This document shows, in pieces, positions 1-52,450 of a stretch of DNA of 52,450 bases. The notes beneath the pieces are model-generated. The model saw only the letters and a program-made list of their open reading frames with translations. It ran no database searches and was not told the DNA's origin. The DNA lies in IMG/VR virus record IMGVR_UViG_3300048930_001392, positions 1 to 52,450 of that record, one strand, 5' to 3'. This stretch comes from a virus (taxonomy: Duplodnaviria > Caudoviricetes). Position numbers and translations under genes: made by a program. Each line of letters starts with the position of its first letter. Position 1 is the first letter of the stretch.

Positions 1-135
1 GAAGTGTCCGGCTTGCACCACAACGTCTTTGGCGGTTTCCTGAGCTTGAAGGTCGGCATTTACAGCACGGGAGAAGGTGCCGTCCGCTTCAGCGACTTCA
101 GCTACCGGGCTATCGGGCAGGTTTCCAACGCCTGA
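1..135 (+). CDS. 3' end of host glycoside hydrolase family 43 (beta-xylosidase-like) gene, partial
   Basis: Frame 1 reads EVSGLHHNVFGGFLSLKVGIYSTGEGAVRFSDFSYRAIGQVSNA* (TGA 133-135), resembling the GH43 xylosidase C-terminus (EVSGxHHNV.GGFLSL). Not in the ORF track. Confidence 0.7.
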   Translation, partial: EVSGLHHNVFGGFLSLKVGIYSTGEGAVRFSDFSYRAIGQVSNA

Positions 136-536
136 ACCTGCCACGGGCTTGCTTCCATTTTTACATAATATGCATTCCCTTCCGGGTTAATTCCTTGGGA
201 GCTTGGTATATCAGCCTTTGCTGTACCCGGTAGGGTCATACCAATTGCGCATAACAACATTGCTGCACTAGCCGCTAACTTCCGTGCTAGTGCTGTCCAG
301 GCTCGTCCAGCCGCTCCGTCTGATCGGACCGCTTTGATTGCTACTAACCACTGTGCCGGGTCTTCTCCGGCCATCGTTGCCATTTGGGCTATTAGCTCCT
401 CATCGGGGTAGGCGTCTTCTTTACGCCATTGGCTAACTACCTGCCTAGATCGTCCTAGGCGTTCTGCTAGGGCCGTGTCCGTCGTTAGGTGCTGGGCTTC
501 TTTGGCCCGATCCATCAACGCCTGTAAAACACTCAT
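102..536 (-). CDS. Inovirus repressor (Xre/Cro-type HTH, DUF3693-like), read through the att core
   Basis: HTH 'TDTALAERLGRSRQVVSQWR' with SD GGAG upstream on the minus strand. Residues AYYV are encoded by the att core; the last 19 aa come from host-side DNA. Confidence 0.8.
   Translation of the reverse strand: MSVLQALMDRAKEAQHLTTDTALAERLGRSRQVVSQWRKEDAYPDEELIAQMATMAGEDPAQWLVAIKAVRSDGAAGRAWTALARKLAASAAMLLCAIGMTLPGTAKADIPSSQGINPEGNAYYVKMEASPWQVQALETCPIAR
158..185 (-). other. Left attachment junction: XerD-type arm plus dif spacer, with a non-dif XerC-side arm
   Basis: Minus strand reads CCGGAAGGGAA-TGCATA-TTATGTAAAAA. It shares TTTACATAATATGCATT (17 bp, 160-176) with 50520-50536. Confidence 0.85.
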
Positions 537-604
537 GTCCGACTCCTACTTGACAACATGTCCGACAATAGGTTGTCATACACCTGTCCGACAAACATCG
601 GACA
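536..604. promoter_or_regulatory. Inovirus divergent control region with operator-like repeats
   Basis: TGTCCGAC at 536-543, 559-566 and 585-592, with an inverted near-copy at 597-604. TTGACA at 550-555. Inverted repeat TGACAAC (551-557) / GTTGTCA (572-578). Confidence 0.65.
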
Positions 605-660
605 CCCGGGTCCGCTGCCCTAGGCGGGTCGCCCGGGTTTTCTAGGGCTAGGGCAGGGGG
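604..660. other. GC-rich multi-hairpin element (candidate ssDNA origin or packaging signal)
   Basis: ACCCGGG...CCCGGGT and CTGCCCTAG...CTAGGGCAG inverted repeats in the intergenic region. Function inferred from position only. Confidence 0.4.
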
Positions 661-667
661 TAATTCC

Positions 668-1003
668 ATGAATCACCTATTCAACCTCTGGGTCATCGGT
701 CTCGTACTGTTCTTACTGTATTGGCTTGACCGCTTTGTCTCTGCTGTTATTTCTTACCGTCAAAACCGACACGCCTCCCGCTTACGCGCATTGGCGTTCA
801 TGTCGGAAGTTCGCTTCGCTCACGCTTACGGCTTACCTCCTTTCCAGCAATCCAACGTTGCAGCCCTTCGGCAACTCGATTTGGATTCGCCCTTCGCTTA
901 CTGCCGTCCCCCAGGTACTCCATCGGGCTCTCACCGGGTAATGCCCTGTGCACAGGTGATTCAGATGCCGGGTCATCCCGATGGAGTGCCTTCTAATGCT
1001 TAA
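668..1003 (+). CDS. Inovirus hypothetical protein with N-terminal TM segment
   Basis: G-rich SD, ATG start, hydrophobic N-terminus; first gene of the rightward operon. Confidence 0.5.
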   Translation: MNHLFNLWVIGLVLFLLYWLDRFVSAVISYRQNRHASRLRALAFMSEVRFAHAYGLPPFQQSNVAALRQLDLDSPFAYCRPPGTPSGSHRVMPCAQVIQMPGHPDGVPSNA

Positions 1004-1163
1004 GGTCAATCTCTGGCTCCTTGCGTGGTTCGTTCCCTTGTGGCTCCTGCGTTCAGTTGAACCGGGTCTAGGTCGTTGGGCTCTCTGCCTCATCGTCGTC
1101 TATGCCTTCGTTCAATGGCTAGTTGCCTTGGTCGTCCTCGTTCGTAGTGGGGTGGGCAAATGA
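981..1163 (+). CDS. Small inovirus membrane protein (start may be ATG 996)
   Basis: Two hydrophobic segments; its stop overlaps the next start (ATGA). Confidence 0.5.
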   Translation: MECLLMLKVNLWLLAWFVPLWLLRSVEPGLGRWALCLIVVYAFVQWLVALVVLVRSGVGK

Positions 1164-1399
1164 CAACGCCTAGCAATCCTGAGCGATTGACCTTCGAGGA
1201 TTACCTCGGTCGTGCTTTTGTCTACGCCGTGGGTACTGCCATTGTTATCGCAACCGCATCAGTTGCTTCTTTCTTAGCTCTGTTCGTTATCAGTAAAGCG
1301 CATTGCGAGTTCAGGCCAGAGTCGCAGCGTTGCATTGCCATAGAAGCTCGAGCCGCTGCTCGTGAGGCTCGTGGTGTCAATTCAGGGCTCTATCCATGA
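1160..1399 (+). CDS. Small inovirus membrane protein
   Basis: ATGA-coupled at both ends; one TM segment. Confidence 0.55.
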   Translation: MTTPSNPERLTFEDYLGRAFVYAVGTAIVIATASVASFLALFVISKAHCEFRPESQRCIAIEARAAAREARGVNSGLYP

Positions 1400-1593
1400 G
1401 CCCGGTCGTCTGTGAAGACTGTGATGACCCTGTGGTGCCCACGGTGACCGGCTGGTATCGATGCCGCATGTGTGGCTATGAATCGCTGCGTGCGCCTGTT
1501 CCGCGTCCTTCTAGCGGCCTCGATTCCTACATAGATTCACAGCTTGGAAGCGCCGCAGGCGCTGGGCTTGTCTCTTTATTCGATAAGTCATAA
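1396..1593 (+). CDS. Small zinc-ribbon-like protein
   Basis: CEDC...CRMC motif; ATGA-coupled start; its 3' part overlaps the putative origin. Confidence 0.45.
   Translation: MSPVVCEDCDDPVVPTVTGWYRCRMCGYESLRAPVPRPSSGLDSYIDSQLGSAAGAGLVSLFDKS
1549..1590 (+). other. Candidate plus-strand (double-strand) origin hairpins
   Basis: GCGCC-GCA-GGCGC hairpin followed by GCTTGTC-N9-GATAAGT, immediately upstream of rep. Confidence 0.5.
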
Positions 1594-1598
1594 GCCAT

Positions 1599-2435
1599 AT
1601 GCAAATTTCTACAGGCCAAATGAAGCAGACACGTATCGTGAAGATGCAGAAGGGTGTTATCGCCGCTGGTCGTGCTTTGGATAACAAAGCTCGTGAGCTT
1701 TACGGTGAACCTCGTTTCATTCCCCAGGGCAAGAAAGGGGCAGGGGAGTACTCCAAAGCTTCTCCGTACCGTGCCGCGCTTATCACGCTCACCTATGCCC
1801 CCGGTGTTGATTGGCAACCTGACCACATTGCCAAACTACTTACCCACTATCGCAACTGGTTTAAGCGCAATGCGAAGGGTCATCCGTTCCTGTACGTCTG
1901 GACGGTAGAGCTACAGCAACGCGGCATTCCGCATTACCACATCGTTGTATGGCTTCCCCGTGGTGTTGTTCCGCCATTGCCTGACTCCCAAGGCTGGTGG
2001 CCGCACGGCAAAACCAATGCCATCTATGCCCGTTCTCCGGTTGGCTACATCGCCAAATACGCCAGCAAAGGTGAAAACCAATCTGGTCATCACTTGCCTC
2101 CACGCTGCCGCCTCTGGGGCCACGGTGGTCTAACGATGGTCGAACGTGGGGAAATTGCATTCGCTACCTGTCCACGCTGGCTCAAGGGCGTTATTCACCA
2201 TGAAGCGCACCCCATCAAGAAAAGTGTCGAAGTGCTTACTACCTTGGCCTCCGGAAAGGTCGAAGTTATCAAGCGAGCTGCATGGGTGCTTAAAGCTGGC
2301 TTGGCCGCTGGATGGGCCTTCTTCTCTCCTTTTGACTTCGACGGTTTTTCAGAATCAGGAATCACGCTACGCCATCTCGGCGTGATTGAGGCCCTGACTC
2401 CCGATGGCGATTCCTTTCTCATCGCACATTCCTAA
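1599..2435 (+). CDS. rep: Rolling-circle replication initiator (HUH endonuclease)
   Basis: Motif I ITLTY, motif II PHYHIVVW, motif III YIAKYASK. Confidence 0.9.
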   Translation: MQISTGQMKQTRIVKMQKGVIAAGRALDNKARELYGEPRFIPQGKKGAGEYSKASPYRAALITLTYAPGVDWQPDHIAKLLTHYRNWFKRNAKGHPFLYVWTVELQQRGIPHYHIVVWLPRGVVPPLPDSQGWWPHGKTNAIYARSPVGYIAKYASKGENQSGHHLPPRCRLWGHGGLTMVERGEIAFATCPRWLKGVIHHEAHPIKKSVEVLTTLASGKVEVIKRAAWVLKAGLAAGWAFFSPFDFDGFSESGITLRHLGVIEALTPDGDSFLIAHS

Positions 2436-2447
2436 ATAGGGCTATTT

Positions 2448-2750
2448 ATGCAGCTTCTCATCGAAATTTTTTCCAATTCCACTCGGACCATCAAGGGCAA
2501 GAAAAAGGACGGTACACCGTTCGAAATGCAGAAGCAGGAAGGCTACTGGCACGCCGGCAAGGCTTACCCGGACCGCTTTGAATTCACGCCTCCGCGTGAC
2601 TTGCCGAACGGCTATCCGCCTGGGCGCTATGAAGTCGCGTTGGAGTCGTTCCGCATCAACGGCGAATACCAGTCGTTCGAAATGGACCCCTACAACTTCA
2701 AGCTGCTCAAGCTTGCCGATGAACCTGCCAAGGTTGCGAAGGTCGGCTAA
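2448..2750 (+). CDS. ssDNA-binding protein (pV-like)
   Basis: About 100 aa directly after rep; 'GKKKDGTPFEM..Q...YPPGRY' G5P-type pattern. Confidence 0.8.
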   Translation: MQLLIEIFSNSTRTIKGKKKDGTPFEMQKQEGYWHAGKAYPDRFEFTPPRDLPNGYPPGRYEVALESFRINGEYQSFEMDPYNFKLLKLADEPAKVAKVG

Positions 2751-2941
2751 TGCGTCAACTCGCTTGCATCGCATGGGATGAGGTTACAGACACCTGTACG
2801 ACGCAGGCGTGGGTAGAACATCCGTCAATTCTCCCCCCTTTGACGGATGCGGAACGGGACCAATTGGTTGTAGAGATAGCTACGTTGTGGGCTATCGCTT
2901 TCTGCCTCCGGTTGGTCTTCCGTTTCATTTGGAGGGGGTAA
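2750..2941 (+). CDS. Minor coat protein (pVII/pIX-like)
   Basis: C-x8-C N-terminus and C-terminal TM segment; lies between gV and pVIII. Confidence 0.65.
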   Translation: MRQLACIAWDEVTDTCTTQAWVEHPSILPPLTDAERDQLVVEIATLWAIAFCLRLVFRFIWRG

Positions 2942-2965
2942 CAGCCTCAAACATGGGAGAACATC

Positions 2966-3091
2966 ATGACCGAGGTAATTGCTGACATCGCTGCTGTCGG
3001 CCCCACGCTGGAAGCAATCGGCGGTGCGGTCATCGGCTTGGCGGTGATTGCCCTCACCTTCAAGTGGGCAAAGGGCATGGTGCTTTCCTAA
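2966..3091 (+). CDS. Major coat protein pVIII, 41 aa, no signal peptide
   Basis: Missing from the ORF track. SD GGAGA 2956-2960. MTEVIADIAAVGPTLEAIGGAVIGLAVIALTFKWAKGMVLS* has an acidic N-terminus, one TM helix and a basic C-terminus, and is followed by a terminator. Confidence 0.9.
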   Translation: MTEVIADIAAVGPTLEAIGGAVIGLAVIALTFKWAKGMVLS

Positions 3092-3110
3092 TAGGGAAAG
3101 TGCCGTTTCC

Positions 3111-3140
3111 GCCCCCGGTCATGTGGCCGGGGGTTTTCTT
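3111..3140 (+). terminator. Rho-independent terminator after the coat gene
   Basis: GCCCCCGGTC-ATGT-GGCCGGGGGT stem followed by a T-rich tract. Confidence 0.85.
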
Positions 3141-3156
3141 CTTTCCGGGGTATCTC

Positions 3157-3219
3157 ATGGAAAATTATTTCTACGTGGTCGGTGTGCTGGGGGCGTTATG
3201 GATTTTGTTCGCGCCGTGA
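3157..3219 (+). CDS. 20-aa hydrophobic minor coat peptide (pIX-like)
   Basis: MENYFYVVGVLGALWILFAP*, with GGGG SD; overlaps the pIII start. Not in the ORF track. Confidence 0.55.
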   Translation: MENYFYVVGVLGALWILFAP

Positions 3220-4580
3220 TTGCATCCGTCATTCGTGCGCTATGTATAGGGCTTATCCTGTACGCCGTTGCAGCGTATTCGCCGAACGCGCTCGCGCAAA
3301 CTGGTACCTGTCCGCCCACAGATTCACCAGCTACACGTCCCTGTGACCAAGGGCAAGCTAAATCAGCCGCCACTTCGTGGTCGGGCGCAGCAGCTAAATG
3401 CCAGGCGATAACCGGCCCCGGTCATCCCTACAATGTCATTGCTCCAACACATTCCCAGAATTCAGCGCAAGACGGTTATTACGTTGCTAATGCGCAATGT
3501 ATGTACAACGGCAGCGTTGCTTCTACCGTTTCATCATTTCCAACGGTTTACTATTACGGTTCAACGTGCCTCACAGGGCAGTACCGTTCCGGCCTCTCGG
3601 ATAGCTTCAACTACATAGGCTCGCTTCCTGAATGTCTAGACGGTTGCAAGGTCACCTATGGCCCTCGCGTAGAGACAACATTCAATGGGTCTACCGCCAT
3701 AAGCGGTACGGGTCGCGCGTATACCGGCGACGTGTGTCCCACAACGTCTCCTCCATCGCCCACCAAGCAAGAGGCCACGCAACCGCCAGAGGACGTATGT
3801 TCACCGGCCGGTAACGGCCAGACGATGTGCGTTAAGCCTAGTGGCGAGCATTGCTCAACATCTGCGCGTGGCAATCAATTTTGCTGGTCTCCTAATGAGA
3901 CAGGCACTAAAACAAATGAAGAGGCTGCACAGAAAAAAGACGTGACGGGTAAGCCTGTAACTCCTCCCAATGTTTCGATACCCAATGACAAGGAATGGAA
4001 TAGGGAAGAGGGTCATCAAGCTACCGCTTGCGTCAATTCGACCTGTACCACGTACAACATCTCCAACTTTACTCAGGTACCGCGTGGCTCCGGTAATGAT
4101 GGTGGGGACGGTACTGAAGAGGAATCGTCCGAAGGTGCAGAAGATGGTGAAGAGCATGACGGCTACGGTAACGGGGCTGTTAACTGCGATGTTCCGCCGC
4201 AGTGCTCTAGCAAAAGCGACGCTATCGGTTGCGCGATGCTCAAACAACATTTCAACCTTACCTGTAGGGAAGGTGATGATGATTATTCCGGCGTTCCGGA
4301 TGGCATAGCAGATGCAGACATAGAAAAGCCCGTATCTGGAATCTTCCAAGCGGGTGAGGGTGGTAATGGCGGTGAGTATGGTGATGTAGACATGTCTGGT
4401 TGGGCTGGCACCGGTGCATGTCCTGTAGTGCTTTCCTTCACCATCCCTCGGTTTGGTACGTACACCATGGACGGAGAGTGGATATGCCACGTCCTTGACG
4501 TATTACGGGCTCTTATCAATGTCCTCGCTGGCATACACGCCGGTTTCATCATCGCAAGCGGTTTTAGGAAAGGAGGTTAA
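3198..4580 (+). CDS. Adsorption protein pIII
   Basis: Signal peptide ending ALA-Q, Cys-rich N-terminal domains, Gly/acidic linker, C-terminal CP..C and TM anchor. Start placed at ATG 3198 because 3048 overlaps pVIII and the terminator. Confidence 0.85.
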   Translation: MDFVRAVIASVIRALCIGLILYAVAAYSPNALAQTGTCPPTDSPATRPCDQGQAKSAATSWSGAAAKCQAITGPGHPYNVIAPTHSQNSAQDGYYVANAQCMYNGSVASTVSSFPTVYYYGSTCLTGQYRSGLSDSFNYIGSLPECLDGCKVTYGPRVETTFNGSTAISGTGRAYTGDVCPTTSPPSPTKQEATQPPEDVCSPAGNGQTMCVKPSGEHCSTSARGNQFCWSPNETGTKTNEEAAQKKDVTGKPVTPPNVSIPNDKEWNREEGHQATACVNSTCTTYNISNFTQVPRGSGNDGGDGTEEESSEGAEDGEEHDGYGNGAVNCDVPPQCSSKSDAIGCAMLKQHFNLTCREGDDDYSGVPDGIADADIEKPVSGIFQAGEGGNGGEYGDVDMSGWAGTGACPVVLSFTIPRFGTYTMDGEWICHVLDVLRALINVLAGIHAGFIIASGFRKGG

Positions 4581-4582
4581 CG

Positions 4583-4915
4583 ATGCCAGGTCCACTCGCT
4601 GCGCTAGGTCTTGCCGCCTTTTGGACTGGCCTTACGCTCGTCATAAAGAACAGTTTCAAGTATGCAGTTTCTAAAGCGCCTGCATGGTTTGCACATGTTC
4701 TTGGCGCGTTGGGTTTGTACTATTTCGTCGCAGAACCGCTTACAGAGTTCGGCCTTGAATGGGTCAAGGGACAATTCGATGGTCTATCTGGTACCGTGGC
4801 TGAAACGGTCTATTACCTCGATGTAGATAACTACATCAGTGCCGTTTTTTCTGCTTATGCAGTTCGTGCCGCTAGTGGTGCCGCTAAAGCTGCTGTACTC
4901 GCCAAAAAACCATAA
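4583..4915 (+). CDS. Minor coat protein pVI (DUF2523-like)
   Basis: About 110 aa, hydrophobic, between pIII and Zot; strong SD AGGAGG. Confidence 0.8.
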   Translation: MPGPLAALGLAAFWTGLTLVIKNSFKYAVSKAPAWFAHVLGALGLYYFVAEPLTEFGLEWVKGQFDGLSGTVAETVYYLDVDNYISAVFSAYAVRAASGAAKAAVLAKKP

Positions 4916-4936
4916 AAATAATTTCTAGGGCGCAAC

Positions 4937-6124
4937 ATGCTTACTCTCATCCTCGCGCAACCGCGCACGGGTAAATCACAGCTTGCTGTTAAGTTCGGTC
5001 TCCAACATATAAAGGAGGGCAAGCGTGTATTCGTTACCAATTTCAACCAGACAGAGGAACAGCGTCTAAAGTCCGGTTTCGAGCGTTATGACACGCCTCA
5101 AGAATGGTGGGGGCCAGACGGTACAGAATTCGCTCCTGCCCATCCTGAGTGGCAAAACCCGCTTCCGCATGGCTCGGTTTGGATAATCGACGAAGCCCAG
5201 GACATATTTCCCCAACGCGGTAAAGACAGACAGCTCCCTGACTTTATCAAGCTGTTTTCCAAGCACGGTCATCATGACCTCACCATCTACATACTCACGC
5301 AAGATGCATCCCAGCTAGACGTGCATCTTCGCCGCAATACCAATTTAACGCTGCACATGACGCGCCCGCTCATGATGCGGAAAGCGAATATCTACACGTT
5401 CCGCGGCTATCAAGAAATGCCGAACGATGCTTGGCGCCGTAGCCAAGTCTGGAAGTCTGCTGAAACTAAAACCACGTTCAAATACAGCAAGAAATATCAG
5501 GACCTCTATGTTTCCGCATCTGCGCATGAATCTATCAAGCTGCGATTTCCGCCCAAGCTTTTATTCCTTCCTGTTCTTCTTGGGCTTGTCGTTTGGCTTT
5601 TGTATTTCAGTTATTCACGCCTCATGGGTGGTGATGAGGTAACAACCCCTATTGAGGCAGCCGCGTCGTTGGCAACCGGCGCGGTAGCGCCTGCCGACGC
5701 GGCCTCCGCTTCCACCAATACCGCAGGCAACAACAAGCGAACGCTAACAACAGAGGAATACCTCGCTCAATGGAAACCCCGTGTTCCCGGGGTTCCTAAC
5801 TCGGCTCCTGCTTATGATGGTTTTGAGGTGCAGGACTATCCCCGTCCTTACTGCATCATTTCAGGCAATCCCACGACTGGGGATTGCTCTTGCTACACCC
5901 AACAAGCTACCTATCTCGACATTCCCGATGATGATTGCCGCCGCTATGTGAAGGGTGGGGTATGGGACCCTTACCGTAAGCCCTCATCCGCTCCCCAGAA
6001 TGAAGGGAACACTGCTGCATCAGCCGATGCGTCTAGCACTGGCTCTGTGGTTATTCCTAATGCCGTCAATGGGTCCCAGACCTTCCCCGAGTCTCCCCAC
6101 TACGTCCCCGGTGATGGGGGGTAG
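4937..6124 (+). CDS. zot: Zot-family assembly ATPase pI
   Basis: Walker A AQPRTGKS, Walker B IIDEAQ, one TM segment and a periplasmic CxCYTQQ motif. Confidence 0.92.
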   Translation: MLTLILAQPRTGKSQLAVKFGLQHIKEGKRVFVTNFNQTEEQRLKSGFERYDTPQEWWGPDGTEFAPAHPEWQNPLPHGSVWIIDEAQDIFPQRGKDRQLPDFIKLFSKHGHHDLTIYILTQDASQLDVHLRRNTNLTLHMTRPLMMRKANIYTFRGYQEMPNDAWRRSQVWKSAETKTTFKYSKKYQDLYVSASAHESIKLRFPPKLLFLPVLLGLVVWLLYFSYSRLMGGDEVTTPIEAAASLATGAVAPADAASASTNTAGNNKRTLTTEEYLAQWKPRVPGVPNSAPAYDGFEVQDYPRPYCIISGNPTTGDCSCYTQQATYLDIPDDDCRRYVKGGVWDPYRKPSSAPQNEGNTAASADASSTGSVVIPNAVNGSQTFPESPHYVPGDGG

Positions 6125-6137
6125 GGCTATGCCCTAC
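6121..6137. other. Hairpin between zot and the convergent DUF3653 gene
   Basis: GTAGGGC-TAT-GCCCTAC perfect stem. Confidence 0.5.
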
Positions 6138-6146
6138 GGTGACGCC

Positions 6147-6452
6147 TTACCCCGCACGCCTCCCGAAGTGACGTTCTTGCCAGTCGCGTAATTCCACGAT
6201 AACAACTTTGACCTTCGTCCCCTGCCGAGCCGCTTTTTCAGCTTTACGCCTTGATTGGTGGCCCGCTCGTCGTAGCTCCATTTCGTCACGCCATGCAATG
6301 CCCAGGACGCGACGTTCGCTTAGGTGCTGACCATCTGGGGTTACGAAATATCTTCCTTCCTCGGTGAATCGCCAGCCTCGCCATGCTGGGTGTACTTCTG
6401 CTGTCACGGGTACTTCGATTACCTGCCTACCTTCCTTAGTTAAGTACTTCAC
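6147..6452 (-). CDS. DUF3653-like protein, candidate Xer activation factor (XafT-like)
   Basis: 'WRGWRF...YFVTPDG' pattern. Its GTG start overlaps the TGA of the reconstituted circular-form repressor. XafT of TLC phage contains DUF3653. Confidence 0.65.
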   Translation of the reverse strand: MKYLTKEGRQVIEVPVTAEVHPAWRGWRFTEEGRYFVTPDGQHLSERRVLGIAWRDEMELRRAGHQSRRKAEKAARQGTKVKVVIVELRDWQERHFGRRAG

Positions 6453-6537
6453 ATTCTGGCCTCAATGTATGGTTTAGAAGCGCCAGCAAGCTTCGTGCCA
6501 AGCCACGTTTTAACCAGTCCCCACAGGAATGACCTTC

Positions 6538-6565
6538 TCCGAACATAATATGCAGTAGTTTAGAT
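6538..6565 (-). other. Middle attachment junction between the two prophages
   Basis: Minus strand reads ATCTAAACTAC-TGCATA-TTATGTTCGGA; core ACATAATATGCA at 6543-6554. Confidence 0.85.
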
Positions 6566-6569
6566 GCCA

Positions 6570-6593
6570 TAACCGTTTGAAATCAGTGGGTTG
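6570..6593. promoter_or_regulatory. Back-to-back IHF-like sites at the left prophage end
   Basis: TAACCGTTTGAAA (near-match, reverse orientation) and AATCAGTGGGTTG (match to WATCARN4TTR). Confidence 0.5.
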
Positions 6594-6610
6594 CCGAACA
6601 GGGGTATTCG

Positions 6611-7570
6611 GTGATCCAACAGCTTGAACACTACACGAAGGGGCCAAAAAAGCCCCCATTGCACCACCTGGGCCATCATCCAACGATTGGCGCTGAAGCG
6701 CCCGAAACGGCGGTTTCGCCCGCGTTCCGATATCACGGGGCCAAGTTCCGGCTGTCGGGCTGGGTGCAGCAGCACTTCCCGCCCCATGTCACGTATGTAG
6801 AGCCATTCGGTGGAGCGGCCGGCGTATTGCTGACCAAGCCGCGCGCCTACGCGGAGGTCTACAACGACCTGGATGGCGATGTCGTCAATTTCTTTCGGGT
6901 GCTTCAAGACCCAACCCACCGCGACCGCCTTGTCGAGCTTTGCTACCTGACGCCATACGCTCGATCAGAATTTGAATTGGCGTGGGAGCCTACAGACGAT
7001 GCCGTGGAGCGGGCGCGGCGTCTGGTCATCCGCGCGCAAATGGGCTTCGGTTCTGCTGGCGCTACGAAAGGCAAGACCGGCTTTCGAATCGACACCGATC
7101 GGGCCTACGGCACATCCCAACACCATTGGGCAACCTATCCCGCAAGCTTGGCCGTCGTCGCCCAGCGATTCACGCAAGTGCTGATTGAAAACCGGCCCGC
7201 GATCGAAGTCATGCGCCAGCACGACGGGGCCAGCACGTTGCACTACGTTGACCCGCCATACCTACATTCCACACGGGTAATGTCATCGGGCAAAGCGGGT
7301 TACTACCGGCATGAAATGTCGGAAGAGGACCACATCGCCCTGTTGGACGTGCTGCTGGATCTGGAAGGCGCCGTGGTCGTTTCCGGTTACCCGTCCGCGC
7401 TGTACGACCAGCGCCTGGCTGGTTGGGCCAAGCATGAAACTGCAGCGCGTATTTCGGCAGGCCGCGGAACCGCTTTCAGAACCGAGTGCCTTTGGCTAAA
7501 CGGCGTAGCTGTGGCAGGGCTCGCACCGGACTGGCGACAGGTGTCACTGGGCATGGATGGTGTCGAATGA
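6611..7570 (+). CDS. Orphan Dam-like N6-adenine DNA methyltransferase
   Basis: YHGAK, YVEPFGGAAGV, YNDLD and DPPY motifs; start position uncertain. Confidence 0.9.
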   Translation: MIQQLEHYTKGPKKPPLHHLGHHPTIGAEAPETAVSPAFRYHGAKFRLSGWVQQHFPPHVTYVEPFGGAAGVLLTKPRAYAEVYNDLDGDVVNFFRVLQDPTHRDRLVELCYLTPYARSEFELAWEPTDDAVERARRLVIRAQMGFGSAGATKGKTGFRIDTDRAYGTSQHHWATYPASLAVVAQRFTQVLIENRPAIEVMRQHDGASTLHYVDPPYLHSTRVMSSGKAGYYRHEMSEEDHIALLDVLLDLEGAVVVSGYPSALYDQRLAGWAKHETAARISAGRGTAFRTECLWLNGVAVAGLAPDWRQVSLGMDGVE

Positions 7571-8484
7571 AGGCACCAGCCACCCAGGTGTACTGGAAGG
7601 AATGGTGCAGCGACATCGCCCTGCGCCGTTGTTCCTGGCAGGCGCAAGGCGTCCTGCCGCACGTCCTGCTACTGCTGCACACGTCGGATGATCAGTACGG
7701 TGTTTTGCGCTGGCCACTGGCCGAGATTGCCAAGACCGCGGGCGTTCCGCTGAAGTTTTTACGCGAGTTGGCCGCCAAAAATGTGTTGAAAGGCGGTGAC
7801 GTTTTCGAATCCGACTTTGTGCACTTTCCAACCCATGCAGGCAAGAAAGGTGAACCCATCATTCTGGTTAAAGGTGATGGCGGAAGTTGTTGGTTTCTCG
7901 CACGTTTGGTTCGCGATGAGTGGGCACGCAGACAGCGTGGCGCCGCCACTCGCTTCACTGAAGACAACCAACCCAGCCGCACACCAACCCGCCGGGTTGG
8001 TGATGGGTCAGTTAACGGCCCTGCTTTTGCTTCTGCTTCTGCTTTTGATTCTTCTAACAACACTGCGTCTGTTACTCCACTAGGGGGAGCGGAATCCCAC
8101 GCGCTCGCGTTGCGTCAAATCGGGTACAGCGAATGCAGTGCGATGGAGCCGAACCTGGTTGCAGCGAAGGCGGAAGGCATCACGCCTGAAGAGCTGGTCA
8201 CCATAGCGAAGAGCAAACCCGGCAAGCCGATCAGTTACCTGGTGCAGGCAGCGAGGGGCAAGCGAGCCGATGCCATCGAACGCAAGGGCGAGCCCGGCCA
8301 GGTGGTGGTGCCCATAGATCCAGCAGCCAAGGCAGCAGCCGACGAACAGCGGCGAATGGAGGATGCGCAGTACACGATCGCCAATGACTTCAGGCTGGGC
8401 ATCATCGATGAGGCAACACGTGATCAAAGGCTTGCATTGCTGGTGCGAAGCCCGGCGCAGCAGGCTGCGGGGGCACGCTCGTGA
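7567..8484 (+). CDS. Phage replication initiator (O/YdaU-like)
   Basis: ATGA-coupled to the methyltransferase. N-terminus 'KAPATQVYWKEWCSDIALRRCSWQAQG' resembles the RPxFQFYPxDWxxD..L..CS..ARG initiator family; central low-complexity linker. Confidence 0.65.
   Translation: MKAPATQVYWKEWCSDIALRRCSWQAQGVLPHVLLLLHTSDDQYGVLRWPLAEIAKTAGVPLKFLRELAAKNVLKGGDVFESDFVHFPTHAGKKGEPIILVKGDGGSCWFLARLVRDEWARRQRGAATRFTEDNQPSRTPTRRVGDGSVNGPAFASASAFDSSNNTASVTPLGGAESHALALRQIGYSECSAMEPNLVAAKAEGITPEELVTIAKSKPGKPISYLVQAARGKRADAIERKGEPGQVVVPIDPAAKAAADEQRRMEDAQYTIANDFRLGIIDEATRDQRLALLVRSPAQQAAGARS
7967..8060. repeat. Candidate replication origin inside the initiator gene
   Basis: ACCAACCC at 7967 and 7983, perfect inverted repeat CACCAACCC-GCC-GGGTTGGTG (7982-8002), then a GCTTyT hexamer run that is T-rich. 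Confidence 0.45.
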
Positions 8485-8591
8485 TTCCTTTCCTCCAATC
8501 ATTGCGCGCAAACACAGTTGTTCTGGCTTCGCGCCCCTGCGCATGGGGTAGGCCTGAACCCCTTGCTGGGCTTGGGCGAACCGCTGGCGAC

Positions 8592-8835
8592 TCTCCCGAA
8601 TGTTATGGTTATGTGAAGAAAAAGGAACCGGGCCGGAACCCTTGTAAGTCATTGATTCGTAAGGGTCTAAGGCAGGCGCACCGGTCGGAGTGTCGCAGGG
8701 GGTCGTGGAACAAACGAAATCCTAACAACTCCTTAACGTTCTTAACGTTGTTCAGCTACCCCCCCTTCAAACCTGAACGGGGTTCAGCTACCTGTACCAA
8801 CTACTACCTCCTCGAAAATTTGAAGAGGGTCCAGG
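8592..8835. other. Structured non-coding locus: Xer-arm-like sequence, IHF site, direct repeats and hairpins
   Basis: TTATGTGAAGA 8609-8619; IHF consensus TAAGTCATTGATT 8645-8657; CTTAACGTT twice in tandem; GTTCAGCTACC at 8750 and 8782. Confidence 0.45.
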
Positions 8836-8848
8836 GGGCGTTTGCCGG

Positions 8849-10012
8849 GTGCGTGCTGTGACGGCGGTGTTGCCGCCGGTCGCACCGCTGCCTGCGGACG
8901 CACTGGACGCGCTGCGCGGGCTGCCCAATGGTTCTGACCTGCCGGCGCACCGGCTGTGGCTGATGGGCGGCGAATTGCGCTTCAGCGAGGTTATGCGGCG
9001 GGTGGAGCGTCGCGGCCTGTCGGGCCGGGCGCTGGCCGAACTTTGGCTGTGGCTGGTGCACCTGGTGGTGGACATGGGCTCGCGTCCGGCCACCACTGGC
9101 CAGTCCTACGGCCGCACCGTGGCGCGGTTCCTGGCGTGGTGCGATGCCAACGGGGTCGACTTCACCCAGGCCACGCAGACGGAATTCGACAAGTGGCAAC
9201 GGTGGCTGGCCATCGACCAGCGCAACGGCGAGCGCTGGCGCACCCAGCAGGTGTACGCGCTGCGAAATTTTTACGACTGGCGCCGCAGTCGCGGCATCGC
9301 GGCCACCAACCTGGCGGCGGATCTGACCGGGCCGAAGGCGAAGCCCAAGCCGCCGAAGAAATACACCGACGACCAGCTGCGCGCCCTGTTCCGCGCGATC
9401 GACAGCGCACGGCCGATGCGCGCTGTGCGTGACCGCTGTGCGGTGCTTTTGTTGTTGACCACCGGCCTGCGCCGCGAAGAATTGGCGGGCCTGCAGCTGT
9501 CGCAACTGGAATTGACCAGGCGCACCGGTGTGGTACGCATCCGCGGCAAGGGTGCGAAGGAACGCGACGTGCCGTTCGAAGGTCCGGTGGTCGATGCGCT
9601 GCACGCCTGGCTGGCCGAACGTGATGCGCTGCCATATCCGTTCGACCGCGATGCGCTGTTCATCGGCTTAACCGGCCCACGGCAAGGGCAGCAGCTGTCG
9701 CTGCGCAGTTACGAAACCTTGATTGCACACCACGCCGTGGCCGCGAAATTACGCGACTGGGGTATTCATCGTTTCCGCGTCACGTTCGCCACGCAGCTTT
9801 ACGACGACGGTGCGGATATCGAAACCATCCGCGCCTTGATGGGCCACGAATCAATCGAAACCACGCGCCGTTACCTGGCCGTGTCGGAACGCGCACGCCG
9901 CACGCGCCTTAGTTCCGACCGACAGCACCGGGTGATGGGAACCAAGCCAACGGGTGCGCCGCTGTGGACGCGCATCGCAACAGGGGAGTTGACACGTGAT
10001 CAAGGGAATTGA
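8849..10012 (+). CDS. Tyrosine recombinase 1 (XerC/D-like, with N-terminal extension)
   Basis: TGLRREEL, GKGAKER, HRFR and LMGH...TTRRY give a full R-K-H-R-H-Y catalytic set. Confidence 0.92.
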   Translation: MRAVTAVLPPVAPLPADALDALRGLPNGSDLPAHRLWLMGGELRFSEVMRRVERRGLSGRALAELWLWLVHLVVDMGSRPATTGQSYGRTVARFLAWCDANGVDFTQATQTEFDKWQRWLAIDQRNGERWRTQQVYALRNFYDWRRSRGIAATNLAADLTGPKAKPKPPKKYTDDQLRALFRAIDSARPMRAVRDRCAVLLLLTTGLRREELAGLQLSQLELTRRTGVVRIRGKGAKERDVPFEGPVVDALHAWLAERDALPYPFDRDALFIGLTGPRQGQQLSLRSYETLIAHHAVAAKLRDWGIHRFRVTFATQLYDDGADIETIRALMGHESIETTRRYLAVSERARRTRLSSDRQHRVMGTKPTGAPLWTRIATGELTRDQGN

Positions 10013-10379
10013 GTTCAGCGCCGGCGGTGATCCGCCTACGGATTTTGAAATCAGGTTGCTTCAGGCATCGCAAGCGGAATCGCCATGGGTGCTGGTGGGT
10101 CAGCGTCTGATGTTGGAACTTGGACCAAGGGTCGGCGCGACCGCGCTGGCACTGGTGCTTGATGAGTTGGGTACAGAGAAAATCTATGTGACACCACGCC
10201 GAAATTTCTTTGAACGGTTATGGGGCGTGGAGCGCGACGCGAAAATTTGTGCGTTGGCCCTGCGCAACGAATGGAGTTATGGAGAGATCGCGCAAATGTT
10301 CAAAGTTTCAAAGCAGTACGTTTTTCAGTTAGTCACGGGGAAGTCAAGCCGCCGGACCGACAAAACGCGCCGGTCGTGA
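9996..10379 (+). CDS. Mor/C-like late transcription activator
   Basis: 'ELGTEKIYV...ERDAKI...SYGEIAQMFKVSKQYVFQLV' matches the Mu Mor/C pattern; lies just upstream of the packaging genes. Confidence 0.7.
   Translation: MIKGIEFSAGGDPPTDFEIRLLQASQAESPWVLVGQRLMLELGPRVGATALALVLDELGTEKIYVTPRRNFFERLWGVERDAKICALALRNEWSYGEIAQMFKVSKQYVFQLVTGKSSRRTDKTRRS
10343..10362 (+). promoter_or_regulatory. Late-promoter motif, copy 1 (upstream of terS)
   Basis: GTCAAGCCGCCGGACCGACA. Confidence 0.75.
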
Positions 10380-10392
10380 TAGACACACGCCC

Positions 10393-11160
10393 ATGACCGA
10401 ACCTGCCACACCTGCCAAACGCCAGCTGACGCCGGCCGAACTGCAACAGCGCCGCAATGCTGCGGCGCTGTCCACCGGTCCGCGCACGGACGAAGGCAAG
10501 GCGCGCAGTTCGCGCAACGCGTGGAAGCACGGCCTGACCAGTTCCATCCACCACGCGCATTTCGACAACGGCATGAAAAGCATGCTGGGCGCGATGGGCA
10601 AACCGTGCCTGACCACGTGTCCCAAGCATCCGGACAATCCGGATCGCACGGTGTCGGCCTGTTCGCTGGTGCAGGACGGCATCACGTCGGCCGGCGGAAG
10701 TTGCCTGGACAAGCAGGTGTATGTGCAGGCGTTCGCATCCATCATCGACGCGCTGGAAGGCGGGTCGATGGAAGGCATGCACGGCCTGATGGCGTCGGAA
10801 ATTTCCGCCGCGCTGCAGATGCTGCACGAACTGCGCGCCAACATCGCAGACCAGGGCTTCGTCATGGGCATTCCCATGATCGACGACGATGGCAACGTCA
10901 TCACCCGCGCCGATGGCAGCGAGGTATACGGCAAATACGTGTCGAACCCAGGCTATCCGATGATGCTGAAAACACTGGAAGTCCTGGGCATCAGCCTGCC
11001 CGAACTGCTGGCCACGCCGCAGTCGCAGGCACGCGCCAAGGTGGAAGTGGAAAAGGTCGACGCCATGCAGACCATGCTGGGCGGAATTTTCCAGCGCACC
11101 AGCGCGGCGCGCAAAGCGCAACCTGGGCGCCCCGCCATCGAACACGACGGCGGCGAATAG
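10393..11160 (+). CDS. Putative terminase small subunit
   Basis: STGPRTDEGKARSSRNAWKHG motif plus a Cys cluster; directly upstream of terL. Confidence 0.7.
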   Translation: MTEPATPAKRQLTPAELQQRRNAAALSTGPRTDEGKARSSRNAWKHGLTSSIHHAHFDNGMKSMLGAMGKPCLTTCPKHPDNPDRTVSACSLVQDGITSAGGSCLDKQVYVQAFASIIDALEGGSMEGMHGLMASEISAALQMLHELRANIADQGFVMGIPMIDDDGNVITRADGSEVYGKYVSNPGYPMMLKTLEVLGISLPELLATPQSQARAKVEVEKVDAMQTMLGGIFQRTSAARKAQPGRPAIEHDGGE

Positions 11161-13040
11161 TGGGCCGCCAGCGCACCAGCACCGGAATCCTTCAGGCGCA
11201 GATGCTGGACCGCGGCGTGTACGACATCGACGAATTCGATGCGTGGCTGGCGGAGAGCGGCTGGACGTGGAAACGCCTGGAACGCGGCGACTACGGCATC
11301 ACGCTGGATGAAGCCCTGCTGATGTTCACCTGCGAAGATCCGCTGCGCTGGTCGGAAACTTTCCTGTTTGAGCCCGACAGCGGCGAGCCGTACCGGTTCT
11401 GGGATTACCAGCGCGAAAGCATCCGCGCGTGGATGCAGGACGTGATCCACCAGGACGGCGCAGAGTGCGGCAAGACGCGCGAAATTATCGCGCTGATCGC
11501 GTGGGCCGGTTGCACGTCGATGGGCGGGCGTGTCGCCAACCCGTGGACGTTGGTGGCGGCACCGCAGACCACCCACCTGGACGAAATCACCCTGGCGCTG
11601 GAAGAACAGTTCGGCGTGTCCGATGGTGCCGGGCAGAAAACATTGATCCAGCATTTCTGGCTGAAGCCGAAAAAAACGCCACACACCATGCACCGGTTCC
11701 TGTCGCCGAACCCATTGCGTCCCGACAAGCCCAGCATTGCGCGCACGTACTACCGCCCAGGCGGCCACGACGGCGAAGCCTTCCGCGGTGTGCACGTCAA
11801 CGCCTTCGGCCTGTTCGATGAAGCGGCGAAGGTGAAAAATAAAGTAATTTTCAGCGAGTTCTGGCGCGCACTGAAACCCGGGTGCCGTTCGCGGATCTAT
11901 TCCGTTCCGGACGGCGACCGCAGCACGGAATACTTCCGCCTGACCCAAGCCGCGCAACTGAACCTGCCGCTGGCAAAAGAGGGCTACCGCCTGTTCCGTT
12001 GGGCGCAATCGCTGAAGCCCGCGCCGTTCTGGGATGAAAAACGCGAGGCGGACATGATCCGCCGCTTCGGTGGCCGCAACACGCCGGGGTATCAGCGCAA
12101 CGTGCTGGGCGAACACGGCCAGTCGGAAAACCCGGTGTGGCCTTGGTCGGTGCTGATGCCCAACGTGGTGGAAATGCCGGACTATCGTTTCATCCGCCTG
12201 CACGCGGACGCGGAAGCGGACAGCCTGACCATCGAGGTCATGTCCGTGAAGATGACGCACAACGCCGGCCGCAAGGTTGGCGAATACGTCTGGCACGAAG
12301 ACACCAGCATCGCGCTGACACCGCTGCTGAAGGGCACCGACAGCGAGCGACGCGCGGCGATGCGCGAGATATTGCGGCCGTACATTCGCGCCGTGGCGCA
12401 GGGCGTGTTCTGGGCGGGTGCCGACTTGGGCGAACGCAGCGATCCCACAGAAATCATCCTTAGCGAAGAGATCGGCCCGGTCTTCCACGACCGCGTGCGC
12501 ATCCAGGCCAAGGGCTTCCCGTACCACCTGCAGGAAGAATTGATCTATGTCCTGGACAGCCTGTTCAATCACCTGCCGTTCTGGGCGGCCGACCTTGGCA
12601 GCGCCGGCACCACGGTGGTCAAGAACCTGATCAACGTGGATCGATTCGCCGATGCGAATTTTGAAGACCGCATGATCGGTTTCCATTTCCAGCAGACCGT
12701 GCCGTGCATTGGCGAAGACGGCGAAATGCTGGAGGAAGACGACCCACGCACCGGCGAGCGCAAGGAACTGACCGCGCCCGCCAAGCACTGGGCCACGCAG
12801 TGCATCAGCGCCCGCCTGCAGGCGGGCGGCTACGCGCTGCCCTATGACACCACCGCGCTGAATGACATGGCCACGCAGACCGCGCGAGCGGGCGCCAAGT
12901 GGCCGATCTACTCGAAACAAGCGGACCACCACCCGGACGCACGCCGCCAGCAGATGCTGCGGAAGCTGCGGTCATTGATCGACGACGGCGTGGGGCACGA
13001 CCTGTTCGCGTCCGGCGTTGCGGAAAGGAACGCGGCATGA
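11160..13040 (+). CDS. terL: Terminase large subunit
   Basis: GTG start overlaps the terS TAG. Walker A-like GAECGKT, Walker B LFDEAA, nuclease motif AGADLG. Confidence 0.85.
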   Translation: MGRQRTSTGILQAQMLDRGVYDIDEFDAWLAESGWTWKRLERGDYGITLDEALLMFTCEDPLRWSETFLFEPDSGEPYRFWDYQRESIRAWMQDVIHQDGAECGKTREIIALIAWAGCTSMGGRVANPWTLVAAPQTTHLDEITLALEEQFGVSDGAGQKTLIQHFWLKPKKTPHTMHRFLSPNPLRPDKPSIARTYYRPGGHDGEAFRGVHVNAFGLFDEAAKVKNKVIFSEFWRALKPGCRSRIYSVPDGDRSTEYFRLTQAAQLNLPLAKEGYRLFRWAQSLKPAPFWDEKREADMIRRFGGRNTPGYQRNVLGEHGQSENPVWPWSVLMPNVVEMPDYRFIRLHADAEADSLTIEVMSVKMTHNAGRKVGEYVWHEDTSIALTPLLKGTDSERRAAMREILRPYIRAVAQGVFWAGADLGERSDPTEIILSEEIGPVFHDRVRIQAKGFPYHLQEELIYVLDSLFNHLPFWAADLGSAGTTVVKNLINVDRFADANFEDRMIGFHFQQTVPCIGEDGEMLEEDDPRTGERKELTAPAKHWATQCISARLQAGGYALPYDTTALNDMATQTARAGAKWPIYSKQADHHPDARRQQMLRKLRSLIDDGVGHDLFASGVAERNAA

Positions 13041-13090
13041 CCACCACCACCCTGCGCCACGCGGCGCCACAGACCGAGACATTCGCATGA
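13037..13090 (+). CDS. 17-aa mini-ORF linking terL and portal
   Basis: MTTTTLRHAAPQTETFA*, with ATGA overlaps at both ends and SD AAGGA. Confidence 0.45.
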   Translation: MTTTTLRHAAPQTETFA

Positions 13091-15237
13091 ACCTGAAACC
13101 CATGGACTGGTTCCGCCGCAAGACCAGTGACACCGACCCCACCCACAACCAGGGCGGCGGCATTGCCGCGTCCACGCGTGACACGCTGCCGATGGGGGCG
13201 TGGTCCAGTACGTTCGCCAACTGGCAGCCGCGGAGCAAGTCGCCCTGGTTGCTGGAAGCCCTGCGTGAAGCGCTGCCCATCCTGGACGGCGGCATCAATC
13301 GCCTGGTAACACTCGACGGCATCATCGAAGTCGAGGGCGCGAACGAAAAGCTGGTGGATGAAATCCGCGAGTGGATGCGCAACGTTCCGGTCAACGATCT
13401 GGAAAGTGGCTACCAGGCGTTCTACGCCAGCCTGGGTGCGGAACACTACGAACAGGGCGTCGGCGTGGGTGAGTTCATCTACGACAGCAAGGGCCGTGAC
13501 GTGATCGGCCTGCGCGTGGCCGACAGCAAGGGCATCGCCTTCGTGCGCGCGGAAAACCGCCTGCAGGTGTATTACCGCGCACCCGGTAGCGACCACGACC
13601 TGCGCAGCGATGGACTGGGTACGGTGGAATCCATCCTGCGTGGCACCAGCGGCACGCCGGTGTCGCAGGGTGCCACGCTGAAGGGCAACGGTTATGTGGA
13701 ACTGGACCCCGCGCAGTGCGTGTTCGCGTTGCACCGCCCGGAAGCCGACAACCCCTACGGCACCAGCATCCTGCGCAGCCTTCCGTTTGTCGCGCAGATC
13801 CTGCTGAAGATGGAAAACGCGAGTGGCCGCACGTGGGAACGTTTCGGCGACCCGCCGTTCCACGTGCACTACGCCACCAAAAATCGCAAGATCAGTGCGG
13901 ATGATGCGCTGAAGCGCGCCAACACCATCGCCACGAACCTGGCCAAGGCACTGACCGGCAAGTCGCGCGGCAACAGCGTGGACCTGGCCACCGCTGCTGC
14001 TGCCGATGATGAAATCAAGTTGGAAATCATTGGCGCACAGGGCATCGCGCTGGAAATCGAGGCGCCCGCCCGTCACATGCTTGAACAGATCGTGTCCGCG
14101 TTCGGCCTGCCGCCGTGGATGCTGGGCATCACCTGGTCACAAGCCGCCGGTATCGGCGAGCAACAGTCCGTGGTGGTGTTGCAGGAATCGCAGACGCGGT
14201 TCGAGTTGCGCAAGCCTGGGCTGGAGCGACCGATTATCGCCATGCTGCGTGCGCGTGGCCGCACGTGGAAGCCGGGCGACTGGGATCTGGTGCAGCGCCT
14301 GCCGAACCTGATGGACGAAGAGCGCAAGGCGCGGGCGCGGTTCCTGAATGCCCAGACCGAAATGATGCAGAACGAAGCCGGAAACACGGAACCGCCACCC
14401 ACGGGCCGCGGCATCGACAACAACCTGCGTTCGGTGCGTGCCCGCCGTGCAAAAGCACGCAAGGCACCGGCCGACGACGAAAGAGAAGGGGAAGCGTGGG
14501 CCATTGACGACCCGGCACTGCCCCGCATCGAGGCTGAAACCATCGGCGGCATGCTGGGCGTGTGGAACCGCATGCGCGGTGAAGTGCTGACACGGCTGGG
14601 CCTGAACTTGCCGCTGGCCGACACCTTCACGTTTGACCAGGACCAGTTGCCGGATCTGCTGCTGTTGGGTCAACAGCAGGTGCGCGACCTACGCCCGGAA
14701 TTGTTGGCGGGGCAGTTGGATGCGTGGGATCGCGGAATCGAGAATGCGGACGCCAGCACGCCTGCGAAAGCCGCAGGGCGCAAGGGCTGGGCCGATGATC
14801 CCGTGGTAGCCGCCGCCATTGAAGCCATGCGCGCGGAAGCACGCGCGACGTTCATCACCACGGGCCTGGCTATGGTGAAAGACGGCGTGGCCCGCACGTT
14901 CCGCCAACGCATAGTGGCCGCACTTGCGTCCGGCGAATTCGACGGGCAGAACCCGGTGAACGTGGCGCGGGAATTGTCGCAGCGATTCGACGCGGGCGAA
15001 TACAACTGGGAACGGCTGGCGCGCAGCGAAATTGCAATGGCGCAGTCAGACGGCAGCCTGGTGATGATGCGCGAGCAAGGCACCACGCTGGTGGATTACC
15101 TGACGGCGGAGGATTCCGAGGTGTCGCGCATTTGCCGTGAACTGGCAGAAGCCGGGCCGTACGCCATCGCCGATGTACCGGTGCCGGTGCGTGATTCCCA
15201 TCCGAACTGCCGGTGCGCACTGGCGGCTGTTGACTGA
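13087..15237 (+). CDS. Portal protein fused to a MuF-like minor head domain
   Basis: Follows terL. Portal-like 'DNPYGTSILR' and 'FGLPPWMLG'; C-terminal 'RLARSE...HPNCRC' MuF signature in the same frame. Confidence 0.8.
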   Translation: MNLKPMDWFRRKTSDTDPTHNQGGGIAASTRDTLPMGAWSSTFANWQPRSKSPWLLEALREALPILDGGINRLVTLDGIIEVEGANEKLVDEIREWMRNVPVNDLESGYQAFYASLGAEHYEQGVGVGEFIYDSKGRDVIGLRVADSKGIAFVRAENRLQVYYRAPGSDHDLRSDGLGTVESILRGTSGTPVSQGATLKGNGYVELDPAQCVFALHRPEADNPYGTSILRSLPFVAQILLKMENASGRTWERFGDPPFHVHYATKNRKISADDALKRANTIATNLAKALTGKSRGNSVDLATAAAADDEIKLEIIGAQGIALEIEAPARHMLEQIVSAFGLPPWMLGITWSQAAGIGEQQSVVVLQESQTRFELRKPGLERPIIAMLRARGRTWKPGDWDLVQRLPNLMDEERKARARFLNAQTEMMQNEAGNTEPPPTGRGIDNNLRSVRARRAKARKAPADDEREGEAWAIDDPALPRIEAETIGGMLGVWNRMRGEVLTRLGLNLPLADTFTFDQDQLPDLLLLGQQQVRDLRPELLAGQLDAWDRGIENADASTPAKAAGRKGWADDPVVAAAIEAMRAEARATFITTGLAMVKDGVARTFRQRIVAALASGEFDGQNPVNVARELSQRFDAGEYNWERLARSEIAMAQSDGSLVMMREQGTTLVDYLTAEDSEVSRICRELAEAGPYAIADVPVPVRDSHPNCRCALAAVD

Positions 15238-15252
15238 CGAATTTTGCCCGCC

Positions 15253-15272
15253 GTCAAGTAGCCGGGCCGACA
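15253..15272 (+). promoter_or_regulatory. Late-promoter motif, copy 2 (upstream of head genes)
   Basis: GTCAAGTAGCCGGGCCGACA. Confidence 0.75.
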
Positions 15273-15339
15273 GCACGCACCCGGGCCTGTAACCCTTCAT
15301 CCCGTCCATATCCCCGCTGATTCGCGGGGGGTTACCGGA

Positions 15340-15699
15340 GTGAAGGGGCATGAAGTGAGCGAAAACAAAACCAACCTGGCCGAAGTCCAGAACCTGCCCA
15401 TCGCCGAAATGTCGGAATTGCTGGGTGCGCTGACCGCCGCCGAACTGCACGAACTGCGTGCACTCGAAGCCAGCGAATCGAACCGCAAGGGTGCGCTGGA
15501 AGCTATCGACGCTGCACTGGTTGCCGCCGAAGCCCCGCCTGCTGGCGTTGGTGACCCGTTCGCGGAAAAGCCCGTGGAGGCCGCCGCCGATGAAACCCCG
15601 GATTGGCAGACGCCCGATTACACCGGCCCGCTGGATATCGAAAAGGCCGAGTGGCGCCGCCACAACATCAAGCCGGTGGGCGAGGTCAGCACCAAGTGA
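15340..15699 (+). CDS. Small acidic head-region protein (start may be GTG 15355)
   Basis: Phage-typical codon use; GTGA-coupled to the protease gene. Confidence 0.6.
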   Translation: MKGHEVSENKTNLAEVQNLPIAEMSELLGALTAAELHELRALEASESNRKGALEAIDAALVAAEAPPAGVGDPFAEKPVEAAADETPDWQTPDYTGPLDIEKAEWRRHNIKPVGEVSTK

Positions 15700-16781
15700 G
15701 CGCAGCCCGCCACAAGTCGCTGTCGTTGCGCATCAAGTCCGCCGGTGATCCATCGGCGGAACAGCTTGCGCGCATCCACGGCTTCACCCTGGCGGAGTTC
15801 CCCGCGGATCAGTTGTACGTTCGCACGTTCGCATTGGCGCACAACGCTATCGACCGCGACGATGAAGTATTCGATGAAGCGTTGCTGGCCGACTTCGCGC
15901 GCACGCTGCCCGGCAAGGGCTTGTTCGTCAAACACCCGTCCGGGTGGGATGGCGATTCCGGTCCTGGCAAGGGCCGTTTCTTTGAAGCCGAAGTGGTGCG
16001 CATGTCGCTGGACGAAGCGCGCACCCTGCTACGCACCCCCGCGTTGCAATGGCCGCCTGGCGTCACCACCGCCGCCATCCTGATGGCCGGCGCGTACCTG
16101 GTGCGCACCGACAGCAACAAGGATTTCTTGACCGAGATTGACGCCGGCATCGTGTCGGATGTGTCGGTCGGCTTCACCGCCAAGCGCGGTGAAAACATCG
16201 TGGACGAAGCGGGGCGCGAAATGTCGGCCCGCCGTCTTATGTCGCCCGGCGAGGCGTTGGAAGGTTCGCTGGTGTGGCTGGGCGCACAGCCCGGCGCACG
16301 CGCGGTCAAGTCTGCAAAAACCCCACCGGAGAATGAAGTGGATATCAAAGAATTGTTCGAGGCCGCCAAGGCTGCCAATACCACGCTGCAGTCCCAGCTT
16401 GATGCTGCTGCCCCGTCACACGACATCGTGGTCAAGGCCCGCGCCGCATTGGGCGAACACGCCCACCTGCTGGACAAGCCGGAACTGCTGGGCGAAACCG
16501 CCAAAGCCGCCGCGTCCTACCGCGCCAGCCTGATCGACGACATCGTGGCCGGTGAGCGCGCGGCCGGCATGTGCGGCGACACCGACGAAGCGGTGGCCGC
16601 AGCGAAATCGTTCTACGCCGGTTCCGCCATTGACGCGCTGGAATCGCGCGCCAAGGCCGCACGCGACCGCGCCGGCAAGTCCGGCACCGTCACCCCGTCC
16701 AACCCGAATGCCCCCGCGCCGAAAGTCGAGGAAGGCAACAAGGGTGCGCCGGCGCTGTTCACCGCCACCAACCTGATCTGA
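15696..16781 (+). CDS. Prohead protease-scaffold fusion
   Basis: 'IDRDDEVF', 'VSVGF' and 'EGSLV..GAQPGA' motifs, followed by an Ala-rich helical C-terminus. Confidence 0.75.
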   Translation: MSAARHKSLSLRIKSAGDPSAEQLARIHGFTLAEFPADQLYVRTFALAHNAIDRDDEVFDEALLADFARTLPGKGLFVKHPSGWDGDSGPGKGRFFEAEVVRMSLDEARTLLRTPALQWPPGVTTAAILMAGAYLVRTDSNKDFLTEIDAGIVSDVSVGFTAKRGENIVDEAGREMSARRLMSPGEALEGSLVWLGAQPGARAVKSAKTPPENEVDIKELFEAAKAANTTLQSQLDAAAPSHDIVVKARAALGEHAHLLDKPELLGETAKAAASYRASLIDDIVAGERAAGMCGDTDEAVAAAKSFYAGSAIDALESRAKAARDRAGKSGTVTPSNPNAPAPKVEEGNKGAPALFTATNLI

Positions 16782-16794
16782 CTGGAGCACGCAC

Positions 16795-17142
16795 ATGGGT
16801 CTTCAAATTCGCAGTGATTCGGGCCAGGTCTTCCAGACCCAGTTCGCCGCCACCTTGGCCACCGTTGCCAAGGTCATCCACGTGCACAACGCACTGGCAT
16901 GGATTCCGCTGAACACCGAGCTTGCCGGTGCCGTAGGCGAACACGTGTACCAGGCCGAAGTGTCGGGCGTCACCAAGCTGGCCGGTGAAGCCTGGGCCGT
17001 AGGTCAAGTCCTGTACTGGGACAACACCAACAAGCGCCTGACCACCACCGTGGGCAGCAACACCAAGTGCGGCCAGGCGTTGCAGCCTGCTGCTGCGCCG
17101 GATGTTGTGTCGCCGCTTGTCCTCTTCAACACCTTCGCATAA
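16795..17142 (+). CDS. Capsid cement/decoration protein (DUF2190-like)
   Basis: 'KLAGEAWAVGQVLYWDNTNKRLTTT' pattern. Confidence 0.75.
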   Translation: MGLQIRSDSGQVFQTQFAATLATVAKVIHVHNALAWIPLNTELAGAVGEHVYQAEVSGVTKLAGEAWAVGQVLYWDNTNKRLTTTVGSNTKCGQALQPAAAPDVVSPLVLFNTFA

Positions 17143-17154
17143 GGGATCGCCGCA

Positions 17155-18252
17155 ATGAAACTGAATCTGAATTACGACGGTCTGCGTGCGCTGGGCACGC
17201 CCGATGAGCAGCGTTCCGCGCTGTTCAACAGCATCAAGGCTGCGCTGCTGTTCCCGGTGCTTGCCCTGGATATCCTTGGCCCGACGCAGGCCGCGAAAGC
17301 CGCCGCGCCGACTGACGCGCGCATGGGTGGCGGCGATGTCACCCTGACGGTGGACCAGGTGAAGGCTTACCTGCAGTCCGACCGCGCCGACCGCTTTGGT
17401 GCCAAGTGGGCCACGCCGGGCGACAACCCCGCGCTGATTTCGACCAGCGGCCGTGTCGTCGAATTCTTCGCCGACAACATCCGCGACATGGATCTGGGTT
17501 ACCAGGTACTTTTTGATGAAGTGCCGGGCATACTGGGCAGCAACCAGGATCACTTCGAACTGATCGGTGCATCGATGGGCTTCACCTGGTCGCAGTTGAA
17601 GCCGGGCGGCGCCATCAAGCCGCGTCGCGAAATCACCGAAAACAAGGTGAACGTGCCGTACCTGACGTTCGGTGATGGCCTGTCCATCGCTGACGAGTGG
17701 TTCCAGTTCAGCAAGTTCTACCACATCGCCGATGCGGTCAATGAATTCCTGTCCAGCTACTACGACAAGAAAGCATCGCTGCACTATGGCCTGATCACCG
17801 GCCAGTCCGCCGGCATCAACGTCGCGTTCCTCACCGACGCCGCCACCACGTTCAACAAGGCCACCGCCGGCATCCTGCGTGCATGCGAGGCCAAGGGCTA
17901 TTCGCTGGGCTCCAATGCCCAGGTGGATATCCTGGTGGCGCCGGAAAACGTGGGTCGCGTGTTGGCCATGCTGGACGCCACCCGTGGCAGCGCCATGCTG
18001 GCCTACGGCACCAACAAGCAGCCCATCGCCTTCAGCGTGCGCAACGTGATTGTCAGCACCAAGGTGGCCGCCGCCGAAAACAACTACTACGTAGTGTTGC
18101 CGGGCCGCAAGCTGAAGCGCGCGGACTGGAAGGCGCTGACCATTGAAAGCAAGCGCGAACCCAGCGTGGCCGCCGAAGACTGGTACGGCCGCGGCCAGTA
18201 CAACGCGATCGCCGGTGATTCCGCGCAGATCGCCCGCGTACTGTTCAGCTGA
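17155..18252 (+). CDS. Putative major capsid protein
   Basis: 365 aa with strong codon bias, after the protease and cement genes, followed by a hairpin. Confidence 0.75.
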   Translation: MKLNLNYDGLRALGTPDEQRSALFNSIKAALLFPVLALDILGPTQAAKAAAPTDARMGGGDVTLTVDQVKAYLQSDRADRFGAKWATPGDNPALISTSGRVVEFFADNIRDMDLGYQVLFDEVPGILGSNQDHFELIGASMGFTWSQLKPGGAIKPRREITENKVNVPYLTFGDGLSIADEWFQFSKFYHIADAVNEFLSSYYDKKASLHYGLITGQSAGINVAFLTDAATTFNKATAGILRACEAKGYSLGSNAQVDILVAPENVGRVLAMLDATRGSAMLAYGTNKQPIAFSVRNVIVSTKVAAAENNYYVVLPGRKLKRADWKALTIESKREPSVAAEDWYGRGQYNAIAGDSAQIARVLFS

Positions 18253-18260
18253 TGGGGTAG

Positions 18261-18283
18261 GGCGGGCCTGCAACGGGCCCGCC
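18261..18283 (+). terminator. GC-rich hairpin after the capsid gene (no U tract; attenuator or stabiliser)
   Basis: GGCGGGCCTG-CAA-CGGGCCCGCC. Confidence 0.5.
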
Positions 18284-18290
18284 CGCATCG

Positions 18291-18746
18291 ATGGCGGCCA
18301 AAGTCACCCTGCAGGACATCACCGACGCCGGGTTCAAAGCCGCGCAGTTCGGCACGCCTGCTGACTGGGCCACCGAAACGAATGGCTATCTCGCCCGCTT
18401 GATCAAGCGGGCGGAGTTGTGGGCGCAGGGTAAGTTCGGCACTGCCGCCTATGACGCCGTAGCAGAAAACACCACGACCCACGAACGCCTGCGCAGTGCG
18501 GAACTGTGCTGGTGCAGCGCCCACTTGTGGAAGCGCCGCGCCGGGTTCATTGACAGCAACGCGGTCAGTTCGATGGAAGGCCTGGCGTATCTGGATCGCC
18601 GCGAGTTTGAAGCGCAGGCCACGCGTGCATTCGAATGCGCCGACGAAAACATGGCGCTGGCCATCGGCGGCGAAGACGTGGTGACCGGTTCCGGCGTCGC
18701 CCTGGTGGGCGTGGAAAGCGGGCCGTATGCATTGGGGGCCACATGA
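18291..18746 (+). CDS. Putative head-tail adaptor
   Basis: Synteny and size only. Confidence 0.55.
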   Translation: MAAKVTLQDITDAGFKAAQFGTPADWATETNGYLARLIKRAELWAQGKFGTAAYDAVAENTTTHERLRSAELCWCSAHLWKRRAGFIDSNAVSSMEGLAYLDRREFEAQATRAFECADENMALAIGGEDVVTGSGVALVGVESGPYALGAT

Positions 18747-19144
18747 GCACCCGCATAGTATTCGACGCGCAGGAAATGATCCTTGTCACGGGCAACCGTG
18801 CGCGTGCCGTGCGTCCGTCGACCAAGGCGCTGGTGGGCAACCTGGCCAAGCAATGGGTGAAGGCCGCGCGCAAGCTGGCCAGCGGCCCTGGTACCGCTGC
18901 GGCCGGCGCGTACCCCATCCCGATCCGCACCGGCACCTTCCGCCGTGGGTTCGGTTCCAAGATTCTTGAAGACCACGCCATCGGCTTTAACACCAGCGTG
19001 CAGGCCCGCGCCTTGCATGAAGGGTTCAAGCCCTACGGCAACCCGCATGCCCGGCCGATTCCTGCGCGCCCGTATGCGGATGACGCACTGGACCAGTTGG
19101 ATCTGGACCAGGCGTTCAAGGATTGGGAGGGCGCGCAAGCATGA
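18743..19144 (+). CDS. Neck/tail-completion protein (HK97 gp10 / Mu gpG-like)
   Basis: 'PIRTGTFRR...LHEG...IPARPY' motifs; ATGA-coupled. Confidence 0.7.
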   Translation: MSTRIVFDAQEMILVTGNRARAVRPSTKALVGNLAKQWVKAARKLASGPGTAAAGAYPIPIRTGTFRRGFGSKILEDHAIGFNTSVQARALHEGFKPYGNPHARPIPARPYADDALDQLDLDQAFKDWEGAQA

Positions 19145-19644
19145 TCGCCGCCGCCCGTGCCGCACTGGTGTTGCTACTGACCACCGATCCCCAGTTCGTG
19201 GCTGACATGCACGTGCTGGGCCTGGGCCTGCACGGCAATGCCGTGACGCCATCCGTGCTGAAGGGCAACCGCCCGTTCGAACAGATTGGGCAGGAACACT
19301 ACCCCGTGTGGGTGCATGACGCCGGCGACCTGCGCGGTGCCAGCGCCAGCAGCGAAGGCGGCGACCCGGACGGCCTGGTCATCAACAGCACGCAGCAGGA
19401 CTGGCTGGGTGACGTGGAACTGTCGCTGGTGTGGCTGCAACAGGATTACGACACGTCCGTGGATCAGGTGGACGGCGTGCTGCCGGCGCTGGTGCGCCTG
19501 CTGCTGCGTAACCCCGACCTGTCCGGCACCTGCACGCTCGCCTTCGTGGCCGACGTCATCAACGCCCGTTCCTTCCGCCACCCCACCCAACACACCGCCT
19601 TCACCATCCGGGTGATGGCCACGATCCACAGGGATATGCCATGA
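19141..19644 (+). CDS. Putative tail terminator
   Basis: Synteny, size and ATGA coupling. Confidence 0.55.
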   Translation: MIAAARAALVLLLTTDPQFVADMHVLGLGLHGNAVTPSVLKGNRPFEQIGQEHYPVWVHDAGDLRGASASSEGGDPDGLVINSTQQDWLGDVELSLVWLQQDYDTSVDQVDGVLPALVRLLLRNPDLSGTCTLAFVADVINARSFRHPTQHTAFTIRVMATIHRDMP

Positions 19645-19946
19645 CCCGCCAGACCCCCAATGCTTCCCGTGAAACATCGGTTGAACCCCTGACCATCAAG
19701 GTGCTGCTGTCGGGTGCAAGTGGCGCGCTGCGCGTGGGCGACTACACGCCAGGCGAACACACCGTGCGGGCCGATGACGCCATCCGCCTGGTGGAAACCA
19801 AGGGCTTCACCTACGCCACGCCTGCCGATGCGCAGCTGGCCGCGGGCCATATCGAACAACGCAATGCCACCGTCATCGCCCAAGCCGAGGTCGCCGCCGT
19901 GGCGGACGGCGAGGGCGGTGGCACCACTTCACAGACCCAGGAGTAA
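19641..19946 (+). CDS. Hypothetical tail-region protein
   Basis: ATGA-coupled within the structural operon. Confidence 0.55.
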   Translation: MTRQTPNASRETSVEPLTIKVLLSGASGALRVGDYTPGEHTVRADDAIRLVETKGFTYATPADAQLAAGHIEQRNATVIAQAEVAAVADGEGGGTTSQTQE

Positions 19947-19952
19947 GCCCCC

Positions 19953-20939
19953 ATGCCACAGGCCACCGGTGCACTGACCAAACTTGCCGGGCTTACCCAG
20001 ACGGCCCTTCGCACGGTGCCGGGCTCGCCCGACGCCGAACTGCTGTACGTCCGAACCTATGAATTCGCCGACAACCAGCCGCTGGAACAAGACCCCACGC
20101 TGGCCGGCGGCCTGCGCGGCAACCTGCGTGGCCAGCGCGGCCGCGTGGATGCGTCCGGCAGTGCAGTGTTGTCCATCGGCCCCAGCATTGCATTCTGGCT
20201 GAAACACCTGATCGGTTCGCCGGTCACCACCGGTGCCGGGCCGTACACGCATACGTACACCGTGGGCGGCAACCCGTTGCCGGTGGCGATGTTGCTGGAA
20301 CGCGACTTCAGCAGCCGCATCGCAACGCCAGGCCGTTACGTGCGCGACATGGACATCCGCGTGGAGTCGGCAACGTTCGCGTTTTCCACGTCGTCGCCGT
20401 TCCAGACCGCCACGTTCAACCTTCGTGGCGCCAGCAAAAAGACCCTGCCAGCTTCGCCGGTCGATGCGACGCTGACCGATTACGGCCACGCCGCATTCGG
20501 CATCAGCAACTTGGCGCTGTCGCTGGACGGCGGCGCCACGCTGGTGTGCTTGGAAACGTTGAACCTGACGTTCAACAACGACCTGGACACCGACCTGTAC
20601 TGCCTGAATGACGGCGGCCAGCGCCACGACATGCCCGAAGGCCAGGCCTTGCTGTCCGGTGATGGTGTTGCCCAGTTCGACACGCCTGCATTGCTAATCA
20701 AGGCGCAGAACGACACCGACCTTGCGCTGGTGATCACGCTGTCGCGCGGCACTGGTCTGGGTACGGCGGGCAATGAATCGCTGGTGTTCACCATTCCGGT
20801 GTCGGTGATTGAAGCGCCCACGCCGGGCATCACCGGGCCCAAGGGTTTGAAACAGAACTTCACCTTCCAGGGGTACCGCCCATCTGGCGCGGAACTGGGT
20901 TTCAGCGTGGTGCTTAAGAGCGCACGCGCAATCGTTTAA
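19953..20939 (+). CDS. Major tail tube protein
   Basis: 328 aa, beta-rich, 'GRVDASGS...PYTHTYT'; precedes the chaperone and tape measure; no sheath gene present. Confidence 0.75.
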   Translation: MPQATGALTKLAGLTQTALRTVPGSPDAELLYVRTYEFADNQPLEQDPTLAGGLRGNLRGQRGRVDASGSAVLSIGPSIAFWLKHLIGSPVTTGAGPYTHTYTVGGNPLPVAMLLERDFSSRIATPGRYVRDMDIRVESATFAFSTSSPFQTATFNLRGASKKTLPASPVDATLTDYGHAAFGISNLALSLDGGATLVCLETLNLTFNNDLDTDLYCLNDGGQRHDMPEGQALLSGDGVAQFDTPALLIKAQNDTDLALVITLSRGTGLGTAGNESLVFTIPVSVIEAPTPGITGPKGLKQNFTFQGYRPSGAELGFSVVLKSARAIV

Positions 20940-20957
20940 TCAGACAGGAGCGGCGGC

Positions 20958-21410
20958 ATGTTCAGGGCGGCGGATGTAGGACGGATATGGGTGCCGGTGG
21001 TACTGCCTTCGGGGGAGGGCGACACCACCGTGCACCTGTTGTTTCAGGTGTACACGCGGGATGAATTGCGCGAGCGCGAACGTGCCGTGCTGGAAAAGAC
21101 GGGCGGCAGCATGTTGGCCCGGGCCGGTGAAGTGAAAACCACGGAAGACCTGGTGCGCATCTTCGATGAAGTGACGGCCGTGGGCGAAACCGATCACGCG
21201 GAATTGCTGTCGCGCACGCATGACTGGCGCGACATTGCCGATTCGGATGGCACGCCCTGGGCGTATGCACCGGAACGGCTGAAGTCGCTGTTGGAATACC
21301 GCTGGATCTTCGACCGCATGCGCGAGGCGTTGTTCACCGCCAGCCGTGAGGGTGTACGAAAAAACTTGTCGCCTGGGCCAGATGGATCGCCAACGCCGGC
21401 CCAGGCGTAA
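20958..21410 (+). CDS. Tail assembly chaperone (gpG-like)
   Basis: Between tube and tape measure; slippery A AAA AAC at 21359-21365. Confidence 0.75.
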   Translation: MFRAADVGRIWVPVVLPSGEGDTTVHLLFQVYTRDELRERERAVLEKTGGSMLARAGEVKTTEDLVRIFDEVTAVGETDHAELLSRTHDWRDIADSDGTPWAYAPERLKSLLEYRWIFDRMREALFTASREGVRKNLSPGPDGSPTPAQA

Positions 21411-21763
21411 ACGGAGAGCGACTGTGGGACTTCGAGGGGCACTACGACGACACCTTCACGTCCAGCTATTGCAGGGACTGCCCCGTCGTGTGCCCGGCCT
21501 GTCCGCAGCCACGCTTGCTGCCCGAGACTTTACCGGCGGCGGCTTTGTTCATGCAGGTGCGCACGCAGTGGCAGCATGCGCCCAGCGGCCGGCCCACCGG
21601 TCTGCGCTACGCGGACGTGATGGCGGCCATGCCGTTATTGCGCCGCGAATTGGGATTGAAGAAATCCGATCAGCCGCAGCTATTCGCGGATCTGCGCGCT
21701 ATCGAGCAGGCGTTTGTTGCCGCCACGGCGGAAGTCATGGCACAGGGCAAGCCCAATGACTAG
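21359..21763 (+). CDS. -1 frameshift extension (gpT, DUF1799-like)
   Basis: The -1 frame is open from the slippery site (KLVAWARWIA...) through 'TQWQHAPSGRPTGLRY' to the stop at 21763. Confidence 0.75.
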   Translation, partial: KKLVAWARWIANAGPGVNGERLWDFEGHYDDTFTSSYCRDCPVVCPACPQPRLLPETLPAAALFMQVRTQWQHAPSGRPTGLRYADVMAAMPLLRRELGLKKSDQPQLFADLRAIEQAFVAATAEVMAQGKPND

Positions 21764-23945
21764 CCGCACCAGCGTGTTCCAAGTCAAGTTCACCACCGAC
21801 GGTTCCGGTGCAGTGAAGGCTGACATCGAAAGCGTAGCCAAGGCGGCGGTTGAAAGCAGCAAAAAAGCCAACGAAGAAGCTGGCAAAGAGTGGTACGACC
21901 TGGGCTACAAGATCGGCAACGGCATCAAGTTTGCAGGCGTTGCTGTCGCCGCCGGCATGGCGCTGCTGCTAAAGAACACCATCCAGTCGCAGCAGGAACT
22001 GGCGCAGCTTGATGCCGTGCTGAAGTCCACCGGCAACGCCGCGGGATACACGCGTGACCAGCTGGTGGCCATGGCGGATGGTATCGCGCAAGCGTCCACC
22101 TTCAGTAGCGGCGAAATCATCAAGGCGGAAACCCGGCTACTGTCCTATTCCGGCATTGCCAGCGAGCAATTTCCCGCCGCGTTGCAGGTCGCCATTGACC
22201 AAGCACAGCGCCTTGGCATCAGCGTGGAGCAGTCCGCGGAAACCATAGGCCGTGCGCTGGAGTCGCCTACGAAGGCGGCGGCGGCACTGGCACAGCAAGG
22301 TTTCGGCGCTGCGTTTACCGATGCCATCCGCAAGTCAATCAAGGCGCTGGAAGATGCTGGCGACACTGCCGGTGCGCAGCAGATCGTCATCGACATTTTG
22401 AACGAGTCGTACCAGGGCGCAGCGAAGGCCGCGCGCGACACGCTGGGCGGCGCGTTGGTGGGGTTGAAAAATGATTTCAACGACCTACTGACAGGCGACA
22501 CCGGCGGCGAAGGCATCAAGGGCGCCACCGCTGCAGTCAATGACCTGGCGGCAACGTTATCCGCGCCGGAAACACGTGCCGCGTTCAACGACATGATGGG
22601 CTGGCTGGCAGGCGTAGCGGCGCAGGCGGTCAACGCCATCACCGCCCTGCGTGAATACTACGGCGCGGAAAACGAACGCGGCACCACCGTGCTGCGCAAC
22701 CAGATTGATGACCAGGAAGGCAAGGTTTTTGCGCAGCAGCGGATGGCTGCGCGCACAGTCAACGTGCCGTTCCTTGGGGCTGGTGATGCGAAGCTGTTGA
22801 CGCAGGAACAAGCAAAGCTGAAGCAACTGCAGGATTCCCTTGCGGTTGCCGAGCGTCGCGAAGAAGAAAGCCGCCGCCGCGCGATCGGCGTCAAAATCAT
22901 TGACGGCAGCGCACCCGCGAAAGCCAGGGCCACCGGTGGCAGCCCCGACACAGGCAAGAAATCACGGGCCAAGGAAGCCAAGGAAGAGCTGTCAGAGTTT
23001 GAAAAGCTGATGGCCGACTTGGCTGTGTACGAAGGCATCTGGGGCGAAGCCGCCGTGGATGCCAGCAACGCCAAGCTGGATGCGTGGGAGAAAGAGCAGG
23101 ACGCCATGCAGCGCCGCGATGATGTTGCGCAGGACGTGCAGCGCAGCATTGATCTAGAAATCGAAGCCATGGGCCTGTCCAACGAACAGTTGGAGATCCG
23201 CAACAACCTGCTGGCCGCGGGTGTCACGGCCGAAAGCGAGCGAGGCGCGGCCATCGTGGAATCGACCAAGCGCCTGCAGGATGCGCGCGAAACCATGGGC
23301 GCCCTGAATGACCTGAAGGACGCCACCACCGACCTGGCCGTCAGCGCACTGTACGACTTCAGCAGTGCGGGCGATGCGGCTGAAGAATACTTCGATCGTG
23401 TGAAGCGCATGGCCCAGCAAATGCTGGCGGAAAAAGCGATCCAATGGTTGTTCAGCATGTTTTTCGGAGGCGGTGGTGCCAACGGTGAAATGGGCGGCGT
23501 GGTCGACCTGATGGGCGGCGGTTTGAATATCGCCACCGGCGGTCTGGTGCGCGGCCCCGGCAGCGGCACCAGCGACAGCATCCGCGCAAACCTAAGCAAT
23601 GGCGAATACGTGATCAATGCGGCTGCCGTCAACAAGTATGGCGCCGACGTGTTCCACGACTTGAACGCACAAAAATTCGCAGCGGGTGGCCCGGTCGGCA
23701 CCATGGGTGCCGGTGGTGGCATGGGCCTGGGTGGCATGCCTGCCATCGAGTTCAACGTGAACAACAACACGAATGGCAAGGCAGAAATGGAAGAGCCCAC
23801 GTTCACCATGGAAAACGGCAAGCTGATCATCCAGACCGCTGTAAACCTGGCTGTGGCCAAGGTGGCCGATGGCCTGGCGCGCAAGGGTTCGGTGATGAAC
23901 AAGGCCGCTCTGGCCGGCATGGGCAGGGGAACGCCGTATGGCTAG
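21756..23945 (+). CDS. Tape measure protein
   Basis: Long Ala-rich helical protein with C-terminal 'ATGGLVRGPGSGTSDSI..LSNGEYV' motif. Confidence 0.9.
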   Translation: MTSRTSVFQVKFTTDGSGAVKADIESVAKAAVESSKKANEEAGKEWYDLGYKIGNGIKFAGVAVAAGMALLLKNTIQSQQELAQLDAVLKSTGNAAGYTRDQLVAMADGIAQASTFSSGEIIKAETRLLSYSGIASEQFPAALQVAIDQAQRLGISVEQSAETIGRALESPTKAAAALAQQGFGAAFTDAIRKSIKALEDAGDTAGAQQIVIDILNESYQGAAKAARDTLGGALVGLKNDFNDLLTGDTGGEGIKGATAAVNDLAATLSAPETRAAFNDMMGWLAGVAAQAVNAITALREYYGAENERGTTVLRNQIDDQEGKVFAQQRMAARTVNVPFLGAGDAKLLTQEQAKLKQLQDSLAVAERREEESRRRAIGVKIIDGSAPAKARATGGSPDTGKKSRAKEAKEELSEFEKLMADLAVYEGIWGEAAVDASNAKLDAWEKEQDAMQRRDDVAQDVQRSIDLEIEAMGLSNEQLEIRNNLLAAGVTAESERGAAIVESTKRLQDARETMGALNDLKDATTDLAVSALYDFSSAGDAAEEYFDRVKRMAQQMLAEKAIQWLFSMFFGGGGANGEMGGVVDLMGGGLNIATGGLVRGPGSGTSDSIRANLSNGEYVINAAAVNKYGADVFHDLNAQKFAAGGPVGTMGAGGGMGLGGMPAIEFNVNNNTNGKAEMEEPTFTMENGKLIIQTAVNLAVAKVADGLARKGSVMNKAALAGMGRGTPYG

Positions 23946-24300
23946 TCCGTGGCCGGGCACGCTGCCCAATCCCTTGATCGACAGCTGCATCTATCGGCCG
24001 CAGGGCAACCAGATACGCAGCGACGTGTCGGCAGGCGTGGCCAAGACGCGCCGGCACTACAGCGCCGTGGCGGAAGACGTGTCCATCACCTTGCCGCTGA
24101 CGCAGGCGCAGTGGCTGATTCTGGAAGCGTTCGTGGTCACCACGCTGAAAGATGCGCTACCGTTCGAGTGGTCAGACTTCCGTCGTGCAATCGGTGGCGG
24201 AAACGTGCGCCTGTACAGGTTCAAGACGCGCCCGCAGTGGGAGCCGCGCGGCAATGGCAACCGTGGATACGCCACGCTTGATCTGGAACTGCTGCCCTAA
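23938..24300 (+). CDS. Distal tail protein (Dit/gpM-like)
   Basis: 'WPGTLP...IRSDVSAGVAKTRR'; directly after the tape measure. Confidence 0.7.
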   Translation: MASPWPGTLPNPLIDSCIYRPQGNQIRSDVSAGVAKTRRHYSAVAEDVSITLPLTQAQWLILEAFVVTTLKDALPFEWSDFRRAIGGGNVRLYRFKTRPQWEPRGNGNRGYATLDLELLP

Positions 24301-24773
24301 TGCGCCACGTATCCGGTCCCGCCATGGCTGCCGTGATGGCGCGCGAGTGCGACAAGGTATTCGTGCCGCTGCTGCGCATCACCCATGCGTCCATTCCTAC
24401 GCAGCGCATCTGTGGCGACACTGTGCCCTGCGTGCGCAGCGATGGCACGTACAACCCGTTCCCGTTCGAATTCATCCTGCCGCAAGACGACGACAACGAC
24501 TTGCCCCGAGCCGCGGTGAAGATCGACAACGTGGATCGCGAAATTCTGCGCGTGCTGTCGTCACTGACTGGCCGCGCCACCATGACATTCATGCTGGTGA
24601 TTGCCGACACGCCCGAAGTGATCGAATACGGCCCCATCGACTTCCTGATGGGGCAGGCGTCCTGGGATCGCCTGACCACCGTGTCCACGCTGGTGTACCA
24701 GGAAGACATCTGGATGCAGGCTGCGCCCGGCCAGACCTACAACCCAAGCAATTCGCCCGGGCTGTTCCGATGA
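24300..24773 (+). CDS. Minor tail protein (DUF1833 / gpL-like)
   Basis: 'PFEFILP...IDNVDREI...P..YNPSNSPGLF' pattern. Confidence 0.75.
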   Translation: MRHVSGPAMAAVMARECDKVFVPLLRITHASIPTQRICGDTVPCVRSDGTYNPFPFEFILPQDDDNDLPRAAVKIDNVDREILRVLSSLTGRATMTFMLVIADTPEVIEYGPIDFLMGQASWDRLTTVSTLVYQEDIWMQAAPGQTYNPSNSPGLFR

Positions 24774-25159
24774 ACACCACGCCGTACATCGGCCTGCCGT
24801 TCGCAGACCACGGCCGTGACGCATCCGGCTTCGATTGCTGGGGGTTGACGCGCCACGTAATGCAACAGGAATACGGCATCACCTTGCCCGACTACGGCGG
24901 GCGCTACACCGAAGCACGTGACCGTCACGCTGTGGCCGATGCCATAACCGCTGGACTGATCGAAGGCTGGCACCGCGTGGAGCATGCCGTGGAAGGCGCG
25001 CTGGTTATCTTTCGCATCGCCGGCAAGCCGTGGCACGTAGGCGTGATGGTGGACGCGCGCCGCTTCCTGCACGTGCCGCCGGGTGAAACCAGCTGCATCG
25101 AGCGCTTGGCGTCGCCTATGTGGGAAAAAAGGATCGAGGGTTTCTATGTACGCGGATGA
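24770..25159 (+). CDS. NlpC/P60 tail assembly peptidase (gpK-like)
   Basis: YIGLPF..GRD..GFDCWGL and HVGV...FLH motifs. Confidence 0.85.
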   Translation: MNTTPYIGLPFADHGRDASGFDCWGLTRHVMQQEYGITLPDYGGRYTEARDRHAVADAITAGLIEGWHRVEHAVEGALVIFRIAGKPWHVGVMVDARRFLHVPPGETSCIERLASPMWEKRIEGFYVRG

Positions 25160-27635
25160 AGCCACCGTCATCGCGCGCCCGCACCCCTTCAGCCAGACGC
25201 CCAGCGTCGTGGCGGTGAAGGCAGGGCGCACCATCCAGCAGATTCTGGATGACTGCCGCGACGGGTACGAGCTCGCCAGCACCTTGCGCGTGGAAATCAA
25301 TGGCTACGAAGTGCCGGCCGAACTGTGGCAGCGCGTCAAACCCAAGGCCGGCACGAAGATCGCGCTGACGGTGATGCCGGCGGGCGGTGGTGGCAGCGGC
25401 AATAAGTGGCTGCGCCTGGTGCTAATGGTGGTGGTGATCGTTGTCGCGTGGTACGTGGCACCGATCATCATGGGCACGTCGGCAGGCGCCGCATTGGCGG
25501 GTATGGGCGTCACCACCGCCATGGTGGCATCCGGCTTGACCATGATCGGCATGGCGCTGGTCAACGCGCTTGTGCCACCACCGCAACCCAAGCTGTCCGG
25601 CCCACAGGAAGCGCCGGAACGCCAGTTTGCACTGACGGGCACCAGCAACCAGGTGAACCAGTATGGTGTGATCCCGCTGGTGCTGGGCGAAATGCGCTAC
25701 TTCCCGCCGCACGCGGCCCTGCCGTACACGGAAAACGTGGGCAGCGCGCAGTACATCCGCATGATGCTGGACCTGGGCCACGGTGATATCGACGTCAGCG
25801 ACATCCGCATCGGTGAAACCCCGATCGACAGCTACGACGAAGTGGAATACGAAATCACCACCACGCCCACGCTGTACAGCGATGACGTGTACGAAGACGC
25901 CGTGGGCGCCACGCTGGATGACGGCAACGTGGTGACGCGCACGTCGCAGGTGCAGGCCGACGAACTGGGCGTCATCATCAATTTCAACGGGCTGTATGGT
26001 GGCGACAAGAAAGGAAAGATCGTCCAGGCCACCGCCAACATCACGTTCGAATACCGCCTGGTGGGTTCCGGCACCTGGCTGGCCGCACCCATCACCACCC
26101 GAAAGTTGAACTGGTCGGCCGGCACGGTGAAGACCGCCAACCGCGACCCATTCACCGTGGCGGTGTCGTGGATTGTGCCGGCGTCTGGCCAGTACGAAGT
26201 CCGCATCACCCGCGGTGCGACCGCGTGGGGCGCAGCGGAAGCCAACAGCCGGCAAGGCGCAGCGTCGGTGTATGCGTTGCGCACCACGCGCAAGACCAAC
26301 CCCAGCACCACGGGCACCAACAAGCTGTGCCTGCGCATCAAGGCCACGGACCAGTTGAACGGCGCGGTGCAGACGCTGAACGTGCTGCAGCGCCAGTCGA
26401 TACCCGTGTGGACCGGCGCCGCCTGGGTGAACCAGTACAGCCGCAACCCGGCGTGGGTGGCGCACTGGCTGATGCGGCATTGCCCGGCCATCAAGCTGCA
26501 CGCCACCGATGCCATGATTGACCTGGACGCGCTGGAAGAATTCGCAGATTACTGCACCGCCCGCGAACTTGAATGCAGCATGGTGGTGGACAGCGCGACC
26601 ACGTTGCTGGAACTGGTCAGCGATGTGTTTTCCGCCGGCATGGCAACGCGAGGGTTCCGCGACGGCAAGATCAGCGTGGTGTGGGACAAGCCGGACCAGC
26701 AGCCGGTGGGCGTGTTCACGCCCAACAATTCCAACAAGTTCGCCGGGCAGCGCAGTTTCTTCGAAATGCCGCACGGCTTGCGCGTGAAGTTCACCAACCC
26801 GGATGCCGGTTATATCACCGACGAAATCATCGTACTGGATGACGGCTACAGCCACCGCGGGCTTGATGCGCGCGGCATTGCGTCCGCGCTGCCGGCGGCG
26901 TCACGCTTTGAAACCATGGATCTGAAGGCCTGCCGTGGCGCGCAAGCGGCCTGGCGCGCTGGACGCCACCAGATGGGCCAAGCCAAATTCCGGCCCAGCA
27001 ACTACAGCCTGGAAACCGATATCGAAATGATCCGCCACACCCGCGGCGATCTGGTGACGGTGATGGATGACGTGGTGGAGTGGGGCGAAGGCTGGGGTCG
27101 CATCAAGTCCATCGTGGGCAACACGGTGACACTGGATGAAGTAGTGACCTTCACCGTGGGCACCACGTATTACGCGCAGTTCCGTTGCGACGACGGCAGC
27201 ATCCCCGACATGGCGTGCACGCCGGCCGCCACCGAAACCAACACATTCACCGTGGCAAGTCTGCCCGGGCAGGTGAAGGTGGGCGACGTAGTGGCGCTGG
27301 GTTCGGCCATCAAGCAAACCCGCGACATGCTGGTCACGGCGATCACGCCAGGTCAAGACCTGATGGCCACCATCAAGCTGGTTGACTACGCGCCTGCGCT
27401 GTTCGATTACATCGACAACCCGCCCGACACCATCATCAGCGAGGCCACCGGCTTGACCTACCTGGACCCGCCCGACCCGCCACGCATTACGGTGATCATA
27501 AGCGGGCAGGGGTCATCCGCACCGGATGATGCGGGTGTAACCACGCCGTCCGTCACGCTGGGCGTGGGCGCTGGCGGTGCGGCCGGTGGTTACGTGCGCC
27601 GTGCGCCGTGGCGCGACAGCAGGAGCGCGCAGTAA
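25146..27635 (+). CDS. Tail tip / host-specificity protein (gpI+gpJ-like)
   Basis: N-terminal ubiquitin-like domain and hydrophobic segment; 'IPLVLG', 'IKATDQLNG' and 'SRNPAW' motifs. Confidence 0.85.
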   Translation: MYADEATVIARPHPFSQTPSVVAVKAGRTIQQILDDCRDGYELASTLRVEINGYEVPAELWQRVKPKAGTKIALTVMPAGGGGSGNKWLRLVLMVVVIVVAWYVAPIIMGTSAGAALAGMGVTTAMVASGLTMIGMALVNALVPPPQPKLSGPQEAPERQFALTGTSNQVNQYGVIPLVLGEMRYFPPHAALPYTENVGSAQYIRMMLDLGHGDIDVSDIRIGETPIDSYDEVEYEITTTPTLYSDDVYEDAVGATLDDGNVVTRTSQVQADELGVIINFNGLYGGDKKGKIVQATANITFEYRLVGSGTWLAAPITTRKLNWSAGTVKTANRDPFTVAVSWIVPASGQYEVRITRGATAWGAAEANSRQGAASVYALRTTRKTNPSTTGTNKLCLRIKATDQLNGAVQTLNVLQRQSIPVWTGAAWVNQYSRNPAWVAHWLMRHCPAIKLHATDAMIDLDALEEFADYCTARELECSMVVDSATTLLELVSDVFSAGMATRGFRDGKISVVWDKPDQQPVGVFTPNNSNKFAGQRSFFEMPHGLRVKFTNPDAGYITDEIIVLDDGYSHRGLDARGIASALPAASRFETMDLKACRGAQAAWRAGRHQMGQAKFRPSNYSLETDIEMIRHTRGDLVTVMDDVVEWGEGWGRIKSIVGNTVTLDEVVTFTVGTTYYAQFRCDDGSIPDMACTPAATETNTFTVASLPGQVKVGDVVALGSAIKQTRDMLVTAITPGQDLMATIKLVDYAPALFDYIDNPPDTIISEATGLTYLDPPDPPRITVIISGQGSSAPDDAGVTTPSVTLGVGAGGAAGGYVRRAPWRDSRSAQ

Positions 27636-30508
27636 TGCCTTCCGTCGCCGCCCAATACGAAATCCGCTGGCGCTTGGCCAGCAGTTCCGGTGCCTGGTCC
27701 ACCAAGATTGTGCCGGTCACATCGGAAGCGATCACACTAGACGGACTGGAGCGCGGCAAGTCCTATGAAGGCGAGGCGCGAGCCCTGTCCGCCGCCGGCA
27801 CGCCCAGCGACTGGACGCCCGTCACGTTCACCGTTGCCGATCCGTCGATGGTGCCGCGTGCGCCTACAGGCCTGACTGCGTTGGCGGTGGCGGATGGTGT
27901 GTCGTTGAAGTGGACGGCGGACGCGGAACAGCCGGCAGACGTTGAATACTGCATCGAGCGTGCCGCCACCAGCAGCGGCGCATACACCGAATTCACGCGC
28001 GTGCGTGCGATGCAGTACACGTACCCGCTGACGGACGCCACGGTGTGGTGGTTCCGCGTGCGCGCGGTGAATTTCGGGTTGGTGTATTCGGCATACAGTG
28101 GTCTGGTGAGTAGCGCGGGTGTGCAGGTGTCGGCGATTGCGGCATCTGCGGCGGCGGCCTTAGCTGCAGCGGCTACTGCGCAATCGACTGCGGACGGAAA
28201 GATCGATACTTTCTTCCAGCCTGCGGCACCGGAACACCCGCCCGCATCACTCGGCGATCTGTGGTTCGACACAGGGGACGGCAATAAACAATATTGCAGC
28301 AACGGCAGCGCGTGGGTGCTTGCGCAAGACACTGCGATTGGTACAGCGATTGCAAATGCGGCGGGCGCACAATCAACCGCCAACAGCAAAGTGCGCACTT
28401 GGTTTGCGCCAGAAGCATCACCGCCCACGGCATCGGCCACTGGCGACTTGTGGTACGTAACAGATCGTGCGCAACTCTATCGCTGGAGTGGTTCGGCCTG
28501 GCAACTTACGGCCGACAATTCGCAGGTCGTGATTGATCCTGCTGTAGCAAATCCCCGCTTTGAGGCCGGGCAAAGTGGCTGGGGAGGATGGGGCACATAC
28601 GTAAATTGGCAAGCGACTGGCGGTGTCGGCGGCACAGCAAGGGCACTATTTCATTCATCCCCGGGATATCGCCTGGTCAATGAAGGGAGAATGCCTGTAC
28701 GTCCGGGCGGAATTCTGTGCGTGTCTGCTTATCTGAATCGCAACGGTGTCGCGGCCGATGTTGGATTTATGTTGTCGGTGATCACCTACGACGAAAACGG
28801 CACGCAGTTGCAAGTATTCGACTTGCCAGTGACGCTGACGGATGTTGGCCCTGGCGGTGTCCCTGGCTATGTTCGAAAGTTTACTGGCGTGATCGGTCCG
28901 ACGGCTCGATATGCCCTATTCAACGCCTATAGCCTGAACACTTCGGGCGGCGCATGGGGCATGGATCAGGTCAATATGTTCCAGCTTGCGGACTCCATAT
29001 CAATCACCGCAGGGCTGGGCGCGAACCTAGCGCCAAACGCTTCATTTGGGAAGATGACTGGGCTCCTTACCCCTTGGACGGTCACCTGGAATCCGTCAGC
29101 ATCCGTCTACACCATCAAGAACAAAGCGGCCGGTTTCTTGAATCCTGGTTATGCTTTTGCGGATGGTGGGAATTTTGAGTGGCGCGAGGCTGGCATTGGA
29201 GCGGGCAGCCCTGCTGTTACTGATTTCGGCTGCACTACAAAAATACCGGTAACGGGCGGCGAATGGTATGAGTACAGCATGCTGTTGTCGATTTTCCGCT
29301 GCACTGCGCAACTCAATGTCGGCTGGCTTGACGCAGCAGGTGCATCAATCAGTGAAGATGGAACGCCATACTTTGCGGAAAACGCTGCCTACGATGCGCA
29401 ACCTCCGCAGCCGGGCAGGTATGCGCTAAGGGGCGGAATCTGGAAATCGCCATCCAATGCTGCGCATGCAGTCATCCGAATTCGTAAGGCTGTCACCATC
29501 GGAGGCTTCGGTGACAGCTATGTATTTGGCGCGCAGGCGTACTTTGGTAGAGCCAAAGAAAACCAGACCGAATTTACTTTATGGGCCGACTCTGCTCCCG
29601 CTACCGTTGACGAGATTGGAGAGGGGTTAACGTATGGGAACCTGGCGTTGGCAGATGGGTATCTGTCCAGCGGCGTGCGCCGCATAGGCCTGCGGGTGCC
29701 GGGCAGCGGTCAGCGCATCGGACGCCAGGACAACCTGCTGCAGGTGGTGTCGCAGAACGTTGCCACCACCACGAAGCTGTCGGCCAATAGCAGCGGCCAA
29801 GTCACGGTGATCGCGCACGTGGCCAATTACGGTTCGTTCACCGTCAGCTATTCCGGCGTGACCAATGCCGTCACCGGCCTGACCGTTGGCTCTACGTATG
29901 TGATCTATTGCATCGATGACGGATTCGCAGGCGGCACACGCACCTGGTACGCCGGCACCAACCCGGCAACAGTCGCTGCGCTGGGTGATGGCGTGTACAT
30001 CGCCGGCCAGATCACCATTCCATCATCGGGCAGTTCATCGGGCGGCGGTGGCGGTGGCGGCACCAGCCCCGGTGACTGGTGCGTGGCCGCCGACAGTTTC
30101 CTGCCCGATGGCACGCTGGCGGAAGCCATCCAGCCCGGCATGATGCTGCCCTGCTACAACGAACAACCCAACACCCCCAACATCCGCCACATGGCTGTGG
30201 AGCGCAACGACTCCGCCAACGTCGAATGCTTGCGCCTGGTCACCACGTCCGGCGCCAGCATCGTGGCGTCACTGACCACGCCTATGACGCTACGCGATGG
30301 GCGCTGCGTACCCATCACCGATATGCTGCACCGTGAAGTGATCGTGTACCGCCTGGACGGCACGTTCACGTGGGAGGAAGTCATCGCATTGCAACCGATG
30401 GGAACCCAAAAGGTCAGCAAGATCGTCGTGCATCAGCAGTGCTATTTCGCGGGCGAAACCATGGATGCGTTCATCGCCACGCACAACCCATTGAACCAGA
30501 AACCCTGA
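27635..30508 (+). CDS. Tail fibre / receptor-binding protein with FN3-like and carbohydrate-binding-like domains and a C-terminal Hint domain
   Basis: Two FN3-like N-terminal domains, two 'GDLW' repeats, NPxFE/NASF modules, a Gly/Ser linker, then CVAADSFLPDG...YFAG...IATHN. Confidence 0.75.
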   Translation: MPSVAAQYEIRWRLASSSGAWSTKIVPVTSEAITLDGLERGKSYEGEARALSAAGTPSDWTPVTFTVADPSMVPRAPTGLTALAVADGVSLKWTADAEQPADVEYCIERAATSSGAYTEFTRVRAMQYTYPLTDATVWWFRVRAVNFGLVYSAYSGLVSSAGVQVSAIAASAAAALAAAATAQSTADGKIDTFFQPAAPEHPPASLGDLWFDTGDGNKQYCSNGSAWVLAQDTAIGTAIANAAGAQSTANSKVRTWFAPEASPPTASATGDLWYVTDRAQLYRWSGSAWQLTADNSQVVIDPAVANPRFEAGQSGWGGWGTYVNWQATGGVGGTARALFHSSPGYRLVNEGRMPVRPGGILCVSAYLNRNGVAADVGFMLSVITYDENGTQLQVFDLPVTLTDVGPGGVPGYVRKFTGVIGPTARYALFNAYSLNTSGGAWGMDQVNMFQLADSISITAGLGANLAPNASFGKMTGLLTPWTVTWNPSASVYTIKNKAAGFLNPGYAFADGGNFEWREAGIGAGSPAVTDFGCTTKIPVTGGEWYEYSMLLSIFRCTAQLNVGWLDAAGASISEDGTPYFAENAAYDAQPPQPGRYALRGGIWKSPSNAAHAVIRIRKAVTIGGFGDSYVFGAQAYFGRAKENQTEFTLWADSAPATVDEIGEGLTYGNLALADGYLSSGVRRIGLRVPGSGQRIGRQDNLLQVVSQNVATTTKLSANSSGQVTVIAHVANYGSFTVSYSGVTNAVTGLTVGSTYVIYCIDDGFAGGTRTWYAGTNPATVAALGDGVYIAGQITIPSSGSSSGGGGGGGTSPGDWCVAADSFLPDGTLAEAIQPGMMLPCYNEQPNTPNIRHMAVERNDSANVECLRLVTTSGASIVASLTTPMTLRDGRCVPITDMLHREVIVYRLDGTFTWEEVIALQPMGTQKVSKIVVHQQCYFAGETMDAFIATHNPLNQKP

Positions 30509-30520
30509 CAGGCCACCGCC

Positions 30521-30826
30521 ATGATCACCTATGACCAATTCATCGCCAACGTAAACGAAAACGATCTGGCCGTGCTGACCAGCTTTTCTGTGGGCAAGCG
30601 CATCATCTGCCTGACTCAACAGGAAGCCGATGCGATGATCGTGCAGTGCGAACGCCTGCGCGAGGCCGGCATGTGCTGGCGCATTGTGTACGCCAAGGAA
30701 AATAAGGCGGGCGGTGTGGAATTTCAGTTCGATGGCTACGTTGATCCGGTGGGCGCCGGCTACATCGCCAAGGCTGCGCGCGAACGCGTGATGATCAGCC
30801 GCGACCCGTTGCCCACCACACCCTAG
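30521..30826 (+). CDS. Hypothetical protein
   Basis: Clean ORF in the operon after the fibre gene. Confidence 0.6.
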   Translation: MITYDQFIANVNENDLAVLTSFSVGKRIICLTQQEADAMIVQCERLREAGMCWRIVYAKENKAGGVEFQFDGYVDPVGAGYIAKAARERVMISRDPLPTTP

Positions 30827-30837
30827 GAGTAAGGCCC

Positions 30838-31320
30838 ATGTTCAAACAGATCACCATCGACAACGCGCCCCCGCTGTCCGGTCACTACGAGTTGCAGGAC
30901 GGCGCGCTGTGCCGCGTCACCCTGACCAAGCAAGGGTCTGCCAACGGCCATGTGCACTACGAAGCACAGGGGTGGCTGGTGAATGACGCTGGCCAGTTCG
31001 TCACCGATGCGTCTGGCTTCCCCATCCGTACGCCAGGCAGCGTGCACGGCCTGCACCTGTCGGCAGTGGCCAACCGCACCGCAAGCCGTGATGCCGGCTG
31101 GGTGAAGGTGGCCAGCACCGTCGACCCCACGGCTGAAGTGACGGGCTACGAACCCACGGACGGCGCGCCCGGCGCCGATGCAGACCCCGCGCTGAAATAC
31201 TTTGACGCTCAGGCCAGCCAGGCGTGGGCGTGGAGTGCCGGCGAACTGGAAGGCTGGCGGCAGGCGAAGGCGGAAGAGTTGGCGCAGATTCTGGCCGAAC
31301 GGGCGCTGGACGCGGAGTAA
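30838..31320 (+). CDS. Hypothetical protein (possible fibre assembly factor)
   Basis: SD AGGAG; last gene before late-motif copy 3. Confidence 0.6.
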   Translation: MFKQITIDNAPPLSGHYELQDGALCRVTLTKQGSANGHVHYEAQGWLVNDAGQFVTDASGFPIRTPGSVHGLHLSAVANRTASRDAGWVKVASTVDPTAEVTGYEPTDGAPGADADPALKYFDAQASQAWAWSAGELEGWRQAKAEELAQILAERALDAE

Positions 31321-31321
31321 C

Positions 31322-31341
31322 GTCAAGCCGCCGGGCCGACA
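31322..31341 (+). promoter_or_regulatory. Late-promoter motif, copy 3
   Basis: GTCAAGCCGCCGGGCCGACA. Confidence 0.75.
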
Positions 31342-31393
31342 GCACGGCCCGGCGCGTGTGTAGTGGCGTGCAGTACACACCGGGAATCACGCC

Positions 31394-31795
31394 GTGGCGA
31401 ACGCAATTTATCCGAAATACAAGGAAGCCGTGCTGGGTTCGGCGGTCAACAGTTCGCTATCTGCTGGCGTCGTGAAGGCGGCACTGGTGGACACCGCGAC
31501 GTACACGTATTCGGCGGCGCACGAATTCCAGACTTCGCTGTCTGGCGTTGTCGGCACAGCGGTGACGCTGGGCACGAAGACCATCGTCAATGGCGCGTTC
31601 GATTCCGCCGATCCCACGTTTGCTGCCGCGGCCGGCGCATCGGCGGAAGCGATCGTGATCTACATCGACACCGGCACGCCGGCCACGTCGCGCCTGGTGG
31701 CGTTCCTGGACACGGGTTTCACCGGGCTGCCGGTCACCCCGGGCGGTGGCGACATCACCGTGGCGGTGAATGCGTCGGGCTGGTTCACGCTGTAA
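31394..31795 (+). CDS. Putative virion fibre/appendage subunit
   Basis: 'MANAIYPKYKEA...FDSADPTF...GLPVTPGGGDIT' is a recurrent phage structural pattern. Confidence 0.6.
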   Translation: MANAIYPKYKEAVLGSAVNSSLSAGVVKAALVDTATYTYSAAHEFQTSLSGVVGTAVTLGTKTIVNGAFDSADPTFAAAAGASAEAIVIYIDTGTPATSRLVAFLDTGFTGLPVTPGGGDITVAVNASGWFTL

Positions 31796-31816
31796 GGCGC
31801 GCCCTGACGGCCGGCC

Positions 31817-32758
31817 ATGGGAATCAAGCACGGGAAGGTGTCGGCCAAGTCGGATGGCGGCGATGCCACGCTGATACAGCCGTCTGACTGGAACGATGAC
31901 CACGACATCGATGGTCAGTTGAATATACCGGTGGTGGCGTCACCCACGTTGCCGCCTACCGATGTCATGGCGCTGTTCGCGCGCAAGGTGGCGTCCCGTT
32001 TGTTGCCGGCGTTCGTAGGCCCGGCCGGGCTTGATTCCAGCCTGCAGCCACTTCTGGCGCGCAACAAGATCGGGTGGGTGAACCCGAACGGCAACGGCAC
32101 AGTGTTAGGGGTGATGGGCCTTGCGTTGACGGCCACCGGCACCGCGACCGGCGCGAACGTCGCCACCACCAACATCCACACATGGATGCGGCGCCTGGAC
32201 TATCTGGTAACTACTGCGGCCACGACGGCAATCGCGGGCTGGCGCAGTACCGCGGCACAGTTCGGCACAGGCAACGGCGCTGGCCTGGGCGGTTTCTTCG
32301 TGGTCACGCGCTTCGGTCCGGCCACCGGAGTTGCCACCAGCACCACGCGCTGTTTCGTAGGCATGCGCAACGTCACGTCTGCACCCACGGACGTGGAGCC
32401 GTCCACGCTGGTCAACTGCATCGGTGTGGGTTGGGATGCTGCTGACACCAACATGCAGATTTTCCACAACGACGCGTCCGGCACATGCACCAAGGTCGAC
32501 CTGGGCGCATCGTTCCCAGTACCTACGGCTGACCGCACGAAGGCCTACGAACTTGTGTTGTTCTGCGCACCCAATTCGACGACGATCTATTACCAGGTCA
32601 CGGATCTTGGCACCGGTGCAGTGGCGGAGGGTGCCATCACCACCAACATCCCCAGCAACACCACGCTGCTGGCGCCGCAGGGCTGGATGAGTGCGGGCGG
32701 CACGTCGAGCGTGATCGGTATCGCGCTGATGAGTCTGTACACCGAAACGGACAGCTGA
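31817..32758 (+). CDS. Putative virion structural protein (Thr/Gly-rich, beta)
   Basis: N-terminal 'IKH...DGGDATLIQPSDWNDDH' anchor-like motif. Confidence 0.6.
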   Translation: MGIKHGKVSAKSDGGDATLIQPSDWNDDHDIDGQLNIPVVASPTLPPTDVMALFARKVASRLLPAFVGPAGLDSSLQPLLARNKIGWVNPNGNGTVLGVMGLALTATGTATGANVATTNIHTWMRRLDYLVTTAATTAIAGWRSTAAQFGTGNGAGLGGFFVVTRFGPATGVATSTTRCFVGMRNVTSAPTDVEPSTLVNCIGVGWDAADTNMQIFHNDASGTCTKVDLGASFPVPTADRTKAYELVLFCAPNSTTIYYQVTDLGTGAVAEGAITTNIPSNTTLLAPQGWMSAGGTSSVIGIALMSLYTETDS

Positions 32759-32760
32759 CC

Positions 32761-34371
32761 GTGGCCGCCGCGTTTGATCCAGCGGCCTTTGACCTGGGTG
32801 CATTCGAAGCGGCTGCGCCTGGCGGTGGTGGCGGTGGCGTTGTTGGCGACGACACCGCTGGTGGTGATACGTCACCCACCAGTGGCGACCGCGCATGGAT
32901 AACTGATTTTGTCATGCCCGCCGATGGCGATCTGGTCATGGGCTATCTGCGGTTCGACGCCACGTCCACCGCAGGTTGTAACGCCAAGTTCCTGGTGTAC
33001 GCGGGCGGCAGCAATGCGCTGCTGTACGCATCGTCCGGGCAAGCGGTGCCCGGTGGTGGTGGCGTGCTGGCGTTCGCGATCGATGTCCCTGGCCTTACCG
33101 GCGGGCAAACAATCCGGCTGGGCGGTGTAACCGACAGCTTCCAGGCGAAGTTCCAGGTGGATGCGGGCGGTGGGCAGTCGCGCATGGAAGCGTGCGGATA
33201 CGCGAGCCCGGCGGCCACGTGGGTAGAAAGCGCGCCGGGCGCAGGCGGCATGAACGCCTGGGCAGACTACGAAAGCGGCGCGGGTGGCGGCACCACGCTG
33301 ACGCAGGAAGCCACGTTCACCGATGCTGATGGGTTCCATGCAGGAAGCCTGCGCCACGGCATCACCCATGCGTCAGCGTTCAATGACGCCGACAGCTTCC
33401 ACGCAGGTGCTGTGCGTCATGCCTTGACGCAGGCGTCTGGTTACAGCGATGCGGATACCTTCCACGCCGGCACGCTGCGCCAGGCGATCACGCAAGCCAG
33501 CCCCTTCACGGACGCGGACACCTTCCACGGCGGCGTGCTGTCATCCGGTGGCACGGTGCTGGCGCAGGAAACGCCCTACGCTGACGCGGATACTTTCCAC
33601 CTTGGCACGCTGCACCAGCGCGTCACGCAGGCGTCGACGCTGGGTGACGGCGACACCTTCTACGCAGCAAACTTGCACCAGCGCATCACTGCGCCTGCGT
33701 TCACCGACAGCGATCAATTCCACGGGGCCACGCTGCGCCTGGTCATCACGCAGGGCGCGACGTTCGCAGACGGTGACACCTTCCACGCCAGCGCATTGCG
33801 CCAGGCGCTTGGGCAGGCCGCTACGTTCGCGGACAGTGACAGTTTCCACGCCGCCACGCTGCACCAGCGCATCACCCAGGCCACGCCCTATGCGGATGCG
33901 GATGCGTTCCATGGCGGCGTGCTGCTGGCCGGCGGTTCGCTGCTGGTGCAGGCCAGCACGTTCACCGATGCCGACAGCTTCCACAGCGGCACCTTGCACC
34001 AGCGCATCACGCAGGTGGCGGGCTTTGCGGACGGCGACACGTTCGCGGGCGGGCAGATCCACCAGCGCATCGTGGAATCGGCAATGTTCGCCGATGCCGA
34101 CACCTTCCACGGTGCCACGCTGCGCCTGGTCATCACCGGCACGGTGCCGTTCAACAATGCGCAGGCCTTCCATGGCGGCACGGTGGCCGCTGCGATCGTC
34201 AGTCCGCAGGCGGTGGCCTATCGCGCGCCACCGGAATGCCGTCATTACGTCGCGCCCCCAGCTCGCCGTGCGTTTGCTTTACCGCCCGAGCCCCGCAACT
34301 ACACCGCCCCGCACAGCGCCCGCACCTTCGTGGCGCCACCCGCGCTGCGCACCCTTGCCCTTACTGCATAA
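32761..34371 (+). CDS. Repeat-rich fibre-like protein
   Basis: 14 repeats of about 21 aa (ITQAxxFxDxDxFHxxxLxxx), then about five 9-aa Rx[YF]xAPP repeats. Confidence 0.7.
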   Translation: MAAAFDPAAFDLGAFEAAAPGGGGGGVVGDDTAGGDTSPTSGDRAWITDFVMPADGDLVMGYLRFDATSTAGCNAKFLVYAGGSNALLYASSGQAVPGGGGVLAFAIDVPGLTGGQTIRLGGVTDSFQAKFQVDAGGGQSRMEACGYASPAATWVESAPGAGGMNAWADYESGAGGGTTLTQEATFTDADGFHAGSLRHGITHASAFNDADSFHAGAVRHALTQASGYSDADTFHAGTLRQAITQASPFTDADTFHGGVLSSGGTVLAQETPYADADTFHLGTLHQRVTQASTLGDGDTFYAANLHQRITAPAFTDSDQFHGATLRLVITQGATFADGDTFHASALRQALGQAATFADSDSFHAATLHQRITQATPYADADAFHGGVLLAGGSLLVQASTFTDADSFHSGTLHQRITQVAGFADGDTFAGGQIHQRIVESAMFADADTFHGATLRLVITGTVPFNNAQAFHGGTVAAAIVSPQAVAYRAPPECRHYVAPPARRAFALPPEPRNYTAPHSARTFVAPPALRTLALTA

Positions 34372-34384
34372 ACGGAGACACCGC

Positions 34385-34669
34385 ATGCAAACGCCCATCA
34401 CCTGGAAGCCCGGCGAAACCCGCGCCCAAGATCCCAACGCGGCGCTGGACTACACCATGGATTTCGCCCCGTGGCTGGACGGCGGCGCGCTGGCCAGTTG
34501 CACCGCCACCGGCAGCAATTGCACCGCCGGCACGCCCACCATCGCCGGCACGGTGGTCAAGTGGCGCGTGAGCGACGTGGTAGCCGGCGCCACGGTGACG
34601 CTGCACCCGACGACCACGGACGGCCAGTTCGACGACTTCACGTTCAAATACACGCCCACGCCAAAGTAA
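34385..34669 (+). CDS. Fibre-tail adaptor-like protein
   Basis: 'QDPNAALDYTMDFAPWL' motif; SD GGAGA before ATG 34385. Confidence 0.65.
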   Translation: MQTPITWKPGETRAQDPNAALDYTMDFAPWLDGGALASCTATGSNCTAGTPTIAGTVVKWRVSDVVAGATVTLHPTTTDGQFDDFTFKYTPTPK

Positions 34670-34675
34670 ACGGGC

Positions 34676-34695
34676 GTCAAGCCGCCGGGCCGACA
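34676..34695 (+). promoter_or_regulatory. Late-promoter motif, copy 4 (upstream of lysis cassette)
   Basis: GTCAAGCCGCCGGGCCGACA. Confidence 0.75.
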
Positions 34696-34725
34696 GCGGG
34701 GCAGGGGCGGGGTGCAATGCGCGGC

Positions 34726-35304
34726 ATGCCCACGCCCTTGTTGCCCCTTCCCATTTCAACCGCGGTGGCCGTCAGCAAGATCATCCGGCCGGCGCTGAAG
34801 CTGTTGCCGCCGGTGATGACTTCAGCCGCCGCCATGGTGGCGATCCTTGCCATCTTCCTGCAGGAATCGAACCTGGCACACCGCTGGCAGGTCATCGATG
34901 CACGCCAGCCAGGCCGCAAAGGCCCGGCACGTGGACTGGGCCAATTCGAGAAAGGCACCAAGGCCAGCCGTGGTGGCGTGTGGGGCGTGTATCTGCATGC
35001 GTCCAGCCGTTACTGGCTGGCGCAGGTGTGCGAAAAGCTGGGCGTGGAATTCCACCCGGCCGCCATCTGGGCTGCGCTTGAAAGCAACGACGCGCTGGCC
35101 GTGTGTGTGTCGCGGTTGCTGCTGTTCACTGACCCCAAGCCGTTGCCGGCAGTTGGCGATGAGGAAGCCGCGTTCCAGTATTACCTGCGCAACTGGCGGC
35201 CAGGCGCGTACACGCGTGGCAATGCGGCGCAGCGGGCAGACTTGCGTGCCAAGTGGGCGCGGAATTATCGCTACGCCCTTACTGCCGTGCAGGCCGCGGG
35301 ATGA
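34726..35304 (+). CDS. Endolysin (lysozyme-like fold)
   Basis: 'QESNLAHRWQ...GPARGLGQFE...GGV...YLRNWRPG' pattern; heads the holin/spanin cluster. Confidence 0.75.
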   Translation: MPTPLLPLPISTAVAVSKIIRPALKLLPPVMTSAAAMVAILAIFLQESNLAHRWQVIDARQPGRKGPARGLGQFEKGTKASRGGVWGVYLHASSRYWLAQVCEKLGVEFHPAAIWAALESNDALAVCVSRLLLFTDPKPLPAVGDEEAAFQYYLRNWRPGAYTRGNAAQRADLRAKWARNYRYALTAVQAAG

Positions 35305-35747
35305 ACCGTGTCGACTACGCCGATGCGCTCGCGTCGCTGATGGGCGCCATTGCCATCACCAGTTGGCCGGGCATCGATGCGGTGATCAAGATCCCCATTC
35401 TGGGCATTCCGATTGCGGCACTGGCCGCGGCGATGCTGGGTTCCGGTTTCAGCTACCTGTCACGCAAAGGGCAGGACGTGGAAGCCATCCCGTTGCGCCT
35501 GTTCGGCATAGCCGCCGATGCGTTCCTGGGCGGGTGGATTGCGGTGGCGTTGTTCCATGCCACGCCCATGGCGCAGTACGGCGTGCAAGCCATGCCCATT
35601 GAAGCCATCGCAGGGTTGTGCGCCTTCCTGATGCAGGTGACGCGGCAAAAGACCGCCCATTATTTTGAGCGAATGTTCCAGGCGGGGTTGAACGCCTGGG
35701 TAGGTTTCACCACCAGGGGGAAAACGGACGGAGAAGCGCCGCCATGA
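35301..35747 (+). CDS. Holin-like membrane protein
   Basis: 3-4 hydrophobic segments; ATGA-coupled to the endolysin. Confidence 0.6.
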   Translation: MNRVDYADALASLMGAIAITSWPGIDAVIKIPILGIPIAALAAAMLGSGFSYLSRKGQDVEAIPLRLFGIAADAFLGGWIAVALFHATPMAQYGVQAMPIEAIAGLCAFLMQVTRQKTAHYFERMFQAGLNAWVGFTTRGKTDGEAPP

Positions 35748-36121
35748 CCCTGTTGCTGATGCTGTTGAATGCCGCTGCGTGCTTTGCGATTTTCTGGAGC
35801 ACCGGCACCTTCCTGTTGGCACGCGATCGCGCCACGTGCGTGCGTCACCTGATGACGCAGGTGGGTCTGTTGTTTGCCATGGTGGGCGCGTTTGCCACCG
35901 GGCTCGCACCGTTCGTGGATACGGCAGTGCCGGAATGGTGGGTGGTGGTGCTGTTGATCGGCGTGGGCACAGTCGCGCTGACCCAGTACGACAAAGTGTT
36001 CGGAATCGCTGCACAGTTCCGCAACGTGGTGAACCGCGTGCACATGCTGCCGGCGGTGCTGCAGGCGTGGTGGGCGGAACGCATGGCGATCGCGCACAAG
36101 CATGCCAAGGGCAAGCGGTGA
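35744..36121 (+). CDS. Second holin/antiholin-like membrane protein
   Basis: Three TM segments and a basic C-terminus. Confidence 0.6.
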   Translation: MTLLLMLLNAAACFAIFWSTGTFLLARDRATCVRHLMTQVGLLFAMVGAFATGLAPFVDTAVPEWWVVVLLIGVGTVALTQYDKVFGIAAQFRNVVNRVHMLPAVLQAWWAERMAIAHKHAKGKR

Positions 36122-36240
36122 TCTACGGCGCACCCAGCCAAGACGCGCTGGGCGTGGTGCTGTTTGTGGTCGCGGCGATAGTGCTTTGGCTGGTGGTTGA
36201 ACTGATCGATGAGGCCTACGGCGAAGATGATGACGAATAG
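36118..36240 (+). CDS. 40-aa single-TM peptide in the lysis cassette
   Basis: GTGA-coupled; MIYGAPSQDALGVVLFVVAAIVLWLVVELIDEAYGEDDDE*. Confidence 0.45.
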   Translation: MIYGAPSQDALGVVLFVVAAIVLWLVVELIDEAYGEDDDE

Positions 36241-36619
36241 TTTTGCCGGCATATGGGCTGCGTGGAAGTGGGTGATCATCCTGGCGTTGCTGTTGCTGCT
36301 GTCGATGGTGGTCAACGGCTTCCTGTTCTGGCAATGGGCGCAAGCCAAGCCCGAGTGCAAGGCCGCGACCAGCGGCGCAACGCTGAAAGCCAACGAAGGC
36401 CTGCGCGCTAGCGAAGCGACGCGCGACACCAAGCTGGACAAGGTAACCGCCGACGTGCGCGCCGACACCCAGCAGAAAACCAACGCTACCCAGGACAAGA
36501 CCCATGCACGCGAAGCAATTATTCAAACTGTTGTTGTGCGTGGCGATTGTGTGGCCCCTGTTGGCCTGCCGCCCCTCGATGCCGCCGTCGGTGAAGCCAA
36601 CGCCGCCACTGGTCAGTGA
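36227..36619 (+). CDS. i-spanin (Rz-like)
   Basis: N-terminal TM segment followed by a coiled-coil periplasmic domain. Confidence 0.75.
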   Translation: MMTNSFAGIWAAWKWVIILALLLLLSMVVNGFLFWQWAQAKPECKAATSGATLKANEGLRASEATRDTKLDKVTADVRADTQQKTNATQDKTHAREAIIQTVVVRGDCVAPVGLPPLDAAVGEANAATGQ

Positions 36620-36809
36620 TTGCCTGGTGGTGCCGCAGGGCAGGGTAACGGCGCCGCCGACACCGCCCACACCGTTGACAGATCAGTGGGCGAAACAAAT
36701 GTGGTCGTGGGCGTCCGGCATGATCGGCCTGGTCACCACAGAACGTGAGCAATGGCAGGGTGAACGCGCCTGCATTCGCGGCAAGGTGGAAGCGGGCGCA
36801 GTGCGCTGA
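36504..36809 (+). CDS. o-spanin lipoprotein (Rz1-like), overlapping Rz
   Basis: Lipobox LLAC and a Pro-rich mature part; overlaps the Rz 3' end in another frame. Confidence 0.8.
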   Translation: MHAKQLFKLLLCVAIVWPLLACRPSMPPSVKPTPPLVSDCLVVPQGRVTAPPTPPTPLTDQWAKQMWSWASGMIGLVTTEREQWQGERACIRGKVEAGAVR

Positions 36810-36810
36810 T

Positions 36811-37206
36811 TCAGGGTAAGCGCGGGCAGAACGTGTGCGTGTCGCTGTTGACCCATTCGCCCAGCGCTTGTTTCCAGTCGTCGCCGCGGCGGCCGCGGCC
36901 CAGCGCATACACCAGCTTGACGTTTATATCCGTGCCCTGTGTGGCCGGCAGCATGTCGATCACGGAAAACTGATGGCCCCAGCGCCCATTGATCACCACT
37001 TTGGGTGGCTGGATGGTGGAACCGGCATACGGCGTCAGAACGAATTCGCCATCGGCGAAACACCGGATCACGTTGGCGTTCACCACTTCAAACACAGCGG
37101 ACGGCGGAAGTGTGGACTGGACGGTCACCGTCTTGGGGGCGGCGTGCGCGTAAGGTGCCGCAAGGCACAGTAGTGCGATCACCGTGGTGGAACGAAACGG
37201 CATCAT
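36811..37206 (-). CDS. Exported protein downstream of cI (lysogenic-conversion or exclusion candidate)
   Basis: Signal peptide ending AHA-AP; same strand as, and directly after, the repressor. Confidence 0.6.
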   Translation of the reverse strand: MMPFRSTTVIALLCLAAPYAHAAPKTVTVQSTLPPSAVFEVVNANVIRCFADGEFVLTPYAGSTIQPPKVVINGRWGHQFSVIDMLPATQGTDINVKLVYALGRGRRGDDWKQALGEWVNSDTHTFCPRLP

Positions 37207-37271
37207 CGAATTCCTTGATCAGTCCGCTGACGCTAGCGTGCATTGATGCCGCATGCAATGCGAAGGCAGCG

Positions 37272-37643
37272 TTATAGGTCGCCGCCCAACAGATCCAACA
37301 ACCCTTTGCGTTGTGAACTACTTAACTTTTTGTAGCGCGCCACCAGGGCACGTATGTCGTTCGACTCGATTACGTTGGCGCCATATCGGGCGGCCATTGC
37401 TTCGCCTACACGTTTCCCATCGGGCGACGATTCCACCGTTTCATCCACCAGAAAATCCAGCGTCGCCCCATCGGCTTCGAACAGCCGGCGGATCAATGCC
37501 AGGTTGCCAAGCCCCGGTTCGGCGCGGCCCGTCTCCCATTTCGAAATCGTGGCTTTGGTGACACCAAGTTCAAAGCCGACGCGCTCTTGCGACCACCCAC
37601 GGGCGTCACGGAAGGCTTTCAGGCGGGGGCCGAAGATCGTCAT
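37272..37643 (-). CDS. CI-like Xre HTH repressor, no peptidase domain
   Basis: 'RLKAFRDARGWSQERVGFELGVTKATISKWETG'; 123 aa from ATG 37643. Confidence 0.85.
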   Translation of the reverse strand: MTIFGPRLKAFRDARGWSQERVGFELGVTKATISKWETGRAEPGLGNLALIRRLFEADGATLDFLVDETVESSPDGKRVGEAMAARYGANVIESNDIRALVARYKKLSSSQRKGLLDLLGGDL

Positions 37644-37724
37644 GCCGGCAGTCTGGCAACCCGGGAAACATTTGTCGTTTCCTAGGGGTTGACTTTCAGA
37701 ATATCCGTTTGCGATACTCGCAGC
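37644..37724. promoter_or_regulatory. Divergent immunity promoters
   Basis: Plus strand: TTGACT(37689)-N18-GATACT(37713), 6 nt before ATG 37725. Minus strand: ACGACA-N17-CAGACT, 6 nt before ATG 37643. Confidence 0.65.
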
Positions 37725-37964
37725 ATGTCGAAAACGGAAACCACCGCTGTGTCGCCAACGGACACCCATCCCATCCGGGACGCTCGCATCCGTCATCAGC
37801 TGACGCAGGAAGTGCTGGGCCGGGCCTTGGGCGTCACCAAGGCTACCGTGTCCAAATGGGAACAGGGGCAGGCCTTGCCGGAACCGCCGGTCGCGTTCCG
37901 CCTGGCTGACGCCCTGGACCTGACGCTGGAAGACGTGTACGCCAGCGCGAGGGCGGCCGCCTGA
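37725..37964 (+). CDS. Cro-like HTH regulator
   Basis: 'LTQEVLGRALGVTKATVSKWEQG'; divergent from cI. Confidence 0.85.
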   Translation: MSKTETTAVSPTDTHPIRDARIRHQLTQEVLGRALGVTKATVSKWEQGQALPEPPVAFRLADALDLTLEDVYASARAAA

Positions 37965-38713
37965 TGCGCGCCCTGGGTTACATCCGCGTCAGCACCGCCG
38001 ACCAGGTGGCCAACGGCCACAGTCTGGAACAGCACCGTGACCGCCTGCAGGCGTGGTGCAAGGCCCGCGACCTGCAACTGGTGGACGTAGTGGCCGATGA
38101 AGGCGTCAGCGCCGGCAAGCCGCTGGCCAAGCGCAAGGGCGGGGCAGACCTGCTGGCGCGCATGGCGGCTGGCGATGCGGACGTGGTGGTGGTGATAGCC
38201 ATCGACCGCCTGTTCCGCGACGCGCAGGACGGCTTGAACACGTTGCTGGGGCAGGGCGGGCAGGGCGGGTTGGCGGTGCAGTCCGTCACCGAGCCCATCG
38301 ACACCACCACGGCCATGGGCCGTTTCATCCTGACCATCTGGCTGGCACGCGCGCAGCTGGAACGCGAACAGACCTGCGAACGCAACCTGTCCATCGCCAC
38401 CGGCCTGCGCAAGGCCGCGCGCCCCTACGGCCACACGCCCTACGGCTGCGTGGTGGTGGATGGCCGGCTGTTCCGCGACCCCATCACCTGGCCGAATCGC
38501 GAACTGATCGTGCGGCTGCGCCACAGCCATGGTCTGACCGGTTCGGCCATCTCGGGCGAGTTGTTCGCCCAGGGCATCCCCTCGCCCGAAGGCAATGCCT
38601 ACTGGTCCCCGCGTTCCGTCCTGCGTGTCGTGGATGGCCATGATGGGTTGAACCATATCCCGGCGCTGCCGATCCCTCACGAACCTGCGGTTTCGGAGGC
38701 CGCGCACCCATGA
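37964..38713 (+). CDS. Serine recombinase (resolvase catalytic domain plus short recombinase domain)
   Basis: GYIRVST (Ser10), DEGVSA, IDRLFR, TTTAMGR, AQLERE and PYG motifs. Confidence 0.9.
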   Translation: MRALGYIRVSTADQVANGHSLEQHRDRLQAWCKARDLQLVDVVADEGVSAGKPLAKRKGGADLLARMAAGDADVVVVIAIDRLFRDAQDGLNTLLGQGGQGGLAVQSVTEPIDTTTAMGRFILTIWLARAQLEREQTCERNLSIATGLRKAARPYGHTPYGCVVVDGRLFRDPITWPNRELIVRLRHSHGLTGSAISGELFAQGIPSPEGNAYWSPRSVLRVVDGHDGLNHIPALPIPHEPAVSEAAHP

Positions 38714-38958
38714 ACATCCAACGCATCCCGTACACCGCCGAAGCCATGCTGGTTCCGGAAGCCGCCGCAACGGTGGCGCGCCTGAACCACGAAATCGCCG
38801 TGCTGCGCGAAGCTCGAGAATGCGTCACCGACACGTCCACGCCGGATGCCATCTACGGCCGCGTGGACAGCCTGATCAGTGAACGCCAGGACCAGGTGAT
38901 CGCCGTGTTCCAGCGCGCACGCGGCGACGAACTGCAGCAGGTGCACGCACGTGGATAA
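38710..38958 (+). CDS. Hypothetical early protein
   Basis: ATGA-coupled. Confidence 0.55.
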   Translation: MNIQRIPYTAEAMLVPEAAATVARLNHEIAVLREARECVTDTSTPDAIYGRVDSLISERQDQVIAVFQRARGDELQQVHARG

Positions 38959-39556
38959 GCGCCCCGCACGCAGTCACATCATCGGCACCCTGATCACCAA
39001 CGCGGTGCTGCAGGCCCGCTTGAAGTGGAACGAATACGCCGCCGCCGTGGTGCAGCACTACCACGACATGACGGCGCTGGAAGATCGCGTGGTGGAATTC
39101 CACGTGGCCAGCACGTCGGAGAATTTCGACAGCTGCGCACGGCTGAACACGCAGACGGTCAAGCGCATCCTGTCCGGTGAAATCCGCATGTGCGTGGATA
39201 TCGAGGAATCATTGATCGCGGCGCTGCCCGATCAATTCCGCGATCACCTGTTGTCCCAGTTGCTGGCGCGTGATGGCCTGCTGCTGGCCCGCCGGCCACC
39301 GGCCGCGCATGACGTGGTGGGGCAGATGGCCACGCCGTGCGACCTATTGCGCGCCACCGCCGGTGCCGTGGAACGCATCATGCCCATGCTGGCAGACGGC
39401 AAAGGCATAGGCCCGGAAGACGCGCCGCACTTCGCCGCCGCCATGCACGGCATCAACCAGGTCATGGGCGCGTGCATCACCTTGAATGCACAGATCGCCG
39501 TGGCCGTGGGCAATGTGCCTGGCAATGCGCGCCCCACGCTGAAGGCGGTGCACTGA
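38951..39556 (+). CDS. Early protein, possibly a CII-like regulator
   Basis: C-terminal 'LADG..GPED' helical pattern as in P2/186 CII- and YmfL-like proteins; position in the early operon. Confidence 0.45.
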   Translation: MDKRPARSHIIGTLITNAVLQARLKWNEYAAAVVQHYHDMTALEDRVVEFHVASTSENFDSCARLNTQTVKRILSGEIRMCVDIEESLIAALPDQFRDHLLSQLLARDGLLLARRPPAAHDVVGQMATPCDLLRATAGAVERIMPMLADGKGIGPEDAPHFAAAMHGINQVMGACITLNAQIAVAVGNVPGNARPTLKAVH

Positions 39557-39777
39557 TGACCGAACAGGTCGCCAGCAAGTGGCTGTCGTGGTTCGCCGCG
39601 CCCGTGCCCGGCGCGCACGACTGGCGCGTGTGCCGGTTCGAGCGGGTCACCGAAGAGGGCACGCCCATCGGCAAGGCGCTGGTGTCGCTGTCGCCCGCCA
39701 ACCAGATGCGCACGTTCAAGACCGAAGCGGCGGCGAACCGCGCGGCGCAGTGGTTGAACTTCGAGGAAGGCCGCTGA
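39556..39777 (+). CDS. Hypothetical early protein
   Basis: TGATG-coupled at both ends. Confidence 0.55.
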   Translation: MTEQVASKWLSWFAAPVPGAHDWRVCRFERVTEEGTPIGKALVSLSPANQMRTFKTEAAANRAAQWLNFEEGR

Positions 39778-40052
39778 TGCGCGACATGCACATCACCAAG
39801 TTTGAATCGTGCTGCCGGTACGCGGGTTTCAACCCGGTGCCGGAACACAAGGTGTTCGTTTCGCAAGACGGGTTGCTGCGTGTGCCCGCCGTTCTGGAAA
39901 AACACGCCGTCAACGGTAGCCGCATCAATCGCCGCGCCAGCCTGAAGTTGTTGCTGGCGGCACGCAAGGAAGTCGATTCACCCGCTGCAAAAAGCGAAGC
40001 CACCGGCGCGTCAACGCCGATGGCTTCAGTGACCCAACCCGACAAAGGATAA
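39777..40052 (+). CDS. Hypothetical early protein
   Basis: TGATG-coupled start. Confidence 0.5.
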   Translation: MRDMHITKFESCCRYAGFNPVPEHKVFVSQDGLLRVPAVLEKHAVNGSRINRRASLKLLLAARKEVDSPAAKSEATGASTPMASVTQPDKG

Positions 40053-40057
40053 AGGAC

Positions 40058-40294
40058 ATGCAACAGTGCAACACAGGCGGCAGCGTGCCGCAAGCCCCGC
40101 ACTTCCCCAAGGTCAGCCACCGTTTGCTGGTGCGCGTCAACGCCAGGCGTGACGCGCAGCGCCGTGGCGTGGCGCCCGGTGCTGCCGTCCACGCGGCCGA
40201 CAGCACGTACCGCGCCACGTGCGGTGACCGGTTCGCGGCGCGCCGTGCCGCGTGGGACATGGTGGACGCGCTGCGCGGGCAGGTGAAGGCATGA
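40058..40294 (+). CDS. Hypothetical early protein
   Basis: SD AAGGA; ATGA-coupled to rdgC. Confidence 0.5.
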   Translation: MQQCNTGGSVPQAPHFPKVSHRLLVRVNARRDAQRRGVAPGAAVHAADSTYRATCGDRFAARRAAWDMVDALRGQVKA

Positions 40295-41250
40295 ACGTCT
40301 TCCGCAATGCAACGTTTTTTCGTTTCCCGGTGTCGGTGTCGCATGCCTTCGTGGCTACCGAATCGCACGGCCACCAGTCGTTCGAAATGGTGGAGCCCCA
40401 CGCCATCGCCCTGCTGCAGGATTGCACTCTGAAGCCCGTAGGTCCGCTGGAAATGTCGTCGCGCGGCTTCGTCTCGCCGTATGGCCAGGGTGATGACCGG
40501 TTGGCCATGATGCACGGCGATTTCGTCGGGCTCACGGTGGCCGGTGAAGACAAGATCCTGCCGCCGTCCGTGGTCAACCGCTTGCTGTCGGAAAAGCTGA
40601 TCGCCATCGAGGAACGCGAAGGTCGCAAGCCCGGTGTCCGCACACGCAAGCGCATCAAGGAAGACCTGGTGCACGAACTGCTGCCCAAGGCGCTGGTGAA
40701 GCCGTCGCGCATCGACGTGCTGCTGGACTTGAAGCGCGGGTTTATCGCGGTGGACACCGCCAGCCGCAAGCAAGCGGAATCGGTGGTCAGCCAGATCCGT
40801 CACGCGCTGGGCAGTTTCCCTGCGCTGGCGCTGAATGCGGAAGCGTCGCCGCGCCTGGTGATGACCGGGTGGCTGGCGGGCGAACCTTTGCCGGACGGCA
40901 TCGCCGTGGGCGACTGCGCCACACTGAAAGACGCAGCCGATCACGGCGGGACGGTGAAGCTGCAGGACGTGGATCTGTCGGGCGCGGAAGTGGTGCAGCA
41001 CCTGGAAGCGGGCAAGCAGGTGGCACGCCTGGAACTGCACCACGATGCCGACATCACGTTCACGCTGGGCGAAGACCTGGTGTTGCGCAAGCTGTCATTC
41101 GGCAGCGGGCTGTGGAATCAGCTGGAAGGCACCGAACGCGAAGACCTGGCGGCCGAACTGGATGCGCGCTTCGTGGTGCTATCCGCCGCCATCGGTGGAT
41201 TGTTCGACGTGCTGGAACAGGCGTTGACGATCAGCAAGGCGGAGGGTTGA
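40291..41250 (+). CDS. rdgC: Recombination-associated protein RdgC
   Basis: 'FRNATFFRF...GPLEMSSRGFVSP...EDKILPPSVV...ELLPKA...ELDARF' pattern. Confidence 0.92.
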   Translation: MNVFRNATFFRFPVSVSHAFVATESHGHQSFEMVEPHAIALLQDCTLKPVGPLEMSSRGFVSPYGQGDDRLAMMHGDFVGLTVAGEDKILPPSVVNRLLSEKLIAIEEREGRKPGVRTRKRIKEDLVHELLPKALVKPSRIDVLLDLKRGFIAVDTASRKQAESVVSQIRHALGSFPALALNAEASPRLVMTGWLAGEPLPDGIAVGDCATLKDAADHGGTVKLQDVDLSGAEVVQHLEAGKQVARLELHHDADITFTLGEDLVLRKLSFGSGLWNQLEGTEREDLAAELDARFVVLSAAIGGLFDVLEQALTISKAEG

Positions 41251-41253
41251 GCG

Positions 41254-41841
41254 ATGCACGCACCCGAATCGCTTGCGTTCGTAGTGAAACTGCCGATTGC
41301 GCCTGGCCGGTCGATACCGCTTTTCGATATCTGGCACATCGACCCATGCCGTGGGTCTAGCGATGATTCATGCGGGTGGACGTACCCACGACTGACGGAC
41401 AAGCAACGCCAGGCGATGCGTGACCTAGGGTTCTGGGAATCACGCGAGCGCCATTTCCTGCGCTATCCGTTCAAGAAATACACCGCCGACGTGGCCGACC
41501 GCGAAACGCTCTATCGTGGCCTGGTGCTGCTGGTGGCGCGTGTCCTGCACTTGAACGTGTCATATGAGCACGCGGCCAAGATGGCAGCCGAGCGATTCGC
41601 AGTCGGCGGATGCGACGGACTGGATGGCACGTTCTGCTGGCTTCCCGGGTATCACTCCAATTCGCAGGAAGACCGCCTGGACGACCGCGCTCACCATTGG
41701 GCCGGAATCTGCGGCGGAATTGCGCGGGAGTTGCTGCGTGCAAAGCGGCGCTGGTGGCAGCATCCAAGGTGGCACGTGCATCACTGGAAAATCCAGTGGA
41801 CGTTCGTTCGCAGTTTCAGCCGTGCGCGGGGTGCCGCATGA
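41254..41841 (+). CDS. Hypothetical protein (Trp/His-rich C-terminus)
   Basis: 'IWHIDP...DDSCGW' and 'WWQHPRWHVHHWKIQ'; ATGA-coupled to recombinase 2. Confidence 0.6.
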   Translation: MHAPESLAFVVKLPIAPGRSIPLFDIWHIDPCRGSSDDSCGWTYPRLTDKQRQAMRDLGFWESRERHFLRYPFKKYTADVADRETLYRGLVLLVARVLHLNVSYEHAAKMAAERFAVGGCDGLDGTFCWLPGYHSNSQEDRLDDRAHHWAGICGGIARELLRAKRRWWQHPRWHVHHWKIQWTFVRSFSRARGAA

Positions 41842-42797
41842 ACGTCACCCGCATCCGCCCCGTCGACGGCATCCCCGGTGACTTGACCCTGCTGATCGCG
41901 CAGTACCTGCAGCACCGCGCCTTCCGTGGCGCCGCACGCAACACCGTGCTGGCCTACGGCGACGACCTGAAGCGCATGGCCGCGTTCATGGCCCGCGCCG
42001 ACGTCACCCTGGTGCAGCTGGTCAGCGAACGCCTGTTGAACCGCTGGCTGGATGACGGCCTGCAGCACCACCAGTGGAGCCTGCGCACCGCCGCACGTCG
42101 CCTGGCCGCCGTGCATATGTTCCTGTCCTGGTGCCGCGGCGAAGGCTACGTGGACCATGACGCCACCCAGCACGTGAAGATCCGCTTCCGCCCGCGCACC
42201 GTGGTGGCGCCGGAACTGGAACCGCTGAAGGACGTGATCACCGGCATCGGCACCACGCTGGCCATCGACCTGCGCGATCGCGCCATCCTGCTGCTGCTGC
42301 TGGACACCGCCCTGCGTGCCGGCGAAATCGCGCTACTGGACGCGCCAGGGCAGGGCAGTGGGCGCTACACCGCCGACCTGCGCCGCCAGCAGCTGCGCGT
42401 GCGGCCCAAGGGCGGCACGGACGCCGACGTGGACGTGCTGGGCATGGAGGAACAGACCGTGGCCGCGCTGTCCGCCTGGCTGCGCGTGCGCGGGCAGATG
42501 GCACGTGACGGTGAGGCGGCCCTGTTCGTAAATCAGAACGGCACCCGCTTCACCCGCCAGAGCCTGTACGTGATGGTGCGCCAGCGCGGTGCAGACGCGG
42601 GCCTACCCAAGTTGCACCCGCATCTGTTCCGCCATCGCCGTATCGGCGACATCGTGGAAAAGCTGGGCCTGCGCGCCGGCAGTGCCCACGCTCGCCACCG
42701 CCAGGTGTCCACCACCGCCAACGTCTATGGCGCGCACGCCGCGGAAGTCACGCGGCAGGCCATCCGCACGTTGGCCCCACTGGGAGCGCTGACATGA
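41838..42797 (+). CDS. Tyrosine recombinase 2 (XerC/D-like)
   Basis: NTVLAY..DL and TAARRLAAV N-terminal domain; TALRAGE, PKGG, HLFRH and ARH...TTANVY catalytic motifs. Confidence 0.9.
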   Translation: MNVTRIRPVDGIPGDLTLLIAQYLQHRAFRGAARNTVLAYGDDLKRMAAFMARADVTLVQLVSERLLNRWLDDGLQHHQWSLRTAARRLAAVHMFLSWCRGEGYVDHDATQHVKIRFRPRTVVAPELEPLKDVITGIGTTLAIDLRDRAILLLLLDTALRAGEIALLDAPGQGSGRYTADLRRQQLRVRPKGGTDADVDVLGMEEQTVAALSAWLRVRGQMARDGEAALFVNQNGTRFTRQSLYVMVRQRGADAGLPKLHPHLFRHRRIGDIVEKLGLRAGSAHARHRQVSTTANVYGAHAAEVTRQAIRTLAPLGALT

Positions 42798-43060
42798 CCC
42801 AACGCATGGTGTCCCATCCGTTCGCCTTGCCGCAATGCAGGGCAGGGCACAACGCCCGCCACATCCACGATGCACGCCAGGCCAGTGCCGGTGGTGGCCA
42901 CCTGGTGGAATGCGCCTGCAGCACCACCAGCAAGCACGTGGAATTCGACGATGCCCTGGGCGAGTGGTGCCGCACGCAGGGCAAGCCGTTGCCCGTGCAG
43001 GAAGCCCCGCCAGCACCGGTGACCAACGTCACCCCGATGAGGGCACGCACATGGCCCTGA
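42794..43060 (+). CDS. Small putative Zn-binding protein
   Basis: CxxxH...CxC; ATGA-coupled to recombinase 2. Confidence 0.55.
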   Translation: MTQRMVSHPFALPQCRAGHNARHIHDARQASAGGGHLVECACSTTSKHVEFDDALGEWCRTQGKPLPVQEAPPAPVTNVTPMRARTWP

Positions 43061-43707
43061 CCCAGCTGCAAACCGATGCGATCGTACTCGCCAAGCGGGG
43101 TGACTTTGCCTTGCTGGATGCGATGGAACTGGAGCATCGCCTGAAGAATGACCACGACGTGGTGTGCGGCTATCTGGTCGGTGGTCGCTTGCGCCTGTTT
43201 TCCCTAGGCAACCGGGAAAACTGCCTTTGCGAAAACTGCGATGGAACCTGCGACATCGAATGCAGCGAATGCAAGGGCGGCACCATCGACTGCGAGGAAT
43301 GCGCGGACGACGACGATCACTGCGTGAAGTGCACCGCGTGCGAAGGCGAAGGGTGCGGTGAATGCGTCGACGGCAAGTTGGCATGCCCGGAATGCACCGG
43401 TACCGGCGTCGTCGATTGCGAGGTATGCGACGGGGTTGGCACGCAGGAATGCGAGGACTGCGAAGGCACCGGACTGGGCGAGTTCGATCCGCACTGTAAC
43501 GAACACGACGTGGTGAATCTCGACGGCCGCGTGGTGTGGAGTCAAGGCGATGACGCACCCAACCCGACTGAAGGTGCCCGGCAGGTAGGCCGGTCATGGG
43601 CCGACAGCGTGATGACGCCTTACCACGCCAAACAAAAAGAACAGGCGGCTACGCCCGCCCAACCTATCCAGACCCCTTTGATCCCGGAGAACTATTCATG
43701 CGCGTAA
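43051..43707 (+). CDS. Multi-CxxC zinc-finger protein (DnaJ-like CxxCxGxG repeats)
   Basis: At least eight CxxC pairs, several followed by xGxG; no J domain. Confidence 0.7.
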   Translation: MALTQLQTDAIVLAKRGDFALLDAMELEHRLKNDHDVVCGYLVGGRLRLFSLGNRENCLCENCDGTCDIECSECKGGTIDCEECADDDDHCVKCTACEGEGCGECVDGKLACPECTGTGVVDCEVCDGVGTQECEDCEGTGLGEFDPHCNEHDVVNLDGRVVWSQGDDAPNPTEGARQVGRSWADSVMTPYHAKQKEQAATPAQPIQTPLIPENYSCA

Positions 43708-44762
43708 CCGCCACCGCCGCCGATCTGTCGGCCGCCCTGAAACATTCCGTCGCTGCCCGCACCACGCCCATGCCCATCCTGCAGCACGCGCTGCTGACCA
43801 CCGGCGACAACGTGTTGCATCTGGAAACCAGCGATATCGAAATCTACATGCGCCACACCATCCCCGCGCAGGTGGACGAACCCGGCAGCATCTGCTTGAC
43901 CGATGCCCTGCTGCGCACCATCGCCAGCGGCGGCGGCGACGTGATCCTGCGCGACAGCGGCAAGGTCAGCCGCGGGCGTAGCCACTTCACCGTGCCGGCA
44001 CTGGCTGCAAATGAATTCCCGGTACCGGAGTCATCGCAGTTCGAACCGTTGAACGTGGACCCGGAAGCGCTTGCGGATGCCATCCGCCTGGTGGATTACG
44101 CCTACGGTGACGGCGACATCCGCCCCTACGTGCGCGCCGTGCATATCGAGCCCGGCCGCGTGTGGAGTACCAACGGCAGCCAGGCGGGCCGTGCGGCGCT
44201 GGCCTACCAAGGCCCGGCCATCCGCGTGCCGGGCGCGCAGTTGAAGCGCCTGTGCAGTGCCCTGGTGGAAGGGGCGCGCGTGCTGGGCGACGTGCGCAAC
44301 GGCGTGGTGGCTATGTTGCGGGTGGAAACCTTCAGCACGCAGATCACGGTGCGCTGCATCGATGGTCCAGCCCCGAACATCGATACGTTTATCCCGCACC
44401 TGGGCAAGCGCAGCGTGGTGCGCGTCAACCGTCGCGCCCTGATGGACGCCGTGCGCCGCACGCTGCCGTTCCTGGTTACCAAAAACAAGGCGATCCCGGT
44501 CATCAAGATCACGCAGTCGGCGGAAGGCCTGGCCTTGTTGGACAAGGCCGACACCTGTGCGGAGTTCGTGGCCATCGAGCCGCAAGCCCAGGTGGATGCG
44601 TTGGAACTGGGGCTGGACGCTAACTTCCTGCTGGCAGCGCTGGGTGCAGTCAGCGATGACATCGTGGAACTGTACCTGCACAACAGCGCACCGGCCCTGA
44701 TCCTTCCTGACGCTGGCGACGTGGCGGCGATTGCCCACGTCATCATGCCGTGCCGGCTGTAA
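43698..44762 (+). CDS. DNA polymerase III beta-clamp homologue
   Basis: 'RTTPMPILQHALL...TSDIEI...ANEFP...VIMPCRL'; about 354 aa, DnaN-like length and termini. Confidence 0.85.
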   Translation: MRVTATAADLSAALKHSVAARTTPMPILQHALLTTGDNVLHLETSDIEIYMRHTIPAQVDEPGSICLTDALLRTIASGGGDVILRDSGKVSRGRSHFTVPALAANEFPVPESSQFEPLNVDPEALADAIRLVDYAYGDGDIRPYVRAVHIEPGRVWSTNGSQAGRAALAYQGPAIRVPGAQLKRLCSALVEGARVLGDVRNGVVAMLRVETFSTQITVRCIDGPAPNIDTFIPHLGKRSVVRVNRRALMDAVRRTLPFLVTKNKAIPVIKITQSAEGLALLDKADTCAEFVAIEPQAQVDALELGLDANFLLAALGAVSDDIVELYLHNSAPALILPDAGDVAAIAHVIMPCRL

Positions 44763-44772
44763 GGGGCGCGCC

Positions 44773-45036
44773 ATGTCAAAGGCACAGACCGAAAAGCTGC
44801 TGGCCGCGTTGTCGCGCAAGGCGATGACGGCCACCGAAATCTGGCAGGAACTGGGCATCGCACGCGCCAGTGCGCGCGTGTTCGACCTGCGCGATCAGGG
44901 CCACAACATCAAAAGCACGGAAATCACCGTGCGCAACCGTGATGGCGATCCGTGCCGCGTTGCCCTGTATTCGCTGGAAGCCGGGCAGATGGCATTGATT
45001 CCGAAACATCCGGGCAGGGGAGTGATGGCGGCATGA
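44773..45036 (+). CDS. Small winged-HTH protein
   Basis: 'TATEIWQELGIARASARVFDLRDQGHNI...VALYSL'. Confidence 0.75.
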   Translation: MSKAQTEKLLAALSRKAMTATEIWQELGIARASARVFDLRDQGHNIKSTEITVRNRDGDPCRVALYSLEAGQMALIPKHPGRGVMAA

Positions 45037-45449
45037 ACATGAATCTGATCGCAGGGTTGTTCGTCGTGGGTGTAGTTGTGCTGGCTGTACTGGTGGGCGT
45101 TTGGCAGGCCAACCGGCGCGAACATCCGCTGACGGTGTTGCAGCGTGCTGAACGCGCCGAAGCCAACGGCCTGGAGTTGTGGCGAGTGGCCCAGCAGATG
45201 CGCGCCAGCGCGCTGGAGGAACAACGCACGTCACGGCGTGACCAGTTGTTGTTGTGGGCACGCCAGTGCGAGCGCGCCGCCACCGATCACCTGGCGTGCA
45301 TCAATGCCATATCGATGGACTCGCTGCACGCCGTTGGCCTGAAGGAACCCGTGCACCTGGGCGACTTCAAAGGTAGCGGCAACCGCCGCCGCAATCCGGG
45401 GCCGATGGCGATGTCGCGCATCCTGTTGCGGGGTGGTCGCCGTGGGTAA
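45033..45449 (+). CDS. Membrane-anchored hypothetical protein
   Basis: N-terminal TM segment; ATGA-coupled. Confidence 0.55.
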   Translation: MNMNLIAGLFVVGVVVLAVLVGVWQANRREHPLTVLQRAERAEANGLELWRVAQQMRASALEEQRTSRRDQLLLWARQCERAATDHLACINAISMDSLHAVGLKEPVHLGDFKGSGNRRRNPGPMAMSRILLRGGRRG

Positions 45450-46053
45450 CGCCTTCCGCATGTGGTTGTTCCATTGGCTGGTGGCCCACGTGGCTGGCAA
45501 GCGCCCGCCGAACTTCGTGGTGGGTGCGGATGATCCGGGCGGGGCGTACCTGCGCCGCTGGTATCTGACGCCGTGGCGCGGCTGGTACCAGGGCGTCGAC
45601 GAAGCCGAGCGCACACGCTGGCAGCGCTTCGTGGTGGCCGCCACCAAGCGCCTGCTGCCCAACCTGTACCTGCACCACTTCCTGCGCGACGACGACGACC
45701 GTGCCTTGCACGATCACCCGTCCGCCGGCTTCAGTTTCATCCTGTACGGCGGTTACATCGAACACACCATCGCCGCCGGCGGCATCCACAAGCGCGAGGA
45801 ATTCGCACCCGGTCGCATCCGTTTCATGCGGGCCACGCATGCGCACCGGATCGAGTTGTACAAGTCGGGCGAGTTCGTCAGCGAGGATGGCGGTATCACC
45901 AGCAGCCACATCATGCGTCCCTGTTGGACGCTGTTCCTGTTCCTGCCCACGTTCCGCCGCTGGGGCTTCCACTGCCAGCACAAGGGCTGGGTGCCCTACG
46001 AAGAGTTCACCGCCGCCGGCAAGCCTGGTGAAGTGGGGAAGGGGTGCGCGTGA
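45442..46053 (+). CDS. Cupin-like phage protein
   Basis: YLRRWY, NLYLHHFLRDDDDRALHDHP, GGYIE, HRIEL and RRWGF motifs. Confidence 0.7.
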   Translation: MGNAFRMWLFHWLVAHVAGKRPPNFVVGADDPGGAYLRRWYLTPWRGWYQGVDEAERTRWQRFVVAATKRLLPNLYLHHFLRDDDDRALHDHPSAGFSFILYGGYIEHTIAAGGIHKREEFAPGRIRFMRATHAHRIELYKSGEFVSEDGGITSSHIMRPCWTLFLFLPTFRRWGFHCQHKGWVPYEEFTAAGKPGEVGKGCA

Positions 46054-46307
46054 TGGGCCAAGCCAAGAACCGCGGCACCTTTGCCGAGCGCGTTGAACAG
46101 TCACGCAAGCGCGCAGAACTGGAAGCGTCCGCCAACCTGCTGGCCAAGCAGGCATCAGAACACGCGCGGGCTCAAAGACTCGCCGAACTTCCGCCCGAAG
46201 CGCGCAATCGGGTGATGGTGCGCAATCGCACCACGAACCTGCGCATCGCGTCATTGCTAGGCCTGGTCCTAGCACTGCAGTCCGCTGAACATCGAATCAG
46301 GAAATAA
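46053..46307 (+). CDS. Hypothetical protein
   Basis: MGQAKNRGTFAER start; TGATG-coupled. Confidence 0.55.
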   Translation: MGQAKNRGTFAERVEQSRKRAELEASANLLAKQASEHARAQRLAELPPEARNRVMVRNRTTNLRIASLLGLVLALQSAEHRIRK

Positions 46308-46309
46308 CC

Positions 46310-46570
46310 ATGACGACCCTAAAGGCGTTTCAAGTTGACGATTGCACATGGTATGCCGCCGAAACGGCGGAACAGGCGGCGCAGGTTTACAAATCCGACA
46401 CGGGCGAGGACTGCGACGACGAATATCCAACCGAAGTTTCTGACGCGGAACTGGACGCCCCCATCCCCGAATTCGATGAGAACGAAGAGCGCACCGGCGA
46501 CATGACCACCATGCGTGCATTTCTGGAAGAAGCGACCGCGCCCGGATTCCTTGCCACGTCGGAGTTCTGA
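46310..46570 (+). CDS. Acidic hypothetical protein
   Basis: SD AGGA; 'WYAAETAEQA' pattern. Confidence 0.6.
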   Translation: MTTLKAFQVDDCTWYAAETAEQAAQVYKSDTGEDCDDEYPTEVSDAELDAPIPEFDENEERTGDMTTMRAFLEEATAPGFLATSEF

Positions 46571-46573
46571 CCG

Positions 46574-46786
46574 ATGAACCTGCGCGATCTTCGACTATGG
46601 CACTGGCGCATCGCCATGCGCGAGCGCCAGGCAGCGCAGGACAATCGCTGTTCCGATTACACGAGGAAGGTGCATGACCGCACGGCGAACTTCCACATCA
46701 AGGCCGTGCAGGCATTGAACGATGTGGTGTCCGGGACTGCCGAGATGGATGACGCGCCAGGCCGTTCATTGGAGAAAGCCAAGTGA
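46574..46786 (+). CDS. Hypothetical protein
   Basis: SD GGAG; GTGA-coupled to the next gene. Confidence 0.55.
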   Translation: MNLRDLRLWHWRIAMRERQAAQDNRCSDYTRKVHDRTANFHIKAVQALNDVVSGTAEMDDAPGRSLEKAK

Positions 46787-47079
46787 CCGACACCAAGAAC
46801 GTCTGCCCCGCATGCGGCTGCGAAACCAACGACCACTGGTGTTGTGGCATACACCTGACGGCACCGTTCCGCATGACCAAAAACAAGGTGATCGCGCTGC
46901 GCAGCTACGCGCACGGCCGCAAAGGGCTGGATGAAGCCACCTACAAACTGCACCTGCAGGCCGTAGGCGTCACCAGCACCCTGCACCTGACCCGCGAAAG
47001 CCACAACGCCCTGCTGCGCCGCCTGGGCAAGTTGCCCGACCGACCACGCCAACCAAAGCAGGGGAGGGCGCACGCATGA
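46783..47079 (+). CDS. GemA / Mu gp16 (DUF1018)-like protein with N-terminal Cys cluster
   Basis: 'KGLDEATYKLHLQAVGVTSTLHLT..HNALL..L' resembles GemA 'GLDDDTYR..L...GK.S...LT'. Confidence 0.55.
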   Translation: MTDTKNVCPACGCETNDHWCCGIHLTAPFRMTKNKVIALRSYAHGRKGLDEATYKLHLQAVGVTSTLHLTRESHNALLRRLGKLPDRPRQPKQGRAHA

Positions 47080-47219
47080 AGGTCGCCGACGCCCGCCACA
47101 AAAAATACGCGCCACTGCATCCACTGGTGGCATCCCTGATGCGTCGCCTCCGCTTCAGCCTGGCCGAAGCCACCGCAGCCATGCAACTGATCTCTTCGAG
47201 GAAACTGAAATGCAACTGA
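47076..47219 (+). CDS. 47-aa hypothetical peptide
   Basis: SD GGAGG and ATGA coupling; not in the ORF track. Confidence 0.4.
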   Translation: MKVADARHKKYAPLHPLVASLMRRLRFSLAEATAAMQLISSRKLKCN

Positions 47220-47413
47220 TATCAAAAGCAATTGTCGATGGTTCGCTGGAATCGTTATCCGAACAACTGACGCCGCAGTCCATTGTCCGCACGCTGCGCG
47301 ACGAAAGGGGCGAACCGAACACGGAAGGCAACCGACAGCAGCGCCGTGCCGCCGCCGCCATTGCCCGCGCCGATGCCAAGCGCATGCGCAAGGTGGCAGC
47401 ATGCGCACGATAG
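47210..47413 (+). CDS. Hypothetical protein
   Basis: SD GAGG; NRQQRRAA motif. Confidence 0.5.
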   Translation: MQLISKAIVDGSLESLSEQLTPQSIVRTLRDERGEPNTEGNRQQRRAAAAIARADAKRMRKVAACAR

Positions 47414-47640
47414 CCGCACTGTGGGAAAGCTATAACAAGGAAGTGGTGCCCGCCACGGCCAGCCCGATCCAGCGGCAGGAACTGCGCCGCGCGTTCTACG
47501 CAGGTGCCGGTTCCATGATGGGCCTGGTGTACGACCTGGGCGACGACAGCATCAGTGAGGATGCCGGCATCGCCGTCATGCAAGGCCTGGTCGATGAAGC
47601 GCACGCATTCAAGAATGCAGTGCTGGCGGGGCAGGCATGA
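47401..47640 (+). CDS. Hypothetical protein
   Basis: 'QRQELRRAFYAGA' is a recurrent phage pattern. Confidence 0.6.
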   Translation: MRTIAALWESYNKEVVPATASPIQRQELRRAFYAGAGSMMGLVYDLGDDSISEDAGIAVMQGLVDEAHAFKNAVLAGQA

Positions 47641-48578
47641 CTTTGGATGCCATCAACCCGTTTGAAGGCTTGGATGCCATCGACCTGTTCGCAGGCCTGG
47701 GCGGCTTCAGCGAAGGCGCGGAACAGGCCGGGTGCAGCGTCGTGTGGGCGGGCAATCACTGGCGTGCGGCGGTGGATACACACATCGCCAACCACCCCGA
47801 CACCCAGCATGCCTGCCAGGACTTGCATCAAGCCGATTGGGCTGCGGTGCCGGCGCATGATCTGCTGCTGGCGTCACCGGCATGCCAGGGCCACACCCGT
47901 GCACGCGGCAAGGAACGGCCACACCACGACGCCACACGCAGCACGGCGTGGGCGGTGGTGTCCGCGCTTGAATACCACCGGCCGCGACTGGGCTTGATTG
48001 AAAACGTGCCCGAGTTCACCAAGTGGACGCTGTTCCCGGCGTGGTGTGCAGCGGTGCGGGCGTTGGGCTATTCGATCGCGCCGCACATCGTGGATGCCGC
48101 CGACTTCGGCGTGCCGCAACACCGCGTGCGCGTGTTCATCGCGTTGACGCGCAGCAAGCACCCCATCACCTTGGCCTTGCCGAAGCGCGAGCATGTCGCC
48201 GTGTCCAGCATTCTGGACTTCAGCGCGGGCGCGTGGTCGCAGATCCACAAGCCCGGCCGTTCGCCGGCCACGCTGGCGCGCATCGAACAAGGCCGGCGCG
48301 TGCATGGCGCACGCTTCCTGACTGCCTATTACGGCAACGAAAAAGGCGGGCGCAGCATCGCGCGACCCGTTGGCACCATCACCACCCGCGACCGCTGGGC
48401 CGTGATCGACGGCGATCGCATGCGCATGTTGAACGTGGCCGAATGCCGCCGGGCGATGGGCTTCCGTTCCACCTATCAATTGCCCGACCGGGCCAAGGAC
48501 GCCATGCACATGCTTGGCAACGCCGTGTGCCCACCTGTCGCCGCCACCGTCATCACCGCACTGAAGGATGCAGCATGA
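47637..48578 (+). CDS. Orphan C5-cytosine DNA methyltransferase
   Basis: DLFAGLGG, SPACQ, ENV, GVPQHRVR and LGNAV motifs. Confidence 0.92.
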   Translation: MTLDAINPFEGLDAIDLFAGLGGFSEGAEQAGCSVVWAGNHWRAAVDTHIANHPDTQHACQDLHQADWAAVPAHDLLLASPACQGHTRARGKERPHHDATRSTAWAVVSALEYHRPRLGLIENVPEFTKWTLFPAWCAAVRALGYSIAPHIVDAADFGVPQHRVRVFIALTRSKHPITLALPKREHVAVSSILDFSAGAWSQIHKPGRSPATLARIEQGRRVHGARFLTAYYGNEKGGRSIARPVGTITTRDRWAVIDGDRMRMLNVAECRRAMGFRSTYQLPDRAKDAMHMLGNAVCPPVAATVITALKDAA

Positions 48579-48823
48579 TCATTGGACGCATTGCGGGAGC
48601 CACCCGCGAACTGGGAAAACCCGCGAACTGGAACGCCGATCGCGATGGTGAATGTGGATCGCTCGCCATCCTGGACGTAACCGCGGAGGGCGGGCACAAC
48701 GTGATGATGTCCGCGTGGTACCCCACGCCGGACGAAGTGGCGCGCATCGCTGCCGGTGAACCCGTTTACCTGTCGATCTGGGGTGTGATGCACCCGCCGG
48801 TCATGTTGTCGGTGGCGCCATGA
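48575..48823 (+). CDS. Conserved-type small phage protein
   Basis: 'LGKPANW...CGSL...SAWYPTPDE...HPPV'; ATGA-coupled. Confidence 0.6.
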   Translation: MIIGRIAGATRELGKPANWNADRDGECGSLAILDVTAEGGHNVMMSAWYPTPDEVARIAAGEPVYLSIWGVMHPPVMLSVAP

Positions 48824-49260
48824 GTCGCGGCCACCAGCTGTTTGTCGCCACCGGTCGCCTGGGCGCTGATCCCGTCACCAAGGCACCGCAAAGTGGCGGC
48901 GTGATCACTGAATTCCGGATCGCCTGCACCGAAGTGTGGAAGGGCAGGGACGGCACCAAGCACGAACACACCGAATGGATACGCGCCAAGCTGTTTGGCC
49001 GTGCCGCCGAGATTGCACAGCAGTACCTGGCCAAGGGTTCGCTGGTCACCATCGAAGGCAAGGTGCGCACCGAAAAATGGCAAGCATCCGACGGCAGCGA
49101 TCGGTACAGTCAATGGATATACGTCGATGAATTGCACATGCACGGCGGCAACCCACACGAAGCCACCAAACCCGAACACCAGGGCCGCCCGAAACAGGCG
49201 GATGACACCAACGCAGCACCCGTGGACAGCCAGTTCAATGACGACGATATCCCGTTCTAG
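48820..49260 (+). CDS. ssb: Single-stranded DNA-binding protein
   Basis: GRLGADP, EHTEW, YLAKGSLV.IEGK and a C-terminal DDDIPF. Confidence 0.93.
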   Translation: MSRGHQLFVATGRLGADPVTKAPQSGGVITEFRIACTEVWKGRDGTKHEHTEWIRAKLFGRAAEIAQQYLAKGSLVTIEGKVRTEKWQASDGSDRYSQWIYVDELHMHGGNPHEATKPEHQGRPKQADDTNAAPVDSQFNDDDIPF

Positions 49261-49495
49261 AACCATCATTCTGGGAGGCACGAAAGATCAGGCCCGGGCC
49301 TGCGCAATTCGACGCGGCATCAAGTCGGATGAATGGATCTACTGCGGTCGCAATGGCGATGTTTTCCGTGGGCGACGGTCGCCGCGCGTCATCACCACTG
49401 GAACATGGACGCAGCGCAGTGACTTGGTTGCGATTCAATACGCGATGCGGGCGGCAAACGTAAAGCCGGAGGATGTCACGAATGATCCGTTTTGA
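49238..49495 (+). CDS. Hypothetical last gene of the early operon
   Basis: Fills the gap between ssb and the convergent recombinase 3, overlapping both. Confidence 0.4.
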   Translation: MTTISRSRTIILGGTKDQARACAIRRGIKSDEWIYCGRNGDVFRGRRSPRVITTGTWTQRSDLVAIQYAMRAANVKPEDVTNDPF

Positions 49496-50432
49496 TTCGC
49501 GCGGCCCGCGGGTGATGGCCAACCGCGGTGCGCAGTTCCTTCAGATCCACAGCCACGTAATGCGCCGTGGTGCTGGCGTCCACGTGGCCCAGCAGCTGCG
49601 CCAGGTTCATCACGTTCACGCCGGCCTTGTTCAATTCGGTGGCGTAGCTGGCGCGCAGCATATGCGGGTAGTGGCCTCGCCACGGTCGACTGGTGGACGT
49701 GTGCGACAGGCGCGTGTAGCCGCAGGCCGTGCCCAGGGCCGCGCGGGCGTAGCGGTTCACAATGACCCACACGGAACGCCCGTCGCGCAGCGCCTTGCCG
49801 TGCTGTGTGACGAACAACGCGTTGCGCTTGCCGCAGCCACTGGTGGCGCGCACGGCCAGGTACTGGTCCAGCAGGGTGCGCCACTCGCCGCCGTAGGGCA
49901 CCAGGCGTTCCTTGTCGCCCTTGCCGCGCACCAGCAGGTAACCATCCAGCCGCACGCTGCCGAGTTCGAGCCCCGCCAGTTCGCTGGCACGCAGGCCGCA
50001 CTGGTACAGCGTGGCGATGATCACGTGGTCACGCAGGCCCACGAAGGTCGACAGATCCGGCGCCGCCAGCAGCATGCCGACTTCGACGTCGGTCAATGCC
50101 CGCACCAGGCGCCGGTGCAGTCGCATCTGCTTGGGGTATTGACCAGGCTGCCACATATGCGGAGCGGCGACGCGCAGCCACTTGAACCACGCTTTCAACC
50201 CGCTGACTTCCATGTTCATCGACGCCTGACCCACGCGGTCACGTCGAATGGCCAGGTAACGCAGCAGCGTGTCTGCATCACCGGTTCCGGTCTCGCCACA
50301 CGCCAGCAGCCACCGATCCACGACCGCGACGTAAGCCCGCACCGTGGCCGGCGACCTGCGCACCGCCTGCAGGTAGGTCTTGAAGCCTTCCCGTAGCGGG
50401 GCAGACACAACATAACCACGTATTAGCGTCAT
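49476..50432 (-). CDS. Tyrosine recombinase 3, XerC/XerD-like, next to att (probable integrase; start uncertain)
   Basis: SPATVRAY, CGLRASEL, GKGDKERLVP, PHMLR.SYAT.L and LLGH...TTAHY, plus the Xer-typical HHPRA near the C-terminus. Confidence 0.92.
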   Translation of the reverse strand: MTLIRGYVVSAPLREGFKTYLQAVRRSPATVRAYVAVVDRWLLACGETGTGDADTLLRYLAIRRDRVGQASMNMEVSGLKAWFKWLRVAAPHMWQPGQYPKQMRLHRRLVRALTDVEVGMLLAAPDLSTFVGLRDHVIIATLYQCGLRASELAGLELGSVRLDGYLLVRGKGDKERLVPYGGEWRTLLDQYLAVRATSGCGKRNALFVTQHGKALRDGRSVWVIVNRYARAALGTACGYTRLSHTSTSRPWRGHYPHMLRASYATELNKAGVNVMNLAQLLGHVDASTTAHYVAVDLKELRTAVGHHPRAARIKTDHS

Positions 50433-50464
50433 CAACAGAAATTCCAGTCCACAATCACGACTGG

Positions 50465-50490
50465 CAAACCATTGATAAATCAAACAGATG
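50465..50490. promoter_or_regulatory. Back-to-back IHF-like sites at the right prophage end
   Basis: CAAACCATTGATA (consensus, reverse orientation) and AATCAAACAGATG (near-match). Confidence 0.55.
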
Positions 50491-50517
50491 GGGCGCGTTA
50501 CCTGACTACCTGCCGAT

Positions 50518-50545
50518 TATTTACATAATATGCATTATGCGAAAT
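50518..50545 (-). other. dif: Complete chromosomal dif site (right attachment junction)
   Basis: Minus strand ATTTCGCATAA-TGCATA-TTATGTAAATA, compared with E. coli GGTGCGCATAA-TGTATA-TTATGTTAAAT. Confidence 0.92.
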
Positions 50546-50800
50546 TAAGGGTGTGGAAAATCGTACTTTGGACTCCCTGGATACCCGCTATCGCAGATGA
50601 TTGCCTCCAAGGAAACGCCCTGTCGCCAGCCAACAAGCGCCCAGTTGTCGACCAACAATCGCCCGCGTTTCGTACGTCCACCGAGAAGACGCCCGGGCGA
50701 ACAAACAACAACCGACAAATCGCCTGAATTTTGCCAGCAGTTGACGGATCGCAGCCTATGCACTCCCTGCGCTCCAACAGCATATCTCGAAGGTTCCCAG

Positions 50801-51331
50801 TCAAATCTGCTTCCGGGCCTCGAAATCCTCCCGCCCTGCAGTCCGTAAGCGAACAAACTCCGCCTCGGGCAGCGTGCTGAAAGCTTCGATAAACGGCGCG
50901 TAGACCAAGATACGCCAGCCATCCCCATCCGGCACAGGTTCCACCGCATAGGGATGCAGTATCTCACCCGTCGCGTCGACTCGATCGATGCGGAGCAGAC
51001 GTGGATACGGATAACGACGTGAACTTTCAAGATACCGTGTGCGCATCATCCGGCTAACCGCCGCATGGGGATAGCCCGGATGCGCGCCTTGGTCGAGCCG
51101 GGTCAGAACAGCTCGGATAGCATCGTCCTGGCTGCGAAAAGCCGAGGTGATGTCCTGCTCGTCGAAGACCATCTCCTCCAATGAATATGGCGGCCCGATA
51201 AACCAGACGGGATCCAGTTCCGGTCGCAATTCGATGGCCAGAATCGTGCGTTGACCGACGTCGGTACAGCGCCAGCGCTGGCCGGTGGAGGTTTCAAATT
51301 CGGTCCCGATGGTGAAGTCCGCGTGCTGCAT
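50801..51331 (-). CDS. Hypothetical protein outside the prophage
   Basis: SD GGAGG before MQHADF; 'WRCTDVGQRTILAI...GPPY..E.VFDE'. Confidence 0.65.
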   Translation of the reverse strand: MQHADFTIGTEFETSTGQRWRCTDVGQRTILAIELRPELDPVWFIGPPYSLEEMVFDEQDITSAFRSQDDAIRAVLTRLDQGAHPGYPHAAVSRMMRTRYLESSRRYPYPRLLRIDRVDATGEILHPYAVEPVPDGDGWRILVYAPFIEAFSTLPEAEFVRLRTAGREDFEARKQI

Positions 51332-51536
51332 GGCAAGGTCACTGCCTCCTTCTATCAGTCCAATGGTGGCCCGTAGAACCGCTGTTGAGCGCGCTTGATT
51401 GTACCTAGCCGTCGCATTAACGCTCCACGTTTGAAGCACTCTGATATCCCTAGCCTCAATTCCCATTGCCTCGGCGAGTCACACCGGGCCATGGCAGCGT
51501 AGACTGAAGCCTAACCTTTGGATTTTAGCTGAACTT

Positions 51537-51725
51537 GTGAACTCAGACTCAGAACTATCAAGCTCTTCGTCAGTTGCAGAAACGGCTGCTGCGCGACGAC
51601 GCGCGGAGTTATCTAGTAGCTGGCCAACAGCGGAACAGGTTGGCCAACTTGCGACGGAGTTACGTAAGTCTGGTCAGCTGCTTGGTGTGTATGTAACCGA
51701 ACCGCATCACTATTACAGAGGGTCG
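51537..51725 (+). pseudogene. Possible truncated gene remnant
   Basis: Protein-like N-terminus (WPTAEQVG...LRKSGQLLGVYV), after which the frame looks non-coding and runs antisense into the next gene. Confidence 0.25.
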
Positions 51726-51817
51726 GCAGGGATTCATGTAAAAAACAGCCATTCGCGGCGTAACTATCTGTATCGTATGAATTATTCAGTGATGCCAGGT
51801 ATTGCTGGCGAAGCTGC

Positions 51818-52450
51818 TCAAAGACCAAATACAGCTTCTAGCTGGCGACCATGGCAGCGCTTGTACTTACCCCCACTCCCGCATAGGCATGGGTCGTGGT
51901 CTCGCAAGCCTGACGTCAAGGACTCTCCAAGAAACCCCTGGGCCAGCAACAACGGATTGATCTCGGCTGCAGGCACGCTGACATGGCCATGCTGGGATAT
52001 CCGCTCACCCTTGTTCATCACGCGAGTGATCGCCACGGAAGCGGCGATGAAATGGCGAATGAGTTGATCGTCACGTAGTGGCATCCGCTTGTTGTCAACG
52101 GTGACGCCACTGTAATGGAGACGCTTGTCCGGCACGAACAGTATCTGGGTCTCGCCGTGTGGTTTGGGCGTGATATCAATCATCTGGCCTTCGGGTGCCA
52201 ACCAGACGGCATGGAACTCCGCCTCTACCATCACATGTGGCCATTCCCAAAGTTGCCAGCCGCATAACATCTGGCCACCTTCGCGTTCGATTTTTGCCTC
52301 GACATTCGGAAAACACTCATTCACTACGGCGTCTGGCTCGGGCTGTACGGCCAGATAGACGGCTTCACCATTGGGAGTCACCTTGTCGATCAACCGCTGA
52401 ATCGAGCGCGATATTTGGGGAGGTGTCGTGTTCAAAGATCGATCCCGCAT
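51818..52450 (-). CDS. SEC-C motif (zinc-binding) protein
   Basis: C-terminal DPCLCGSGGKYKRCHG; N-terminal 'ECFPNV...GWQLWE...EAEFHAVW...DITP'. Confidence 0.8.
   Translation of the reverse strand: MRDRSLNTTPPQISRSIQRLIDKVTPNGEAVYLAVQPEPDAVVNECFPNVEAKIEREGGQMLCGWQLWEWPHVMVEAEFHAVWLAPEGQMIDITPKPHGETQILFVPDKRLHYSGVTVDNKRMPLRDDQLIRHFIAASVAITRVMNKGERISQHGHVSVPAAEINPLLLAQGFLGESLTSGLRDHDPCLCGSGGKYKRCHGRQLEAVFGL

What the first reader, a model, noticed from the sequence alone, without database searches (positions are those of the whole stretch)
158..50545. Both phage attP sites keep the XerD-side inner bases but lack the XerC arm, which also suggests the order of arrival
Seen (minus strand): left CCGGAAGGGAA-TGCATA-TTATGTAAAAA; middle ATCTAAACTAC-TGCATA-TTATGTTCGGA; right ATTTCGCATAA-TGCATA-TTATGTAAATA. 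The rebuilt attPs therefore have TTATGT plus an identical spacer but no CGCATAA. Known: TLC and GGI sites are degenerate on the XerD side, and CTX/VGJ use XerC exchange. Inference: integration could use XerD-first exchange with replicative resolution, or a phage recombinase could bind the odd arm. The simplest history is that the inovirus integrated first and the tailed phage then entered the regenerated dif.
Basis: partly seen in the sequence, partly recalled or inferred. Interest (0 to 1): 0.8.

Follow-up and report, generated by a model that had tools for sequence, protein, structure and literature searches.

The report
Two prophages stacked in dif
A filamentous phage and a tailed phage sit one behind the other inside a sediment bacterium's chromosome-dimer resolution site (dif), each carrying only the XerD half of that site; the filamentous type is already in print, while the tailed phage belongs to a little-studied family with three Xer-like recombinases of its own.

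Summary
Three same-strand copies of TGCATATTATGT bound a 6.4-kb inovirus and a 44-kb siphovirus. The right site is a full Lysobacteraceae dif.

Both rebuilt attPs lack a XerC arm, but for different reasons. The inovirus has the "XerD-side" attP that I read in the published genomes of Cf2, phiSMA7 and phiSHP2. A paper on Cf2 is titled "XerD-dependent integration"; I saw only the title. This part is a new member of a known kind.

The tailed phage does not simply lack an arm. It carries a conserved phage-specific arm (TAArCyAm), the host spacer and a XerD-type arm, between two of three conserved Xer-like recombinase genes. The same layout occurs in all 5 genomes with an IntA homologue of at least 42% identity, in 9 of 11 IMG/VR loci and in one GenBank phage record that holds the intact attP. 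Four literature searches found no description of tailed phages that target dif with their own recombinases.

The order of arrival cannot be read from the sequence, because either order gives the same structure. Inovirus-first is favoured only on mechanistic grounds. This scan earlier noted integrase-less tailed prophages at dif on other DNA.

The parts
1..157 (+). Left chromosomal flank: the last 44 codons and stop of a host gene (1-135)
   Evidence: Homologues (50-72% identity over 38-42 aa) lie at the C-terminal end of open frames of 304-651 aa (17 of 18 matches 543-651 aa) in 17 of 81 relatives of G001. No dif lay beside them in the 6 loci inspected.
158..185 (-). Left site: inovirus odd arm CCGGAAGGGAA, spacer TGCATA, host XerD arm TTATGTAAAAA
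   Evidence: The XerD arm is of host type: 4 of 61 family dif sites carry exactly this arm. The empty-site contig continues from here into the right flank.
186..6537 (+). Inovirus prophage, 6.35 kb. No recombinase gene was found among the 9 ORFs scanned.
   Evidence: Pfam scans: CI-type/DUF3693 repressor 102-536(-), Rep G2P 1599-2435, ssDNA-binding protein 2448-2750, Zot/pI 4937-6124, DUF3653 6147-6452(-). Contig record 1 of X1 spans 133-6671 with no differences.
102..536 (-). Inovirus repressor (Phage_CI_repr + DUF3693). Its 3' end runs across the left att site.
   Evidence: phiLf-UK and Cf2 have the same layout, with attP inside the 3' part of the XRE/DUF3693 gene.
6147..6452 (-). DUF3653 protein (101 aa), PSB15/XafT-domain family, next to the XerD-like arm
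   Evidence: Pfam PF12375, 25.4 bits against a cut-off of 22.4. An ORF in the same position in 4 of 4 relatives tested also hits DUF3653. Alignment.
6538..6565 (-). Middle site: tailed-phage arm ATCTAAACTAC, spacer TGCATA, inovirus XerD-like arm TTATGTTCGGA
   Evidence: TTATGTTC is the inovirus-side arm in L132, L133, L135, L136, phiSMA7 and phiSHP2. TAArCyAm is the tailed-family arm.
6566..50517 (+). Tailed (siphovirus-type) prophage, 44 kb
   Evidence: Portal, tape measure and J-like tail fibre (PHROGs). RdgC, SSB, sliding-clamp-like protein, methylases and a serine resolvase at 37964-38713. tblastx coverage against G083, G403 and MACPNOA1 is 0.56, 0.49 and 0.36.
8849..10012 (+). IntC: Xer-like tyrosine recombinase on the odd-arm side of attP, transcribed away from it
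   Evidence: R-K-H-R-H-Y is intact in 5 of 5 family members. Forms its own clade with 100/100 support.
41610..42797 (+). IntB: third Xer-like recombinase, beside RdgC
   Evidence: Orthologues at the same place in G083, G403, MACPNOA1 and L157. The catalytic Lys is not at the aligned position in 4 of 5 members.
49476..50483 (-). IntA: Xer-like recombinase (SAM-like N-domain + catalytic domain). Its start lies 35 nt from the right site.
   Evidence: It scores 152 bits against XerC and 143 against XerD, both below the equivalog cut-offs. It is 35-38% identical to host XerD and 28-29% to XerC. Homologues lie next to dif in all 5 genomes with a match of at least 42% identity and in 9 of 11 IMG/VR loci.
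50518..50545 (-). Right site: complete dif (host XerC arm ATTTCGCATAA, spacer TGCATA, phage-supplied XerD arm TTATGTAAATA)
   Evidence: TTATGTAAATA is the commonest XerD arm among the family dif sites found (16 of 61).
50546..52450 (+). Right chromosomal flank
   Evidence: Homologous to the sequence beside dif in Luteimonas mephitis.

Best explanation
The window holds a two-element array inserted in the dif site of a Lysobacteraceae chromosome. The order is: host XerC arm, tailed phage, inovirus, host XerD arm.

Each phage carries an attP that copies the dif spacer and the XerD-side half but not the XerC arm. As a result the lysogen keeps exactly one complete dif, at the right end. The internal and left sites cannot be resolved against it by FtsK-driven XerCD, so the array is stable. 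This last step is inferred from the published logic for TLC and GGI.

The inovirus has no recombinase. It is a Cf2/phiSMA7/phiSHP2-type integrative element that depends on host Xer proteins. The reaction is most likely led by XerD, and XerC is either recruited only through protein contacts or dispensable.

The tailed phage belongs to a family of 40-46-kb temperate siphoviruses that target dif with phage-encoded Xer-like recombinases. attP lies between IntA (on the XerD-arm side) and IntC (on the side of the conserved arm TAArCyAm). I infer that IntC binds the phage-specific arm, and that IntA or host XerD binds the XerD-type arm.

Shown: the anatomy, the empty site, family-wide conservation of the arm and of the three recombinases, and intact attPs in unintegrated genomes. 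Inferred: which proteins bind and cleave where. The order of arrival is probably inovirus first (about 0.7), but it cannot be decided from sequence.
For: Sites and boundaries.

dif identity: 61 stretches from family genomes and the syntenic L. mephitis dif, which differs from the predicted empty site at 1 of 28 positions.

Empty site: found in a contig of run X1.

Inovirus: none of the 9 ORFs scanned is a recombinase. Relatives with 59-61% Rep identity show host XerC arm-spacer-TTATGTTCnnn at one end and an unrelated arm at the other. Free genomes of phiSMA7, phiSHP2 and Cf2 carry the same kind of attP, annotated as attP in Cf2.

Tailed phage, adjacency to dif: IntA homologues of 42-63% identity occur in 5 of 401 family genomes searched. 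All 5 have a dif-type site just upstream. Four of the 5 have exactly one further copy of the 12-nt core on the same strand. In 3 of them it lies 41-46 kb away; in G294 it is on another contig. One of these genomes, G339, is unpublished.

Tailed phage, the arm: next to the spacer it reads T-A-A-R-C/T-Y-A-M in 7 of the 8 members that were found through IntA and not through the motif. The eighth, L171, fits at 5 of these 8 positions.

Tailed phage, intact attP: present in KY697807 and L157, flanked by IntC and IntA.

Recombinases: IntA, IntB and IntC each form an orthologous clade of 5 rows (support 100/99 to 100/100), separate from XerC and XerD. IntC has all six catalytic residues in 5 of 5 members.

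IMG/VR: 9 of 11 IntA loci have the dif-type core 77-141 nt upstream.
Against: No experiment of any kind underlies this.

The host genome is not held, so the host's own XerC and XerD could not be examined.

The empty site rests on one contig, with only 12 letters beyond the branch point, from a run that may be the source sample.

The only studied DUF3653 protein of this phage group (PSB15 of phiLf-UK) binds the packaging signal, and its loss did not change integration (preprint passages). So the DUF3653 gene here is weak evidence for XerD activation.

IntA lacks catalytic residues in 2 of 5 members (L157: Arg-I and Lys; MACPNOA1: Lys), so it may not be the catalytic integrase everywhere.

Nothing shows which protein binds the odd arm.

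The Cf2 paper was not held. I know only its title and the GenBank annotation.

Supplements of Midonet 2019 (DUF3653 subclasses and their positions relative to dif) could not be seen and may already cover part of this.
Confidence: 0.7

Rival explanations
1. The tailed phage is a pure Xer-exploiting element. Host XerC/XerD do the integration, and the three phage recombinases serve other tasks such as genome dimer resolution or inversion.
For: attP carries a consensus XerD arm and the host spacer. IntA lacks catalytic residues in 2 of 5 members. Earlier notes of this scan report tailed prophages at dif with no integrase at all (unchecked here).
Against: The IntA gene abuts the att core in 5 of 5 genomes, in 9 of 11 IMG/VR loci and in KY697807. 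The arm that replaces the XerC arm is conserved across hosts with GC from 0.41 to 0.68, together with the recombinase trio. A host XerC site would be expected to follow host XerC arms instead.
Confidence: 0.12
2. One phage recombinase alone (IntA or IntC, as a homotetramer) carries out a conventional integrase reaction. The copied XerD arm is only there to rebuild dif after insertion, as tRNA-targeting phages carry the 3' end of the tRNA.
For: Rebuilding the target is a general need. The identity block is one-sided (spacer + XerD arm), as in tRNA-targeting phages (general knowledge). IntC is catalytically complete in 5 of 5 members.
Against: The two attP arms are not inverted repeats of each other: the MACPNOA1 arms match at 3 of 11 positions when compared by eye. 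A single protein would therefore have to bind three unlike arms. Both IntA and IntC flank attP divergently in every member examined.
Confidence: 0.25
3. The inovirus integrates by a TLC-phi-like route in which its DUF3653 protein activates XerD, as XafT does.
For: A DUF3653 ORF sits 86 nt from the XerD-like arm in the window, and at the same place in 4 of 4 relatives tested. Midonet 2019 reports DUF3653 proteins next to dif in all lysogenic phages of Xanthomonadales plant pathogens and proposes a shared role (passages).
Against: The relatives' proteins carry the LTG/WAGFxF/TPE motifs of PSB15. In phiLf-UK, PSB15 binds the packaging signal and is dispensable for integration. However, phiLf-UK has the opposite, XerC-arm type of attP. 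Unlike XafT, this protein has no fused HTH domain.
Confidence: 0.3
4. Reverse order of arrival: the tailed phage entered the virgin dif first, and the inovirus later entered the distal hybrid site (tailed-phage arm + spacer + host XerD arm).
For: Algebraically both orders give the observed structure. If integration of this inovirus type needs only XerD and a XerD arm, the distal site offers a perfect one (TTATGTAAAAA).
Against: That reaction would join two sites that both lack a XerC arm. In the Vibrio arrays, sequential integration is described at dif (passages). A complete dif (right site) would have been available as a competing target.
Confidence: 0.3
5. The repeats are chance, or the array is an assembly chimera.
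For: The window comes from a metagenome-derived provirus record.
Against: 0 of 100 shuffles gave 3 copies. A contig with no differences bridges left flank, inovirus, middle site and 106 nt of the tailed phage. The same architecture recurs in independent genomes.
Confidence: 0.02

Closest known systems
Xanthomonas phage Cf2 (MK512531), Stenotrophomonas phages phiSMA7 and phiSHP2
   Same: These are inoviruses with a minus-strand repressor (DUF3693/XRE) and a DUF3653 gene. Their attP is an unrelated arm + the dif spacer + TTATGT(C/T)... on the minus strand. They have no integrase. A paper on Cf2 is titled 'XerD-dependent integration' (title seen in reference lists).
   Different: Rep is only about 34% identical to the pII proteins of named Xanthomonas phages; Cf2 itself was not among the matches. 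The closest relatives, at 59-61%, are unnamed IMG/VR proviruses. The spacer is TGCATA, the Lysobacteraceae type, instead of TGTATA. The outer XerD arm is more degenerate relative to its host (7 of 11 positions).
Xanthomonas phages XacF1, Cf1c and phiLf(-UK)
   Same: Same gene module and same attP position (inside or next to the repressor gene, beside the DUF3653 gene). Integration at dif by host XerCD is reported (XacF1 paper passages).
   Different: Their attP is the mirror image: XerC arm + spacer conserved, XerD arm degenerate. They therefore insert in the opposite orientation relative to dif.
TLC-phi of Vibrio cholerae (XafT; TLC-type IMEX) and the gonococcal genetic island
   Same: Half-site mimicry of dif, with one degenerate arm that is thought to protect against FtsK-driven excision. 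TLC shows XerD-first exchange. TLC-phi carries a DUF3653 domain.
   Different: In those elements the degenerate arm is the XerD arm; here it is the XerC arm. XafT has a fused HTH domain, and the protein here does not.
'Microcystis phage MACPNOA1' (KY697807), the only named phage record of the tailed family found
   Same: 42.5-kb siphovirus with the same synteny, including the three recombinases, the serine recombinase, RdgC and SSB. It holds an intact attP ACCTAAGCCAC-TGTATA-TTATGTCAAAC between IntA and IntC.
   Different: IntA is 45% identical. GC is 0.68. No paper that I could search discusses its attachment site; the 3 papers that mention it were seen as a search listing only.
dif-targeting tailless (double jelly-roll) prophages of Vibrio
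   Same: Non-filamentous phages at dif. Some carry integrase genes, and whether host or phage enzymes act is stated to be unresolved (ISME J 2024 passages; Commun Biol 2025 passages).
   Different: Those are tailless phages of less than 16 kb. Here the phage is a 44-kb tailed one with three conserved Xer-like recombinases and a conserved phage-specific arm.

Membership tests
IMEX (integrative mobile element exploiting Xer): inovirus | Inserted in the chromosomal dif | tested here: met
   The empty site is seen.
IMEX: inovirus | No recombinase gene of its own | tested here: met
   Nine ORFs between 102 and 6452 were scanned with Pfam and none hits a recombinase family. Smaller ORFs were not scanned.
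IMEX: inovirus | Integration depends on host XerC/XerD | not testable with these tools
   Needs genetics. Reported for related Xanthomonas phages (Cf2 title only).
TLC-phi type IMEX | attP with a good XerC arm and central region and a degenerate XerD arm | tested here: not met
   It is the reverse here: the XerC-position arm CCGGAAGGGAA matches 2 of 11 positions, while the XerD-position arm matches 7 of 11.
TLC-phi type IMEX | XafT: HTH-XRE fused to DUF3653, which activates XerD | tested here: inconclusive
   DUF3653 is present, but there is no HTH domain on the same protein. The homologue PSB15 is dispensable for integration in phiLf-UK. XerD activation is untestable here.
Cf2/phiSMA7/phiSHP2-type (XerD-side attP) inoviruses | attP = unrelated arm + dif spacer + TTATGT-type arm, on the strand opposite to the structural genes, beside the repressor and DUF3653 genes | tested here: met
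   Window. Reference phages.
XerC / XerD proper (for IntA, IntB, IntC) | Score above the NCBIfam equivalog cut-off, and placement inside the XerC or XerD clade | tested here: not met
   Best scores are 152, 100 and 162 bits against cut-offs of 335 and 330. Each forms a separate clade.
Lambda-type phage integrase (for IntA) | N-terminal arm-type DNA-binding domain in addition to the core-binding and catalytic domains | tested here: not met
   Only Phage_int_SAM_1 (33-104) and Phage_integrase (130-313) are found in 335 aa. The definition of the family is recalled, not taken from a call.
dif-targeting siphovirus family with three Xer-like recombinases (defined here) | IntA gene within about 35-200 nt of a dif-type core, and attP = TAArCyAm arm + host-type spacer + XerD-type arm | tested here: met
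   Window. Also 5 of 5 genomes, 9 of 11 IMG/VR loci, KY697807 and L157.
dif-targeting siphovirus family with three Xer-like recombinases (defined here) | Orthologues of IntA, IntB and IntC all present at syntenic places | tested here: met
   Window, G083, G403, KY697807 and L157: 5 of 5 members for which enough sequence was available.
Recombinase-in-trio (RIT) elements | Three tyrosine recombinase genes adjacent in one operon (recalled definition) | tested here: not met
   The three genes lie at 8.8, 41.6 and 49.5 kb of the window.

The most novel reading that the evidence does not exclude
The tailed phage family encodes its own pair of Xer paralogues. IntC would bind the conserved phage arm and IntA the XerD-type arm. 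Together they would form a mixed synapse with host XerC/XerD bound to dif. The phage would thus plug into the chromosome-dimer resolution machinery while escaping FtsK control, and would hand the host back a consensus dif. This would be a new class of dif-targeting element, neither a classical integrase system nor an IMEX. It appears widespread in Gammaproteobacteria-type hosts: GC runs from 0.41 to 0.68, and the spacers and XerD arms follow the host's dif type.
Probability: 0.3. Interest if true: 0.85.

Novelty: new variant of a known kind. Interest (0 to 1): 0.6.

Why it matters
dif is the one site that nearly every circular bacterial chromosome must keep intact. The elements described as entering it are mostly small and non-tailed, and borrow host XerC/XerD.

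This locus gives three things. First, it is a natural case in which the empty site, a host-dependent filamentous phage and a tailed phage with its own recombinases can be compared at the same dif. Second, it shows that a whole family of 40-46-kb temperate siphoviruses targets dif. They use a conserved phage-specific arm and three co-inherited Xer-like recombinases. That makes the question [quoted passage not shown] testable with defined arms and proteins. Third, it shows that half-site mimicry exists in both polarities, XerC-side and XerD-side, even among closely related inovirus integration modules.

For annotation, such prophages are easily mis-bounded, and their recombinases are mislabelled XerC or XerD.

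Tried and rejected
- **CTX-type folded single-strand attP.** No inverted dif-like copy with 3 or fewer mismatches lies within 1 kb of attP; the only plus-orientation partial copies are at 4415 and 5809. The rebuilt attP region folds no better than shuffles (z -1.4 and -1.3; one search timed out). Rejected.
- **Inverted XerC-arm-like 11-mer at 244-254 (10 of 11).** It has no counterpart near the matching end in the relatives. Treated as chance.
- **Named close relatives of the inovirus.** Megablast against phages found no match. The exact rebuilt attP was not found in IMG/VR (0 stretches).
- **A conspecific host genome with an empty site.** None is held. The best flank matches are 69-83% identical.
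- **Left-flank synteny.** The 44-aa flank protein had no match in G001, G044, G038 or G031. It matched in 17 of 81 relatives, but none of the 6 loci inspected has dif beside it.
- **Odd distal XerD arms of G083 and G294 as remnants of an older element.** No window-inovirus protein matched, and no further dif-like site was found, within 11-15 kb downstream. The relatives' search hit only short conserved pieces. Left unexplained.
- **Inovirus DNA against 400 family genomes.** Only 3 weak partial matches.
- **Rfam on 50400-51200.** Nothing.
- **Earlier findings of this scan.** Nothing by place or by IntA sequence.
- **The Cf2 paper.** Not held.
- **Single-lysogen junctions in run X1.** No loose end was listed at the middle site, but 4 loose ends were not shown, and contigs drop rare variants. 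This is not evidence of absence.
- **Literature on tailed phages with their own recombinase at dif.** (noisy: 'dif' also matches 'difficile') found none.

Full report
**1. What is in the sequence**

The 12-mer TGCATATTATGT occurs exactly three times in the window, always on the minus strand, at 163-174, 6543-6554 and 50523-50534. The expected number is 0.11, and none of 100 shuffles gave three.

The sites sit at the borders of three compositional and genetic blocks:
- Block 186-6537 (GC 0.536) has inovirus genes: CI/DUF3693 repressor, G2P-type Rep, ssDNA-binding protein, Zot/pI and a DUF3653 protein.
- Block 6566-50517 (GC 0.635) has siphovirus genes: portal, tape measure, J-like fibre, RdgC, SSB and methylases.
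- Both outer flanks are chromosomal.

The window is an IMG/VR provirus record, and no host genome is held.

**2. The right site is the host's dif, and the predicted empty site exists**

A 24-nt stretch of the right site was found in 61 stretches of species-representative genomes, one match per stretch (two stretches come from one MAG). By record title most are Lysobacter, Pseudoxanthomonas, Thermomonas, Luteimonas or unnamed Lysobacteraceae. All read A/T/G-C/T/G-TTCGCATAA-TGCATA-TTATGTAAA-nn.
- The window's right XerD arm, TTATGTAAATA, is the commonest: 16 of 61. One search printed 17 because it also counted the window's own locus.
- The left XerD arm, TTATGTAAAAA, occurs in 4 of 61.

Only one of the 61 loci, from Luteimonas mephitis, shares flank homology with the window: 83% over 154 nt starting about 50 nt from dif, and 69% over 553 nt.

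The prediction was then met exactly. In the one run found, X1, a sediment metagenome kept as contigs that may be the source sample, one contig follows the left flank and core up to position 176. It then continues with 12 letters identical to window 50537-50548, which are the rest of the XerC arm plus the first three bases of the right flank. The summed depth over 1-400 is 165 against 46.9 over the inovirus. Depth of contigs is no measure of cell shares.

A second contig with no differences spans 133-6671. It bridges the left flank, the inovirus, the middle site and the start of the tailed phage, which argues against a chimera.

**3. The inovirus**

None of the nine ORFs scanned is a recombinase.

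*Relatives in IMG/VR.* Six proviruses with 59-61% Rep identity were found.
- L132, L133, L135 and L136 show host XerC arm-TGTATA-TTATGTTCnnn next to the DUF3653 end.
- L132, L134 and L135 show an unrelated arm (GAAGGGCGGTA, GAACGGCGGTA, CAGCCGCATTC) next to the repressor end.
- L135 is a tandem array.

*The DUF3653 gene.* An ORF of about 100 aa at the same place hits DUF3653 in the window and in 4 of 4 relatives tested.

*The attP class is already in sequenced, named phages.* I read these attPs from the circular genome records:
- phiSMA7: CAACGGCGGTA-TGTATA-TTATGTTCAAA
- phiSHP2: GAACGGCGGTA-TGTATA-TTATGTTCAAG
- Cf2: ...GTC-TGTATA-TTATGTCAAAG, annotated as attP in the record

[quoted passage not shown] It is not held, so I know only its title.

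*The mirror-image type.* XacF1 and phiLf-UK carry XerC arm + TGTATA + degenerate arm at the homologous place in the same gene module. One relative of the window's phage, L137, also has the XerC-arm type. The integration module therefore exists in two polarities within one phage group.

*Mechanism.* A CTX-type folded attP is not supported. A XerD-led host reaction is the best reading.

Whether the DUF3653 protein acts like XafT of TLC-phi is open.
- For: Midonet 2019 proposes a common Xer role for DUF3653 proteins found beside dif (passages).
- Against: the relatives' proteins carry the LTG/WAGFxF/TPE motifs of PSB15. A 2024 preprint reports that PSB15 binds the packaging signal and is dispensable for integration of phiLf-UK (passages).
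- Caveat: phiLf-UK has the XerC-arm type of attP.

**4. The tailed phage**

*The recombinases.* It carries three Xer-like tyrosine recombinases:
- IntC at 8849-10012, 2.3 kb from the middle site
- IntB at 41610-42797, beside RdgC
- IntA at 49476-50483, whose start lies 35 nt from the right site

All score best against XerC or XerD models but far below the equivalog cut-offs.

*IntA homologues in genomes.* IntA was searched in 401 family genomes.
- Five homologues of 42-63% identity were found.
- Twenty-two further matches at 36-42% identity are probably the hosts' own XerD. I did not check these one by one.
- All five genomes have a dif-type site directly upstream of the gene. Four have a TGYATA spacer and the fifth has a TGTCTA spacer.
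- Four of the five have exactly one further copy of the 12-nt core on the same strand. It lies 46.4, 41.3 and 41.9 kb away in three genomes, and on another contig in G294.
- One of these genomes, G339, is unpublished. It contributes one of the five cases and one arm sequence, which I do not quote. The conclusions hold without it.

*The distal sites carry a conserved arm, not random sequence.* The arms are:
- window: ATCTAAACTAC
- G294: ATCTAAATCAC
- G083: GCGTAAGCCAA
- G403: GTGTAAGCCAA
- G339: an arm that fits the same pattern

*Intact attPs in unintegrated genomes.* The only named phage record with a close IntA (45%) is KY697807, "Microcystis phage MACPNOA1". It has the same synteny and an intact attP ACCTAAGCCAC-TGTATA-TTATGTCAAAC between IntA and two genes followed by IntC. 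IMG/VR holds more:
- A scan with the degenerate motif found four contigs of 40-45 kb.
- An IntA-profile scan found 11 loci. Nine have the dif-type core 77-141 nt upstream of the IntA match. Six of those have a XerC-type arm, one is cut by the contig end, and two have the phage arm (free attP). One locus had only 57 nt upstream, and the most distant (35% identity) had none.
- Some of these loci are the two ends of the same contigs.

*How conserved the arm is.* I counted only the eight members found through IntA and not through the motif: window, G294, G339, G083, G403, KY697807, L171 and L173. Position by position the arm next to the spacer reads T (7/8), A (7/8), A (8/8), R (8/8), C (7/8), Y (7/8), A (8/8), M (8/8).

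*Breadth of hosts.* In L157 (GC 0.51) IntC and IntA flank the attP GCCTAAACCAA-TGTATA-TTATGTTAAAT divergently, and IntB lies 4 kb further on. The spacer and the XerD-type arm vary with the host. Spacers TGCATA, TGTATA, TGCCTA, TGTACA and TGTCTA were seen, while the phage arm stays the same.

*Relationships and catalytic residues.*
- IntA, IntB and IntC each form a clade of five orthologues (support 100/99, 100/100, 100/100), separate from host XerC and XerD.
- The window's IntA is 35-38% identical to host XerD and 28-29% to XerC; across the five family members the ranges are 28-40% and 27-32%. XerC and XerD are themselves about 37% identical. IntA is therefore a third Xer-type lineage, not a captured XerD.
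- IntC has the full R-K-H-R-H-Y set in 5 of 5 members.
- IntA has it in the window, G083 and G403. It lacks Arg-I and Lys in L157, and Lys in KY697807.
- IntB lacks Lys at the aligned position in 4 of 5 members; its Tyr is shifted by one residue.

*Reading.* This is a family of temperate siphoviruses that target dif with their own recombinases. attP consists of a recognition arm for a phage enzyme, the host spacer where exchange must occur, and a XerD-type arm. That arm rebuilds a complete dif next to the host XerC arm.

I infer that IntC binds the phage arm. It is always catalytically complete and lies on that side. I infer that IntA or host XerD binds the XerD-type arm. Whether host XerC/XerD on dif pair with the phage enzymes in one synapse is open.

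Four literature searches found no description of tailed phages at dif with their own recombinases. The nearest statement concerns tailless Vibrio prophages at dif that "regularly carried integrase genes", with the mechanism called inconclusive (passages). Notes of this scan report tailed prophages at dif elsewhere, but without integrases (not checked here).

**5. Why both attPs lack the XerC arm**

The two cases differ, but the consequence is shared. After each insertion only the site next to the host XerC arm is a complete dif. The other junction has no XerC arm. By the logic published for TLC-phi and the gonococcal island (passages), a prophage flanked by one dif and one defective site is not removed by FtsK-activated XerCD. 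This step is inferred, not shown.

In this window the tailed phage supplies the consensus XerD arm. The hybrid site left by the inovirus alone would carry TTATGTTCGGA, a poorer match.

**6. Order of arrival**

Write the host site as C|D, the inovirus attP as i|x and the tailed-phage attP as t|y.
- Inovirus first, then the tailed phage into C|x, gives C|y-tailed-t|x-inovirus-i|D.
- Tailed phage first, then the inovirus into t|D, gives the same string.

The junctions therefore cannot date the events. Inovirus-first needs only that each newcomer uses the site with a XerC arm, which is the established behaviour of Vibrio IMEX arrays (passages). The reverse order needs a reaction between two sites that both lack XerC arms while a complete dif is available. 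I put inovirus-first at about 0.7. No single-lysogen junction was listed in the contigs of X1, but contigs cannot show absence.

**7. Verdict**

The inovirus part is a new member of a published class. The tailed-phage part is a new variant, and it is the reason for the score.

**Limits.** There is no host genome, no raw reads and no experiment. One supporting genome is unpublished. The Cf2 paper and the supplements of Midonet 2019 were not seen.

Noticed in passing
L153 (KY697807.1), whole record: The record named 'Microcystis phage MACPNOA1' has GC 0.68, a dif-type attP with a TGTATA spacer, and synteny with prophages of Lysobacteraceae-type genomes. Its real host may be a heterotroph of the culture and not Microcystis.
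   Followed up: partly
window 50598-50751: A 154-nt non-coding stretch about 50 nt from dif is 83% identical to the stretch beside dif in Luteimonas mephitis. It has no Rfam match. A related short motif (CCAACAAGCG) abuts the XerC arm of dif in loci L004 and L029, and a one-mismatch variant abuts it in L060.
   Followed up: partly
window 6680-7567: One contig of run X1 (depth 12.9) joins 6680 to 7567. This is a variant of the tailed phage without most of the D12 adenine methylase gene (6611-7570).
   Followed up: no
window 157: A contig at depth 103.9 has one extra T behind 157. That lengthens the A/T run at the outer end of the host XerD arm and points to a second, more abundant strain or allele of the host locus.
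   Followed up: no
window 244-254 (+): An inverted 11-mer matches the host XerC arm at 10 of 11 positions. It lies inside the inovirus repressor gene about 70 nt from the left site. It is not conserved in the relatives.
   Followed up: yes
L137 116-132 and 5724-5751: An inovirus with 59% Rep identity to the window's phage has the opposite (XerC-arm) attP type. The integration modules of both polarities seem to be exchanged within one Rep lineage.
   Followed up: partly
L157 5973-6968; L153 39375-40265: The IntA orthologues of two family members lack catalytic residues (Arg-I and Lys; Lys). IntC is complete in all five. IntA may be a non-catalytic partner in part of the family.
   Followed up: partly
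L111 (G083), L110 (G294), L154: The distal XerD-position arms read TTATGTCAnnn, unlike the TTATGTAAA of the family's dif sites but like the Cf2 and MACPNOA1 attP arms. No further element or site was found within 11-15 kb downstream of the sites in G083 and G294; L154 was not examined.
   Followed up: partly
window 37964-38713 and 41610-42797: A small serine resolvase/invertase, and the third tyrosine recombinase (IntB) next to RdgC, are conserved in the family (annotated also in KY697807). Their roles are unknown.
   Followed up: no
L135 67-94 and 6693-6720: A tandem array of two different inoviruses at a TGTATA-type dif. The internal junction combines the arm of one phage with the TTATGTTC arm of the next.
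   Followed up: partly

Follow-up and report, generated by a model that had tools for sequence, protein, structure and literature searches.

The window (the whole 52,450-nucleotide stretch of DNA analysed here) carries a 44-kb temperate siphovirus integrated precisely at dif, the site at which bacteria resolve chromosome dimers; it is a member of a distinct, little-studied lineage whose sole named representative is Microcystis phage MACPNOA1. The explanation that best accounts for the data as a whole, and that we consider probable, is that in this lineage a Xer-like tyrosine recombinase (Int3) and an attP resembling half of dif make up a dif-targeting integration module. A preliminary description of the same DNA had proposed a tailed phage at dif with three Xer-like recombinases; this is borne out and holds for the entire lineage. 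A full-text literature search turned up no account of a tailed phage that integrates at dif.

The prophage and its neighbor at dif

The 12-mer ACATAATATGCA occurs in the window in three exact copies, at 163, 6543 and 50523 (Table 1). At the right end of the prophage, the reverse complement of 50518-50545 reads ATTTCGCATAA-TGCATA-TTATGTAAATA, a full dif that agrees with the proteobacterial dif sequences tabulated in PMC2731167 and with the Escherichia coli dif given in PMC3603311. Contigs of three other runs that contain the right flank match the window only from 50520 onwards, the sequence beyond that point being unlike the phage. Family searches with the right flank (50546-52450) gave no match, and its Atlas taxa are Pseudomonadota. 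The G+C content is 0.58-0.66 within the tailed element versus 0.52-0.57 outside.

The element had been described as bounded by the dif core at both ends. The core is indeed present at both, but the neighbor on the left is another mobile element that had been missed. Because 163-6554 is an inovirus prophage, with tblastn matches to Ralstonia, Xanthomonas and Stenotrophomonas inoviruses, the 6543 junction joins inovirus to siphovirus, not host to phage. The terminal inovirus gene encodes a DUF3653 protein with a weak match to NCBIfam VC1465/XafT; the role of this domain in XerD activation is taken from the accessible part of PMC6744903. The tailed phage and a XafT-type inovirus IMEX share the dif locus as a tandem array. 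With this left partner and only 162 nt beyond it, the window alone can neither give the XerD arm of the host nor tell which element arrived first.

The order of genes is shared with MACPNOA1, which matches 22 of the 57 window proteins, and the IMG/VR records used for synteny are rated 98-100% complete. We give almost no credence to a chance repeat or an assembly chimera in which the phage is not truly inserted at dif. The record is of the metagenome type, and its likely source run has two versions of the right-flank junction; however, three matches to the 12-mer with at most one mismatch appeared in none of 100 shuffles (mean 0.11), and independent assemblies show the same architecture, as do species-representative genomes in which both junctions are present.

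Table 1. Features of the window
Feature	Position	Strand	Description
CI-like repressor	102-536	-	Inovirus
dif-derived junction 1	158-185		Good XerD-type arm 158-168; central TATGCA 169-174; inovirus arm TTCCCTTCCGG 175-185
Inovirus (filamentous) prophage	163-6554	+	Separate XafT-type IMEX; Pfam, tblastn; G+C 0.52-0.55
G2P Rep	1599-2435		Inovirus
gpV-like ssDNA-binding protein	2448-2750		Inovirus
Zot/pI	4937-6124		Inovirus
DUF3653 protein	6147-6452	-	XafT-like XerD-activation domain; Pfam PF12375, 25.4 bits (cut-off 22.4)
Tailed-prophage attL	6538-6565		Degenerate XerD-like arm from inovirus 6538-6548; central TATGCA 6549-6554; phage-specific arm GTAGTTTAGAT 6555-6565
Siphovirus-type prophage	6555-50522	+	About 44 kb; PHROG/Pfam annotation; synteny with MACPNOA1 and IMG/VR records
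DNA methyltransferase	6611-7570	+	D12-class, N6-adenine
Conserved non-coding region	8485-8848	+	Upstream of Int1; palindrome TTGCGCGCAA, C-run, hairpin CCCCTC-N9-GAGGGG; alignment of 6 relatives
Int1	8849-10012	+	Xer-like tyrosine recombinase; opens packaging/late block
127-aa protein	9996-10379	+	Weak HTH matches only; kept in relatives
Putative large terminase	11202-13040	+	612 aa; P-loop GAECGKT; very divergent; directly upstream of portal
Portal	13018-15237	+	Fused to MuF-like minor head domain; 43.8% identity to MACPNOA1
Major capsid protein	17155-18252	+	Pfam Phage_capsid_4
Tape measure protein	21714-23945	+	
Central tail fibre J-like protein	25083-27635	+	phrog_31, E 1.6e-105
Cro/XRE-type HTH regulator	37689-37964	+	Heads early operon
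Small serine recombinase	37964-38713	+	Resolvase N-terminal domain; fourth recombinase; kept in lineage
RdgC-like protein	40252-41250	+	Recombination-associated
Int2	41838-42797	+	Xer-like tyrosine recombinase; early replication/recombination operon; start overlaps upstream gene
Beta-clamp-like protein	43596-44762	+	DNA polymerase III
Single-strand DNA-binding protein	48820-49260	+	
Int3	49476-50483	-	Xer-like tyrosine recombinase adjoining att; inferred integrase
attR	50518-50545	-	Full 28-nt dif: XerD arm 50518-50528 (phage-derived); central region 50529-50534; XerC arm 50535-50545 (host-derived)
Right flank	50546-52450		Outside phage; phage-free copies in other metagenomes and one named organism

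Recombinases of the lineage

The three tyrosine recombinases previously placed at 8849, 41838 and 49476 are all present. Each consists of a SAM-like N-terminal domain and a Phage_integrase catalytic domain, and each has the complete catalytic set ascribed to it (R-K-H-R-H-Y); in Int3, these residues are invariant in all seven sequences. The assignment as XerC/D-like needs qualification: the proteins are Xer-like, yet they are not XerC/XerD orthologues. In the tree, they form three deep, separate clades, and Int3 groups weakly (83% SH-aLRT) with a group that includes XerD-type sequences. Int3 shows about 30% identity to both XerC and XerD of E. coli, has XerA and XerD as its best solved relatives, and scores about 97 bits to XerC or XerD versus about 21 bits to lambda Int. 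The count of three is right for tyrosine recombinases but overlooked the serine recombinase, which is syntenic in all five genomes compared.

All four recombinases have MACPNOA1 counterparts, at 41-45% identity. Among the near-complete viral relatives, MACPNOA1 included, Int1 and Int2 are present in 8/8 and Int3 in 7/8. In the Lysobacteraceae order, a gene of the Int3 clade was found in 4 of 401 species genomes, and three of these four lysogenic genomes have Int1 and Int2 at the expected spacing, so that neither gene is merely sporadic. Int3 is missing within the record of G002, and the search recovered neither Int1 nor Int2 in G017; both may be incomplete records.

Int1, Int2 and the serine recombinase are conserved and, judged by their sequences, seem to be intact catalysts; our guess is that they would act on the phage genome itself, in cyclisation or multimer resolution, and not in its integration. 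In the conjectural scheme of the preliminary description, the recombinases would be staged for integration, excision and late genome processing. Given that three kinds of half-site (XerC, XerD and phage arm) and three conserved, intact tyrosine recombinases co-occur in nearly every member, all three enzymes might act together at att, one per kind of half-site. We regard this as highly improbable: the genes stand in differing transcription contexts (late/packaging block, early operon, divergent at att), the deep separation of their clades indicates no recent co-adapted set, and no link of Int1 or Int2 to the att site was seen.

A half-dif site upstream of int3

In all four lysogenic genomes, a full dif lies 87-254 nt upstream of the Int3 match. 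Among 20 testable metagenome loci, each with at least 170 nt upstream of Int3, 18 contain N11-N6-TTATGT within 500 nt upstream, six with a XerC arm and 12 with a phage arm; Int1 phage DNA lies across the site in the phage-arm type only. One of the two loci lacking a site has a one-base variant of the motif, and at locus L169, where the upstream sequence spans 171 nt, no site was seen. In MACPNOA1, the sequence upstream of Int3 is TTTGACATAA-TATACA-GTGGCTTAGGT.

A full dif adjoins each of the 12 distinct integrated copies, and none lies elsewhere; the relatives, then, do not integrate at unrelated sites. The circle junction that the preliminary description proposed to look for (phage arm, central region and XerD-like arm, between Int3 and Int1) was found in non-integrated relatives, including MACPNOA1 and one record that has direct terminal repeats. 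In six cases (the window, G001, G003, G338, G055 and G191), the two junctions are both resolved; the central regions of a pair are always the same, but they vary from host to host. G001 and G003 have about 15-18 nt of core common to the two junctions, and the window has 12 nt. The cumulative GC skew of G338, the one genome checked, peaks at the prophage, which lies at the terminus of this host.

Within attP, conservation is highest in the XerD-type arm, with TTATGT in nearly all members and TTATGTAAAAT in many. This fits the participation of host XerD, or even a reaction carried out entirely by host XerCD. The phage would then be a true IMEX, integrated by XerC and XerD alone via a dif mimic, with Int3 used for excision control, immunity or dimer resolution. 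Besides the conserved XerD-type arm and host-matching central region, this reading can draw on the XerD and XerC genes of the lysogenic hosts (XerD above the cut-off in 3/3, XerC in 2/3, the third scoring 334.5 against 335.15), on the XafT-type inovirus adjoining the phage in the window, and on the accessible parts of PMC12715192 and PMC6744903, according to which a dif-like attP with a single arm is functional in elements that lack an integrase, and XafT is able to act in trans. We nevertheless consider it unlikely. Int3 adjoins attP, in constant orientation, in every member examined; the non-XerD arm, which is kept in relatives of the window phage, is a clade-specific motif rather than a XerC arm that has decayed; a search of five tailed-phage genomes gave no XafT-like protein; and the G001 junctions are flanked by host genes, not by an inovirus. 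The phage arms track Int3 subclades, with GTCAAAC in all five members of one subclade with a known arm.

Host XerD may, alternatively, pair with the phage recombinase. In an obligate hybrid, Int3 would take the place of XerC on the phage arm and host XerD would bind the TTATGT arms, the mixed tetramer performing an FtsK-independent exchange. Such an arrangement, which we hold possible but rather doubtful, would suit the strong asymmetry of attP, where a canonical XerD arm faces a phage-specific one, the two arms being poor inverted repeats in our reading, as well as the resemblance of Int3 to XerA, XerC and XerD described above. Against it stand the degenerate outer bases of the XerD arm in several members, for example TTATGTACTAG, TTATGTCCAGA and TTATGTCCGGA, and the weakness of the grouping of Int3 with XerD-type sequences.

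Other genes and the conserved non-coding block

The region at 8485-8848 is the only strongly conserved intergenic block and a candidate packaging, promoter or recombination site. The 127-aa protein encoded after Int1 had been called a late activator, a name that its HTH matches do not support; it is possibly a small terminase or a regulator. A single gene at 10521-13040 was rejected, as relatives have two genes here, one of 255 aa (10393-11160) and, after it, the terminase-like gene. The product of the latter has no sequence match in Pfam, PHROG or PDB, and its fold model is poor (pLDDT 37); its nearest Atlas clusters are Terminase_6N/6C (cosine 0.98), and this language-model lead, together with the P-loop, makes it a putative large terminase.

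Comparison with known systems

The IMEXs, which include CTXphi, VGJphi, TLCphi, Cf/XacF1-type inoviruses and the gonococcal genetic island, likewise integrate at dif via a dif-mimicking attP, leave a regenerated dif at one end of the insertion and a modified site at the opposite end, and form tandem arrays (accessible parts of PMC6744903, PMC12715192 and PMC9765430). There, they are described as small filamentous or satellite phages or islands without a recombinase of their own that use host XerCD, some with XafT; the present phages, in contrast, are tailed, measure 42-45 kb and always have the gene of a Xer-like recombinase next to attP, with no XafT-like gene detected. Half-dif attPs are reported, in the accessible text of PMC12715192, for integrase-less tailless phages. 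The dif-type double-jelly-roll (tailless) vibriophages are also dsDNA phages at dif, but they have another virion type, genomes below 16 kb and the terminal genes rstR and xafT, and fall outside the tailed lineages, without the triple recombinase set; the part of PMC11630473 available to us says of tailless prophages at dif that they 'regularly carried integrase genes', without settling on a mechanism. A large phage-like dif element, as described in the accessible part of PMC9765430, also has one intact and one modified dif, the latter stabilising the insertion, but it is recombined by the single host recombinase XerL, and its att site comprises 22 bp of dif, the arms being symmetric.

Within the lineage, MACPNOA1 (KY697807) is syntenic, with all four recombinases and the dif-like attP upstream of Int3, but differs at the protein level (41-54% identity) and was deposited as a cyanophage; the literature naming it, in its accessible text, merely lists it, with no mention of dif or the recombinases. 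Lambda-type modules share with the present one an int gene adjoining attP, a common core at both junctions and a temperate tailed phage as carrier, but Int3 is far from lambda Int and has no match to the arm-binding N-terminal domain, and it targets dif instead of a tRNA gene or an ordinary intergenic site. Recombinase-in-trio (RIT) elements also have three tyrosine recombinases, but their genes are adjacent to one another, whereas those of the present phage are separated by 32 kb and 7 kb and belong to different operons. P1 Cre is a phage tyrosine recombinase for cyclisation or dimer resolution, not integration, and is labelled 'cyclization recombinase' in the P1 annotation. It offers a possible analogy for Int1 or Int2, although comparison with Cre gave no detectable specific similarity (about 20 bits) and, unlike P1, the present phage has no identified lox-like site.

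A proposed integration module

We propose that the lysogeny module consists of Int3 and an attP that mimics half of dif, located no more than a few hundred bases from the start of int3, with int3 transcription diverging from it. This attP comprises a XerD-type arm (TTATGT...) on the side facing int3, a 6-bp central region with the same sequence as in the dif of the host concerned, and a clade-specific phage arm in place of a XerC arm. Adjacency and conservation point to Int3 as the catalyst, which would act across the central region to recombine attP and the dif of the chromosome. The anatomy, the conservation, the targeting of dif and, for one host, the position at the terminus are observed, whereas the catalytic part of Int3, the reason for the phage arm and any role of Int1 and Int2 are inferred. 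On the int3 side, the exchange would yield a full dif composed of the phage XerD-type arm and the host XerC arm; at the far end, it would leave a hybrid of the host XerD arm and the phage arm, and this site, having no XerC arm, should resist deletion driven by XerCD/FtsK.

Boundaries of the tailed prophage at dif

The window comprises a virus record of 52,450 nt in full, and the record is not embedded in a longer genome. The 12-mer ACATAATATGCA is found at positions 163, 6543 and 50523, whereas three matches with at most one mismatch occurred in none of 100 shuffled sequences (mean 0.11). The third copy lies within a complete 28-nt dif site at 50518-50545, the reverse complement of which reads ATTTCGCATAA-TGCATA-TTATGTAAATA. 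This site fits the table of proteobacterial dif sequences, for example that of Methylobacillus, ACTTCGCATAATGTATATTATGTAAAAT (PMC2731167), and is also consistent with the E. coli dif (PMC3603311). The copies at 163 and 6543 share with dif just the remnant of the XerD-side arm and the central TATGCA; their right arms, TTCCCTTCCGG at 175 and GTAGTTTAGAT at 6555, are unrelated. The preliminary description had placed the ends of a 44-kb tailed phage at 6543 and at a restored dif on the right. The right end stands as described, but the left end is the junction between the tailed phage and a second prophage, an inovirus.

The first 6 kb have a G+C content of 0.52-0.55, as against 0.58-0.66 between 6 and 50 kb; at the right end the value is 0.57. 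From 50520, the right flank is matched by contigs of three other sequencing runs (two metagenomes and one named organism), which then continue unlike the phage, and a contig of the likely source run, with about twice the phage depth, likewise begins matching at 50523. All runs were available as Logan contigs, which are able to show a phage-free flank and not circle junctions. The depths in the matched run X1 (103 for the flank against about 45 for the phage) are not shares of cells, and the uncovered parts and small word shares of runs X2-X24 carry no information on habitat. Just beyond the XerC arm of dif, a stretch of ~40 nt (50557-50597) varies from run to run, with numerous substitutions, small indels and one deletion of 12 nt, and the remaining flank is near-identical.

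Because 163-6554 is a separate, complete-looking filamentous prophage, the 44-kb element is bounded on its left by a two-phage junction within a tandem array at dif. The last gene of the inovirus, 91 nt from the 6543 core, encodes a DUF3653 protein next to a dif-like junction, the arrangement of IMEXs (integrative mobile elements exploiting Xer) of the TLCphi/XafT type. The same domain makes up XafT, which TLCphi uses to activate XerD, and it is described as typical of IMEXs beside dif (PMC6744903). The repressor ORF at the other end of the inovirus crosses the 163 junction, so that its final ~20 codons derive from the flank. With just 162 nt to the left of the first junction, the present arrangement is compatible with either order of arrival of the two phages.

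Gene content of the 44-kb element

Comparison with PHROG and Pfam identified the portal, major capsid, tape measure and tail proteins of a siphovirus-type member of Caudoviricetes, and relatives of the element are rated 98-100% complete.

Annotated features of the window and the evidence for each
Feature	Position	Strand	Remarks	Evidence
CI-like repressor	102-536	minus	left end of inovirus	Pfam
Filamentous prophage (inovirus)	163-6554		complete-looking; in tandem with tailed prophage at dif	Pfam
G2P-type Rep	1599-2435			Pfam
gpV-like ssDNA-binding protein	2448-2750			Pfam
Zot/pI	4937-6124			Pfam
DUF3653 (XafT-like) protein	6147-6452	minus	last gene before 6543 junction	PF12375, 25.4 bits (cut-off 22.4)
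Int1	8849-10012		SAM-like N domain and catalytic domain	Pfam
Portal	13018-15237		fused to MuF-like domain	PHROG/Pfam
Head decoration protein	16795-17142			PHROG/Pfam
Major capsid protein	17155-18252			PHROG/Pfam
Tail protein, tail chaperone, tape measure	19953-23945			PHROG/Pfam
J-like central fibre	25083-27635			PHROG/Pfam
Small serine recombinase	37964-38713		fourth recombinase; resolvase domain only	
Int2	41838-42797		SAM-like N domain and catalytic domain	Pfam
Int3	49476-50483	minus	SAM-like N domain and catalytic domain	Pfam
Cro-like HTH, CII-like activator, RdgC, beta-clamp-like protein, SSB, two DNA methyltransferases				PHROG/Pfam

The ORF 10521-13040 was rejected as a single gene, given that relatives have stops in its first ~200 codons; the real genes are 10393-11160 and 11202-13040, and the long ORF joins an out-of-frame stretch to the second of these. 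The latter lies directly before the portal and encodes a terminase-like protein with the P-loop GAECGKT, which gave no match in Pfam, PHROG, NCBIfam or PDB sequences, and a phmmer search of PDB with the long ORF returned nothing. The nearest Atlas clusters are the Terminase_6N/6C families (cosine 0.98), and the AlphaFold model, built on a 5-row alignment, is poor (pLDDT 37). As a lead to follow, this gene may encode a very divergent large terminase.

No tRNA and no Rfam family was detected in the window. Ten copies of a 63-nt (21-aa) repeat, at 33328-34185, lie inside the gene 32761-34371, which encodes a 536-aa late protein without a family match, probably a tail fibre or host-recognition protein. 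A 31-45-nt motif beginning with GTCAAGCCGCCGGGCCGACAGCAC is present four times (10343-10373, 15252-15296, 31321-31365 and 34675-34719), three times between genes of the late region and once at the 3' end of the gene for a 127-aa protein. The motif may serve as a terminator or regulatory element specific to the phage. A candidate conserved non-coding block, 44763-44951, proved to be a small winged-helix gene.

Three distinct Xer-like tyrosine recombinases

For the three tyrosine recombinases of the element, Int1, Int2 and Int3, the best NCBIfam models are XerC and XerD, at 162.5 and 143.3 bits, 100.1 and 83.7 bits, and 152.2 and 143.0 bits, respectively, well under the equivalog cut-offs of 335.15 and 329.6 bits. 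The nearest solved structures are XerD (1A0P) and archaeal XerA, and neither lambda Int nor Cre was matched in PDB at E 1e-3. All three are ~26-32% identical to both E. coli XerC and E. coli XerD, and score ~20-24 bits against lambda Int and ~20 against Cre. The R, K, H, R, H and Y residues are kept in all three clades, in an alignment read at the positions that we take to be the catalytic columns of E. coli XerD and in which one Int1 is cut by the end of its locus. None of the three matched a Pfam model of an N-terminal arm-type DNA-binding domain, the kind that a lambda-type integrase has; with two domains and the full R-K-H-R-H-Y set, they are 'simple' Xer-like tyrosine recombinases. They also differ from a recombinase-in-trio, which consists of three adjacent genes, whereas those of the window are apart, at 8849, 41838 and 49476.

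In a tree of 41 rows, Int1, Int2 and Int3 form three separate clades (SH-aLRT 99, 98 and 100), with Int3 weakly grouped (SH-aLRT 83) with a set that includes XerD-type sequences. The three proteins are not recent duplicates. The label 'XerC/D-like' that the preliminary description had given them is apt with respect to the best models and structures and to the full catalytic set, but both the tree, in which they occupy clades of their own apart from host Xer proteins, and the cut-offs show that they are not XerC or XerD orthologues.

Immediately downstream of a 364-nt non-coding region (8485-8848) comes Int1, followed in turn by the genes for a small HTH protein, a protein of 255 aa and the terminase-like protein. 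No other intergenic block of the phage is strongly conserved; this one is shared by relatives with just 40-70% protein identity. Within it, the palindrome TTGCGCGCAA stands immediately 3' of the upstream stop codon and the hairpin CCCCTC-N9-GAGGGG lies ~40 nt ahead of Int1, and the region also has a C7 run and the block GTAAGTCATTGATTCGTAAGGGT; the overlapping ORF 8080-8652 on the minus strand is probably spurious. Int2, part of the early operon, overlaps its neighbours and lies downstream of RdgC and upstream of the clamp-like gene. A search for target sites of Int1 and Int2 yielded no defensible one, and 8485-8848 alone stands out. P1 Cre is a phage recombinase that serves genome circularisation or resolution, and our guess, by analogy, is that Int1 and Int2 might do the same for the genomes of this phage. 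The serine recombinase lies directly after the Cro-like gene and is syntenic in 5/5 genomes compared.

A lineage of related phages

A megablast search with 20 kb of the phage found no match among 50,697 phage records. A single-sequence scan of viral contigs with Int3 yielded matches at just 22-37% identity, since its exact-peptide seeds failed to reach the true relatives, and a scan of genome contigs gave host Xer-type genes alone, at 27-41% identity. The sole related record among the 50,697 is MACPNOA1, a Microcystis phage (KY697807), with a portal 43.8% identical. It is also the only phage record with matches to the Int1, Int2 and Int3 clades, and 22 of the 57 window proteins, all four recombinases included, have counterparts in it in the same order.

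Six further relatives (G001, G002, G003, G006, G007 and G008) were retrieved from IMG/VR via the terminase region and an Int3 alignment. The co-occurrence of the recombinases, which the preliminary description had singled out for checking, holds: Int1 and Int2 are present in 8/8 near-complete records (the window, MACPNOA1 and the six) and Int3 in seven, the provirus call of G002 stopping before the expected place of Int3. Among 401 species genomes, a sample of the order that holds a Lysobacteraceae MAG, four carry an Int3-clade gene; three of these have Int1 and Int2 at the expected distances, and the fourth hit, on contig C76 of genome G017, has the most divergent Int3. At loci other than the prophage, the lysogenic hosts encode their own XerD (3/3 over the cut-off) and XerC (2/3, the third scoring 334.5 against 335.15).

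MACPNOA1 was deposited as a cyanophage, and the literature naming it lists it only as such. It has 68% G+C and a half-dif attachment site (attP) of proteobacterial type (40490-40520, central TATACA). This attP suggests a proteobacterial rather than a cyanobacterial host, and the phage may in fact infect a proteobacterium that lives in company with Microcystis. The ends of the record were rejected as a cos site, the same ~80 nt at start and end being an assembly overlap, and one 'XerD' annotation in it (12355-13344) corresponds to the tail protein of the window at 19953-20939.

Attachment sites and targeting of dif across the lineage

In MACPNOA1, which is not integrated, TTTGACATAA-TATACA-GTGGCTTAGGT is found ~120 nt upstream of Int3. 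The attP deduced for the window by joining the arm 50518-50528 to the arm 6555-6565, ATTTACATAA-TATGCA-GTAGTTTAGAT, has the same architecture. Intact dif-like attPs, as in IMEXs, are present in MACPNOA1, G006, G007 and 12 metagenome loci. Each of the proviruses G001 and G003 has a hybrid site at one end and a full dif at the other, and the two sites of a provirus agree in their central region (TAGGCA and TGTACA, respectively).

Scanning metagenomes with a seven-row Int3 alignment gave 44 loci, 27 of them at >=38% identity, 20 of which have at least 170 nt upstream. N11-N6-TTATGT was found at most 500 nt upstream of the Int3 match in 18 of these 20, always with the TTATGT arm nearest int3. As for the other two loci, L155 has the one-base variant TTGTGT and L169 has nothing in its 171 nt. 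The opposite arm is a XerC arm in six of the 18 sites, which are integrated copies, and a non-XerC arm in 12, which are free or tandem copies. Where flanks are long enough, Int1 phage DNA lies across the site solely in the non-XerC type, as expected for attP.

A full dif lies 87-254 nt upstream of Int3 in each of the four genome hits, and in G338, G055 and G191 the partner hybrid junction is 42.5, 41.5 and 45.5 kb away, respectively, just past Int1. The prophage of G338 occupies 749.5-792.1 kb, and the cumulative GC skew of that genome, taken over 350 kb, reaches its maximum at 745-785 kb; in this one genome, the integration site is therefore at the replication terminus. On one 111-kb metagenome contig, two Int3 copies 44.6 kb apart, one beside an attP-type site with Int1 across (L157) and one beside a full dif with non-phage DNA across (L158), represent a relative that is present at dif as a tandem double lysogen. 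Altogether, 12 of the 12 distinct integrated copies (the window, G001, G003, L170, L158/L159, L167, L168, L175, G338, G055, G191 and G017) abut a full dif and none lies elsewhere, with both junctions resolved in six. Adjacency to dif in relatives, one of the checks named in the preliminary description, is thus borne out, its observation of a tailed phage at dif with three Xer-like recombinases is confirmed, and its reading as dif integration is strongly supported at the level of the lineage.

Nearly all members keep TTATGT unchanged in the XerD-type arm of attP, and many have TTATGTAAAAT. The central region of attP is the same as in the dif of the respective host, the variants seen being TGCATA, TGTATA, TGCCTA, TGTACA, TACATA, TGTCTA, TCAATA and TGCACA. 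The third arm is a motif that tracks Int3 subclades, not a decayed XerC arm: in one subclade, GTCAAAC is present in 5/5 members for which the phage arm is known, and the subclade of the window has arms resembling TAAnCnA.

At the right junction of G001 (L131, ~3500-3530), the rebuilt dif has a poor outer XerD arm, TTATGTACTAG, with C at position 25, where the conserved A is expected. Given such arms in some rebuilt dif sites, lysogeny may weaken the host dif.

A possible mechanism of integration

The constant adjacency of Int3 to attP and its intact-looking catalytic residues (7/7) suggest that it is the integrase. Integration would rebuild a working dif from the XerD-type arm of the phage and the XerC arm of the host, and the far junction, having no XerC arm, should escape deletion by XerCD/FtsK, in the way proposed for the modified sites of difGGI and LME-1 (PMC9765430). 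According to Carnoy and Roten, members of one species share the central region of dif, which varies from species to species (PMC2731167). Its co-variation between attP and host dif therefore implies that strands are exchanged across this region and that attP is adapted to particular hosts.

Int3 might do everything, host XerD might bind the TTATGT arms in a hybrid complex with Int3, or host XerCD might carry out the reaction. The two arms of attP match each other poorly as inverted repeats, a point in favour of distinct binders; the outer bases of the XerD arm are degenerate in some members, a point against a strict need for XerD. A phmmer search of five tailed-phage genomes found no XafT-like protein. 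The fullest scheme that we can draw, and one that we think improbable as a whole, is that Int3, taking the place of one Xer partner on the clade-specific phage arm, and host XerD on the TTATGT arms form a mixed complex that integrates the phage at dif without FtsK or XafT, with Int1 and Int2 as a further Xer-like pair, private to the phage, for the resolution or circularisation of its genomes. If true, this would define a new class of dif exploiter that brings one recombinase and borrows the other from the host.

Tailed phages among the exploiters of dif

The dif site is among the most conserved and least dispensable short sites of bacterial chromosomes. The elements known to exploit it are small and come without a recombinase; among them are the inoviruses and satellites CTXphi, VGJphi and TLCphi. 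Microviruses of Bacteroidetes are reported among them as well. Tailless double-jelly-roll vibriophages at dif are described with left- or right-armed attPs (PMC12715192); integrase genes are regularly found in tailless prophages at dif, the mechanism being left open (PMC11630473); and LME-1 of Legionella exploits dif through the host XerL (PMC9765430). Like IMEXs, the 44-kb element is integrated at chromosomal dif; it departs from their lack of a recombinase, with a catalytically intact Xer-like gene beside attP in every member examined.

Full-text searches, which covered few of the subscription journals, found no report of a tailed phage at dif, and an earlier description is possible. The supplements of PMC6744903 and PMC12715192 list IMEXs near dif, among which there could be tailed prophages. 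Dif-targeting temperate elements as such are known; the one described here is tailed and has a putative Xer-like integrase of its own.

The range of dif exploiters is thereby widened to Caudoviricetes, that is, to full-size tailed phages with a putative Xer-like integrase of their own and a half-dif attP, which would explain a class of terminus-located prophages. Since the central region tracks the dif of each host, attP could serve for host prediction, and Int1 and Int2, conserved with intact active sites, are possible new tools for site-specific recombination. For the Xer/IMEX and prophage fields, these phages offer a natural system in which to study how a foreign Xer-like enzyme and XerCD/FtsK get along at one site, how an insertion avoids being deleted at every division, and how dif comes to be shared with filamentous IMEXs in tandem arrays.
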